A stretch of 64,000 nt of DNA. Source: Adineta vaga. Taxonomy: Eukaryota > Animalia > Rotifera. A program made the position numbers and the translations under genes. Where the stretch lies: assembly GCA_021613535.1 (NCBI GenBank), contig CP075497.1, positions 7,874,001 through 7,938,000 of the forward strand, given 5' to 3'. The notes under the pieces were generated by a model. It had not been told where the DNA came from and searched no databases. It worked only from the letters and a program-made list of their open reading frames with translations. This document shows positions 1-64,000 of this stretch, piece by piece. Numbering within the stretch: the stretch's first letter is position 1; the number at the start of each line of letters is the position of its first letter.

Positions 1-48
1 AACCATGTAATTGTAAATTACTATTAAAATCTTTATATGCATATGAAC

Positions 49-970
49 CTAGACATAACAGACAAAAATAATCAATAGTTCTTTTGTCAATGAAAGAAAT
101 TTACCAGGTAGTTGTGCTAATTTAATATTGATTGGCATTGGAAATTGTTCAATAAGATTATGAATTGTTTGTAATTTATTTACATTATTTGAACCTCGTT
201 GTCCGACAGGAATTAAATTAACTTCATCGATTGATGAACATGAAACATAACATACTTGTTGTTGAGGTAAAATACATTTCAATGCATCTTCATTACGACT
301 TAAAATATGTTTACCAAAACAAAACCACCATGAAAATTCATAATCATCATCAGTTAAATCATCATCTATCGTCGGTGTATATTCAACTTGAACAAGTTTA
401 TCAAATAGAATGGTTTGATTCGCTTCAATCTGATGCCATACACGATGATTTATTCCTTCCTCATTTTCTTCAACTGTATAAACACGTATTGGTGATGCAA
501 TATAAAATGCTTGAGGTCGATGATCAACTTGCATCCGTTCAACAATCGAACGAATATTTGTTTCAGGAACAACACCAGATTGTTGTCCTGAAAAAAATGA
601 TTATCAAATGAATAACAATTTAAAAGTTATTCTTACGATTATTTCGTGATGGTAAACATTCGAAGTATCCTAAATATGTATTACAGAATAGTAAAAATTT
701 GATAATCGTGTGTAACGTACCGGGATATTTTATAGGTACAGCTACTAATTCTGAATCAATCGGTCGATAAGATGGATATTCATTTGATGTTGATTGACTA
801 ACTCTTAGAGCACGACCAAATGCAAAGGTACTACGTAAGACTGAATGCAAAATGATCGGTCGATTCGAACCACGAAAACCTGGTGCTGATCGAATTGCTA
901 CCGGTAATTTGTATTTATCAGCAATCGAATGAATTGTTAATGGTTGTGATGTCCATTCAAAGGTCGTCAT
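49..970 (-). CDS. CABIT-domain protein (THEMIS/GAREM-like), 5' exons; gene continues off the left edge
   Basis: ORFs 620-970 and 49-534 joined by short GT-AG introns. N-terminal 'FEWTSQPLTI...YKLPVAIR...PIILHS...LVAVPIKYPGYFECL' and a later 'LIEQFPMPINIKL' resemble tandem CABIT domains. Family assignment is from motif recall, not a search. Confidence 0.6.
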
Positions 971-2142
971 TGGAATGTATATATGAACAGTTTCGTTCTA
1001 TGAGATTATATAACCTTCCACGTTCAAGGCTTGTTTTGTCTATCTAATAGAGAGTGAAAGTAAAAGTGAGTAAACATATAATATGTGCTATTTTACTTCG
1101 AGAAGAAGGAAAAGCAAAAAAAAGTAACATACCGTGACAAAGAATGAAAATATTCCTGACTTTCATCACTCATCATTTATACATTTTTTTGTATTTATTA
1201 CACGTTATGATTATCATATAGGAAGAAAAAACAGTAGGCAACTTTTTTATCTTATTATTGATCATATGATTGTCTTTTCAGTTAAATAAGTTCGAATATA
1301 TTTGTTTGCTTTTATCATATGCATAATCAGAAAACAAATGTCGAAGGACAAGAAATATATAAATATATATATTCATATTTTAATGACATATTTATCATAC
1401 CTGACTTATGTTTTAAAGGAAGTCATTAGTTATCAAAGAACATGTTTGTTTTTTTTTAAATTTATTTCTTAAAATAGAAGAAAATATTGTATTGTTATCC
1501 AGTTTAGCAATGTCGATAAATGTACGTTCTTTAAAACCATATGACATATTTCATTTTGTTTTTGTCATGTCAAATGAGTAAGGGTCTATAGTTATGACTG
1601 TACAGTTCTGTTAAATTATTTTCTAATTCGAGTAATATACCAAAACATATGACGATCGTTGGAGAAGATAATCATGAATGGAACATATTATGAATAATGA
1701 AAATATGAATAACTGTTTATAATTTGTTCTAAGGTTATCAACGATCATATCAATATCTTTCACATTTTTTCCTTATATATTGAATTAATTTGTCATTAAC
1801 AGAAACGAAGTACAGTATACGATAAAATCGAATGATATAAGTGATATTTTTATTTTCAAATTTACCCAAGATGTACTCAGTTTATTTCATGTATCAAATA
1901 GAAATATCGGGAAAGCAGATCATTTCCACGTATGACGTGACATTTGATGAATACATGCAGATATATCGTAAAATTCATCCTTTAAATATCATACATAGCA
2001 CATTATATTTGAAAATCATACTATTCAATAATGAATAATTATATTAAGAAAAAAGAAAATGAAATAATTATGATTTTTTCATTGTGAACAGGATTTTGGC
2101 TTTCATTATTATATTCTATTCTTGAATGGAAGTAAACACATG

Positions 2143-4209
2143 TTATGATTTCATCTCTCTTGTAATGCTTTCAATTTCATCATAAATTCTATTCAAATCT
2201 CTTTGAAAAGGTAATCCCGAACGTTTGTAAATAGTAACAGCTTCTTGATAAGAACATAATGCTTCCTGTAAATTCTTCATTTTACGATATACATCGCCCA
2301 TATTTTGATAAATATCGGCAAGTGACTTATCTCTAGGTGAGAGTGCTTCTCTTCTAATTTGAAGCGCTTTTTGATAATATTCCAATGCTTTTTGATAGTT
2401 ATTAAGATAATAGTAAACATTCGCAATCTCACTAAGAGTTTTAGCGACATGGAATCGATTGGATAATGAAAGTCTTTCATCTATAGCCAATGCCTTTTCA
2501 TAGTTCTCTAGTGCTTTTGGATATTTTTCTTGCCGTCGATAAACAGAACCAATATTGCTATAGATATGTGCCATATGTTGATGATCCGGCGAATGCGCCA
2601 GCCGAAAACAATCTCTCGCTTTTTTATAAAAATCCAATGCTCTGTCATTGTTTTCATTACGAAAATAAGCAGCACCAATTAAATCATACAGATCGCCAAT
2701 ATCAATAAAATTATTTGGATCGGTTTTCCTCTGAATTTCTAATGCTTTTCCACACCACTCTATACTTTCAGCATGCTCATTTGTTTCTTTTTTAATCATT
2801 GCTAATAAATAATACACTTGTCTCAATGATGGTCCATGTAATCTATCAGTCAATTCTAAATAGACTTTTTCAGCACTATCAAACTTTCCTGATTTACGAA
2901 AAATATCTCCCAATGTTTGATAATTAATTGTTTCATTTTCATCTGGATTTCCAACGATACGTGCCACAGATTCATAGATAGACTGTACTTGAGGATCCTT
3001 TTCAGAACAAAGTTCCATTTGAACAGTTACAACAGTATCTCTCGTGTACATCGTTTCATGAATTATTTTTATATCCACATCGATCAAACGAAATATAGAT
3101 CCAATCATGAATAAAAATTCTCCTTCCTCAATAAAACCACTCAATTTATCGATTGCAGCAAATGGTTTTCGAGCCTTTACATCGTTCTGAACGTTGATGC
3201 TGAATAAAACTCTACAATCGTAATATCCTATTTTTCTATTATTGATCACTTGTTGTACTTTAGCACAATTGGAATTGGTAGAAAGAAAGTTCGTTAATGA
3301 AAGTAAACCATTCACGGATTGTTTAAGATATTCTACTTCTCTAATATTCATAATTTTAGCATAATATAAACGAATGGATGATTGATATTGATTTTGTTTT
3401 AATTGATCATACATAGCTCGAATAACTGAACGACAAGAAAGCATTTCATCAATATTTTCTTCTAATAAAGCATTGTAAATCTTTTCATACAGAAACGTAT
3501 CACGAGTATACCACCATAAAGCTTTTTTCGCTATATAATTATCAAATGTTTTGATCATTTTCGATTGAATTTTATAATGTTTGAGTGACTTTTCACATGT
3601 CAATTTGAAGTTTTTATCTTGTTTTAAAGAATCATCTAATCGAAGAAGACTATCGATCAAAATCAATGAATGAATGAAATGTTCTTGAAGTCGACTTGTT
3701 GATGGCGACGGTTCATTTATATTCACATATATATTGTAAGATATTTCGCTTTCAAATTGCACACGCCTTATTTTATCTGATTCGATTCGATCGAGAAGTT
3801 CGTTTTCATCATTAATTACATCTTTCACCTAAAGGAGAGAAAAAAAAAGAATTAAGAAACTTTGTTGTTTTTTTTTCCAAAAGTTTATATAAATATGCTA
3901 TACCTTTGAATATTGATTAATCAAATGTATATATGTATCTTTGTTCATACAATAAATATAGATAGCTGAAAGATGTTGTAAATGATGAATTTCAGGAATG
4001 ATTTGTAAAGCTAATCGTCCACTGACGATTAGAATAAGTTGTTTATCTTCAGATGTTTGAATTCTTTCTTGGCATAGAGGAAGTCCATCAAATGTTTCAC
4101 AATGATTTATAATTGAACGAAGTTCTTTCCTAATTCTTCTATTATGATCTGAAGTATCCATATTTTCATCCAACCAATATAATAAAAATTTTTCTACATG
4201 TCTGCCCAT
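2143..4209 (-). CDS. ADP-ribosyltransferase (ARTC-like) domain plus C-terminal TPR-repeat protein, 2 exons (4209-3904, 3828-2143)
   Basis: N-terminal 'WLDENMD...LILIVSGRLA...IYIYC' module, then 'WWYTRDTFLY', 'FLSTN' and 'EEGEFLFMIGSIFRL' ART-like motifs, then about 6 TPRs (e.g. YSNIGSVYRRQEKYPKALENYEKALAI). Intron 3903-3829 is GT..AG, phase 0. Confidence 0.85.
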
Positions 4210-5133
4210 AATTCGATCGAAAATGTTAGATTTATTTGTATTCTGGATTGAGAAGCAACCTTGAAATATGATTTCACTCTTCTCAATTCATACCTATTGA
4301 AAAAGTGTACATTGTTTTTCTTTCTTTCTTCGTCGAATGTGATTTTATTTATTGGCTTCTACTTGGCTACCCAAGGAAGTAACATAAATTTTTCGATGAC
4401 TAATTCATAAGTATTTTATGTTTTTGACAGAAAAAAAGCATGCCATCACGTCATCATCGAATTTTTTTATTGACTCGATAAAAAGGAGCGAATGTAAAAT
4501 GTTGGTAATTCTCGACGGTATATGTTTACATGAATTATTGTTGTTTGTACAAAAAAATCACATGTTTCATCTTGAGACTTCCCCTTTTGCTTTGCTCGAA
4601 CAACTGAAAACATTGGAGGAAAACGAATCAACAACAATAACTTTCTACGTATTCTTATGAAGTCTTTGACCTCAATTATAATAAACTGTTCATTTATGTC
4701 ATTGCTTATACGTCGAAATATGATACGTATAATCGAGTCTTATTTGCAATCAGAGGCATCTATTGACAATAAAAAAAGTCACATAAAAATCACTTCTTAT
4801 TGAACGAGTTATTGTACAATCCAATAAATAGTACTGTATATATGTATATACGTTATACAAACAAACGATTGTTATTATGAATAATCTATCTTGTCTCTCT
4901 CTTGAAATTTCCAAACAGTTAAGGTAAATAAATGAATTTTTTTTTCAAGATCGCATATGCATATTTTAATTGAAAGAATAAAAACATAGAGAGAGGATAC
5001 AATGTCTCTAAAATATACAGGAAAGTCTGTCTGTTGGTTTGGAATGTCGTATAACCCGACCATAGAACCGACTGACTGACTAGAGAGTATGATGCCAAAG
5101 ACTCGATTTGATTGGTAGAATAAAACACTATTA

Positions 5134-8100
5134 TCATGAGAGATTTTTGGATGAAGATGAAAAATGTTCGTCAGTTAGGACAACACCTTTAGCTACACAT
5201 GTTCGATCTCGTCCATCGATTAAGCAAGGCCACATATATTCAATAATAGTATCGCTTTCTTTATCCGATGTATGAAAACGTTCATGAAATTGTTTATCAT
5301 ATTTAGTTGTTTGAAATTCAATTGAATATGAAGGTGATTGGTTAACTAAACCCCATCTTTAAGAATAAAAACAACAGTTAATAAAAAAAAACAGTATCAA
5401 TTAAGTATCTTTTTTTCTACATACGCAGTTCGACAAGCTGCATTGATATATTTCAGTAATTCATTACAAACTTTCAAACGTGGATAATCATATAAGGTGG
5501 TCCATAGTTGATTTTCGACTTCCTAAAAAGAAAATGTTTGGAAAACGAAATTCGAGAAAAGTTTTCTTTACTGTAATAATTTTTTCCACATCATATTTTT
5601 GAATTGTCGTTCTTAAATATTTCTCAACTGTTTCTTCAAGTACAATTGAACTTTTATCATTCGATAATTGAAGAATTTGTTTGATTTTAGTTCGAATATC
5701 TTTTGCATGATTTTGTGCATGACGAAACGCGAGCTTTCAAAGAGAAAAAAATAATCAATTTAAAAACAAAAACATTTAAATTTCTCTTATCGACATACAA
5801 CAACAACAGAAAATAATAATTTGGATTTCAAATCTTCTGCATTTGACATTTCACGAATATTATCTAATGCATCAAGTGCATCAATACGTGATTGAGAATA
5901 AAGAGTATTAAATGAACGAATTAATTCTGTTGGACGAGATATTTGATTGAGATCTTCAAATTTACCACCTTTTTCTAATTGTCGTTGTGCTTGTTCAGCT
6001 AATCTATATCAAATAGAAGAAGAAAAAAAAATACACCAAACAATATAGAACTTCTTTGTTCAAAAGGGCAAGAAGATCATCATTTATATTACATGCAATA
6101 ATGATTCTCTTATCCCTATCCTAATCGACAATATAGAATTCTTCTTTTGTTACATAGATACAATAGTAAAAGGTCAAATTTCGTTTCTGAAATACTGCTA
6201 TTTTAGATGTCTAGTAATTATCAGAAAGTAATTATTTTGATTATATGTCTATTTTCAATAATCGAATTAATTCTTAGTTTATTTCTACATATTTATTATT
6301 CATGTGAATCTCAATTTCATGTATTATATTTTATTGAATCTTCGGGATTTATTGGTTTTCTTAGTACATTATTTTTTTTCATATTGAAAGAATTAAAGAA
6401 AACGTATCCAAGTATTTATTTACTATTATCAAATATCTATTTTGTATGTATGATATGTGTTCTTTTATATTGGTTAATTAGTTTAGCAATTGAATCTCGT
6501 CGTTTTATGGACAATTTTCAAATTTATCAATGTCAACGGATTGTTTCATATTTTATAATGATAACAATTATTGGAAATTATCTCATTTTATTTATGTTAA
6601 TCATATATATTCTATGCTTTTGTTATTCCGAAGCTGGAAGCACAGAAGGTATATATTCACATGCAACACTTATTCATTAACTCTACCTTTCACGCATTTG
6701 TTCTTCACTTTTTTGTAAACGTGCGATTGTTTCTTTTGATTTTTGTAATTCATTTTTCAATTGAATTAAATCATTTTTCAATCGTTCTTTTTCCAATTGA
6801 TCAGCGTTGACTGTATCTGATATTATTGGTGACAATGATTGTAATGAAGCAGCTTGTGGTAAAACAGTTGTTTGTTGTTGAGGTTGTTTCATAAATGAGG
6901 ATGAAGGAGTCATAGGTCCATTTGATAGTAGTCGATTGTTTCCATTGAAACCTAATGAATGAAGTGGAGCTAAAGAAAGAAAAGAAAAAAAAAGAGAATT
7001 GAGCGAATGAAAAATGATGACATACATTTCGATTTATCAAAATACATGCAAGATAATGCTGTCGACATGACATTTCTTTCATTTTTTCTCAATTCACATG
7101 AAGAAAAAACGAAATAAACAGACATCGCTTGTTTTCTTATGTGTTGTTAGTAGTGGAAAGTGGTGAGAATGGTCGAACTGTTAACACTAATGCTCACGTA
7201 GAGATTTGCTGCATTATGAGAATATGTGTCTATTGTCAATCAAAGAGTCATTTACTAGGAGAATCTGGCTATTCTTTCTTTTTTTGTTTGGTGCCTTAGT
7301 AAAAGATATTTCTCTTATCGACAGGGTCATTAACAAAGGGAAAGGAAGAAAGATAGATTGACATGAACATTTGTCTTTAATCGACAACCTTTCCATAGAG
7401 TTATTCGAAAAAAGGACAACATTTGTTTAGTATGTATCAAGTGAAAGATTCGTTGAAGTTTATGTAAACGATAACTAGACAAAACAGATTGCTTTGTCGG
7501 ATAATATTGGCTGTTCAATCTTATAATTTAGACAGCAAAGATAATAAAAGTTGTGTTTTCTTTCGCAAACGTCATAACAATCCCTTACACATTTGATCAT
7601 TTTTTTCCAGTTCATCACCATCATCATCTTCATTATAAGTGCTGTTAGGAATAAAATTTGTCGAACTTATTGTACATGATTCGATCTTATTTTCCAGATA
7701 TTGATGTCGACAAAGTAATGTTGGTGTCATCGATGTTTGAGGAAGAATTATTGGTGTTTGTTCATAGTGACTTAATGAATGACACGATTTCATGGTTGTT
7801 GATCGTTTATTATAGAATCTTTCTTTATTTTTTCGTAACGAACGACGTATTGTATTAACAAATCCAAGTGATTCCGTTACTTTAGTTGTATTGATTTCTG
7901 GTTCGATAGATTGAAACTGATGTTCTTGATAAGTCATCGATGTAATCGGAATAATTGTCGGAATTGATGAAAGATTCAAATTGTTCATATTGATTGGAAC
8001 AGATCGTGCAAGATTGGGATTATTTGATAGAGAAGATCGTTTCACTTGAGAATTATTATCGACTTGTATGCAGATGTTTTTCTTCGGTCTAAGTGTTGCA

Positions 8101-11100
8101 TTTGTTGGTATATGAAAACTTTTCGTACGATTGAGATATTGTGCAGCTGTTGAAAGATATGTATTTATAAGTCTACTAGCCGATTGTTGTTTTCGTATAT
8201 GATTATTATTAGAATGCGAAGGTGTTTGTGGATAAATAAAATGAAAATTAATAGCATCTGACATTGTGATAATAAGATTTGTTCGTTACTTGTTTTCAAT
8301 AAAGTAACAAGGCAATGAAAACGTTATAGAATTCGTTGAAAATATTGCAAGAATAGAATAAGTTCATATACATAATAGTGAACGATCAAAAGAAAGTAGA
8401 TAAATGTGATCTAATAATCAAGTTCGATCGATGTAGTACATTGCCGAGTGTAGAAACAAAACGTTCGTATATGTATGTATATATAACGAGAAATCATCGC
8501 TTTCTTTCTTCTTCTTTTTTTTGCTATAAGACGTCGAACTACTTCTCTTTTCTTTTCTCTTACAAAATATACAAGCGTGATATTATATTAATGGATGAGT
8601 GATAACTATAATCAAGCTCATTTGGCGCTGTAAAAAGCGTTCCTAACACTAACAGATGCGCTCACATAGAGTGATTACTTAATGAGAATAACCACAACGA
8701 TGTTTGTTCTTCTCATTATGATGATAAGACATGGAAAAGTGTCATAGATGATTGAGTTTTCATTCCATCAACATAATGGCAATATATCAAAATTATTTTC
8801 TGTTCACTAACATAATTGTTTATATGAAACGAGTCGATTATGTGAAGAGAGAAAAAAAAGAGAACAAATACATCATCATTATTTTATGCTTCGATCGCTC
8901 TTTGTAATTTCTCATTGTTATTATGTACAATATGTTGAGGTAAACATCTCCGACTGAGCATAAGAATAACTGTGAATCCAATCAACCGATAATATCCTGC
9001 TGTTACTCGCTATTATTTGTGTAATCAGATAGAGAATCTATAGACTCTTTCATTTTTAATCAATATGAACATAATTATACCTCTTGAACCAAAGAGAAAA
9101 CGAACAGTTCAAGAAATATCTTTAACTATCAAAAGACATGAGTCCAATGTTTTATTTTGTAGACATCGATGCAAATAAAATACTTTATTAAACTACGACC
9201 TTTTCTTCTTCTTCTTTTTTTTACCAAGGAGACAAATACATACAAATATATATCTTCGTCAATATTGGCGCCTACATGTCAATGTCAAATCAGATCTTTT
9301 GCATAGTTTTTACTACTAACTATTTCTTTATTCTTATCATAGTTTGACTATGACTAATAGATAACTGTATATTTTAACAATGTACAAATGTTCTGTTGTA
9401 AATTACAACATGATTTACAATTTGGTTTGAATTTTCAAATATATAATAACAATAACTGTTAAACATCGATATAAATAAGTATTTACTGACAGTTGAAAGA
9501 TAAACGGTCATATCTTTCAAAGCTACTTTTTTTTCTCTCCAATTCAAGAGAAAATATTCTAAAATCGATATAATCATCGAAATAGTGCTTCTTTGTCGTA
9601 GGGAACAAAAGAGATACATCTTTTCTGAACAGATTTATCGACATCTGTTACTAGTTGTTATATCCAGAAAAACAGAACATATCGCCAACAAATACAAACT
9701 TTATATACAACTCCAATTTCAATTCCCGAAAAATAAAATAGTGAAACGTTTCGAATTACATGATTATAATATGGAATGAATTTAAGGACAAAATCAGTGT
9801 ACACTTTTTGTTTTGTTGAAACAAAGTGAGATTCAATCAATGACTTACTTAAATGTCCGTTTCGTACTGCCATATCGTCTTTATATGGTGAAATTTCATT
9901 TTCTAAAACAAGATATATTATTTTACATTGTGAAATATTAACAAAATAATGATTATGAAAACTCTTAAAACAATTGAATCTCTATCTCTATGCTTGAACT
10001 TACCAGTGTATGAAAAACGATGTGTTGGTAATCTGAATGATCTATTCGACATAGGATGAGATGGTGGAGAAAGAAATTGAGGAGACGAAGACAACGAAGT
10101 AAAATACAATGTCAATTGATCTTCGTTTGTTCTGTGATTCATTTTAAACGAAAGACAAAGAAGAAGAAACTTTATCAATATAGGTTGAGTAATCCTTTTC
10201 TTTAATCGATGAGAATATTGAATTTGCGATTAGTAATATTGAACATGGTACCATAGAACATAGATCTCTTAGTAGCTAGACGATTTCTATTCGATGAAAT
10301 TCGATCGTCATTTATAAGGAAGACAAATAGAAGGTTGATGATGAGATATATCATCATAATCATCATCATGTATCGATTATGTTCTCGAAAGTAGTTTTCC
10401 TCCTACTCGCCTTGAATGATAACCAAGTCAATATGAACAAACGAGCGAGACAAATGCTTCCATATAAAAAATATGATGTCTATGTCGCACAACGATAGAT
10501 AATGCGATGTTATTAATAATCTCGAAGAAATGGACATGCATGTCAACACGCCGCTAGCAAAACTGGTTCTAACTAGTTCTTTCTCCCTTCTTTCTTTTTT
10601 TTTGGTGATTGTACATTCTGTGTAATAGAATTTCTTTCACACATATTTTATTAGTCTATCAATAAGTAATCATTTTATATCTATTTATTAATAAATTCAA
10701 TCGACCAGTCAATTCATCAAAACGATATAGAGAAAGAAGATATGCATAATGTAGAATAGAACATGAAAAACAACAATAAGATCAGTTAACGAACTTATTG
10801 GTATGTATTTGTTACTTACGGTATCGATTATGACATGGTCGAAATTCTTCTAAAACTGAATAACGAACGTATCGGTGGTTTTTATTATTGTTGTTATTAT
10901 AATTGGCGTTGTCGTGTATACTGGCTTTCTTTTGTCTAAGCATGATTGTCGTCATTTAAAGAATGTATATACGAAAGAAATGATGAGAAATCAACAATAA
11001 TATCGTTTTGCCTTAAAGTTGTGACGATGATGTAGCATATGGTATATATGTAAAAGAAGGAGAATGATCAAGAGTGAGATGGAGAAGAACGAAGAGAAGA

Positions 11101-13069
11101 AGGAAGAAGGCAAATGTCTACATACAAAGGTGCATACATCATGCTACTTTCTCTCTCTTCTTATAGTTATTACATTTACTCCATTCGGATGATCATATTC
11201 TTTTTCTCAACTGTTCTATTAATAATTAGTATATACATATATCCTATCGATAAAAATATGCAGTATAATAATTAATAATTCAGTTCTACGGCGAACAAAA
11301 AAAAACGAATATGCAAATCAACTTTTTTTCTTTCTATCTTACCTTTCAAGTCATGTAAACTATAATACACACATATATATATATATAGTTTTACATTGAA
11401 GAGAAAAGAACGACAAGTACACATACTTTTTTTATTTCGTATATATAAATATCTCATTGATATACTCGAATTTATAGTATTTTTTTACATTCAACTGTTT
11501 ATTTACACATCGTTCTTTTCTCGATGTTCTATAGTGATGAAGGAATAAAATGTTTTCAACTTACTATTCATAAAATCTGATGATTGGCAGGGCATGACAA
11601 AAATGAAAATCGTTTTTCTTATTTGATAGACTACTGCTGTTTGATAAACATGTTACATATGAGTGAAAGAACTAATCGTGATTGTACTAATCTAATACAA
11701 GCAAGACAAAAAGAAACGGGAGAACCTCGATATATATACATATATTCTCATCTTTTGTTTTGTTTTCTCTTCCTCTTATACGCTATCAACATCCCATATC
11801 GATTAGATGCTATTAATTAGTAAGATATTTCCTTTTATCGTAATGAAAAGTAATTTCCCTAATGATTGATCCAAAGAGATTGATCTGAATGAAATTCACT
11901 TACGAGATCGCGATCGTTCGAAACAAATTCCACCCAAATTATTGACACCTCGAACAGTTGTATCATCAATCACAATATCATCAGTACAGTCATCAATTAA
12001 TGTACTGTCAGTTACTCGTCTCCATAATTGAATCATTCCTAGGAAAAGTTAAAAATCAATCACGAATATTTTCGAAGAAATCATTCTTACGTTCATAGGC
12101 AAAAGCAAAACGTTTAAATAATGGTAATAAGGGTTCATTAATGGGAATTTGTTTTTCATGTAATTTAATATTTGAATATGCTAATAGAATTTGTTTGTCA
12201 ATCGATACTTTTTGAGTAAGATTATTTAGAATTGTATAAAGTTTTGTACGTGATAGGTAAGGTTCGATTAAATTCAAAATAGCTTTATGTTGATAGAGAC
12301 GTTTTTGAATATCATCTAATGAATTTGTTGTTGATGTTGTTGTAACTGAAGAAATTGCAGTTGTTGATGAATAAATTGAAAAGTTTTTTCTTGGTGTAGC
12401 TGGTGTTGAATGAACGGATAATGGAGCCGATGGCATTGTGACAGAGATAGGTTTTGTTCCAAGTTTATGTAATGCTTGTTGACAACAACTAATTGTTGTT
12501 TCAAGTTCATGACGTAAAGTGTCTTCCATATTCAACTGTGTAAGAGAAATTGATCGTGATAAAGTCGACGTATTCGTTACTGTGGAATGACGTTGTTCAA
12601 AATAGAGTATACATTCATCAATAGTTTGTTTTTGACGTAGAAGACGTTTGAATAATACGGGTTGAACATAGGAGAGAATTCGAAGGATACTACCGAGATT
12701 ACTTAATAAACGTTCATTTTCAATAAAGAATTCTTTTGATTTCGATTGAATTGATGATGTCGATGAAGAAAGCGATGCAAAAATACTAATCATTTTTGAT
12801 AGAAGTTGATCGGGTTTAAGTATTCGATGAGGAAATGCATCCGGATCAATGATAAAAATTTTTGAATAGATAACTTCAAAAACTTCAATTGAAAATGGTA
12901 ATTGAGCAAATAATGTATCGAATGATAAATCCGTTGTAACAATTTTACGGAATGTATTTGAATTTAGACGATTAATATAAACTGCACAATCATCATAATT
13001 ATGTGTTCGAAGATAATGTGTAATACGAGTTAAAACTACATCAATTGGGATACAACGATTACTAGCCAT
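5134..13069 (-). CDS. Mieap/SPATA18-like (mitochondria-eating protein C-terminal domain) multi-exon gene
   Basis: Manual splicing links 13069-12091 (MASNRCIPIDVVLTR...), 12039-11903, about 9902-9849, 6970-6687 (coiled coil) and exons in about 6005-5134. The last exons read 'RPTELIRSFNTLYSQSRIDALDALD' and '...FHERFHTSDKESDTIIEYMWPCLIDGRDRTCVAKGVVLTDE', typical of the Mieap C-terminus. Confidence 0.7.
6207..6680 (+). CDS. Small multi-pass (about 4 TM) membrane protein nested antisense in an intron of the Mieap-like gene
   Basis: 157-aa ORF with four hydrophobic segments and spaced cysteines. It lies wholly within the host intron at about 6006-6686. Confidence 0.6.
   Translation: MSSNYQKVIILIICLFSIIELILSLFLHIYYSCESQFHVLYFIESSGFIGFLSTLFFFILKELKKTYPSIYLLLSNIYFVCMICVLLYWLISLAIESRRFMDNFQIYQCQRIVSYFIMITIIGNYLILFMLIIYILCFCYSEAGSTEGIYSHATLIH
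7572..8264 (-). CDS. Probable alternative first coding exon of the Mieap-like gene (low-complexity S/N/T-rich)
   Basis: 230-aa ORF with a phase-1 donor (T|GTAAGG at 7589/7588) that is compatible with the phase-1 acceptor of the 6970 exon. Confidence 0.5.
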   Translation of the reverse strand: MSDAINFHFIYPQTPSHSNNNHIRKQQSASRLINTYLSTAAQYLNRTKSFHIPTNATLRPKKNICIQVDNNSQVKRSSLSNNPNLARSVPINMNNLNLSSIPTIIPITSMTYQEHQFQSIEPEINTTKVTESLGFVNTIRRSLRKNKERFYNKRSTTMKSCHSLSHYEQTPIILPQTSMTPTLLCRHQYLENKIESCTISSTNFIPNSTYNEDDDGDELEKNDQMCKGLL

Positions 13070-14590
13070 TCTCTAATTGAAAAATACACTACTAAATCAA
13101 GTAGAAATAGTGATGCTTGTATTATTGGCGAGACTTTTTCTTGTTTGTTATTCTATTGTTATAACGAGATGTGCTATCATGGCAAACCTAGTTAGATTGA
13201 TGAGAAGACAACATTCAGTCCGCTAGTTGTAGTAGTAGCACTCCTCGATTCTCTACGTTATATTTCTATCACCTTCGAAGAACAATATCAGTAAGAACGA
13301 TAAGAGAAGAGATGTTTTGTTCCTTATTTTTTCTCTCTCTCTCTCCTTTCTCTTTTTACTTTGATTGTCGACGTCGACGATGGTACCGATCTATTATCTA
13401 TCTATTGCCACACATATATATTTATATGTATATAAGAAGATTCTCTTGGCAAAAGAAATAACGTTTATAATTATACGCATAGACAATCTTCTCTTCCTGT
13501 CGTAGTATTGACTTATCGATGACGACAATTGTCTTGTTGTAGATAAAACTTGATGCACAGTTGCCCTTCATCGATACTCGACACATGAATCAAATTAAAT
13601 CTAGTACTTTGTTATCAGAATGACAAAAATTATTATTTTGATCTACCATAAATAGATTAATTATTACTTACCGTCGAATCATAATAAGAAAGAAAGAAAG
13701 AAAAACGAAGTTTTTTATGCCTATTTACTCTTTTCTCTTTTGTTCTATCAATAGGTAATCCGATATCCATGAATGCAATCAAGTATATGACATATTTTCA
13801 TATCAGGAAGGTTGATTTTTATCTTCATAAGCTGAAATATTAGATTTTCAATGTAAAATTATGACAAAAATTAAGTCAGTTGGTATTTACATAAATTTAT
13901 TTTAACGAAAAAATTCTATGAATTCTATTATACAATAGAAGCCTGACTTCAACATGACTGCATTGAATTTCACCGAAGTAGACATCACTTTCATACAAAA
14001 ATCTGTCTGAATATTCGATGTAAAGACGTATAAATTGGATTGCTTTTTCGCGGTAATAACTAATATGAAATTTATTCTGATTACTTACATAAATATTACG
14101 CAGATCTTTCAATGTGCTTTGATTTATAATAACGACATCCAATAATGATGACCGATATGAATAGATTACATATTCAGTTTTTCTTGATTGTGCTGAACAT
14201 CTGTTTATACATACGATAAAAAAAATTATTTGTTAGTTAGTAGTTTTATTATAAACAACTAGTAGAATGCATAGAATATTTCAAATTACTTCAGAAACAT
14301 GTTACTTCAATCAATATTTCCATACAATTCAAAGGAATGCATCATGCATATATCAAATGACGAACTTATCGTCTTAAAAATGAATGTACTTTTTAAGCAT
14401 GAAACTATAGAAAAAAATCAAATTGAAATCTTACAACTATACGTTTGTATTCAGAGTCTGTTTATTTGTCGCTAATATGTATACAATAGAATGTTTTGTT
14501 TTTTTCGAAATTAAAATACGCCTTCAAAACAAATTTTGTGTATGCAATAGTTGATCCACATTTTTATTTTTCATTTCTTACAAAATAAAG

Positions 14591-16805
14591 ATGTACGCAA
14601 CATACATTTCTACGATTTTTACTCTTATACTGCATATATCTAATGTTATTCATGGTACACATTTTCGTGGTTCAATGATATCTTGGCGAATCGTAAGTGA
14701 AACATCAACATCTGTTTCACTTGAAATTTTTCAACGTCATGCTTGGCGATATACTTACTATTCTCCATATTGTACCGATGCAACTATTCCAAATGGACAA
14801 CCTATTCTAGGCAATTCAGGTTATAATATTCTTTGTGTTAGTACATGTCCAGTTGGTTTAACAGTAGTTGGAAGTGTACAAGTTCCTTGTACAGGTTATA
14901 ATATTGGTGAACAATATGCAATGGGTGAAGGTCGTTTTCAAATATCAGTTCCGAAAAATGCAAATTTTGTAGCATCATTTAGTGATAAAAATTGGTTTAA
15001 TCTTGTTACAGGAAATGATTTACAATGGAGTGTTGCTGTCCGGATTCAAACCTTTAAACGTCTAGATACAGGTTATTATAATAATGCACCTGTTATTACA
15101 ATGTTACCAATCTATCGATTAAGAAATCAAATTAGTTATTCTATTAAAATCAATGTTGCTGATAATGATTTTGATCCGTATATTTGTCTATGGTCAGAAG
15201 GCTTTGATCAATGTGGTGATCTAAGCAATAGTGTACCAAATGCATTAGTTGATAATTACGCATGTTATTTGAATTTTACACCACAAATATCTGGCTTCTA
15301 TGCAGCTGCTGTAACAGTCGAAGATTTTGTTATATTACCTATAAATATTTCTTCAACTGATTATCTTTCTCAAGTACCCATTCAATTTGTATTTCATGTT
15401 TACGATTCACCACATCCATGTGTGACAGGACCTATTTATATCGGCGATCTTGTACCCGATATTTGTATCTATATATCAATCGGTGTTACTTATACAACAC
15501 GTGTTCGTTTCAAAGTTCAATGTGAAAATTCAAGCGTAGAAAGCTTTATTAGTGTTAATCCAACTGGTTTATTGACGACTGCTCTTCAACAAGATTCATT
15601 TGATCCTACAATCTATGCTTTCTTGGCTAATTTTACATCGAGTGCTGATCAAATTGGACAGAATCTATTTTGTTTTAGTGCTGTTGATTCTATTGGTAAT
15701 CAGGGGGATTCTGCTTGCTTACGTTTTACTGTTTCGTCACAAACATCTAGTCTACAACCATTGTATAGATTGAATGCTATACGATATCCAATGGGAACCG
15801 TTTTAAAGACAACATCAATTTGGACTATTCTTACCGATACACGAACGTATGAACGACCAAAAACTGAAACTTATATTCGATTTAAACGTACATCCGACGA
15901 TACTGATTATTATGTTTTAGACGCTGTTACTGCTACTAGTAATGTTTTGTATCTATCCGATCGTATTGTGATCAATTCTTCAGTTGTATGGACTCCGGGT
16001 GAACATTTCTATATTTATTTTGATCCCGGTGTATTTGCGGAAGCGAGTTCATGTTCGAAAGAAGCTATGCCAATTGGTGATCCAACGTTTTGGCCATTTG
16101 ATATACCGTACGAATCAACGACAACAACGACAAGTAATGAAATCAATTAAACTAAAGACAGTTGTTTAAAGATATTGGATTATATTTTAGCGACAACATC
16201 AACTACATCTGCATCATCAACAACTACAGCTCGAACGGTAAATAGTCTTTCAGAATACTTAATTGAATTTAAAAGATTGATGAATCAATTTGTCTATAAT
16301 CTCGTAGTTTTCAAGCTATCAATTTTTCTTCTCTTTAAAGGCTCCAACACGACGAACAATGGAAACATCAACTACAACTACATCAATCAGTACTTCGACT
16401 ACAACCACCTCTACTACATCAATTTCTACTATTAATCCGATAACAATTCTTCCACGGTCATATCAATTAACGACTAGTGCTGTTGTTGGGATTATCCTTG
16501 GAAGTCTTGTCATCGCTGTTTGTTTAACATGGATTATCTATTCGCTTATTCGTATTGCTTTAATTCGTTTTCTTCTTCTCAATTGGGGTCTTAACGAACA
16601 ATTTTTTAGTATTCGTTCACCACCATCATCATCATGGACATCGACATTGGATCATTTTTATGATCAAAGAAAACATGTAGATTCAACATCAAAAGTTCAA
16701 TATAAATTAACTACACGTCGTCATCAACGGCAAAGTTCACGAAAATATTCAATTTTCAATAATGAAAATGCTACACGAGAAAACTTGGTACAAATTGACA
16801 TCTGA
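14591..16805 (+). CDS. Type I membrane/secreted protein with 'HFRGSMISW' N-terminal motif, Cys/Ig-like domains, S/T mucin stalk and TM (integrin-beta-like/Sib-like adhesin family)
   Basis: 519-aa exon with a signal peptide, 'THFRGSMISWR', 'NNAPVITMLP' and 'NVADNDFDPYICLWS..CG'. Short downstream exons (about 16191-16237 and 16341-16805) give a T-rich stalk, the TM 'AVVGIILGSLVIAVCLTWIIYSLI' and a cytoplasmic tail. Confidence 0.7.
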
Positions 16806-18226
16806 CAACAAATTTTAATGCTGCTTAATTTGTCTAGTAATAGAAATAAATCGTTTCGTCTTATATACTTTAAAAAATATCGAAACATTTGTCCAAACTT
16901 AACCATACTTCACATTTTTTTGCTTTTTCTATAGTATTATTTCTATTTGTCTCACGTTTTCATTTTCTCAATGTATTCGATTCAGGTATATTTATTTTCA
17001 AGTGACTATGTATTCAAGACTATTACGACTGAAGAATTCAATTTACATCATACGTAATCCATAAAATTCAATCTCACTAGAAATTTGATATGCAGACCAG
17101 TATAGTTCTGTCGATATCTTTTTTTACATGAATTCGATCTACTTCATCAGAATTTCCGTTTCTAATCATTGATAGATTGAAAATAAAATGATCAATTCAT
17201 TTTAAAGTTCTACTCATTAAGTTTATTTTGTTAAAACAACAAACAGTAGAGAAATCAAAACAAACGTAATCACATACAAATGAGAAATAGATACATCTAA
17301 TTTAATTTTGATCATTTCAAGGTTGGAAAGACAAACATAATCAAGTACAATGACAAATAGCAGCACAAAATGCATTGAATTCTGGAAGGATTATTTTAAA
17401 TAAGGCGATCGAAAAAAAAAGAACAGAACAAAAGAAACAGAATATCTACATGAACACGCATCAATGATTTCACATAACTGTAGTAAGAGATGACTAAGAA
17501 AGAAAAGAAGAAAAAAGATGATTAATGCGTCAAACTCGATATCTCGTTTAAACAAGCACCCAATATACAGAAGAAGAAGAAGAAGAGAACAAGTAAAAGG
17601 ACAAGCACACACCGGAACAGAAGAGAGAGAGAGAGAAAGAAAGAAATATCTGAGTTGTAATTTCAAACAAGAAACAAAAAATGAGCATTCAAAACCAAGC
17701 GAGAAGAAATATGAAATGTTTGCATTAGGTTGTCTTAATTATCTATTCACTGTTTTGGCATCAGAAGAGAGAGAGAGAAACATCTTTTCGATCGGTGATG
17801 GTCAAGAAGTTTAAACGCAAACACCACCGGAGATGGTCAATAAAAAGCAAAGGACTAGCACACAAGGATAGAATACTTCGTAGAATTTCTTTGTTCATCT
17901 AATCACTAAAGATTTTTTGGTTAATGAGATCCATTCATTTGTAACCATCGAAACTTCACTGTTGAATTATTGCTTAGAGGGAAATAAGAGTAGATCATCC
18001 GACATGTATGCACAATTTTAAATGTTAGATAGAAGGAACTTAAAAGATTTAGTAAAGGACGGAGAATATGTTTCGAACGGAAGAAAAGTTGTTATTGCAA
18101 ACATTCATGGCTCACTACTATTAGAAAGAAGAATCAATCACAGGAAATTTAGAACAGGATGTTTAAGGAGAATAGAAGAGAAAACAAAGGATGGGATATG
18201 ATATGATTGACTGACTTGATTTCTTT

Positions 18227-18835
18227 TTATTGCCATGGGATTGCTTGTTGCGAGTAATTTGTCCAGATATTATTATCAAACGATATTTTTGATTGAAATG
18301 GATTATATTCAATATCTTGATCATAGATTGATGAGAAGTGAGTTTTGTCTGGAATGTTATTAGGATTTGGTCGAGTGATTGGTGAACGTTGACCAATAAC
18401 TTTACGTGTTGTATTACCATTTAATTGCATAGTTGACGATGGTGGTGGAACTTGTTGCTGTTGTTGTTGTTGTTGTTGAGGGGCGATTTTCATAGCATTA
18501 AGTTGTTCAACAAGTTGAATTGGTTTAATAGTTAATTCAGAAATACGGTCGAGATTCCACCAGAAATCTTTACTTAAACGTGTTATCCAAGCACTATCAT
18601 CACGTAATAGATATCGATCTAAAACACGACGAATTCTATCGATTTTTAAAATACTGAAAATATCTTTTCTATCATACCAGCATTTTCAAATACACTCCAA
18701 TCAATATCAGAATGATTCAATGAATGAGGAAAATCTGTTAAAGTATTACCAAAACCTATTAATACCAATAAAATATTCCAATTAATCTTAAATCTAGTTT
18801 TACATACCAGACGATTGATCCATAGTCATCATCAT
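18227..18835 (-). CDS. Small hypothetical protein with poly-Q tract (3 coding exons; probable 5' UTR exon at about 19071-19140)
   Basis: Phase-1 GT-AG introns join MMMTMDQSSG / FGNTLTDFPHSLNHSDIDWSVFENA / DRYLLRDDSAWITRLSKDFWWNLDR...MKIAPQQQ...IPWQ*. An upstream GTAAG donor lies at about 19070. Confidence 0.6.
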
Positions 18836-19188
18836 TGCTGAATTCAATTGGAAAAAAAAGAAACTTTTCCTGATAAATATATAAGAATAAATGAGACAAT
18901 AATCTAGAAAAGAAAAATCACATGAAGTAAATTGTACGATAGAAAATTTTGTTCTCTTTTCTCTGAATGCATATATATATATATATGTATCGGCCATTTT
19001 ACCCGTCTATCAAATAAATGGACGAGTAAGCGAAGAAAGAAAAAGCTAACCGCAGTAAGGGTTCAACTTACCGGACTGATACTTGAACTGATGGAGCAAG
19101 TGTGAGTGCGCACAAACATTGGTGGTCTCTTTTCTTTCACTTAAAGTGAAGAGAAAAATATGCATAAACATACGTACATACACGCATA

Positions 19189-19590
19189 CCCAGGTCAAAA
19201 CGTGTCCATCGGATCCTGCCGGACACCTTTCAAATCCGTTGTCAAACGGATGATCGGATCCGGTCGGCCACTTGTCAACGGATTCCGATGCAATCCATCA
19301 ACTTCCCTTGGTATCCGCTTATCGGATCCGACACTTTCCGACAAGATACATAAATTCGGAACCGATCAGATCCGATTCCCATATTCGACTGTTTCTGATC
19401 AGATCCGATGTAATCCGGTGTCAAGAAATTATCGGAATTTACAGTTTCACATGACACCGAATTCCGAGAAAATCCGTTCAGTTACTGCTATCAGAACTTG
19501 TCGGATTCTACAGGAACACAGGAGTTCCTTCGATCGGATTTTAACGCTGTCCGACAATATAGATCCGACAAGAACTTATCACAGGTAAAT
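19189..19590. repeat. Left-end subterminal repeats (ATCCG/CGGAT, TTCCG/CGGAA, both orientations), outer copy
   Basis: Many ATCGGATCC, GGATTCCGA and AGATCCGA motifs in a GC-richer 400-bp block next to the TIR. This is typical CACTA subterminal architecture. Confidence 0.85.
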
Positions 19591-21044
19591 GTTGGAAACA
19601 ATCGGAAAGTTACAGACGTCATTTAGCATAATGGTTAAACCTTAGTGAAATAAATAATAATGCCTAATTACATTTGCAACTTAATACGATATGGTTTGTC
19701 AAGCGAAATCGAACTTGATAGTGATTATGGTTATATGTATGCCAAATACAAGAATAATTCTGAAATGTTGGTAATTACAAGTAGTCATCATATACCGAGA
19801 AAAGAATTGCTTGAGTGTTAAACAATATATCAGAGGGATGGCAGGTTGTTTTTGGTATTGATTATACTATTATACGTTGACGCAGAAGAAGAAAATAATT
19901 TCTGGAAGAGAAATTATTAGAAATGATTTCAGATTGTGATTTTTCACTTTTAAAAAGAGATAGAAAACCAATGATTAAAAACAGCTGAAATTGGATAGAA
20001 ACTACGAAAAGGTATCCGAAATCGTGATAAAATCAGTAATATTCAAGTTGTAATTAAATCTTGATATCTAGGGATATCTAATGAATCTTATAAAATTTTG
20101 AATTTTTGAAAATCCAATATTCTAGTATTTACTTTGGATTCTTCAGGATATCTTATCTTTCTTATTAAATGCTAGTGCTGTTTAACCGTCTGTATTGAGT
20201 TTTGATCAACACAATATAACCTAATCTCTATTAGTGGAGATCGATTGAAATTCGTATCACCTCAGTTACTATGCTTTAACATAGTGGTCATACAGAAAGG
20301 ATAAACAAAGATTATTTATTTATAACTTATTATTGAGAGTGGATCTTGATTGAATATTATTGATAATCGTCGAATATTGAGTAAAATCTAATACAAACAA
20401 CGTGAACTCTCTCTGTGATCTTAAGCTATTGGACAGATATCAGACTATAACGATATTTTTTTGAATTAACTACAGATAGTTCCAAATAAATCTTTGATCA
20501 TATAGTCGATTCTAAAGTAATTTTTTCGTAAAAACTACTTGTAAACGACTATGATGAATGGTGCATTGATCTTTGCTTAAAGAAAATCTAATCAATATCT
20601 ATATTGGTCACATTTCAGTAAATATCTGACTTTATTTTTGCTGGTTATAATGTCCATGGTATAAATTTTGTATATTATTCATTTAATATTATGTAATGGA
20701 TCACAATCAACTGTATTTTGTCATTAAATTCTGAGAAGATGTCTGTTAAAAAGTCAATATTAAAAAATCATGTTCCGAACAGCTATATTGCAAGTTAGCT
20801 GCTTTTATCTGGTGACATCTATACATCGTATATTCATTGTAAGATGTACTTTCTATAAAATTTGAATATCTTGCTTATGTTTCTATAATAATAACAAGAT
20901 ATAGATCCCTATTACAATGTTAAATGCTTTCTTTTGATTTTCATTTATTTTAGATATCTGAATGTAAACATATTACTAGTGAAAGAAATAGTTTTAACGT
21001 TTCAATTTTTGTTTTTATTCAAAGATTTTATCATTAGGTTGAAT

Positions 21045-24000
21045 ATGGATTTTGATCTTGGGCAACAACTTGAATTTGTCGAAAAAAGAAACTTTAAAAG
21101 ATCAATGGAATATTATGAAAAAAAGAAAAAAAAACGAAAATTTTATTGTGAAGAAGTACCAAATGAAAATGAATCATCTGATGCTATTTCTTTACTTCCA
21201 TCTCAAATTGATTTTACATCAAAACTCACACTAAATGACGAAAACAATAGTTTCTTGGAAAGACAGATGAACGACAATAGTTTGAAATATCAAGAGAATT
21301 TTGACAATAAAAATCGTTTAGAAGTTATCGAGATAGATAATAATCCGATTATTCATGATTCATTAAGTATTAATAGTTCATTATGGTTTGATGAATTTGA
21401 GATTACTCCTGAAAATTTATTACATTATTACACAAGCGTTTCGACCAAAGAATTTTGTTTGAAATTACTGATTTTCTTAAGAAATTCTCACACATGTAAG
21501 TTGCAAGCAAATCATTTATTATCATTTATTAGTTCAATACTTCCATCGCCAAATAATGTACCGAAGAAAATGGAAAATCTTTTACAACAATTAGAAATAG
21601 AAAGCAATACTTTCAAGAAACGTATGTTATGTACAAAATGTAATAGTTATGTACCACTTACGACAAGATCTTGTTTGAAATGTTCATCGAATGATTTTAG
21701 AAATTTTGCTTTCATATATGATATAGATATTGAAGAATATATCAAGAATATTTATATACGATTGAAAGTTGAAATCGATGAATATCGAAATCAACTTCGT
21801 TTGATGAATGATACAGATGGAAGTAATGATATAGGATTTAATTATCTTTATCAAGAATTACTGAAATATAATGTACATGATAATTTTATTACATTTTTGC
21901 TACATCTTGATGGTATTAGTTTATCCAAATCATCAAATATGAAGATGTGGTTGTTTTCCGGTTCAATAATCGAATTAAAGCCTCAATTACGTAGTCGTCG
22001 TTATAACAATGTTCTTTTCTCTTTTTGGTTTAGCTATAAAGAACCTGATGCGAAAATTTGGTTACGAAATTGTATGAACGTGATCAAAGTCATAAAAACG
22101 AAAGGTTAGATATGATTAAAATAGATCTTTTCCTATTCAGTTGGATTAGTGAGTTTTTTTGATAAAAGAAGTAAGGAAAAATGTTTTTTATGTAATTCAG
22201 AATTTTAACCATCGATTAATATCTAACAATACGTCTTACCAATGAAAACAATCTATTTCTCGTTTTGTTTTTCAACATATGTATGTATTGATCGTAAAAA
22301 CTATCGAGTACATCAGGAAGAAGAGAAAGAATGTTTAATCTATGATGAACAATATGATTTATATTAGAAAAATATAAACTTTTGCCGTTATTAAGACAGG
22401 AAAGTTGATTATCTTATGCTAACAGAATTATGAAAATAAAAATTATAAATCAATATAGAACAGTTAATATAATTTCAGATGAGTACTGAGTTCTGATTTT
22501 TCGAAAGAATCTTTTTATCTGTAGTTATTTTCGTACATGTTTATATTATATTAGTTTATTCTCTACCAAATACAATTAAATTCAGCTTATTTTTTATATT
22601 AACGCAATTATCATCAGTTTCGATAAGATAGAACGAATAGTGTATATATTTTATTTGTTTTAGGAATAATAATCAATGAAACACAGCGTATTAATATAAA
22701 ATTCCTATCAATCACTGGTGATTCACCAGCATTAAGTAAAATTCTTGAATTTAATGGACACGGTGGCTATTACTGTTGTAATTTTTGCTATACGCGTGGT
22801 GTCAATGTTGAAAAGAAAAGACAATACTTTTACGAAAAAAAAGTACTTCTTCGTTTTCCCGAAAAATATTACAAACAGTCAGAACAAGCTGAAAGATTAA
22901 AAGAAAAAGTTTGTGGACATAAAGGTGAATTATTGTTACAATACTTTTAAAATAATGTACTTACCGAGATATTCTTTGTAGCATATGATTCTCATAAGTT
23001 TATAAAAATATTTGAATAAAGAAATAAATTGTTATGTAAAAATACAAAGATTTCCAATGTAATTACATATTATTTCTGTAGAATTTGCTTAAGTAGATTA
23101 GAATTACAACAGCTTTTAACAATAATTTTTAAACTAATAAATATTAAAAATATTCAAAGAAGATTTTTCAAGAAAGATAGATTCAACTTTTCTATTTAAA
23201 TCATACAATATTTGTAATTTTAGGTATTTCGATTCTACAAGATATACTTGATGCTCCATTACCACATGCCATTTTAATCGATTACCAACATGTGACTTTG
23301 TTACGTCATGCGAAAACTGTTTTCGCTGAACTTTATAAACAATTTAAACCAAAAGAACGTGAACGATTCGATAACAGATTGAAGTATCAAGTATTTCCAC
23401 ATTTTTTTCATCGAAAGATGAAACCTTTCAAGGAGTTTTCATTCATAAAAGCAGTAGAATTACGAAATATTCTGTTTTATGGATTTTTACCATTATCGTT
23501 AGAGTTTATTAATATTCGACAACTATCTCATTTCGCTCTGTTTATTTGTTCGATCAGATTGTATCATTCACAGCCTTCTGTGTTTGGTGATGCAACACAA
23601 GGAATTGCTAGTAAATTATTCAATAAATATTACGAGGACCACAAAATATTTTATGAAAATATTCAAAATTACGTTTTACATATGCATCGCCATTTCGATA
23701 CACAATATCTAAATTATGGTTCTTTGGGAAATATTGGATGTTTCCATCAAGAAGATCTTATTGGTCACATAAGCAAAAACGTACATGGCTCCACCTATTA
23801 TTCTGATTTGATAGTACATTACTATAATATAGATTTTCATTTACACTCACATACTTTTCATACACAACTTGAAACAATTTCAAAACCAACAGACGTTAAA
23901 GTTGATATCAATCTTCATGATTATCCTATTATCATACAGTATCATGACAAATTATGCACGTGTTCAAATCGTCTAAATTGCATTTCGATTTATAGGCGAT

Positions 24001-24293
24001 GTCTTATACGTAATCATATGTTTCATTCGTTAATTTATAACAAAAGAGGAAAATCCAATAGTTATTTCATATCTTATTATGAATCATCAAATGATACTAA
24101 ATATTTTGGAAAAATTATATTATTTTTCTCATTTCTTACCACGAATTATGCTGTTATTCAACGTCATATTCAAAATAACAACTTCAGCTGTTTTTTCAAA
24201 TCATCATCATATTTTTCTTTACTAGAAAAACCATTAGATAGTTTCTTTAGTCTTTTATCCAAACAACCCCAGGTGATTCGATCCGACCGGTAG
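21045..24293 (+). pseudogene. Transposase of the outer copy, 3'-truncated by the inner insertion (exons 21045-22104, 22664-22924, 23224-24293)
   Basis: Same sequence as the inner transposase up to ...LSKQP. The last 37 aa are replaced by QVIRSDR* read from the inner right end. The displaced 3' tail lies at 37894-38009. Confidence 0.85.
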
Positions 24294-24530
24294 ATCCGAC
24301 AGGATCTTATCAGATCCGACATCGGATTGCATCGGAATCAGTCGGATTACCATACAAATCCGACCGGAACCCAACCGACTTACACCGGAATCCTAACCAA
24401 CGGATTCCGACGCGGATTGCACCGGACGGAATCCGACAGGAACTCCTCATAGAACAATGTCAGATTTCATCAGAATCCCGACTACGGAAAACACTGGATA
24501 TTGCCAGTATCCGACCGCTTCTTATCGGAA
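24268..24530. repeat. Right-end subterminal repeats (ATCCGA/TCGGAT), inner copy
   Basis: GATCCGAC, TCGGATT and CGGAATCC motifs clustered next to the TIR. Same motif family as the left end. Confidence 0.85.
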
Positions 24531-24568
24531 AAAGAGAAGCAAATCCAGCAATCAGCAACTTCCCCCGA

Positions 24569-26120
24569 GATTACACCTAGATTACACCAGATTACACCCA
24601 GATTACACTAGATTACACCTAGATTGCGGCATATTTTTCACGATTCCACCTATATTACACCTAGATTACACCAAACTACACCTAGATTACACGAGATGAC
24701 ACCCAGATTACACGAGATTACACCCAGATTACACGAGATTACACCTAGATTACACCAAATTACACCTAGATTGCGGCATATTTTTCACGATTCCACCTAT
24801 ATTACACCTAGATTTCACCTAGATTACACCAGATTACACCTAGATTGCGGCATATTTTTCACGATTCCAACTATATTACACCTAGATTACACCAAATTAC
24901 ACCTAGATTACACCTAGATTACACGAGATGACACCCAGATTACACGAGATTACACCCAGATTACACGAGATTACACCTAGATTACACCAAATTACACCTA
25001 GATTGCGGCATATTTTTCACGATTCCACCTATATTACACCTAGATTTCACCTAGATTACACCAGATTACACCTAGATTGCCGCATATTTTTCACGATTTC
25101 ACCTATATTACACCTATATTACACCAGATTACACCCAGATTACACCTAGATTGCGGCATATTTTTCACGATTCCAACTATATTACACCTAGATTACACCA
25201 AATTACACCTAGATTACACCTAGATTACACGAGATGACACCCAGATTACACGAGATTACACCCAGATTACACCAAATTACACCTAGATTGCGGCATATTT
25301 TTCACGATTCCACCTATATTACACCTAGATTTCACCTAGATTACACCAGATTACACCTAGATTGCGGCATATTTTTCACGATTCCAACTATATTACACCT
25401 AGATTACACCAAATTACACCTAGATTACACCTAGATTACACGAGATGACACCCAGATTACACGAGATTACACCCAGATTACACGAGATTACACCTAGATT
25501 ACACCAGATTACACCTAGATTACACGAGATTCCACCCGGATTACACCAGATTACACCCAGATTACACTAGATTACACCTAGATTGCGGCATATTTTTCAC
25601 GATTCCAACTATATTACACCTAGATTACACCAAACTACACCTAGATTACACGAGATGACACCCAGATTACACGAGATTACACCCAGATTACACGAGATTA
25701 CACCTAGATTACACCAAATTACACCTAGATTGCGGCATATTTTTCACGATTCCACCTATATTACACCTAGATTTCACCTAGATTACACCAGATTACACCT
25801 AGATTGCCGCATATTTTTCACGATTTCACCTATATTACACCTATATTACACCAGATTACACCCAGATTACACTAGATTACACCTAGATTGCGGCATATTT
25901 TTCACGATTCCACCTATATTACACCTAGATTACACGAGATTACACCAGATTACACCTAGATTACACGAGATTCCACCCGGATAACACCAGATTACACCTA
26001 GATTACACCAAATTACACCTAGATTGCGGCATATTTTTCACGATTCCACCTATATTACACCTAGATTACACGAGATTACACCAGATTACACCTATATTAC
26101 CTCAGATTACGCCTTGATTA
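24569..26120 (+). repeat. GATTACACC(T/C)A 9-10-bp satellite with higher-order structure, inner copy
   Basis: Tandem GATTACACCTA/GATTACACCCA/GATTACACGA variants are interrupted 13 times by TTGCGGCATATTTTTCACGATTCC(A)..TAT. The interruptions start at about 24624, 24771, 24845, 25003, 25077, 25151, 25288, 25362, 25583, 25730, 25804, 25888 and 26024. Confidence 0.95.
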
Positions 26121-26145
26121 TAGTATATTTTTCAAGATTAACCCT

Positions 26146-26663
26146 GATTACGCGCAAGAAATGTAATCTGTAATCTAGATTACGGCGAAGTGAAATGATG
26201 CTGGAAAAGTGAGCGGTATATATAGGCGCTGAGGTGTAATCTAGATTACGCGCAAGAAATGTAATCTGTAATCTAGATTGCGACGAAGCGAAATGATGCT
26301 GGAAAAGTGAGCGGTATATATAGGCGCTGAGGTGTAATCTAGATTACGCGCAAGAAATGTAATCTGTAATCTAGATTGCGACGAAGCGAAATGATGCTGC
26401 AAAAGTGAGTGGTATATATAGGCGCTGAGGTGTAATCTAGATTACGCGCAATAAATGTAATCTGTAATCTAGATTGCGACGAAGTGAAATGATGCTGGAA
26501 AAGTGAGCGGTATATATAGGCGCTGAGGTGTAATCTAGATTACGCGCAATAAATGTAATCTGTAATCTAGATTACGGCGAAGTGAAATGATGCTGGAAAA
26601 GTGAGCGGTATATATAGGCGCTGAGGTGTAATCTGGATTACGCGCAATAAATGTAATCTGTAA
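26146..26663 (+). repeat. 98-bp minisatellite, about 5.3 copies, inner copy
   Basis: Unit starts at 26146, 26244, 26342, 26440, 26538 and 26636. Each unit has GTAATCTAGATT(A/G)C (near-)palindromes and GGTATATATAGGCG. Confidence 0.95.
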
Positions 26664-27558
26664 CCGAGAATATTGTTATCACGGTAGGTCGCACAAAAAA
26701 AACCTTTTCGGAGACGATACGTCGTAATCGTTGTAGCAGATGTTAATCTGAGAAGTTTTGTATGTCGTGTGTTTCTATGATTGCTTTGATTTAGTGAAAG
26801 ATGGAGAAGGGCAACATGAAATATGTTCATATAGGTACAGGATATGTGATTTAGTTTACGTTGAAATTTAATCGTGCCATGTAGAATATCGGGATTAACA
26901 GGAACGAACGTTTGTAGTCAGTAATACATGGTGAAAGATATGGGTATATTTGAGTGAATGAGAACACAAATGGTAGGATTATTCTGCTTTAATCGTCAAA
27001 GTATGACGAAAGAGGCTGGTACTTATTTCTTCAATGAGTTGACTATGTAATGGTATAGGTGGTTGGATGCAAACTGAAAAGTAATCGTTTCATCGAAAAG
27101 AATGAACTGAATGTAATCAATGCAATACGTATCAGTTCTTAGTGTAGTTGACTTGTTTAGTTTTGTAGTATTAAGTTAGAATTTTGTTTTTTAAATGATA
27201 GTAGGGCTTTCTGTTCTGTAAGGAGATTTAAGAAAGTTTACGAAATGTATGCATTGTAATAGACGGTCGTGATGGTGAAACTCCGCGAGGTAACGACATC
27301 TGTTGCTCCTTTATATGTACATGTATGGTATTCTTTTTTAAATTAATAAATTTCTGCAAAATTAATATTCGACTGATTCGATTTCTATTTGAATGTTCTT
27401 GAACGATTACAGTGAATTAGGAACAAAAACCTCTATTGAACTGCAAAGTCTTCATTGGTTTGTTATTCCAGATGAATAAATACACCTGGATCGCAATACA
27501 TCTTCGATTGTTTCTTTAGTTGCTGTATTTTAAAATTTTTATTTTATTTTGGTCGATA

Positions 27559-28504
27559 ATGGTTCGAAAGAAAAGTGTTGTGAAACGTTCAAATGATGAA
27601 AAAGAAAATGATAATCCACTTTCCGAAAATGGTAAACGTAAAACTGCTCTTTTGTTATGTACAATTAGCACTGTTTTTGTAATGGATTCTAACTATTGAA
27701 TTAATGAATTTAGATAGTCCACTTGTAGCTGGTCAAAAACGATCAATTGAATTAGTTGATACAAATACTGTTGATGATAAAGAAATTGAAATCAAGAATT
27801 TGAAAAGACGATGTGCTGATCTGGAATATCGTGTTGAAATTCTAGAAAAAACTTGTTCTGGTAAGTTTGTAAGTTTTGATCGTATTTGTATTGTATTTTT
27901 CCAGTAATTCCTCAAGATATGGTGAGTATCCAAGAATTATGTGAAGAAATATCACAAAACTCGAATAATAATAAAGATGGTATTGCAGCAGGCGGTGATA
28001 TTAGTGGTTTTATGACAGGTGATATTGATGGTATTGTTCCAATGAATGTTCAGGATGTTGTAGTCGATTATAATGATACTGTTATTCCAACAAAGAATGA
28101 TAATAATGCTACTATAACATGTTCTGATAATGATGACACAACAGGACGTGGTTTTTCAACATTTACGATTGATAATAAAATATTGACTTCGCTGAAAAAA
28201 GATAGCAAGACAACAACTGCTCGTTCAATTCTTAAATATCTGTTTCCTGATCCACAATTTAACTGTAAACTTTCTGATGTTGATAAATTAATTGTTGATG
28301 AAATCATCAGTAAGTTAATCTTTGTTTATTTCTATATTCGTTTAATTGCATTACATAGAGTACGTCGAAGAAATGCATCCCGACGATACAGCAACAACTA
28401 CAGCAAAAGTCAAACATTCGATGTCAAATTATTTTGGTTCTATTAATCACAAGAAAAAGAAAGCGTTATTTCGATTAAATAAAAATCTTAAAACAAGCAA
28501 ATAA
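27559..28504 (+). CDS. Transposon accessory gene 2: coiled coil plus BEN-like domain, about 256 aa, 4 exons (27559-27631, 27714-27860, 27905-28309, 28359-28504), inner copy
   Basis: Three phase-1 GT-AG introns (82, 44 and 49 bp) give an open frame. It has a coiled coil 'EIEIKNLKRRCADLEYRVEILEK' and a C-terminal 'TTTARSILKYLFP...DVDKLIVDEIIKYVEEMHP...KVKHSMSNYFGSINHKKKK' that resembles the BEN helix pattern. Confidence 0.7.
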
Positions 28505-29688
28505 ACGTTCTCGGAGATAAATAATAAGATTTTCTTTGTGTTTTATATGTGAAACACGCTTTCGCCTTCTTTTGGTTTGTTTTCTTTACACAACTGTTTG
28601 TTTTTTTTTGTTGTTGAAATTCATTCGAAGAATGATTACAATATGAATTATTCTTCCATTTATATCTGTCGATTTTCTCATTATTGATCTTTTTTTCTCA
28701 TTTATGTTTATATTTAAACTCGTTATCAATGAGAGCGCCTCATTGTCGTCTTTTATTTGATTTATTCGAAAATGTCACTATACCAGAAGTACTAGTTTTA
28801 TGAAAAAAGCATTAGAAGTTTTGAATAAAGACTTTTAAAATTAATTGAACGTTTTTTATTTTCATAAACTTAATTGTTTGATCAATATCGAAAGAAACCT
28901 CGTTTCAATATATTCTTTTTGAATACCTCCTATTAAATATTATGAAATATGAGATAGAAATGCAATCTCCAAGAATTACACATGATGAAAGCGTTATACA
29001 AATTTGATTTGATGGAATAGATTCAAGTATTGATCCATTATCATGTTATCTATTAAATCATTTATCCTTAATCAGATACGTCTTTTAAACATAAAGTTGA
29101 TAAGAAATTCAGTTGAAAACACGAACAAGAAAGCATCAAAAACGGAAACGTGAAAGAACATGTTTTGATTAATAAAACTGATACTTATCTTGATGTAAAT
29201 TGTCGCTTTACAGTGAACAAAACAGCATTCTTTCATTATCATTTTCAGACTAACTTTTTATTCATTGAGTCGAAAATATATTGTTTAATAATTAGAATTA
29301 AAAATAAATGAATGATTCATTAGAAAAAATCTTATTTCTTCGAAATGATTTAGATTTTACTATTTCTTTCCCAATAGAATTTGATTACCGTGCATCATTT
29401 AAAGGCTGATGCTAGAAATTTTCTTGATGGTCTTGAACAATCAAATAATTACTTAATATTCCGTTGATTCATAATCAATTCCTAAATAATTATTGCGATT
29501 TCTTCTCAACTAAAATAATCAAATAAGTTTTTTATTTAAACGAAAAAAGGAGAAAAAGAAAACGAAATTGTATTCGATACATTTAAACAATGCTTGCAAT
29601 AAAACAAGCTAATCTTCTTCGTTTTATGCAAGAAAGGTTATGAAGAAGATCCAAATTAGCTCAATATGTATCAAATACAAGAACAGAA

Positions 29689-32234
29689 TTAGTCATTGCA
29701 TAGATTCCGTTCCTCATTGTCCATAGATTGTCGCTTTAAAGCTTTTCCTTGTCTTTTGCGTTCATCGACAAGGAAATCACACATTTTTGGTCGTACTAAC
29801 TTTGCATAACAGTTATCATAATATAATGAAGATATTTTGTATTTCACTCGAATCGATTCTAAAGAAAAAATATTTATTTTAATTAAAAAATATACATATT
29901 TGGACACTAATTCCTTGAGGAAGAAATAAAAAAGTTATATTATCATCAAAATACCAAAAGAAACTATATCAGCTTGAATTAAATATTTAAAAAAATGAAC
30001 CTGTCACAAGAGTCTTCCTATATAAAACAAAGTGATCAAAAATTAGATCGACATTCATTTTCACTGATTGCAAGCAAATCAATCTATTCAAAGAAGTTCT
30101 CTGTCGAAATCAATATATAATTCATTCTTAGAATTAGACATATAATTGCTTTCATAAATGTTTGTTTGAAAAACATAGTTTTATTTTCATAATTAAAGAT
30201 TAATACTAAATTAAACAACTGTTTTAAATGTAATCCATTCTAATTACAGCTATGGAAAATCACGATGTTTTCTATTAATTGACTTAGAGATATGTAGATT
30301 TTTCGACATTTCGTTAATAGACAAATAGCAAATACAACAGCAACTCATCTCTCGGTATATCATTCTAGTTGGATATCAGATGATTATCTGCTATAGAAAT
30401 AATCGAAAATATGACATATATTTATTGATACAATCAAAAATCGATCTTGCATTCAATTAAAGATACCTACCGTGAAACAGATGAAAACGTACGGGATCTA
30501 AAGATGGTCGTGCTAGATGACTCCGGGCTGGAGGTAAAATAGAACTACCTAGTTCTTCTGATGTATATAATGTTTTTAAAATTTTTCGTCCGAAATCAAA
30601 TATATCTCTTGCACGAATTTCTAGAAGGTTTTTGTTATCATACATCTTTAAGAAAAAGCATATACTCTATGTAATCAATGGAGCAAATTTGATAATACAT
30701 ACGACTTCTTTAGGAAAAATTTCATCTTTCTCTCGATATGAATCCAAGTTCTGATGAACCTAGAATTTAAAAATAAAAGAATATATCGAATCCAACAACC
30801 ACATATTTGCATATCATTACAGCATGTGGAATCATTTGATTCAATTTCCTAGAGAAACTTGAAAATTTCTTTTCGAGTTGTTGTAAAATTGTGTGATGCA
30901 TATCATCAATTGTTTGATAAACTACCTGAGCTACAAATATATTATGTTTATATTTAAATAATTATAAATGAATTCACATCATTTAAAATCACTTAGATTG
31001 AGAATTTCTTTGGAATCGTTATACATACCTTCGACACTTTCATTTTCTTTATTATTTCCATTACTCATAGTAGTATCTAAAAAGCAATAAGAATAAAATA
31101 TGAACGGATACAATTACATGAGAAATATACGTTGCATTGTTAAAAGATTCACAGCAGATCGACGAATTTCTAAATAAAATAAGTTATATGTTTGATTTCT
31201 TCTTTTAAAGTTTACTAGTACTATATTTACTTTTACTGATTGATAAATCTTTTCGTGTTGTGACATCAGGATAATCGACGTTTTCTAAAATATAAAAGTG
31301 GATGAATACTTGTTTAATATTTAGCCTTGTTTGTAGCTTCTATCAAAATGCTTTCTCAATTGAAAATTTATCTGCTCGTCTGAAAGATTCTAAGATGAAA
31401 ATGGTTCTATAGCATAAATCAATATGAAATGAAAAGGATTATTTCTATACGTTTACCGTCGTTATTCTCAGATGAACACGAAGACAATTTTCTTTTTTTT
31501 GTTGACAGTGATTGCTCTGCAGAAAAAAAATAGAAAAGGCAAATATTATAATTTGTTTCTACGAAAAAAGAAGAATACTCGGTATCTTATACTGAACATT
31601 ATTGTCATTGTTTCTATCATCACCTTGCACATCATCAGTTTCTTCTAGAATATTTAGCGCAAACATTAGATCATGATAAAAAGAAGCAATCAAAATGCTC
31701 GTCATATCGTCAAGCAGAATGATATGAGATAGTATTTACCTTCTTGATCATCATCATCATCATCAGTAGCATTCATCTGTCCCAATTGCAATTGCTCATA
31801 CATTATATTACATTGACTGTATGAACCTATAGAATCAAAACAAAAAGAACATGTATGCGACATGTAATGTATATATGTAGTTCGAGAAATTATCTGAATA
31901 TTATCTTCTCTAACAGGAATTTGATACATTTCTGAGAATTGTATGATATTTAATACTATGTTATTAGTGAACTTTCTCATTGTAATTTACTATTCTGTTA
32001 AATGAGAATATATATATATATCATACCTTTCGCTTCAATTGTTGCACAACGAGAATTCTGACCTTTTCCCACATTTGCTTTATCTTCAATTATCGATCTG
32101 ATACTTGATCGTTTTACTATAAGTAATTCATCATTATCATCAAAACGAAGTAAATAATTTTCTTGACTATATAGATTTGGTTGTGATGGTGAAAACTTTT
32201 TCGGTGCATTTGTTTTTCGTGGAGATCGAATCAT
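29689..32234 (-). CDS. Transposon accessory gene 1: about 11 short exons, acidic/basic linker, coiled coil, C-terminal BEN-like domain, inner copy
   Basis: MIRSPRK...YLLRFDDNDELLIVKRSSI (exon 1) is followed by micro-exons. The end reads 'DIFDFGRKILKTLYTSEELGSSILPP...RPSLDPVRFHLFH|ESIRVKYKI...KLVRPKMCDFLVDERKR', which resembles BEN. The internal exon choice is partly uncertain. Confidence 0.72.
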
Positions 32235-32696
32235 TCTTTATTATATAAAAGTAAAATCTAAAACAAAGGATTTAGGTAAAAAGTATAATGGAATCAAATC
32301 TTAAATAGTATTATCTTATGCTCTGTACTATGCAATTCAAATCATTATATACAATAGATAATACATATTAATACAATATTCTACTACCATAATGTTACAT
32401 TATACTATACATTAGATTACTAGAAGTTGAACATACTTTAAATATCTGAACAAAAGCTTCGAATCTTTTCTTTTTGTGTAATGAAACATGATTTCTGTAC
32501 TTAACATAGTTTAATGGGAAATAATTTCTAATTCAAAAACTCGCAATTGATCTATTTCGATGGTTACTTTCTAGGAATCATATGTATAACAGGATCATTT
32601 CTTTACATAATTGATTGGATTAAGAGAAAAGAGTTGTCTAAAAATGTATTTCTTTAATACATGTAATATAAAAATCGATACTAAAAGACAATACTT

Positions 32697-35600
32697 TTAA
32701 TCGTGTTCATGATATGCAGATACTTCCGTTACAATTAATTGCTGTTGAAACTCAAATGTAATGCAATGCTTGATAACATTATCAATATTAACAACGTCAA
32801 ATAAATCAGATGGTTGTTTGGATAAAAGACTAAAGAAACTATCTAATGGTTTTTCTAGTAAAGAAAAATATGATGATGATTTGAAAAAACAGCTGAAGTT
32901 GTTATTTTGAATATGACGTTGAATAACAGCATAATTCGTGGTAAGAAATGAGAAAAATAATATAATTTTTCCAAAATATTTAGTATCATTTGATGATTCA
33001 TAATAAGATATGAAATAACTATTGGATTTTCCTCTTTTGTTATAAATTAACGAATGAAACATATGATTACGTATAAGACATCGCCTATAAATCGAAATGC
33101 AATTTAGACGATTTGAACACGTGCATAATTTGTCATGATACTGTATGATAATAGGATAATCATGAAGATTGATATCAACTTTAACGTCTGTTGGTTTTGA
33201 AATTGTTTCAAGTTGTGTATGAAAAGTATGTGAGTGTAAATGAAAATCTATATTATAGTAATGTACTATCAAATCAGAATAATAGGTGGAGCCATGTACG
33301 TTTTTGCTTATGTGACCAATAAGATCTTCTTGATGGAAACATCCAATATTTCCCAAAGAACCATAATTTAGATATTGTGTATCGAAATGGCGATGCATAT
33401 GTAAAACGTAATTTTGAATATTTTCATAAAATATTTTGTGGTCCTCGTAATATTTATTGAATAATTTACTAGCAATTCCTTGTGTTGCATCACCAAACAC
33501 AGAAGGCTGTGAATGATACAATCTGATCGAACAAATAAACAGAGCGAAATGAGATAGTTGTCGAATATTAATAAACTCTAACGATAATGGTAAAAATCCA
33601 TAAAACAGAATATTTCGTAATTCTACTGCTTTTATGAATGAAAACTCCTTGAAAGGTTTCATCTTTCGATGAAAAAAATGTGGAAATACTTGATACTTCA
33701 ATCTGTTATCGAATCGTTCACGTTCTTTTGGTTTAAATTGTTTATAAAGTTCAGCGAAAACAGTTTTCGCATGACGTAACAAAGTCACATGTTGGTAATC
33801 GATTAAAATGGCATGTGGTAATGGAGCATCAAGTATATCTTGTAGAATCGAAATACCTAAAATTACAAATATTGTATGATTTAAATAGAAAAGTTGAATC
33901 TATCTTTCTTGAAAAATCTTCTTTGAATATTTTTAATATTTATTAGTTTAAAAATTATTGTTAAAAGCTGTTGTAATTCTAATCTACTTAAGCAAATTCT
34001 ACAGAAATAATATGTAATTACATTGGAAATCTTTGTATTTTTACATAACAATTTATTTCTTTATTCAAATATTTTTATAAACTTATGAGAATCATATGCT
34101 ACAAAGAATATCTCGGTAAGTACATTATTTTAAAAGTATTGTAACAATAATTCACCTTTATGTCCACAAACTTTTTCTTTTAATCTTTCAGCTTGTTCTG
34201 ACTGTTTGTAATATTTTTCGGGAAAACGAAGAAGTACTTTTTTTTCGTAAAAGTATTGTCTTTTCTTTTCAACATTGACACCACGCGTATAGCAAAAATT
34301 ACAACAGTAATAGCCACCGTGTCCATTAAATTCAAGAATTTTACTTAATGCTGGTGAATCACCAGTGATTGATAGGAATTTTATATTAATACGCTGTGTT
34401 TCATTGATTATTATTCCTAAAACAAATAAAATATATACACTATTCGTTCTATCTTATCGAAACTGATGATAATTGCGTTAATATAAAAAATAAGCTGAAT
34501 TTAATTGTATTTGGTAGAGAATAAACTAATATAATATAAACATGTACGAAAATAACTACAGATAAAAAGATTCTTTCGAAAAATCAGAACTCAGTACTCA
34601 TCTGAAATTATATTAACTGTTCTATATTGATTTATAATTTTTATTTTCATAATTCTGTTAGCATAAGATAATCAACTTTCCTGTCTTAATAACGGCAAAA
34701 GTTTATATTTTTCTAATATAAATCATATTGTTCATCATAGATTAAACATTCTTTCTCTTCTTCCTGATGTACTCGATAGTTTTTACGATCAATACATACA
34801 TATGTTGAAAAACAAAACGAGAAATAGATTGTTTTCATTGGTAAGACGTATTGTTAGATATTAATCGATGGTTAAAATTCTGAATTACATAAAAAACATT
34901 TTTCCTTACTTCTTTTATCAAAAAAACTCACTAATCCAACTGAATAGGAAAAGATCTATTTTAATCATATCTAACCTTTCGTTTTTATGACTTTGATCAC
35001 GTTCATACAATTTCGTAACCAAATTTTCGCATCAGGTTCTTTATAGCTAAACCAAAAAGAGAAAAGAACATTGTTATAACGACGACTACGTAATTGAGGC
35101 TTTAATTCGATTATTGAACCGGAAAACAACCACATCTTCATATTTGATGATTTGGATAAACTAATACCATCAAGATGTAGCAAAAATGTAATAAAATTAT
35201 CATGTACATTATATTTCAGTAATTCTTGATAAAGATAATTAAATCCTATATCATTACTTCCATCTGTATCATTCATCAAACGAAGTTGATTTCGATATTC
35301 ATCGATTTCAACTTTCAATCGTATATAAATATTCTTGATATATTCTTCAATATCTATATCATATATGAAAGCAAAATTTCTAAAATCATTCGATGAACAT
35401 TTCAAACAAGATCTTGTCGTAAGTGGTACATAACTATTACATTTTGTACATAACATACGTTTCTTGAAAGTATTGCTTTCTATTTCTAATTGTTGTAAAA
35501 GATTTTCCATTTTCTTCGGTACATTATTTGGCGATGGAAGTATTGAACTAATAAATGATAATAAATGATTTGCTTGCAACTTACATGTGTGAGAATTTCT

Positions 35601-36035
35601 TAAGAAAATCAGTAATTTCAAACAAAATTCTTTGGTCGAAACGCTTGTGTAATAATGTAATAAATTTTCAGGAGTAATCTCAAATTCATCAAACCATAAT
35701 GAACTATTAATACTTAATGAATCATGAATAATCGGATTATTATCTATCTCGATAACTTCTAAACGATTTTTATTGTCAAAATTCTCTTGATATTTCAAAC
35801 TATTGTCGTTCATCTGTCTTTCCAAGAAACTATTGTTTTCGTCATTTAGTGTGAGTTTTGATGTAAAATCAATTTGAGATGGAAGTAAAGAAATAGCATC
35901 AGATGATTCATTTTCATTTGGTACTTCTTCACAATAAAATTTTCGTTTTTTTTTCTTTTTTTCATAATATTCCATTGATCTTTTAAAGTTTCTTTTTTCG
36001 ACAAATTCAAGTTGTTGCCCAAGATCAAAATCCAT
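32697..36035 (-). CDS. Intact EnSpm/CACTA TnpD-like (Transposase_21 family) DDE transposase, about 826 aa, 3 exons (36035-34976, 34416-34156, 33856-32697)
   Basis: Motifs CTKC..CLKC, 'LHLDGISLSKSS..MW....IELKPQLR', 'ITGDSPALSK...GHGGYYCCNFC', 'LIDYQHVTL', 'KAVELRNILFY', 'YVLHMHRH' and terminal 'YHEHD'. Canonical splice sites keep the frame open (2481 nt). Confidence 0.88.
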
Positions 36036-37489
36036 ATTCAACCTAATGATAAAATCTTTGAATAAAAACAAAAATTGAAACGTTAAAACTATTTCTTTCA
36101 CTAGTAATATGTTTACATTCAGATATCTAAAATAAATGAAAATCAAAAGAAAGCATTTAACATTGTAATAGGGATCTATATCTTGTTATTATTATAGAAA
36201 CATAAGCAAGATATTCAAATTTTATAGAAAGTACATCTTACAATGAATATACGATGTATAGATGTCACCAGATAAAAGCAGCTAACTTGCAATATAGCTG
36301 TTCGGAACATGATTTTTTAATATTGACTTTTTAACAGACATCTTCTCAGAATTTAATGACAAAATACAGTTGATTGTGATCCATTACATAATATTAAATG
36401 AATAATATACAAAATTTATACCATGGACATTATAACCAGCAAAAATAAAGTCAGATATTTACTGAAATGTGACCAATATAGATATTGATTAGATTTTCTT
36501 TAAGCAAAGATCAATGCACCATTCATCATAGTCGTTTACAAGTAGTTTTTACGAAAAAATTACTTTAGAATCGACTATATGATCAAAGATTTATTTGGAA
36601 CTATCTGTAGTTAATTCAAAAAAATATCGTTATAGTCTGATATCTGTCCAATAGCTTAAGATCACAGAGAGAGTTCACGTTGTTTGTATTAGATTTTACT
36701 CAATATTCGACGATTATCAATAATATTCAATCAAGATCCACTCTCAATAATAAGTTATAAATAAATAATCTTTGTTTATCCTTTCTGTATGACCACTATG
36801 TTAAAGCATAGTAACTGAGGTGATACGAATTTCAATCGATCTCCACTAATAGAGATTAGGTTATATTGTGTTGATCAAAACTCAATACAGACGGTTAAAC
36901 AGCACTAGCATTTAATAAGAAAGATAAGATATCCTGAAGAATCCAAAGTAAATACTAGAATATTGGATTTTCAAAAATTCAAAATTTTATAAGATTCATT
37001 AGATATCCCTAGATATCAAGATTTAATTACAACTTGAATATTACTGATTTTATCACGATTTCGGATACCTTTTCGTAGTTTCTATCCAATTTCAGCTGTT
37101 TTTAATCATTGGTTTTCTATCTCTTTTTAAAAGTGAAAAATCACAATCTGAAATCATTTCTAATAATTTCTCTTCCAGAAATTATTTTCTTCTTCTGCGT
37201 CAACGTATAATAGTATAATCAATACCAAAAACAACCTGCCATCCCTCTGATATATTGTTTAACACTCAAGCAATTCTTTTCTCGGTATATGATGACTACT
37301 TGTAATTACCAACATTTCAGAATTATTCTTGTATTTGGCATACATATAACCATAATCACTATCAAGTTCGATTTCGCTTGACAAACCATATCGTATTAAG
37401 TTGCAAATGTAATTAGGCATTATTATTTATTTCACTAAGGTTTAACCATTATGCTAAATGACGTCTGTAACTTTCCGATTGTTTCCAAC

Positions 37490-37891
37490 ATTTACCTGTG
37501 ATAAGTTCTTGTCGGATCTATATTGTCGGACAGCGTTAAAATCCGATCGAAGGAACTCCTGTGTTCCTGTAGAATCCGACAAGTTCTGATAGCAGTAACT
37601 GAACGGATTTTCTCGGAATTCGGTGTCATGTGAAACTGTAAATTCCGATAATTTCTTGACACCGGATTACATCGGATCTGATCAGAAACAGTCGAATATG
37701 GGAATCGGATCTGATCGGTTCCGAATTTATGTATCTTGTCGGAAAGTGTCGGATCCGATAAGCGGATACCAAGGGAAGTTGATGGATTGCATCGGAATCC
37801 GTTGACAAGTGGCCGACCGGATCCGATCATCCGTTTGACAACGGATTTGAAAGGTGTCCGGCAGGATCCGATGGACACGTTTTGACCTGGG
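37490..37891. repeat. Left-end subterminal repeats, inner copy
   Basis: Reverse complement of 19189-19590. Confidence 0.85.
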
Positions 37892-38471
37892 ACCATCTGA
37901 TTTATTTGACGTTGTTAATATTGATAATGTTATCAAGCATTGCATTACATTTGAGTTTCAACAGCAATTAATTGTAACGGAAGTATCTGCATATCATGAA
38001 CACGATTAAAAGTATTGTCTTTTAGTATCGATTTTTATATTACATGTATTAAAGAAATACATTTTTAGACAACTCTTTTCTCTTAATCCAATCAATTATG
38101 TAAAGAAATGATCCTGTTATACATATGATTCCTAGAAAGTAACCATCGAAATAGATCAATTGCGAGTTTTTGAATTAGAAATTATTTCCCATTAAACTAT
38201 GTTAAGTACAGAAATCATGTTTCATTACACAAAAAGAAAAGATTCGAAGCTTTTGTTCAGATATTTAAAGTATGTTCAACTTCTAGTAATCTAATGTATA
38301 GTATAATGTAACATTATGGTAGTAGAATATTGTATTAATATGTATTATCTATTGTATATAATGATTTGAATTGCATAGTACAGAGCATAAGATAATACTA
38401 TTTAAGATTTGATTCCATTATACTTTTTACCTAAATCCTTTGTTTTAGATTTTACTTTTATATAATAAAGA

Positions 38472-41017
38472 ATGATTCGATCTCCACGAAAAACAAATGC
38501 ACCGAAAAAGTTTTCACCATCACAACCAAATCTATATAGTCAAGAAAATTATTTACTTCGTTTTGATGATAATGATGAATTACTTATAGTAAAACGATCA
38601 AGTATCAGATCGATAATTGAAGATAAAGCAAATGTGGGAAAAGGTCAGAATTCTCGTTGTGCAACAATTGAAGCGAAAGGTATGATATATATATATATTC
38701 TCATTTAACAGAATAGTAAATTACAATGAGAAAGTTCACTAATAACATAGTATTAAATATCATACAATTCTCAGAAATGTATCAAATTCCTGTTAGAGAA
38801 GATAATATTCAGATAATTTCTCGAACTACATATATACATTACATGTCGCATACATGTTCTTTTTGTTTTGATTCTATAGGTTCATACAGTCAATGTAATA
38901 TAATGTATGAGCAATTGCAATTGGGACAGATGAATGCTACTGATGATGATGATGATGATCAAGAAGGTAAATACTATCTCATATCATTCTGCTTGACGAT
39001 ATGACGAGCATTTTGATTGCTTCTTTTTATCATGATCTAATGTTTGCGCTAAATATTCTAGAAGAAACTGATGATGTGCAAGGTGATGATAGAAACAATG
39101 ACAATAATGTTCAGTATAAGATACCGAGTATTCTTCTTTTTTCGTAGAAACAAATTATAATATTTGCCTTTTCTATTTTTTTTCTGCAGAGCAATCACTG
39201 TCAACAAAAAAAAGAAAATTGTCTTCGTGTTCATCTGAGAATAACGACGGTAAACGTATAGAAATAATCCTTTTCATTTCATATTGATTTATGCTATAGA
39301 ACCATTTTCATCTTAGAATCTTTCAGACGAGCAGATAAATTTTCAATTGAGAAAGCATTTTGATAGAAGCTACAAACAAGGCTAAATATTAAACAAGTAT
39401 TCATCCACTTTTATATTTTAGAAAACGTCGATTATCCTGATGTCACAACACGAAAAGATTTATCAATCAGTAAAAGTAAATATAGTACTAGTAAACTTTA
39501 AAAGAAGAAATCAAACATATAACTTATTTTATTTAGAAATTCGTCGATCTGCTGTGAATCTTTTAACAATGCAACGTATATTTCTCATGTAATTGTATCC
39601 GTTCATATTTTATTCTTATTGCTTTTTAGATACTACTATGAGTAATGGAAATAATAAAGAAAATGAAAGTGTCGAAGGTATGTATAACGATTCCAAAGAA
39701 ATTCTCAATCTAAGTGATTTTAAATGATGTGAATTCATTTATAATTATTTAAATATAAACATAATATATTTGTAGCTCAGGTAGTTTATCAAACAATTGA
39801 TGATATGCATCACACAATTTTACAACAACTCGAAAAGAAATTTTCAAGTTTCTCTAGGAAATTGAATCAAATGATTCCACATGCTGTAATGATATGCAAA
39901 TATGTGGTTGTTGGATTCGATATATTCTTTTATTTTTAAATTCTAGGTTCATCAGAACTTGGATTCATATCGAGAGAAAGATGAAATTTTTCCTAAAGAA
40001 GTCGTATGTATTATCAAATTTGCTCCATTGATTACATAGAGTATATGCTTTTTCTTAAAGATGTATGATAACAAAAACCTTCTAGAAATTCGTGCAAGAG
40101 ATATATTTGATTTCGGACGAAAAATTTTAAAAACATTATATACATCAGAAGAACTAGGTAGTTCTATTTTACCTCCAGCCCGGAGTCATCTAGCACGACC
40201 ATCTTTAGATCCCGTACGTTTTCATCTGTTTCACGGTAGGTATCTTTAATTGAATGCAAGATCGATTTTTGATTGTATCAATAAATATATGTCATATTTT
40301 CGATTATTTCTATAGCAGATAATCATCTGATATCCAACTAGAATGATATACCGAGAGATGAGTTGCTGTTGTATTTGCTATTTGTCTATTAACGAAATGT
40401 CGAAAAATCTACATATCTCTAAGTCAATTAATAGAAAACATCGTGATTTTCCATAGCTGTAATTAGAATGGATTACATTTAAAACAGTTGTTTAATTTAG
40501 TATTAATCTTTAATTATGAAAATAAAACTATGTTTTTCAAACAAACATTTATGAAAGCAATTATATGTCTAATTCTAAGAATGAATTATATATTGATTTC
40601 GACAGAGAACTTCTTTGAATAGATTGATTTGCTTGCAATCAGTGAAAATGAATGTCGATCTAATTTTTGATCACTTTGTTTTATATAGGAAGACTCTTGT
40701 GACAGGTTCATTTTTTTAAATATTTAATTCAAGCTGATATAGTTTCTTTTGGTATTTTGATGATAATATAACTTTTTTATTTCTTCCTCAAGGAATTAGT
40801 GTCCAAATATGTATATTTTTTAATTAAAATAAATATTTTTTCTTTAGAATCGATTCGAGTGAAATACAAAATATCTTCATTATATTATGATAACTGTTAT
40901 GCAAAGTTAGTACGACCAAAAATGTGTGATTTCCTTGTCGATGAACGCAAAAGACAAGGAAAAGCTTTAAAGCGACAATCTATGGACAATGAGGAACGGA
41001 ATCTATGCAATGACTAA
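38472..41017 (+). CDS. Transposon accessory gene 1 (BEN-like), outer copy
   Basis: Reverse complement of 29689-32234, with identical ORF translations. Confidence 0.72.
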
Positions 41018-42199
41018 TTCTGTTCTTGTATTTGATACATATTGAGCTAATTTGGATCTTCTTCATAACCTTTCTTGCATAAAACGAAGAAGATTAGCTT
41101 GTTTTATTGCAAGCATTGTTTAAATGTATCGAATACAATTTCGTTTTCTTTTTCTCCTTTTTTCGTTTAAATAAAAAACTTATTTGATTATTTTAGTTGA
41201 GAAGAAATCGCAATAATTATTTAGGAATTGATTATGAATCAACGGAATATTAAGTAATTATTTGATTGTTCAAGACCATCAAGAAAATTTCTAGCATCAG
41301 CCTTTAAATGATGCACGGTAATCAAATTCTATTGGGAAAGAAATAGTAAAATCTAAATCATTTCGAAGAAATAAGATTTTTTCTAATGAATCATTCATTT
41401 ATTTTTAATTCTAATTATTAAACAATATATTTTCGACTCAATGAATAAAAAGTTAGTCTGAAAATGATAATGAAAGAATGCTGTTTTGTTCACTGTAAAG
41501 CGACAATTTACATCAAGATAAGTATCAGTTTTATTAATCAAAACATGTTCTTTCACGTTTCCGTTTTTGATGCTTTCTTGTTCGTGTTTTCAACTGAATT
41601 TCTTATCAACTTTATGTTTAAAAGACGTATCTGATTAAGGATAAATGATTTAATAGATAACATGATAATGGATCAATACTTGAATCTATTCCATCAAATC
41701 AAATTTGTATAACGCTTTCATCATGTGTAATTCTTGGAGATTGCATTTCTATCTCATATTTCATAATATTTAATAGGAGGTATTCAAAAAGAATATATTG
41801 AAACGAGGTTTCTTTCGATATTGATCAAACAATTAAGTTTATGAAAATAAAAAACGTTCAATTAATTTTAAAAGTCTTTATTCAAAACTTCTAATGCTTT
41901 TTTCATAAAACTAGTACTTCTGGTATAGTGACATTTTCGAATAAATCAAATAAAAGACGACAATGAGGCGCTCTCATTGATAACGAGTTTAAATATAAAC
42001 ATAAATGAGAAAAAAAGATCAATAATGAGAAAATCGACAGATATAAATGGAAGAATAATTCATATTGTAATCATTCTTCGAATGAATTTCAACAACAAAA
42101 AAACAAACAGTTGTGTAAAGAAAACAAACCAAAAGAAGGCGAAAGCGTGTTTCACATATAAAACACAAAGAAAATCTTATTATTTATCTCCGAGAACGT

Positions 42200-43145
42200 T
42201 TATTTGCTTGTTTTAAGATTTTTATTTAATCGAAATAACGCTTTCTTTTTCTTGTGATTAATAGAACCAAAATAATTTGACATCGAATGTTTGACTTTTG
42301 CTGTAGTTGTTGCTGTATCGTCGGGATGCATTTCTTCGACGTACTCTATGTAATGCAATTAAACGAATATAGAAATAAACAAAGATTAACTTACTGATGA
42401 TTTCATCAACAATTAATTTATCAACATCAGAAAGTTTACAGTTAAATTGTGGATCAGGAAACAGATATTTAAGAATTGAACGAGCAGTTGTTGTCTTGCT
42501 ATCTTTTTTCAGCGAAGTCAATATTTTATTATCAATCGTAAATGTTGAAAAACCACGTCCTGTTGTGTCATCATTATCAGAACATGTTATAGTAGCATTA
42601 TTATCATTCTTTGTTGGAATAACAGTATCATTATAATCGACTACAACATCCTGAACATTCATTGGAACAATACCATCAATATCACCTGTCATAAAACCAC
42701 TAATATCACCGCCTGCTGCAATACCATCTTTATTATTATTCGAGTTTTGTGATATTTCTTCACATAATTCTTGGATACTCACCATATCTTGAGGAATTAC
42801 TGGAAAAATACAATACAAATACGATCAAAACTTACAAACTTACCAGAACAAGTTTTTTCTAGAATTTCAACACGATATTCCAGATCAGCACATCGTCTTT
42901 TCAAATTCTTGATTTCAATTTCTTTATCATCAACAGTATTTGTATCAACTAATTCAATTGATCGTTTTTGACCAGCTACAAGTGGACTATCTAAATTCAT
43001 TAATTCAATAGTTAGAATCCATTACAAAAACAGTGCTAATTGTACATAACAAAAGAGCAGTTTTACGTTTACCATTTTCGGAAAGTGGATTATCATTTTC
43101 TTTTTCATCATTTGAACGTTTCACAACACTTTTCTTTCGAACCAT
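42200..43145 (-). CDS. Transposon accessory gene 2 (coiled coil plus BEN-like), outer copy
   Basis: Reverse complement of 27559-28504. Confidence 0.7.
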
Positions 43146-44040
43146 TATCGACCAAAATAAAATAAAAATTTTAAAATACAGCAACTAAAGAAACAATCGA
43201 AGATGTATTGCGATCCAGGTGTATTTATTCATCTGGAATAACAAACCAATGAAGACTTTGCAGTTCAATAGAGGTTTTTGTTCCTAATTCACTGTAATCG
43301 TTCAAGAACATTCAAATAGAAATCGAATCAGTCGAATATTAATTTTGCAGAAATTTATTAATTTAAAAAAGAATACCATACATGTACATATAAAGGAGCA
43401 ACAGATGTCGTTACCTCGCGGAGTTTCACCATCACGACCGTCTATTACAATGCATACATTTCGTAAACTTTCTTAAATCTCCTTACAGAACAGAAAGCCC
43501 TACTATCATTTAAAAAACAAAATTCTAACTTAATACTACAAAACTAAACAAGTCAACTACACTAAGAACTGATACGTATTGCATTGATTACATTCAGTTC
43601 ATTCTTTTCGATGAAACGATTACTTTTCAGTTTGCATCCAACCACCTATACCATTACATAGTCAACTCATTGAAGAAATAAGTACCAGCCTCTTTCGTCA
43701 TACTTTGACGATTAAAGCAGAATAATCCTACCATTTGTGTTCTCATTCACTCAAATATACCCATATCTTTCACCATGTATTACTGACTACAAACGTTCGT
43801 TCCTGTTAATCCCGATATTCTACATGGCACGATTAAATTTCAACGTAAACTAAATCACATATCCTGTACCTATATGAACATATTTCATGTTGCCCTTCTC
43901 CATCTTTCACTAAATCAAAGCAATCATAGAAACACACGACATACAAAACTTCTCAGATTAACATCTGCTACAACGATTACGACGTATCGTCTCCGAAAAG
44001 GTTTTTTTTGTGCGACCTACCGTGATAACAATATTCTCGG

Positions 44041-44558
44041 TTACAGATTACATTTATTGCGCGTAATCCAGATTACACCTCAGCGCCTATATATACCGCT
44101 CACTTTTCCAGCATCATTTCACTTCGCCGTAATCTAGATTACAGATTACATTTATTGCGCGTAATCTAGATTACACCTCAGCGCCTATATATACCGCTCA
44201 CTTTTCCAGCATCATTTCACTTCGTCGCAATCTAGATTACAGATTACATTTATTGCGCGTAATCTAGATTACACCTCAGCGCCTATATATACCACTCACT
44301 TTTGCAGCATCATTTCGCTTCGTCGCAATCTAGATTACAGATTACATTTCTTGCGCGTAATCTAGATTACACCTCAGCGCCTATATATACCGCTCACTTT
44401 TCCAGCATCATTTCGCTTCGTCGCAATCTAGATTACAGATTACATTTCTTGCGCGTAATCTAGATTACACCTCAGCGCCTATATATACCGCTCACTTTTC
44501 CAGCATCATTTCACTTCGCCGTAATCTAGATTACAGATTACATTTCTTGCGCGTAATC
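44041..44558 (-). repeat. 98-bp minisatellite, outer copy
   Basis: Reverse complement of 26146-26663. Confidence 0.95.
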
Positions 44559-44583
44559 AGGGTTAATCTTGAAAAATATACTA

Positions 44584-46135
44584 TAATCAAGGCGTAATCT
44601 GAGGTAATATAGGTGTAATCTGGTGTAATCTCGTGTAATCTAGGTGTAATATAGGTGGAATCGTGAAAAATATGCCGCAATCTAGGTGTAATTTGGTGTA
44701 ATCTAGGTGTAATCTGGTGTTATCCGGGTGGAATCTCGTGTAATCTAGGTGTAATCTGGTGTAATCTCGTGTAATCTAGGTGTAATATAGGTGGAATCGT
44801 GAAAAATATGCCGCAATCTAGGTGTAATCTAGTGTAATCTGGGTGTAATCTGGTGTAATATAGGTGTAATATAGGTGAAATCGTGAAAAATATGCGGCAA
44901 TCTAGGTGTAATCTGGTGTAATCTAGGTGAAATCTAGGTGTAATATAGGTGGAATCGTGAAAAATATGCCGCAATCTAGGTGTAATTTGGTGTAATCTAG
45001 GTGTAATCTCGTGTAATCTGGGTGTAATCTCGTGTAATCTGGGTGTCATCTCGTGTAATCTAGGTGTAGTTTGGTGTAATCTAGGTGTAATATAGTTGGA
45101 ATCGTGAAAAATATGCCGCAATCTAGGTGTAATCTAGTGTAATCTGGGTGTAATCTGGTGTAATCCGGGTGGAATCTCGTGTAATCTAGGTGTAATCTGG
45201 TGTAATCTAGGTGTAATCTCGTGTAATCTGGGTGTAATCTCGTGTAATCTGGGTGTCATCTCGTGTAATCTAGGTGTAATCTAGGTGTAATTTGGTGTAA
45301 TCTAGGTGTAATATAGTTGGAATCGTGAAAAATATGCCGCAATCTAGGTGTAATCTGGTGTAATCTAGGTGAAATCTAGGTGTAATATAGGTGGAATCGT
45401 GAAAAATATGCCGCAATCTAGGTGTAATTTGGTGTAATCTGGGTGTAATCTCGTGTAATCTGGGTGTCATCTCGTGTAATCTAGGTGTAATCTAGGTGTA
45501 ATTTGGTGTAATCTAGGTGTAATATAGTTGGAATCGTGAAAAATATGCCGCAATCTAGGTGTAATCTGGGTGTAATCTGGTGTAATATAGGTGTAATATA
45601 GGTGAAATCGTGAAAAATATGCGGCAATCTAGGTGTAATCTGGTGTAATCTAGGTGAAATCTAGGTGTAATATAGGTGGAATCGTGAAAAATATGCCGCA
45701 ATCTAGGTGTAATTTGGTGTAATCTAGGTGTAATCTCGTGTAATCTGGGTGTAATCTCGTGTAATCTGGGTGTCATCTCGTGTAATCTAGGTGTAATCTA
45801 GGTGTAATTTGGTGTAATCTAGGTGTAATATAGTTGGAATCGTGAAAAATATGCCGCAATCTAGGTGTAATCTGGTGTAATCTAGGTGAAATCTAGGTGT
45901 AATATAGGTGGAATCGTGAAAAATATGCCGCAATCTAGGTGTAATTTGGTGTAATCTAGGTGTAATCTCGTGTAATCTGGGTGTAATCTCGTGTAATCTG
46001 GGTGTCATCTCGTGTAATCTAGGTGTAGTTTGGTGTAATCTAGGTGTAATATAGGTGGAATCGTGAAAAATATGCCGCAATCTAGGTGTAATCTAGTGTA
46101 ATCTGGGTGTAATCTGGTGTAATCTAGGTGTAATC
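44584..46135 (-). repeat. GATTACA higher-order satellite (TAGGTGTAATC on the + strand), outer copy
   Basis: Reverse complement of 24569-26120, with the same unit order. Confidence 0.95.
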
Positions 46136-46173
46136 TCGGGGGAAGTTGCTGATTGCTGGATTTGCTTCTCTTT

Positions 46174-46436
46174 TTCCGATAAGAAGCGGTCGGATACTGG
46201 CAATATCCAGTGTTTTCCGTAGTCGGGATTCTGATGAAATCTGACATTGTTCTATGAGGAGTTCCTGTCGGATTCCGTCCGGTGCAATCCGCGTCGGAAT
46301 CCGTTGGTTAGGATTCCGGTGTAAGTCGGTTGGGTTCCGGTCGGATTTGTATGGTAATCCGACTGATTCCGATGCAATCCGATGTCGGATCTGATAAGAT
46401 CCTGTCGGATCTACCGGTCGGATCGAATCACCTGGG
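46174..46436. repeat. Right-end subterminal repeats and TIR, outer copy
   Basis: Reverse complement of 24268-24530. Confidence 0.85.
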
Positions 46437-47577
46437 TAGCAAAAAGAAGCAACAGAAAGAGGATTTCTATGTATGAATGTTAACAAAACAAAACAGAAAA
46501 TTCAATTAGCGACGAAAAAAACAGCAAGCTACTATAGAACAGTGGCGTCTGTTGGGATAAATAACACATACAAAAAAAGAATTAATACTGTAGTTACTTA
46601 TGTGTCTTTTTTTGTTGTTATGTTGGATATAGAAAGATATATACAGCCTTTGGTTGCCTTCGCTCCTAATCGAGTAAGAGAAAAATATCTGTCTGTATTC
46701 GAGTTGATGATCAAGTAAGATTATGATTACGTTTTCTAATGATGATACTGAGTTTTTGTTTTGTTTCTCTGTCAATTAATTGAATAAACATGAGAATAAG
46801 ATAAACTTACATATTGAAGAGGAAAAAAAAGCATTATTTTGTTATTTGCATTAGAAGATGTTTAGCCAAGAAATAGTTATCAGAAATAAAAGGGTAAAAG
46901 ACAGTTTGTCACATGGAGAAAATAGAGAGAACTGCTTATACTGTCTTATTCGGTCAAAGCAAAGCAAACAAGACAAAGAAGAAGAACAACGGAAAGTTAT
47001 ATGAGAGAAAAAGAACAAAGAAAGAAAAAGAGGAAAAAAGAAAGAACAGAAGAAAAAGAGGAGAAAAGAAGTTGCATAGTTGAATCTCTCACGAAAGAAA
47101 GAAGAACGAAGAAAATCTTGAATACTTTTATAACCAATCAATAAAATGAATGTTATGTCGAAGATTGTAGATTTTATTTTTCGAGAAATTTTCAGATTTT
47201 TTTACTATAATAATATAATATGTATGCAATACTTATTCGATAGATGACACTATATAACAGCAATGCTATGATCATTGAAGTATATATATTCAATTTGTAT
47301 ATTATATTAAATAAAACATGACAGTTATACAATGCTGTTTGTATTTTTATACAGTCAACTAATTCATCCGTATAGTAAATTTGAATATGTTATTCAATCT
47401 GAAGAGTATACTATATGAATTTCAAGTGCTCCTAAATAACTCAATCGAATATTGAAGTCAACGACTGCAGATATTTCTTCTTTCTTATAAAAATTTATTT
47501 TCTATTTGGGATTGTATTCATATTTCAATAAGATTGTCAAACATGCATTCTTCAATCAATAATCAAGCGTCGCTAAA

Positions 47578-49539
47578 TTATTCTTTACGTTGCGATTGTA
47601 AATTCTTTGTACTAATAAATGTTTGTATGCTGTCCAATCGACTTCACGTTGTAATTTCTTTTGTAATTCTTCATCCGTAACATAAGGTCGAACCTAAAGA
47701 AAAAGATTTATGAATGTTAACAAATGAACTGATCTTCTTTCTCTTATAATTAGGAAATTACTTCGCGTCGTAATCGATCGAATAAATTTTCAGGTGTCAT
47801 TTTAATGAAAAAACTTTTCAATATTCGAATACATTCAGCTCCATCAGAGACTAATGTAACACTAAGAGCATTTTTCAATTGACCAAAAACTACACTAACC
47901 AAACCCTTATAAATAGAACAACAAATTAGTTATATAATTCGAAATTTCATATTGACTTACAAAAACACTCTTTTCTCGAATTTGTTCGATTTCAGTATAG
48001 CATCTATCTGCTTTTATTGGTCTTTTCGACTAAAAAATATCAAATACTTTTTCCAATGTATAACTTAAAACTTTATTTGATTTACTTTATTGAATGTACC
48101 CAATGCTTCCATACTGTATTCTGAAACACGTTTCGTTCCAAAATTATCATAAATTATATGTGGTTTCTTTCGTGTTCTTAATTTCGGTGTTACTTGTGTT
48201 AAGGCTTTAATAACTCGACAAGAACCTGTACGAACAATATAAATCCATTCATCTTCATTCGAATCTTTACACATTAATGTTCCCATTCTTGAAAAAACAA
48301 AAGAAAAATTTACATTTGAATAGCTTGATCTTTCTATTGAATATGTATCTGTTTACCGATAATATACAACTTGACAGATGTTTGGATTATTATGAGGAAT
48401 TTTATCAATAGGAAATCCACGGAACTAATTCATATAAGAAATTCGAATTACTAAAATATAATTATCGATTTCTTACTTCAGGTATTTGTCGTAGAAATGT
48501 AATGAAATCAGGTTCAGTTTCTTTGTCATGTGCCATAAATATTTTAATAAAATCTTCTTGTTCAATGGCTAACATTGTCACATCAGTGTGACAAGAAACT
48601 GTAGCTGTTCGTCGTTGACCATTGATAAGTGCAACCTCCTGTATTACAAGTAAAAAACTTTCGTAAATTGATCATAATTTTCAAATTGAATGATTCTTAC
48701 ACCAAAAGAACTGCCTTTTTTGAGTGCTGCAACAAGATTTGAACTGACGGTATGTGTTAATGGATTTTCGCGTAACTTATACACATCAGCTTTGATTAAA
48801 AACAAAAGGCACAAAAGATACGATGAGACTGATTCTTCGAGAAAACTTTACTTACTAATCCCATCGATGATTAAATAGAAATTCTTAGCACGATGTCCTT
48901 CACGCAAAATAACACGACCTCTTTCAAATTCTTCTAGAACACCAATACGTGCTAGAGCATACTGACGTTGAAGTGGAAATTCTAGAAAATGAATCTTTCA
49001 AATAATATCAATTCTTTAATATCAAAATGAACCTGTAAAAGACGAAATTGTTTGTCCTAAACCAACTACAGCTAATCGAATGTCTTCCTCAGTTCTTGTT
49101 GCTGGATCAGATTTTAAAATCTTTCGAATATTTCTTCCAATTGTTTCCTTAAAGATTCACATTATGATAAAATTTTCACAACATTTTCTACTCTTTTACT
49201 TCTACAGGTCGTCGAAATTTGCTCAAATCAAAAAGAATTTCAGAATTATCATACAATTCTTCTTTTTGTTCACGTAATGAATCAATTGCATATTTTCGAA
49301 TAATCAAACAAACACGAATTGCATAACGAACAAGTCGCAAGAATTTCCACAATTTTTTATGATACTAAATTATTCCAAGTTTCTAATCAATGCATTGATT
49401 TTTCTCAAATTCGACTTACATATTCTCGATTAACTGATTGTCGACGTTTCGTTCGATGTGAAAGTGTTAAATGTTGATGAAGAGAATTCTGTGTACTTGT
49501 CCTACGAAACGAACCCGGTGTTGCACCACGCGAAGACAT
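47578..49539 (-). CDS. Cyclic-nucleotide-binding-domain protein (CNBD2-like), multi-exon
   Basis: Spliced frame contains 'RVILREGHRAKNFYLIIDG', 'KGSSFGEVALINGQRRTATVSC' and a second CNB-like 'WIYIVRTGSCRV'. Confidence 0.75.
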
Positions 49540-49806
49540 TGACTTACTTGCATAAAAGCAAAAGAAAATGAATATTATACGTTAGTTTTATATAATTAAC
49601 TATGACAGGATGAAGAAAGAAAGAAAAAATTAATAAAATAACATTGAAATGGTTTCCTTTCTCCATCATGAAAATTGTTTGTAGATAGACAATTGAAAAA
49701 GAGAAAATAACCACTTATGTATTAGACAAGAACAGTTGGATTTATTTAAAAAATATATAAAAAGAAGTATAAGAAGAAAAAATATATATTCTATTTTATT
49801 CACATA

Positions 49807-52800
49807 TTAATGATTCATTGTCACTGGATCGATATTTTCACCGTCTCTAGAAGATTTACAATGGAATGATAAAAAAAAATAAACTTTTCTTTCAAAATAT
49901 ATTTACGGTAGTTGAGTTTGAAAGATGAAGGCATCATTTTTATTTGATGGTAGATGCGCATCTTGACAAATATTTAACGATGGTTCATTAAGAACAACAT
50001 TAGGATTCGAGTTCTTCTTATTTACTAAAACCAGAAAAAGAGAAAAGAAATTATAATCATCCGAATAAATTGGATTTACATTGTAAATCATGTGGATTGA
50101 AATATTCTTCATTATCCGATATACTTGTATCTTCAGCAAATTCTAAATCAAAGAATAAGACTATGTAAATAAAATTATATTCATTCAGCTATAGTACGTG
50201 TATGTGGAAGTGGTATATGCGAAGATTGATAAGAAGAAATCGTTCTTGCAGATGATATTGATCTATATGAGAAGTAAAATTCAAATGATTTAAATAAATA
50301 GTCAAGGAGTATTTTTTGTTATGAAAAACATTTCATTCGTATCTTGACAGATGAAATCTCTGTCGTAAAATCCATTATGTACATTTGACATATACTCGAT
50401 CAAAAAAAGAAACTCATTTGCATACTCTTCATTACAAGTAAGCAAATAAAAAAGTGTTTCCATTGATCAAGTTATTTAAATTGACGAATGTACAATGAAA
50501 GTTTGAGTAGAACTTTTTTTATATACTCACTCTGCTGATGCTTCTTCCCATTTGAGACCTTTGTGAAGAGAAAATTCAAGTTTTCGAAATTTTGATAAAT
50601 CATCACTGGGAGTAGGTTGACGAAGACGAGGAACACTTTTCTTTGGTAGTAACTTATTCACAACAACTGTTTCACTTTGAACGATGGATGGTTTTGAAAT
50701 TGGTTTAGATACATGATCTATAGTTGATGAGATATGCACATTAGAAGGATTTATTGATAGATGATGATTATCTGGTGATATGACGTTTTCATCATTAGCA
50801 GAAATTGTCGTTGTCGAAGATGATGTATTTACGATTGGTTCAGGAGATGAAAGACTTTTTGATGATAAAGATCTATTCGATTTTGGTGTTGCTGGTACTG
50901 GTGAAGAAGCTTTTGAAGTTAAATTCGACGATGAAGAATTTCTAGCTATTGGTATTGGTGATGATACTTTGACAGTCGATGTGGATGATTTTCTCGTTGG
51001 TATTGGTGCAAGAGACTTATGCAATACGGCTGAATTTTTTCTTGACGATGTTGCTAATGGTTCCATATTTGGATTGAGAAGATCAGCGTCTGATGATGTC
51101 AAATCAATATGAAGTGAAGAAGATAAGAGTGATGAATCTTGTTGACTACGATTATTCATTTGAGATACCGTATGTTGAGGTGTTTCATCAAGAATAATCG
51201 AATGACTTGAATCGGTAAGTGATAAAGTGTGAATTGATGATTGACGTGAAACAACTCTTCTTTCTTGTTCTCGTTGTTCAATTGCATGATTTTCTCCGTC
51301 ATGTTGCCATTTTTTTGATGATGAACATTCAAGAATTAATGGTGGTGAGATTGGTGATGGTATAACTTGTTGAAGTAAAACATCCGTAAAAAATGCATCA
51401 TCAGCTGCATTTCTCGATGATGCCGAATGAATTCTATTGTTTTTATTCAATGAATGTGAAAAACTAAATGGAGAATCTCGTTTCATTGTTGTTGCTATGG
51501 ATTCAATTGGAACAAGACGCGTAAAAGAATGTTCCTTATCTGATTTAATTGAGAGAACTGTTTCAGATAAACGATTCATTTGATTGGCTAGTTCTAATTT
51601 AGTTCGATCAACAATATCATCAAGAACTAAATTAAATCGAGCGATTGAGTATTCATCGACGACATTTGACTGAGTGTCTGATTCTCGTTCTGATATACTC
51701 GTTGGATTAGACAGAGTTGATACTATTGAAACGAAAAAACAAACAAATGAATGAATTCAGGATAAAACATATTCAATTTATCTATACGTTGATGCATTCT
51801 ATCGGGATAAGACGAGAAGGGATGTGTTAAAAGTGTTGGTGAAGAAACTGGTGATTCTTGTTCGATTGAATGTCTAAAATATTTGAATGTAATAGTTTAA
51901 GATTAAAAAAGTAATCATTTTCAAGTACGAAAGTTGAGGAGGATGTATTTTTGAGTTGGATTGTTTTATTAATGAACTAGGTGAACGGGAACGAGATTTT
52001 TTTGATAAATGATTAGCTTGTTGTCGTTGTTCACCAGTTTTTTTAAGTTTATTTTTGTCACGATTATTTCGATTCTCTTGAACGATTGTTTCTCGTTCAC
52101 TAAAAATGAAAATAAATCAGACGATAGAGAATATTTATTATCAAAAGCCAGCAATTTTGACCGATAAACTAGCCATGCATGTGATTCGTTCTATTACCTT
52201 TTAGCTCGTTGTACTTTTGATGCGTCATTATTCAAACGCTAGAAATAGATCCAAAACTCATAGACCAAAATATTAATGCTACTTACTTCACTATTGGTTC
52301 TAGAGGGTGAAGGATTTGTTCGATCAGACACTGAATGTCGTGCCTGAGTTTTGATGTTTACTTTTGGTTGTTGTTGTTGTTGTTGTTGTTGGATAAGACT
52401 GGCTCTTTTCGGTCGATGAACATAAACTGCTTGACTATTTTTATCAACCAAACGAAACGTTCTTGTAAAAGATTGTTCGTTGGATGTCTTTTTCATTGTA
52501 TTAAATTCAATATTTGGTAGTTTCTCAGACGATTCAAACTGATCTACAGTTGGATCATGTATAGAAGTAATAACTTCAGCTTTTGACGAAATTCTTCTCG
52601 GTTTATTATTATCATTATGTATGAATGCTTGTCGAGATGATGAAAGATTCGTTTTTTCATTATTTGATTCATTCGTTTTATTTTTATTAACTGTTATGAC
52701 ATATCGTCTCTCTGCATCATTAATGTCCTGTCGATGCGATGATAATGGAGGACTAACATCAGTACGATGAGATTGTGATTTCTTTGGAGATACTGATTCG

Positions 52801-53447
52801 TCAGTTAATAAAATATAATGATGACGTTGTAAAGCACCTCGAACATGAAATTGATCAAAACAATGAGTACAATAATTTTCACCACATTCAAGACATTTCT
52901 ATAATATGAAAATGATTGAAACTTTCTTGATGACAACAGTTTTATTTACCATCGCAGCTTTTTCTCTTTCACATTGACCACAAGCACTGCTCGTTTGAAT
53001 TGTGAATGCTTTCGTCGCAACGGTACGACCTGAACAAAAAAAATGATCGACAGATAATAGTCGTTAACAAAAGTTGTCAGTTTACCTGAGGGTTTATCAT
53101 GTAAAACATCGGTAGTATATTGTGATGGCCCCCTATTCGAATCTGTTCGATTTGCTTCAGAACTTTTAACAAACATCAAAATGAAATTTTTCGAAAAAAA
53201 AACTCAAAGTGTCAAACATACAATGATTTTGTTGGTTCACGATGTGTTGTTACTTTTAATTTCTTCAAACCACCTTCAAGTGCTTTTGTTTTTCTTTCAT
53301 ACAACTCGTTAGTTAATGTGCTGAATAAATTATAAAGATGTCAAAAAAAGAATATTTTTTTCTTAAATGTTCAATTTACTGAGAATTAGAGTTTGTTGTT
53401 ATTGATGTTTGTGATGACAAGCGAGATCTATTTCGTAAACTAGACAT
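49807..53447 (-). CDS. B-box zinc-finger protein (ZBBX-like) with long S-rich low-complexity tail, multi-exon
   Basis: 'ACGQCERKAAM..CLECGENYCTHCFDQFHVRGALQRHH' across exons at about 53030-52820, followed by the ORF 50527-51579. Gene ends are approximate. Confidence 0.6.
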
Positions 53448-53937
53448 GATCTAATAATTTAATGAATATTTAACACGAATTTGACAGAACCATCGATGCA
53501 TGTTGACGTCTAGTAGCTGCCTCTTTTATACACAACTGTCAAATGGCAACAGATGCCGCGCTTTCAAAGGTAAATTAACTTTATTTACTCATTCTGATTC
53601 TTCATTTCTAGTTTTCAAATAGGTAACTATGAAACTCCTTAAGTTTTATTCCGGAATACAAGTGGGTGAATGTAAATATGAAAATATAGAATGTGAGAAA
53701 ACAACTTTCGAGATACTCTGTACACTTAAGTTATAAGGATATGAAAAGGAAAAAAGATTTCTAACTACATTATCACAGCGTGTTGAATGCTTGGTTGAGT
53801 AATTGAAAGAAGAAAGAAAAACAAATGAAGAAGAAGAAGAAGAAAAATAGTTTATTAGTATATAAATGATTTTTTTTGATTGTCTTGTTTTTAAAGTTTA
53901 ATCACGTATAGATAACGTTTTTATTTGTTCTCGTTAA

Positions 53938-54970
53938 TTAGATTTGTTGATCTTTTTCTTTATAACCATATGAATCATTATGAACAGCATAAGGAGGTGG
54001 AACCATATCTTGACCAAAAGCTGATCCATGATATGTTTGTTCTGCTTCGATTTGTTTTTCATTATCAACAAATTCACCTTCTGTTGCTTCTTCTTCGTTC
54101 ATTGGTTGCCAACCTGCAGAATTCATATATTGATCATATGCTTGTTGAAATGTATGTTCATAACGTTTATAATAATAATAGAAGAAGAAAGTACAACCAA
54201 TACAAACCAAGAAACCGAAGATTAAAACAACAGCTAAGATCATGACAATAGTATAGATAACGCGATCATCAGATAACATATCCAAACTATCGAGAAGTGA
54301 ACCGATGTAATTGCGACATTCGATATTACCTAATTGACACCAACATTGCATTTTATTTTCGACAGATTTCATTACCACACCTACGAAATGAGAAATATAG
54401 AAAATCCTCTATGAGTTCTTTAACTTCAAACTAACCATGTGGAAATGTAACGCCATTGTATACACATGAATTTCGAGCAACTTCATAACCACATTGTGCA
54501 CAGCATTGACCATCTTTACGATATGGCATAGTATTATCAATACAATAGGTTGGTAAACATTGAAGTTGTTGACAACGAATAGCACGTGATGTAGTACATT
54601 GACACATTGAACAAATAGAATTCATATATGTGAAGCCAAGTGAAATATAAGTACCATTACTAAAACGACACCAATGAGCATGTTCAAGTACTGTTGGTTC
54701 TGATGTTGTCATTGTATTAGTTGTACTTGATGATTGACTTTGTTCTTCTGAACTATCATGGATATCACTTTCGGTAGTAGTTTTAGATGTGGATGGGTTA
54801 CATGGAGGATCATATGGATTTTGTGCTGGATTATTTGTGCACGGTCTTGGGTGTTCGTGTCCATGACCATGTGCATGTCGCGCATGTAAACGGTGATCTT
54901 TTTCACCACCAACACTAATAATCAGTGCACTAAATACTGCTATAATTATCGCTGCACGTAAATCAGTCAT
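53938..54970 (-). CDS. Type I membrane protein with two VWC (chordin-type Cys-rich) domains and cytoplasmic PPPY motif, 2 exons
   Basis: Signal peptide, 'CSMCQC..IRCQQLQC..C...GQCCAQC', 'CVYNG..F.HG...CWCQLGNIEC', a TM segment and 'PPPY'. Confidence 0.8.
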
Positions 54971-55558
54971 GATTTTTTTTGCAATAAATCGAAGAATATA
55001 ATATCGTTTGAATGAATACGGTGCGAAAAAACGAGTCTACCTGTACGAAATAAAACTAATGCGTCACTCTGTCTTTCGATTGAATAGCTATCATCAAGCG
55101 TGTCCTTCATTCAGTTTTTTTTCCACATCGTCATTACTGTTCCTTTTTGTACAAAAATCAAAACAAATTCTCTCTTCCCTTCTCTCTCTCTCTCATTATT
55201 TGTTCGACTGGTCTGCATGGACGATTCTGACTTGAGTCAAGTTTATTTTTCTGCTCCTAATATATGAAAATGAAGAAAGAAAAAGAACGAATACATTTTC
55301 CTTCATTATTTCGACATACATGAAGTTATGCTTGATTGAATTTGTTTCTGCATGTGTACAGTATCACATTCATTTTGTAACTTTCTGCGCATACGAATGA
55401 TTGAAACATACAATATAGAATTTATACATATCTCTACATTTATCAATGACGATGAAATTTCGAGCTTTAAGATACTTTTTTTTGTTAAACGTATGACTGT
55501 TAAAATTCGTATAAAAAAAAAGAGAATAAAATCACCGAATCATATCTCTCTAGTTTAA

Positions 55559-56728
55559 CTAATGTTCATAAAGTAAATCATAATGACCAGGTCGATAAAG
55601 CATTGTAATCATTGGTTTAAAAGTATTTGGATTGTCATCATCGTTAGCAGAAAAATCATGTGTTGTCAAAGAAGATTGTTCACTTCGGTCCATATATACT
55701 ACACGTAAAGGAACTGCGGCTGCTTTTGCTAAAGCAGTGATATGAATGTTATCGGATTCGCGTCCCATGGGTTCCACGTCCTTAAATTCAAAGAAAAACT
55801 TAATCAGTGAATGAAATTTCAAAAAGAAAAGCCATACGGTACTACAAAATTGCTTGACAGTTTTTCCGTCTTCAATAAAATTTTCGAAAAAATCCGAATG
55901 TATTTGTAGATATGCCGATGTAAATAACCTTTTGCAAAACAAATCAATCAATAAAACAACAAATTTTCTATAAATTGATATTTCTTACCGTAAATAGGCA
56001 ACAAAATAATCGGAATGTGAGGATGAGCAAAAACTATCGATTAAACCTGTTTCATTTCCACCTTTTCGTACATTATCAATTATTTCAATAACCTAGATAC
56101 TAAACTTCAATTTTCTCTAATTTGATCTCATGAAACATACCACATCTCTAACATCTTCAACTGTAAAATCTAAATAACCTAATTGAACAAGTTTATCTTT
56201 TAAATCATATGTTAATTGACGAAATTTGTCCAATTCAGTTGATTGATGTAGATTTTTTTCCAAATAACCAAAACCAAATGCTCGATAAAAACAATTTCCA
56301 TCACCACGTGTACGACGCATATATTTGTAGTTTTTCATTAATTCCTTACGAAAAAAATGATCATTTCTTTCTCTTATCTTTCTCAAATCTGTTCAATTTA
56401 CCGATATTTTCTCTTGATAGATCTTATCTTCAGATAAATATTCCTTTTTCAATTCATTTGTTTCAATCTTGTCACCAATTAATGGTTGATGTTCAGCAAT
56501 CTAGTAAAGAATTCTATTTAGAAAAAAAAACATCTTTCAATCGATATTTTACTTCTTTTTCTATTTCAATTTGTTGCTGTTGTGTTTGTTGATCAAGATC
56601 TAAATCTAAATAAACATAAGAAAACACATCGATGGTTCTCTTTCGATATCAGTCAATTTCTTACTAGCTGCATAATTATTGTTATTATTACCAGTTGAAG
56701 TACTTATTGTATCTCTTGCAGTTGCCAT
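55559..56728 (-). CDS. OTUB1: Otubain ubiquitin thioesterase (peptidase C65), multi-exon
   Basis: 'RRTRGDGNCFYRAFGF', 'VEPMGRESDNIHITAL' and 'LYRPGHYDLLY' include the catalytic C and H motifs. Confidence 0.92.
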
Positions 56729-58117
56729 GTTAACTTAAAACGAAGAACAGAGATAAAGAAAGAGAGAGAGAGAGAGAGACACTGACGGATTATGTCCATC
56801 TTTATGCACCAGTTGGTTTTAGTATCCAATAGAGAGGTTTTAAAAAATTAATTAGATGTCGCTCCAGATAATCTTCAAATTACATAATTTTTCTAGCATA
56901 TAAAAGTGGTTAGTGGACATTAATTTTTATTCTTTTGCTGTTATAAAGCTATATGATTGTGTTCAACATACACTACGGATTGTTGAAAATCAAATGGAGT
57001 AAAAGGTACATTGTACTCACAAAATTGACACAACAGTGGAAGTACCCAATCAAGTTGTTCAATAATCTAAAACAGAAGAGCCTTTTCAATGTTGAAATGA
57101 AAGAATAATTATTCTGTCTTATTCATCATCTTCAAAGAAGTACTTTGCTGCATCTTTTGTTTGGAATAAAGCTTATATCTTCAAGGCAATATAGTGAAAT
57201 AGGAGTAGATATGTTATAAGTCTATTTTCACTTTCACCTTTTTTTAATTTCCAGTATTGAGTTTCTTATCTATAAAATAATCACAAGGAACTTTGCTTTT
57301 CGAAAGCATTTTATTGATTTATCTCCTGAATGAGTTGAATTAGGTCACGCTTTAGAAACATCATGATTTCTATATAATAGTCTTGTTATCTTGAAACACT
57401 AATTCAAATATGTATCTGTGCAAAAAAAGAAAACAAATGATGAAAATTCTGCTTTTTTAATATTTCTATGTCAATCAAGCTTTGCTTTAATAATTGTATT
57501 AAAGACCTTAACTATGCCTCACCAATCAAAAAACATCTGTTATTGTACTGAAAATGTATTTATAAATATTTTCAGTTTGTAAACCAATTATTCAACACAT
57601 TTACTATCGAATTCTATGATTATCATTAAAATATGTTCAACAATATATTTAACACTTAAAAACTCATTTTATCTACAAATTTTCACGACCTTTCGCATCA
57701 TAGTGTTCGTAAAAATATTAAAAATACAATTAGTTTTTACCTCTATTTTCTCGCACTTTTGAAATATTATATTATTTTCTCAAATAGTTTATGTATTTGA
57801 AGAGGACATTCTGTTCCTCTATTTTCAATTATGAATCTTCATTTATATCACGAGTAGTCAATGAAATGATGCATACTGCTACTAACCTCGTCTCAATACG
57901 TTTTCAATTTTTTTTACTTCAATAAAAATCTCTATACATTAAAAAAATACCTTTAATAGCTTAAATTACGTTGGAAAACATCTTGAAGCACAGTTTTATC
58001 TTTGTTAGTATACTTCACCTCAGTGCAATTGAGCCATATATATATATATATAGCTATCGAGGGCTATCGCTATTACAGAAAGTAAACTGAGCATTTCATT
58101 GAATAACTTCATCAATA

Positions 58118-59345
58118 ATGTCTTACTTTGAGTACTCACAATCATCAAAAATCTTTCTTTATTTACTAATTTATTCATTATTATTCAATATTCATGGAAC
58201 ACTTTCGTTTGGTAAAGTTGATAGAGCTCGATTCACTAGTCTCAATCAATTAAATGCCGATACAATTTGGCTTTCTAATCAAAACTCACCACAAAAATGT
58301 CTATGTACAATTCTATCTCAATACAGTAATGTTCTTTTATTCAATAGTTATTCCAACAGTTCGTGTCAATTATTTTTCTCATTACCATATACATATACAA
58401 TGGAATATAAGAATGATTCTACAATTATTCTTCTTTCATCATTACCACCGAGAAATCAAACACCTTGTTGTTCAAATTTACCATGGCTAATCAATCGTAT
58501 AAATAATTCAACGCTACCAACACTCGATTTGGATAAACCTACTTACTTAATCATTGATGATTTCGATTATTTGGTTGTTCTCTATAATGACGATACAATA
58601 GATCGCTACAACCGATCAACAATATCATTTGTGTCAACAACATCGATTGGTCTTCTTACAAAAGCATTAAGTTATTATAATAGACAGTATTTTCTTAGTA
58701 AGTTTAGCAATTCGTATTCATATATATTTGCTAATTTATTTGTTTTTAGCTAAAGGTGTAAGTCATTTGTCTGAGCTACAAATGTACTCAATGGATACAC
58801 TTTCAAATACTGCAACTATCAGCATGGAAAAAGATCCTCGAGACTATGTATTTATTCGTAATGGTTCTATTATGATAGCATCCATTCAAACATTGCAAAT
58901 CATTTCCTTTTACAATGTCATTTCTCTAACATCATATACCCTTGCATTTTCTTTGCCAGCACCCGACAAACCAAACACGATCTATCGTGTTAATGATTCA
59001 TTGTTGTATATAACCACTATGACTACGAATAAACCAATTTATACATTGACGTACAATAGCACAGCAAATAACTGGACATGGGGTAGTATGCTATTAACAA
59101 GAAGCGGCGTGGGAGCGAGTAATTTTCAAGTAACAATGGATGCATGTAATCGATTATGGGTTTCAACAACTAATTATGGAATTCGAATATTTGATACATT
59201 TGCAACAAGTTTATTATATAATTGGACACTTAGTACTGGCTTGTATGGAATTGTATTAACAAAATACTTTGATTTACATGTAGCTGATTATAATGCGGAT
59301 GAAGTTTTAAGTTATAAACCTAGAATAGAACAATGTACATCGTAA
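58118..59345 (+). CDS. Secreted protein with Cys-rich (PAN/apple-like) N-terminus and NHL/beta-propeller-like region, 2 exons
   Basis: Signal peptide, 'CLCT...FNSYSNSSCQLF' and 'MDACNRLWVS..YGIRIFD'. Intron at about 58699-58749. Confidence 0.65.
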
Positions 59346-61814
59346 AATTTCGCTTTGAAAAAAAATAACAACAATTATTTTGATTATACTTGTGAATTGA
59401 TGAAATTTTTACTACACTTAACAAAGAAACATAATGATATTCAATTTCAAGATAAATATTTTATCGAACTAGGTTTACGTCATTTTCTCGAATAATTCCA
59501 TTAGATTTTTCATCTCGTTTTAATAATCCATGATAACCTTGACTTTCAATTAGCTTTCTCCATAGATCAAGCTTGCTTAGATCTCGTTTTTTGTTTCTGT
59601 GTTGTAATTGATCATTTATTTTTATGCATTCAATAAAAGTACGACTGATTTCATTTGTATTACCATCCGATAGCGTTGTAATGAATATTATTTAGTAACT
59701 ACTTCCTTCAATGGCGGCAATCATATCAAACAAATAACAAAAGAAGGATAATCTTTACTAAAAACACTTCAATAACAAGTATTCTAATGACAAATATATG
59801 TTCGTCAACATACAATGATAGAAAGATATTCACTTTTCTTTATGTATGTGTAATCAAGCTTAAATTTCTTTTTACTTGCATTTATACATTATTAATTTCA
59901 CTTATTCTTTGTAAATTATTGATATTCATAAAAAAAAGAGACTTGAATAATGAATAAAATATTATCAACTGAAAATAAATCAATATCAAGATATTGTTCT
60001 CAGAAAGAAATATTCAATGGCAATTATATATCTCTTATCTAAACTTTGATAGTAAACAGAAGCTCAATAGGTTTAATTTTCAAATATAGTTAAGTATGTT
60101 TATCTAACGATCGTGTTTCTATGTACTAACATGGCTATTCATCGTTTCTAGAAAGAAAATAATGAATGTACACGTGACAAATGTTCGTTTGTATAGAAAC
60201 ATCTATAAAAGTCTTGTTATTTTCTATTTTTATCTGACGAATGAATATAGACATGTGAATGATCATTTTTATCTTCAGTTCATCATCGCAAAGCATTCAA
60301 TTTTGACGACGGTAGTCTGGTCTGTTTTATACAGTGTTGAATAAAATCAGATAGATCTGATTTCTTCTATCACGATTCTTCTTGATCATCCCTACTAGTT
60401 TGTTCGTTTGTCTTTCATCAAGACCATCTGTTCATCTTTTTTATCCCTTTGCCCTCTTAACAGATACAAGTAACGTTCATTTCATCATCTCATCTTGGGT
60501 ATTGTCTTTCTCTGCTTAATTTCGCCTTCTTTCTAGATCATTTAATACTATAATTAATATTAATCATCGAATGACTTTACAAACAAGTGAACAAACGGAA
60601 ATTTTTGTAACATCGCCTGATGAAATAACATTTATTAAAAAGACAAATACGATCAAGTAAGTTTTGTATGACGTGACTAAATTTTTTAATAAAAGACAAA
60701 TTAATCGAAACATGATCATTAGACTTCCAATCGATGATATTATTGAATATATATAAGAGCAGAGTAATTATTTATTCATCTCATCGATCATATAGTATGT
60801 TTTGATAGAGGAGAGTTGATCATCAAAAAAAGAAACGATCGACGAAAAAGAAGAAAGCAAATCAATTTTTTTTCTCTCTTCTCTTTTGCCAATTAAAATA
60901 GATAATGCCATCGGTCATGTTCTATTCATGATAGTAGTTGATAGGCAATAATAACACACATCCCTCGTCAATATTTGTCTGGATGTGATGACCTCCGTTT
61001 GTCTAAGAAAAGAATAATGTATCTTTCGATGTGTTCAAAGAGGAAGAAATACTTTGAAGACAAAATGAGATAGATGATTATTCAGCTCAGTTAGACGATC
61101 AATTGATGCTGTGCCTAAATGTTTATTCATTTCATTGAGATTTCAATGATAATTATAGCGCAGATGTTTCATTTATGCTAAATTCCCCGCATCATCTACA
61201 TATTGTTTGACATGTTGGCTTAACGCCAAACATATTCTTTTTTTTTCACAATGATCATAGTTCATCATGCGAATTTTTAACAGGAAGTCGGATACTTCTG
61301 CTAACCAATTGTCATGGCTACCTCTTTGTCTTTTTTTCCTCTTTCCCATTTTTTACGCTTTGCATTCAACACATTAAACTTTTTTTTTCACCGTCATCAT
61401 CTTGACCGAACGTATGAATAAACGAGAGCAGTGAGGCGGAAGCTCTTGTAGAAAAAAAAGAAAGAGAAAAGAAAACCTGTTGTAATGAGTCTCACTGCAC
61501 TAATTCCTGATTGGAGTGTCGTCCTAACCGAGTTCACCTCCAGTATTTCTCTTTTTCTTTCCTTTTCGCCTTTTTTTTATATGTTTCTTAATTATTCTCT
61601 CTATCTACTTAGTTTTTTTCTTTCTCTCTCTCTTTCTCTCTTCTTCTCTTTCTCTCTTTCTCTTTGCTCTCTTTTCTTTTCCAAAAATATCTCCAGTCGT
61701 TCGTCGATTTTTTTTCCTTCTTTCTCTTCACTAGTTCAGTATCGACCGCAAAGCGGACACACACATACATACATATTCACTCCGTTTCCTTCTATCTGAA
61801 AAAATAATAATAAC

Positions 61815-63165
61815 ATGTCGAGCACAGAAGTTCAACTTAGTGAACGCCTTCCAATGCTAAATTCGACCGAAGAGGTCATTCATTCAAATCCAGTTGCTCC
61901 GACACCGATAGTAACTGAAACTACCATTACTACGACGACGGTTAAGAAGTAAGTGCCTTAGAGAAATATTATTTCCTCATTTAACATAGATAAACAATAG
62001 GTATTATTAAAGAAAATAAAATAACATTTACTATTTAGAAATGTCGATGGTAATATTATTCCTGAAGACAATAATAAGTTTATTCAAGTTATTCGACCAT
62101 TATTAGTTGAACTTGTATGTAGAGAATTTTTTAGAAGGAAAAAAAAGACAAAGTTTTTTTACATATCATAATTTTTTATTCTTCGAAATAGATTGGTACC
62201 GCTTTATTTGTTCTCATTGGTTTATGGGGTGCTTGTTCCAGTGGTGGTGTTATTGCCGCTGCACTATCTTTTGGTCTTGCTCTAATGGTTTTAGCCGCTA
62301 GTTTTGGTCATATATCAGGTGTTCATTTCAATCCATCTGTTACAATTGGAGTTTTAATTGCTGGTGAAATGCAACCTGTCATGGCAATACTTTATGTTGT
62401 CATGCAACTTTTAGGAGGTAGATATCTATTATTTATTTATTTCAAAAGAAATTTGATTGATAAAGAAAACTACAAATGATTTCATTAGGTATTGCTGCTG
62501 CTGGTCTTTTACGTTTATTACTTGCCACATACACTTATGCTGGATGTAAAGGTGGTGCAACACTTTTAACAACATATGCTGCAGTGAACCGCACAGTTGA
62601 CAATCGAGTTGTTTATTATACTGCGGATTATGTTACCTTTTGGCAAGTAAGTTAACAATGACTCTAAGATATGAGAACATATGTCAATTGTTTCCGGTAT
62701 TTATTTTCAGGGTATTTTAATTGAAGCAATTGTTACATTTGTACTCGTTACGGTCATTCTTATGGTTGCTCTTGATACGAAATCGAAAACTGGATTAGCC
62801 CCTGTTTTAATTGGATTTACTTTAGCAGTTAATATTCTTGCTATGTAAGTTGACATAAAGAAGTAATAGATAGCTGGATTATTCATATTTCTCTCTAGTG
62901 GAGCTTATACCAGTGGTTCACTCAATCCGGCTCGTTCACTTGGTCCAGCTATATTTTCTAATGAATGGGAATACCACTATGTATACTGGATTGGTCCACT
63001 TGTTGGCGCTATTGTTGCTGGTTTTCTCTATCGGTAAGAAATTGCTCGAATACATATATATATGTTTAAAAACATATTCTTTTCTTTTCGTTGAATAGAA
63101 CCGTTTGGGCCCATCATGATCGTCGTATGTTTGTTAAACGTACAACTACAGTTGCTAAACATTAA
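61815..63165 (+). CDS. Aquaporin (MIP family, AQP8/TIP-like), about 7 exons
   Basis: 'FGHISGVHFNPSVTIG', 'GILIEAIVTFVLV', 'SGSLNPARSLGPA' and 'HYVYWIGPLVGAIVAG'. Confidence 0.92.
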
Positions 63166-64000
63166 AGATGATTTTAAATATACACATTCATATGGTTTTC
63201 TTGTATTTGTGTTGTGAATATTAATTAAGCGAAATTTGATGTGTATACTGCTTTGATGTGTTTATTATTCATTTGGCTTATTTTCTCATAAATATTTTCT
63301 ATTTCATCATTTGTTCGTGTGTGTGTGTATATAGATTAGATTCATTGATTTGTTTTTCTTTTCGTTTTTGTTAGTATAGATCGTTTAGTGTGAATTTCTA
63401 TGTCTTTTTTCCTCTTTTTGTTGCTCAATAATCGATGTTGGAGAATGAAAATCATACTCTATTTGTTGTGTGTGTGTGTGTTTACTAAAGATATTCGATT
63501 GAAATTAATAAATTGAACAAAAAAAAACACTACAAAGTATTGATAAACATCTCTAATAGAAATCAAACGACTTAAGAATAAGATGAAGAGATGGTTCCGT
63601 TTTGTAATTGGGTTATTGATCATATTTATTCGATGAATACAAAGAATAGCAGTTCATCGAGAACTGTACTTGATCTTATTATCTTGATTATACGAAAATA
63701 AAATCAATTAGATAATTACTTTAAAAAGGAAATAATTATTGAAAGTTACAAATATAGATGATAGGAGAACGAGAGTTATATGATGAGTATAAAGCTTTAT
63801 TTATCTTAAAAAATATTAAAAAAAAGACTTGTTCTAATTTTAACCTTCATGAAAAAAATATTTTTGTTCTCTGATAATAATATGCAAAATGATCTAATTA
63901 AAAAATGATTATTTCTTTGGTAAGAGAAAGGAAGAACGAGAAATTAAATTCAAATATAGCACTAAGATTAAAGATAAGAAGTGTACATATATGCATATTT

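What the first reader, a model, noticed from the sequence alone, without database searches (positions are those of the whole stretch)
19189..46436. A 13.6-kb CACTA/EnSpm transposon inserted, inverted, into its own twin
Seen: four CCCAGGT ends at 19189, 24268, 37891 and 46436, with an outer TSD of TA and an inner TSD of AC. Removing the inner copy restores the transposase frame. Mirror sums are constant (57080, then 70706/70704). The only difference I found by eye is a homopolymer (T9 near 28601 vs A7 near 42097). Even the unstable satellite has the same unit order. Established: cut-and-paste elements such as Ac and Spm show local hopping. Inference: this is a very recent transposition, probably from the sister chromatid or homologue, so the family is currently active. 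That is notable if the host is a TE-poor bdelloid.
Basis: partly seen in the sequence, partly recalled or inferred. Interest (0 to 1): 0.85.

Follow-up and report, generated by a model that had tools for sequence, protein, structure and literature searches.

The report
Transposon jumped into its own twin
On chromosome 6 of the asexual rotifer Adineta vaga, a 13.6-kb cut-and-paste transposon sits upside down inside an identical copy of itself, which marks a very recent jump, possibly one that happened in laboratory culture; the process itself is well known.

Summary
The outer element is 19189-24267 plus 37894-46436. The inner element is 24268-37891, inverted. Both have 7-bp CCCAGGT ends and 2-bp target duplications (TA outer, AC inner). 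The copies differ by one 2-bp homopolymer indel in 13.6 kb.

The host is Adineta vaga (AV20-type assembly, chromosome 6). The transposase belongs to the CACTA-Mirage-Chapaev superfamily and is closest to Mirage (DUF1258) and Transposase_21. The ends are not CACTA. The D, D+CxxC and E motifs are intact. The insertion removes the last 37 conserved residues of the outer transposase; the inner gene is whole.

No other copy above 73% identity carries this transposase in the haploid assembly.

Public-run contigs show the exact empty site, so the locus is hemizygous and the homologue was not the donor.

In the 2021-study run, contigs break exactly at the inner junction. In the three other runs, filed in studies dated 2013, 2015 and 2022, a 10.4-kb contig runs through it. 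The jump may therefore have arisen in culture, but I never saw the junction contig itself, and contig depth could not give copy number.

This is a new member of a known kind. Its closest analogue is maize double Ds.

The parts
19189..24267 (+). Outer copy, left part (element positions 1-5079). It holds the 7-bp end CCCAGGT (19189-19195), subterminal GATCCGA/CGGATC motifs, transposase exon 1 (~21045-22106), exon 2 (~22666-22926) and exon 3 (~23226-24267). Exon 3 is cut 37 codons before its stop.
24268..37891 (-). Inner copy, complete (13624 bp) and inverted. The transposase is intact: exon 1 34974-36035, exon 2 ~34154-34414, exon 3 32700-~33854 (exon ends come from homologue alignment; splice sites were not verified). 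A second conserved gene region lies at ~29692-32237 (-). A third, BEN-like lead, lies at 27683-28443 (+). The 21-bp array is at 24568-26120 and the 98-bp array at 26146-26663.
37894..46436 (+). Outer copy, right part (element positions 5080-13622). It holds the last 37 codons of the transposase (37894-38006), the second gene region (~38469-41014), the third gene region (~42263-43023, opposite strand), the 98-bp array (44041-44558), the 21-bp array (44584-46136) and the end ACCTGGG (46430-46436).
19187..19188 (.). Outer target-site duplication TA; the second copy is at 46437-46438. The empty-site allele seen in public runs has a single TA.
24266..24267 (.). Inner target-site duplication AC; the second copy is at 37892-37893. 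The uninterrupted inner copy has one AC here.
28601..28609 (.). The only difference between the copies: T9 here against A7 at 42097-42103. It may be a long-read consensus error.

Best explanation
This is an autonomous 13.6-kb DNA transposon of the CACTA-Mirage-Chapaev (CMC) superfamily in Adineta vaga. It has 7-bp CCCAGGT inverted ends, subterminal GATCCGA motifs, a three-exon DDE transposase, two further conserved genes and a 2-kb satellite block. The locus on chromosome 6 is hemizygous: the homologue carries the untouched target.

A second copy was cut out and pasted, in inverted orientation, into exon 3 of the resident copy, duplicating the 2-bp target AC. The donor was most likely the same element on the sister chromatid after replication. 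The event is very recent: there are no substitutions in 13.6 kb, and it may have occurred within the laboratory line that was assembled.

The inner copy keeps an intact transposase. The outer copy loses its conserved 37-residue C-terminus.

Shown: the structure, the TSDs, the identity of the copies, the transposase family and motifs, the empty site, and a contig branch at the junction in one run. Inferred: the donor, the timing and continued activity.
For: Family-wide 2-bp TSDs: TA, AC, AT and GA in 4 of 6 element pairs, against a chance of 1/16 each.

The empty-site contigs read left flank, single TA, right flank in X1 and X12. This fixes the element boundaries independently of the assembly.

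In X1 the 4228-letter contig ends exactly at 24268 and the terminal 112-letter contig starts exactly at 24268. This is what the J1 branch predicts.

A profile of transposase exon 1 finds 1757 proteins. Long hits pass Pfam cut-offs for DUF1258 (P0104, 50 bits) and Transposase_21 (P0177, 42 bits). DUF1258 is the Mirage group and a close relative of the CACTA transposases (PMC3985635).

D (LHLDG), D (ITGDSPA) followed by CCxxC, and E (KAVE) all align with conserved columns.

Subterminal motifs occur only in the first and last 500 bp.

Only these two copies carry this transposase above 73% identity in the 100.8-Mb assembly.

The three laboratory samples (DNA of 2009, 2015, 2017) are known to have evolved independently (PMC8494291).
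Against: I never saw the J1-spanning contig itself; the listing is truncated. In X2, X5 and X12 a 10.4-kb contig runs through the insertion site, and the 3' terminus has a single left context. So the junction is absent, rare or cleaned away in those runs.

Only Logan contigs were available, not raw reads. Depth is internally inconsistent: in X1 the terminus is at 26 and the body at 48, and the body-to-flank ratio is 1.6-1.9 in X1, X2 and X5 but 0.6 in X12. Copy number therefore could not be checked.

Palindromes in the earlier AV13 assembly were artefacts (PMC8494291).

Direct Pfam hits of the window's own exons are below cut-off (21 bits against 33.1).
Confidence: 0.7

Rival explanations
1. 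The chromosome carries one element and the nested copy is a mis-resolved assembly graph. Junctions J1 and J2 would come from a minority of molecules, for example self-integration (autointegration) 'inversion circles' of an excised element. Such circles create exactly the same two junctions and the same 2-bp duplication. Alternatively they come from a subclonal variant in the pooled culture, and the assembler threaded every edge once.
For: Three of four runs give a contig straight through the site. Element depth in X1 is no higher relative to the flank than in X2 or X5. The earlier assembly of this species had artefactual palindromes. By geometry, an inversion circle has the form T5-A-rc(T3)-rc(B), which contains both J1 and J2 (my inference).
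Against: Non-replicating circles should be far rarer than a chromosomal copy, yet in X1 the branch was strong enough to break contigs at both predicted positions. A chimeric-read or scaffolding artefact would not produce exact element ends plus a 2-bp duplication.
Confidence: 0.13
2. The nested insertion is real but old. The two inverted copies are kept identical by gene conversion or recombination between them, so identity does not date the event and says nothing about present activity.
For: Homologous recombination and loss of heterozygosity are frequent in A. vaga laboratory lines (PMC8494291). Inverted repeats 5-8 kb long lying next to each other are good conversion substrates (general knowledge).
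Against: The locus is hemizygous with a pristine empty site. The junction signature is missing from three other runs of the same species label. Even the fast-evolving 21-bp and 98-bp arrays are identical unit for unit. The transposase is intact.
Confidence: 0.07
3. The insertion is real and recent, but the donor was another identical copy elsewhere in the diploid genome. That copy would sit at a hemizygous site on the haplotype left out of the haploid assembly. It would be a plain non-replicative jump with no local or sister-chromatid bias.
For: The body-to-flank depth ratio is similar in X1 (1.6) and in X2 and X5 (1.8-1.9), as expected if copy number did not change. A haploid assembly hides hemizygous insertions on the other haplotype.
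Against: In X2 and X5 the 3' terminus has only one left context, apart from old diverged relatives that I located in the assembly, so no second intact identical copy is visible. The chance of hitting the 13.6-kb twin from an unlinked site is about 1 in 7400. Contig depth is unreliable here.
Confidence: 0.1

Closest known systems
Mirage transposons of Caenorhabditis (Pfam DUF1258), within the CACTA-Mirage-Chapaev (CMC) superfamily
   Same: 2-bp target-site duplication without sequence preference. DDE transposase whose relatives pass the DUF1258 cut-off. DUF1258 is the Mirage group (PMC3985635).
   Different: The window's own exons score below the DUF1258 cut-off. The element is 13.6 kb with three genes and a 2-kb satellite block. 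Close homologues occur only in bdelloids.
En/Spm (CACTA) elements of plants (Pfam Transposase_21)
   Same: Same superfamily by transitive homology. Subterminal short-motif clusters at both ends. More than one element-encoded gene. D...D-CxxC...E layout.
   Different: The termini are CCCAGGT, not CACTA. The TSD is 2 bp rather than 3 bp. The extra genes show no detectable similarity to TnpA; there is only a weak BEN-like lead.
Maize double Ds (one Ds inserted, inverted, into an identical Ds) and closely linked inverted Ac/Ds pairs
   Same: Same architecture: an element nested upside down in its twin. Such pairs present transposase with wrongly oriented end pairs and cause sister-chromatid fusion, breakage, deletions and inverted duplications (PMC3239180; the double Ds structure itself is from my memory of Doring et al. 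1984).
   Different: Different superfamily (hAT) and host. Here the elements are autonomous and seven times longer. No breakage or rearrangement has been looked for.
Inverted-duplicate transposon loci that trigger silencing (maize Ac composite insertions; Mu killer)
   Same: An inverted duplication of transposon sequence that could be read through to give double-stranded RNA (bioRxiv 10.1101/2020.01.07.897926). Here, read-through from the outer transposase promoter would reach the inner copy in antisense.
   Different: No RNA or small-RNA data were examined, so this is only a possible consequence.

Membership tests
CMC (CACTA-Mirage-Chapaev) superfamily of DNA transposons | DDE transposase homologous to Transposase_21 (PF02992), DUF1258 (PF06869) or DUF1280 | tested here: met
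   The direct hit is weak (DUF1258, E 2.5e-4, 21 bits against a 33.1 cut-off). A profile of exon 1 retrieves proteins at E<=1e-23 that pass the cut-offs for DUF1258 (50 bits) and Transposase_21 (42 and 29 bits). The atlas lead agrees.
CMC (CACTA-Mirage-Chapaev) superfamily of DNA transposons | Catalytic D, D, E with a CxxC motif just after the second D | tested here: met
   LHLDG (exon 1), ITGDSPA...CCNFC (exon 2) and KAVE (exon 3) align with conserved columns of ten relatives. That this is the CMC signature is from my memory of Yuan and Wessler 2011.
CMC (CACTA-Mirage-Chapaev) superfamily of DNA transposons | Short TSD of 2-3 bp (2 bp in Mirage) | tested here: met
   TA and AC in the window, and AT and GA in two relatives. 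Two older relatives show no match. The empty site in public runs has a single TA.
CACTA / En-Spm in the narrow sense | Termini beginning CACTA (or CACTG) | tested here: not met
   All ends of this family and of its 70%-identical sister family begin CCCAGG.
CACTA / En-Spm in the narrow sense | Subterminal arrays of short motifs and a second, TnpA-like DNA-binding gene | tested here: inconclusive
   GATCCGA/CGGATC motifs occur only in the first and last 500 bp. Two further gene regions are conserved at 64-66% in the sister family. They have no Pfam match and only a sub-threshold BEN-like atlas lead of 0.87.
Currently active transposon family | Intact autonomous copy, identical copies with TSDs, and presence/absence polymorphism | tested here: met
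   The inner transposase is open in all three exons. There are 0 substitutions in 13.6 kb. An empty-site allele is present.
Currently active transposon family | New insertion arising between dated samples of one clone | tested here: inconclusive
   The contig branch at the junction is seen in X1 only. X2, X5 and X12 run through the site. These are cleaned Logan contigs, the junction contig was not displayed, and the run identities are coded.
Currently active transposon family | Transcription of the transposase | not tested

The most novel reading that the evidence does not exclude
The inner copy jumped during laboratory culture, after the 2009 and 2015 samples and the assembled line had separated. 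That would make it a DNA transposition caught in real time in an ancient asexual animal. The resulting double element would behave like maize double Ds or Mu killer. It would be a hemizygous mid-chromosome site prone to breakage and rearrangement, and a source of hairpin RNA that could silence its own family.
Probability: 0.3. Interest if true: 0.7.

Novelty: new member of a known kind. Interest (0 to 1): 0.5.

Why it matters
Bdelloid rotifers are the classic test case for how asexual lineages cope with selfish DNA. Recent activity has been argued mainly from LTR retrotransposon site polymorphism among wild isolates (PMC7943196). This locus offers a single, easily assayed marker for DNA-transposon activity in the reference clone. 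It has an intact autonomous element, an empty homologous site and a self-insertion that may differ between dated laboratory samples. It also creates 5- and 8.5-kb perfect inverted repeats in mid-chromosome. Such repeats can be followed for rearrangement, gene conversion or small-RNA production. For annotators, it shows that the outer transposase gene model is interrupted by a transposon, not by an intron.

Tried and rejected
1. Depth as copy number was rejected. Logan contig depth is inconsistent within one element (X1: 26, 37 and 48) and between runs, and GC content does not explain it.

2. Extra flanks of the element ends, seen as loose ends, were tested as possible donor sites. All map to old, diverged relatives already in the assembly.

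3. Direct Pfam scans gave nothing above cut-off for exon 2, exon 3, bdelloid full-length homologues or the two accessory gene regions.

4. A 40-sequence alignment of full-length and partial homologues (A1) was too ragged to use. I used the exon-1 alignment A2 instead.

5. I looked for the 2013 assembly's alleles through the flanking gene. Only the AV20 protein I4U23_029731 is on record, so no independent assembled allele could be fetched.

6. Paper searches for this element (Adineta vaga with CACTA or EnSpm) found no description of it.

Each exon was searched by reference.

Full report
OBSERVATION

The repeat finder returns three perfectly complementary arm pairs whose mirror sums are 57080, 70704 and 70706. 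I cut out 24268-37891 and one of the two AC dinucleotides. The restored outer element (13622 bp) then aligns with the reverse complement of the inner one (13624 bp), with no mismatch and a single 2-bp gap. That gap is T9 at 28601-28609 against A7 at 42097-42103.

The outer flanks share TA and the inner flanks share AC. The uninterrupted inner copy has one AC at that spot. The 21-bp (about 74 units) and 98-bp (5.3 units) arrays lie inside the 100% identical arms. The ORF running into the junction (23292-24293, 333 aa) shares 326 residues with the intact 363-aa ORF of the inner copy, then ends after 7 foreign residues.

HOST AND LOCUS

The window is positions 7,874,001-7,938,000 of a 13.89-Mb contig in a 100.8-Mb, six-contig assembly. 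The neighbouring gene at 14591-16150 is 100% identical to Adineta vaga protein I4U23_029731. This is the chromosome-level AV20-type assembly of A. vaga (PMC8494291). The locus is mid-chromosome, whereas most relatives of the element lie near chromosome ends.

WHAT THE ELEMENT IS

Bdelloid homologues tie three open segments of the element into one transposase gene, at element positions about 1857-2918, 3478-3738 and 4038-5192. I searched each exon by reference and did not join them.

Exon 1 alone gives only a sub-threshold DUF1258 hit. A profile of exon 1 with 20 bdelloid homologues (A2) found 1757 proteins at E<=0.001. Of the ten longest of the 150 listed hits (all E<=1e-23), eight matched DUF1258, Transposase_21 or both. 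Some were above the curated cut-offs: P0104 with 50 bits for DUF1258, and P0177 with 42 bits for Transposase_21. DUF1258 is the Mirage group and a close relative of the CACTA family Transposase_21 (PMC3985635).

Aligned to those relatives, the window's exons carry the conserved D of LHLDG, the D of ITGDSPA followed by CCxxC, and the E of KAVE. GATCCGA/CGGATC motifs occur 7-8 times in the first 500 bp, 3 times in the last 500 bp, and nowhere else.

Across the family the TSD is 2 bp with no preferred sequence. TA, AC, AT and GA match in four of six pairs. The element is therefore a CMC-superfamily transposon, Mirage-like in its TSD and transposase. It is not a CACTA element in the narrow sense, because its ends are CCCAGGT.

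Two more regions are conserved at 64-66% in a sister family: element positions about 5655-8200 on the transposase strand, and about 9449-10209 on the other strand. They have no Pfam match. The second has a weak BEN-like atlas lead of 0.87.

FAMILY CENSUS

In the haploid assembly only the two window copies carry this transposase. The next best are two copies of a sister family at 73% identity. Sequences 80-87% identical to the element ends are 2.1-2.4-kb non-autonomous derivatives, made of the 5' 1.5 kb plus the 3' 0.45 kb. The autonomous element is thus a one-locus family here.

PUBLIC RUNS

Only Logan contigs were available, not raw reads. There are three results.

(a) Contigs in X1 and X12 read left flank, one TA, then 28 to more than 255 letters identical to the right flank. 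The X2 flank contig, which carries four alternative-haplotype SNPs, likewise ends 28 letters past 19188; I take those letters to be the same empty-site junction, though they were not displayed. The X5 flank contig also carries haplotype SNPs but stops at 19188. The insertion is therefore hemizygous, and the element boundaries and TSD are confirmed without reference to the assembly.

(b) In X1 (2021 study, probably the assembly's own sample) the body contig is 4228 letters and stops exactly at 24268. The terminal contig is 112 letters and starts exactly at 24268. This is the branch pattern that junction J1 must create in a k=31 graph.

(c) In X2 (2015), X5 (2022) and X12 (2013) one contig of about 10.4 kb runs from 20041 through the site into the uninterrupted sequence. 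In X2 and X5 the terminal contig carries 30 letters of the outer right flank without a break. There the junction is absent, rare or removed by graph cleaning.

Two cautions apply. The junction contig itself was not in the truncated listing. Cleaning does remove real single-copy links: in X12 a contig passes the point where the filled allele rejoins.

Depth could not settle copy number. Within X1 the same element reads 26, 37 and 48. The body-to-flank ratio is 1.6-1.9 in X1, X2 and X5 but 0.6 in X12. GC content does not explain this.

Other flanks seen at the element ends belong to old relatives already in the assembly.

MECHANISM

The simplest reading is ordinary cut-and-paste transposition with a 2-bp staggered cut at the target. 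The target happened to be exon 3 of an identical element.

The homologue is empty, in the 2013-study run as well as in X1. No other identical copy is visible. The likeliest donor is therefore the same element on the sister chromatid after replication. This is the local, replication-linked behaviour known for Ac and En/Spm (established knowledge; PMC3239180 for sister-chromatid events).

With zero substitutions in 13.6 kb, the 95% upper bound on age is about 1.1e-4 divided by the per-site mutation rate, in generations. That is 10^4-10^5 generations for rates of 1e-8 to 1e-9 (my calculation; the rate is not known for this species). The run comparison suggests a much younger date, within the independent culture history of the samples described by Simion et al..

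CONSEQUENCES (INFERRED)

The outer transposase lacks 37 residues that are conserved in homologues. The inner copy remains autonomous.

The locus now holds perfect inverted repeats of 5.08 kb (8.5 kb apart) and 8.5 kb (5.1 kb apart), with four element ends in mixed orientation. In maize this geometry gives chromosome breakage and alternative transposition. It can also seed silencing through read-through double-stranded RNA.

RIVALS

An assembly mis-resolution fed by self-integration circles or by a subclonal variant would give the same junctions. I cannot exclude it without long reads, and rate it about 0.13. An old insertion homogenised by conversion (0.07) fits poorly with the hemizygous pristine site and the identical satellites. 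A donor on the unassembled haplotype (0.10) would change only the origin of the copy, not the event.

NOVELTY

Nested self-insertion, local hopping and ongoing TE activity in bdelloids are all known (PMC7943196). This is a new family member and a clean instance, and I found no paper describing it. Its value lies in being a ready-made assay locus. It may also be a transposition captured between dated samples of one clone.

Noticed in passing
L020 (G000:C6:13793550-13803549) and L023 (G000:C6:664500-674499): A sister family has the same three-gene layout and CCCAGG ends and is 64-73% identical to this element. It has two copies, near opposite ends of chromosome 6 and in opposite orientation. They are 99.8% identical over 8 kb (13 mismatches). 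This is either another recent transposition or a subtelomeric exchange.
   Followed up: partly
G000:C1:16158540-16159631, C3:113234-114737, C5:140126-141217 (L011-L013): Three diverged non-autonomous copies share an identical 30-bp flank. The copies were therefore spread by segmental duplication between subtelomeric regions of three chromosomes, not by transposition.
   Followed up: partly
window 19189-24480, runs X1, X2, X5, X12: The body contig of the element has 1.6-1.9 times the depth of the flank contig in three runs but 0.6 times in the 2013-study run. Terminal pieces are shallower than the body. It is unclear whether this is noise, extra body copies on the other haplotype, or extrachromosomal copies.
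   Followed up: partly
window 24568-26120 and 44584-46136: The 3' subterminal 1.5 kb is an array of about 74 imperfect 21-bp units built on GATTACACC (53 exact hits in one copy). It is followed by 5.3 units of 98 bp. The motif differs from the GATCCGA motif at the ends, so it may bind one of the two accessory proteins.
   Followed up: no
window 2143-3828 (-): A 561-aa open frame contains a strong tetratricopeptide-repeat block (TPR_12, E 5e-44).
   Followed up: no
window 54431-54970 (-): A 179-aa open frame has near-threshold VWC and TILa cysteine-rich domain matches, probably an exon of a secreted protein.
   Followed up: no
window 14591-16150 (+): This gene (I4U23_029731; 519-aa exon of a 684-aa protein) is conserved at 70-80% across Adineta and Rotaria and has A. 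vaga paralogues at 45-60% identity. It has no Pfam domain. It lies 3 kb from the insertion site.
   Followed up: no
window 18664-19118: Flank contigs of X2, X5 and X12 carry the same SNPs (18711 A>G, 18718 C>A, 18730 A>G; 18794 C>T in X2 and X5 only). That is about 0.6% divergence, and it marks the empty-site haplotype.
   Followed up: partly

Follow-up and report, generated by a model that had tools for sequence, protein, structure and literature searches.

In large cut-and-paste transposons, accessory DNA-binding proteins are central to the recognition of the element's ends and to self-control. In the maize element En/Spm, the transposase TnpD is accompanied by TnpA, which acts on subterminal repeats, and PIF/Harbinger elements combine a transposase with a Myb/SANT partner. 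In Arabidopsis, VANDAL21 encodes VANC, which acts on 5mC. To our knowledge, accessory DNA-binding proteins are almost unknown among the large cut-and-paste transposons of animals, beyond the transposase itself, and the Mirage group of Caenorhabditis, to which the domain DUF1258 corresponds and which duplicates 2 bp of its target, is known to us as transposase-only. BEN is a sequence-specific DNA-binding domain. Characterised BEN-only proteins are for the most part repressors, and several BEN proteins, namely Insensitive and Elba, work at chromatin boundaries. Bdelloid rotifers have an unusual control of transposons.

Here we describe a bdelloid element that combines a transposase with two genes for BEN-fold proteins, BEN-1 (gene 2) and BEN-2 (gene 3). 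We analysed a window of 64,000 nt from Adineta vaga (GCA_021613535.1, contig CP075497.1, positions 7,874,001-7,938,000 of the forward strand). The mobile unit spans positions 24268-37891 of the window (13.6 kb) and is delimited exactly by 7-bp inverted ends, CCCAGGT..ACCTGGG. The features of the locus, in window coordinates, are as follows.

19187-19188 and 46437-46438: target-site duplication TA of the outer copy
19189-24267, minus strand: outer inverted copy, left part (reverse complement of 32812-37891)
24266-24267 (left) and 37892-37893 (right): target-site duplication AC flanking the inner copy
24268-24274, plus strand: left terminal inverted repeat CCCAGGT, with an identical terminus in derivatives and relatives
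24275-24567: left subterminal region, 10 CGGAT/ATCCG cores in both orientations, with the longer form ATCCGAC
24568-26120, plus strand: array of about 130 AGATTACACC(T) units in a single orientation at 10-11 bp spacing
26146-26663, plus strand: 5.3 tandem 98-bp units upstream of the 4-exon gene, candidate promoter/operator
27559-28504, plus strand: BEN-2, 4-exon gene, convergent (public models P0021, P0137 and P0138); exons at about 27559-27630, 27713-27859, 27916-28308 and 28358-28504
29689-32234, minus strand: BEN-1, multi-exon gene on the same strand as the transposase, ATG at 32234 and stop at 29689; exons, placed by homology, at about 32234-32025, 31827-31730, 31520-31449, 30931-30818, 30759-30703, 30645-30471 and 29858-29689
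32697-36035, minus strand: transposase gene, placed by open blocks and DUF1258 similarity; three coding blocks at about 36035-34974, 34440-34140 and 33880-32697
37490-37884: right subterminal region, 16 CGGAT/ATCCG cores in both orientations
37885-37891, plus strand: right terminal inverted repeat ACCTGGG
37892-46436, minus strand: outer inverted copy, right part (reverse complement of 24268-32814)
about 44030-46140: array of the outer copy

The unit lies nested and inverted within a second copy of itself (19189-46436), from which it differs by 2 nt. The blocks 19189-24268 (A), 24268-28607 (B) and 28603-32814 (C) all recur in reverse complement, arranged A' C' B' and 100% identical to their counterparts. 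The insertion disrupts the last exon of the outer-copy transposase, and the inner copy still holds the uninterrupted target site, at about 32812-32814. This nested second copy is the basis on which we call the element mobile. Deletion derivatives of 2.1 kb are present on four other chromosomes, and older copies of the element have no clean target-site duplication. The inner copy is flanked by AC/AC and the outer copy by TA/TA, and the latter sets the length of the duplication at 2 bp. The 3 bp proposed in the initial annotation is incompatible with the outer copy, which allows 2 bp only.

Nor does the initial assignment to CACTA hold. The ends CACTA..TAGTG (or CA..TG) that define CACTA/En-Spm elements in the narrow sense are found neither in the element nor in its relatives, which share the CCCAGGT..ACCTGGG termini; the element is therefore not a CACTA element in that sense. 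Its duplications fall within the 2-5 bp of the CACTA-Mirage-Chapaev (CMC) superfamily and equal the 2 bp of Mirage. The first coding block of the transposase matches DUF1258 with 21.1 bits (E 2.5e-4; cut-off 33.1), and the transposases of relatives score 28-29 bits, also below the Pfam threshold, while some homologues carry precomputed DUF1258 hits. Candidate catalytic sites of this DDE transposase, assigned by eye only, are LHLDG, ITGDSPA and QEDLIGHISK. Downstream of ITGDSPA lies the C(2)C motif CCNFC (in YCCNFCY), for which the nearest histidine pair, HVTLLRH, has a 5-residue spacing. Judged by similarity, motif and duplication length, the transposase is probably a member of the Mirage (DUF1258) branch of CMC.

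According to structure models, both accessory proteins end in a predicted BEN fold. This bears out, at fold level, the BEN-like ends noted for both genes at the outset. In BEN-2, a coiled coil (residues 46-91) and a disordered stretch (93-157) precede the fold at about 157-240. A structure search with BEN-2 ranks five BEN chains at the top of 48,161 chains (Z 6.2-7.1). Searches with BEN-1 used its separate exons, together with the public proteins P0023, P0030 and P0022 of relatives as stand-ins for the joined protein of this copy. The model of this gene-2 family has a pLDDT of 95, and the 19 best Foldseek matches among PDB entries all fall on BEN domains. VIA gives Z scores of 7.5-9.1 for 12 BEN entries and 3.4 for the next entry, and the family superposes on BEN structures with an rmsd of 2.5-4.5 Å over 84-99 residues. 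Thus only BEN domains occupy the top ranks in both searches, and in the gene-2 family a clear gap separates them from the next fold. A UniRef entry in the family bears the name "BEN domain-containing protein". Our searches recovered the family from bdelloid rotifers only.

The sequence-level signal is fainter: the BEN search and structure prediction proposed initially yielded the fold but sub-threshold Pfam scores. Both proteins fall under the Pfam gathering threshold for BEN: BEN-2 scores 13.7-15.3 bits (cut-off 23.2; E 0.02-0.07) in an alignment that covers positions 3-72 of the 76 in the profile, and 3 of 33 members of the gene-2 family match PF10523 (best E 0.002). An exon-by-exon Pfam search returned nothing, and a sequence-level search matched neither protein to solved BEN structures. 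Profile-profile alignment of the two BEN families is insignificant (E 0.022 over 39 columns), and we therefore make no claim of close paralogy. BEN-1 consists of a conserved N-terminal domain of 70 residues, with no recognisable family, an acidic/KKRK stretch, a helix and the BEN fold, which spans the last two exons (acceptor of the last exon at 29859-29860). A multi-exon gene is thus present on the transposase strand as first annotated, but homology supports seven exons, taken here as a minimum, rather than about 11. The 4-exon gene annotated on the opposite strand agrees with public model P0021. Both accessory genes are under purifying selection, with dN/dS of 0.08-0.27 for the BEN exons in most comparisons and 0.44 in one, compared to 0.13-0.16 for the transposase.

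Both families of short motifs noted initially, CGGAT/ATCCG at the two ends and GATTAC internally, occur far above chance. In 24269-24567 and 37490-37891 the density of CGGAT/ATCCG is 33-40 per kb, about 40 times the 0.8-0.9 per kb of the flanks beyond both copies. For GATTAC/GTAATC the density is 44-46 per kb in the interval 24568-26663, compared with 0.3-0.8 per kb. Some 130 GATTACACC units, spaced by 10.5 bp, and then the 5.3 98-bp units fill this interval, and the TRF scores of the arrays are 1075-1260 and 952. The array repeat has the form AGATTACACCT, with the consensus GATTWCACC, and genome-wide its motif is found only in the element and its derivatives. A spacer, GATTGCGGCATATTTTTCACGATT, occurs 13 times at distances near multiples of 10.5 bp, so that phase is kept over 1.55 kb. 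Each 98-bp unit contains a TATA-like box GGTATATATAGG, a palindrome GTAATCTAGATTAC and inverted array motifs. The promoter-like unit is conserved in three species: A. ricciae and A. steineri both retain its AAAAG..TATATATA core, which points the same way with respect to the 4-exon gene. Of the binding probes suggested initially, GGATCCGAT occurs in the element but ATCGGATCCGAT does not.

Comparison of related lineages links these parts. BEN-1 is present in every lineage that has the transposase, alongside subterminal motifs that vary by lineage (ATCCGA, TTCCGG or TACGGT). The 4-exon gene and the array co-occur in 8 related lineages of Adineta and Rotaria, and at least three lineages have the transposase and BEN-1 with neither. 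The co-variation check proposed on related elements therefore came out for the 4-exon gene, gained or lost together with the array. If the gene 2 of the initial proposal is BEN-1, its refuting condition applies, because BEN-1 is arrayless in three lineages or more; the array must therefore be paired with the 4-exon gene. In one lineage (C1:95k), gene 3 is accompanied by no more than a weak repeat of 3.5 units of 53 bp. Two-gene relatives have multiplied in the absence of BEN-2 and of an array (three copies, 97-98.5% identical), and the module is thus dispensable for transposition. On sequence comparison, this distribution fits a division of labour between the two BEN proteins.

On balance, we consider it somewhat probable that the element is a complete, autonomous cut-and-paste DNA transposon of the Mirage-like branch of CMC, active now or very recently, in which BEN-1 would be a core, TnpA-like partner of the transposase and BEN-2 an array reader in an add-on regulatory module. 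BEN-1 would then be the functional counterpart of TnpA or of the Myb-like partner in Harbinger, and would bind the subterminal motifs, helping to join the two ends to the transposase. A zinc-ribbon-like region at the N-terminus of the transposase could, however, read these motifs without BEN-1. The targets of BEN-2 would be the array's GATTWCACC sites together with the inverted copies that adjoin every TATA box, and at the left end the protein and the array may form a self-contained cis-regulatory module. This module would most likely control the element's own promoter at that end, and hence the activity of the element, either through dose-dependent auto-repression or by forming a boundary. 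The coiled coils may allow oligomerisation along sites on one face of the helix.

The array might instead be a functionless, fast-evolving expansion of the left subterminal repeats, as in many CACTA-type elements, with BEN-2 as an array-independent second transposition cofactor or host-interaction factor. The array unit AGATTACACC/AGATTGCGGC resembles the subterminal variant CGGATTGCACC at about 24417, so the two motif families may not be independent. Arrays also shift fast in unit and copy number between relatives, as neutral satellites do: copy number is unequal between two near-identical copies (rel and rel2), the deletion derivatives retain only about 13 units, and unit sequence and period differ between genera. 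Against this stands the strict co-occurrence of gene 3 and array, and their joint absence elsewhere. The 10.5-bp phase also runs intact through 13 spacers, and inverted motif copies adjoin every conserved TATA unit. Four Adineta lineages share the GATTWCAC core in one orientation, and core and orientation are kept between lineages whose BEN-2 proteins have only 35-44% identity. We therefore regard a functionless array as unlikely.

A second possibility is that BEN-2 and the array form an anti-silencing or insulator system that protects the element from repressive chromatin or DNA modification, as an animal counterpart of VANC in VANDAL elements. The layout matches, in that the element encodes a putative DNA binder and carries a private array of its likely sites; the gene 3/array linkage and the boundary functions of Insensitive and Elba point the same way. 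However, homology to VANC is absent, the repressive activity of most characterised BEN-only proteins runs counter to such a role, and two-gene relatives, which lack the module, persist in similar copy numbers. Furthermore, the array lies on one side only and so cannot flank the element as a boundary pair. We judge this system to be quite unlikely.

Less probable by far is that array-bound BEN-2 anchors the element, once excised, on chromatin or at the donor region, like viral episome-maintenance proteins, and favours nearby reinsertion. The many phased sites and the coiled coil of BEN-2 would suit such a tether, and the one new insertion observed went into the sister copy, as local reinsertion would predict. 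The idea is nevertheless pure analogy built on a single insertion event, and a domain search recognised no chromatin-binding domain in BEN-2. Finally, although a 13.6-kb inverted duplication of near-perfect identity is difficult to assemble and an early Adineta vaga assembly contained artefactual palindromes, we dismiss as scarcely credible that misassembly produced the nested pair or that the accessory genes are host genes caught in a repeat by chance, since the junctions coincide precisely with the inverted ends and show 2-bp duplications, the target is intact in the sister copy, gene order is kept in five species and the accessory genes are under purifying selection.

Beyond the favoured reading, of a TnpA-like BEN-1 and an array-reading BEN-2, we tentatively raise a wider one, which we consider possible but doubtful. 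Bdelloid Mirage-like transposons may have acquired a portable cassette of reader plus array, in which a BEN protein and a helically phased array with as many as 190 sites for that protein, beside tandem promoter units, set chromatin state or copy-number control (by boundary formation, anti-silencing or titration) independently of the host; BEN domains would then circulate on animal DNA transposons. If so, transposons would be a plausible source of host BEN regulators. The finding bears on the origin of animal BEN factors: a fold known from host repressors and insulators occurs, in two diverged copies, on an active transposon. Sister lineages with and without the second protein and the array provide a natural experiment, and the intact genes, two near-identical copies, candidate sites and existing deletion derivatives make the system tractable. 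A literature search on BEN domains with transposons or rotifers, whose coverage stopped short of most subscription journals and of Repbase reports, returned nothing relevant, and we found no earlier description of a transposase combined with two BEN genes and a private array of about 130 motifs.

Among known systems, Mirage shares with the rotifer element an animal host, some similarity of the transposase (to DUF1258) and the 2-bp target duplication. The rotifer element differs in its two added BEN genes and in DUF1258 scores below Pfam's threshold. VANDAL21 likewise encodes a protein and carries amplified short motifs in the same element, and this layout is all that the two share; VANC is related to the BEN proteins neither in sequence nor in fold. 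The BEN-only factors (Insensitive, Elba1/2, BEND5/6, BANP and BEN4 of BEND3) share the fold and the coiled coil or helix before a C-terminal BEN domain; the rotifer proteins have 10-20% sequence identity to them and are encoded by a transposon rather than acting as host regulators. As in PIF/Harbinger, the transposase of the two-gene relatives is always accompanied by one putative DNA-binding partner, although the superfamily and the partner fold are different and PIF/Harbinger has no array module. En/Spm is likewise large and autonomous, and it belongs to the CMC superfamily, as the rotifer element probably does. Both elements add to the transposase an accessory DNA-binding protein, putative in the rotifer; in both, short motifs facing either way are densely packed beneath the two ends, and in each case candidate sites overlap the likely promoter at one end. 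In contrast to En/Spm, the rotifer element ends in CCCAGGT instead of CACTA, duplicates 2 bp instead of 3, carries an additional 2-kb phased array, and encodes two accessory proteins, of BEN fold and unrelated to TnpA, in separate and partly convergent genes.

The element at 24268-37891 is a real mobile unit, with exactly the boundaries given in the initial annotation. The window corresponds to C6:7874001-7938000 of the chromosome-scale A. vaga assembly, and a whole-window repeat search resolves the locus into A (19189-24268), B (24268-28607) and C (28603-32814) and, after these, A', C' and B', which repeat the three segments in reverse complement, all at 100% identity. This order is expected if a B-C-A' element (24268-37891) inserted, inverted, into its own second copy (19189-46436). 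The termini read CCCAGGTG... on the left and ...GACCTGGG on the right, with target-site duplications of AC/AC around the inner copy and TA/TA around the outer one. A 3-bp duplication, suggested by an apparent 3-bp overlap in the repeat search, was rejected: two of the bases are duplicated and the third matches by chance, and the outer copy does not fit 3 bp. The two 13.6-kb copies differ solely in the length of one T run, T9 versus T7 (28603-28611 and 42097-42103), a difference for which a polishing error could account. In the outer copy, the final transposase exon is interrupted by the inner insertion ~37 codons upstream of its stop. Public gene models and homology are the basis for expression and exon structures; the main features are as follows.

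19189-24267 and 37892-46436, inverted relative to the inner copy: outer copy, with TA duplication
24568-26120, single orientation: array of ~130 units of AGATTACACC(T), spaced 10-11 bp
26146-26663: 5.3 TATA units of 98 bp, each with GGTATATATAGG, the palindrome GTAATCTAGATTAC and inverted array motifs
32234, minus strand: start of the multi-exon BEN gene (BEN-1)
29858-29689, minus strand: last exon of the multi-exon BEN gene
Minus strand: transposase, three open coding blocks

The transposase carries the motifs LHLDG, ITGDSPA followed by a C(2)C motif, and QEDLIGHISK; its closest relatives are from Adineta and Rotaria. Its match to Pfam DUF1258 is weak; this family represents the Mirage group and lies near CACTA Transposase_21 (PMC3985635). 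Five public models from Rotaria and A. vaga (P0024, P0067, P0079, P0135 and P0136) fuse the transposase with the BEN gene on its strand into a single protein, which could be real alternative splicing, as in TnpA/TnpD of En/Spm, or merged annotation.

Homology to relatives and public proteins backs seven exons of the multi-exon gene, fewer than the roughly 11 first proposed. A profile of its penultimate exon matched 107 cluster representatives; every member looked up comes from bdelloid rotifers, and the predicted splice FH|E-AVRVKY is present in many of these proteins. The AlphaFold model of one family member, P0023 (114 residues; pLDDT 95, from 51 aligned rows), has BEN domains as its best 19 Foldseek matches in the PDB (BEND3, BANP, BEND6, Insv and Bsg25A), and VIA-align gives Z 7.5-9.1 for 12 BEN entries against 3.4 for the top non-BEN chain. 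The 4-exon plus-strand gene (BEN-2) is P0021, named "hypothetical protein I4U23_029736 [Adineta vaga]", with two further annotated splice forms, P0137 and P0138. Its model has lower confidence overall (mean pLDDT 63.5; 68-87 for the greater part of the C-terminal domain, residues 161-252). Nevertheless, when it was compared exhaustively with 48,161 chains, BEN domains took the first five places (Z 6.2-7.1). The Pfam BEN profile aligns to P0021 over positions 3-72 of 76 (E 0.02-0.07). Predicted structures thus bear out the BEN-like C-terminal ends proposed for both genes; because neither protein reaches the Pfam BEN threshold, we call them BEN-fold proteins and do not count them as members of the curated family. 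The multi-exon gene also encodes a conserved 70-residue N-terminal domain (32025-32234, minus strand; ENYLLRF..VKRSSI..IEAKG), 67-73% identical across Adineta lineages (dN/dS 0.19-0.38), for which no family was found in Pfam or the atlas. Against three relatives, with synonymous divergence saturated, dN/dS is 0.08-0.22 for the BEN exons of the minus-strand gene, 0.09-0.27 for those of the 4-exon gene (0.44 in one comparison) and 0.13-0.16 for the transposase.

Both ends of the element (24269-24567 and 37490-37891) are enriched ~40 times in CGGAT/ATCCG, with a longer form ATCCGAC, in agreement with the terminal motif family noted initially. This subterminal motif varies from lineage to lineage; the GATTWCAC core of the array and its orientation are common to four Adineta lineages. 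The 13 spacers within the array lie at distances near multiples of 10.5 bp, so that helical phase is maintained across 1.55 kb. In the A. vaga genome (100.8 Mb, 6 contigs) the 21-bp double unit of the array is confined to this element and its derivatives. The inner and outer copies are the only full ones; full-length elements of a related family, at 64-73% DNA identity, are located near both ends of C6. Several 2.1-kb non-autonomous deletion derivatives on C1, C2, C3 and C5 (80-87% identity) lack all three genes and retain both ends, the CGGAT subterminal regions, ~13 array units and one TATA unit. Since derivative L006 shares flanks with L010/L011, these may be duplicated chromosome segments. 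A 6.1-kb A. vaga two-gene family (transposase and BEN gene) has three copies at 97-98.5% identity, with ends CCCAGGTG..CATGGG and subterminal motif TACGGT.

C3:112582-114707 (L006, 482-2607): 2.1-kb derivative; others are L005 and L007-L011
C1:14.02 Mb (L027+L028, positions 9446-15528), C1:170 kb and C1:16.32 Mb: 6.1-kb two-gene family

Many family members are situated near chromosome ends. A CACCCA-type repeat run near C1 164.5 kb (reversed L030+L029, positions 15186-15327), 100 bp past the end of a two-gene element, resembles the A. vaga telomere repeat.

The order end, array, ~100-bp TATA repeats, 4-exon gene, convergent BEN gene, transposase, end recurs in A. ricciae and A. steineri, and in Rotaria magnacalcarata without separate TATA repeats and with a 3.9-kb array of 21-bp units. 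An in-frame stop interrupts the coiled-coil exon of the A. steineri 4-exon gene (L015:18194-18328), and this copy may therefore be decaying. In R. sordida the locus is rearranged and the multi-exon gene duplicated, and the 4-exon gene is present together with arrays of 75-229 bp: on contig L019, probably a duplicated or nested element, each of two BEN-1 copies is followed by a 75-229-bp array rich in GCTGAATCAGC, and a further BEN exon and a homologue of the 4-exon gene are also present. Across the 15 loci scanned, the 4-exon gene and the array occur together in eight lineages, one of which (C1:95k) has a weak repeat only. Both are absent from the 6.1-kb two-gene family, from A. vaga C1:15.16M and from an R. 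magnacalcarata element ending 520 bp past its BEN gene. The anticipated co-variation of an accessory gene with the array therefore holds for the 4-exon gene but not for the multi-exon gene, which is kept without an array. This pattern of occurrence makes the multi-exon BEN gene the transposase's constant partner; the array and the 4-exon BEN gene are linked and make up an add-on.

Our literature search, whose scope excluded Repbase and many journals, turned up no account of a DNA transposon, in rotifers or other eukaryotes, that carries BEN genes. The existence of two-gene relatives shows that the add-on is dispensable for transposition. BEN-2 would read both the array and the sites adjoining the TATA boxes, and would regulate the left-end promoter or local chromatin; a putative anti-silencing role of the add-on is possible. 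BEN-1 would read the subterminal motifs, in a manner like that of TnpA.
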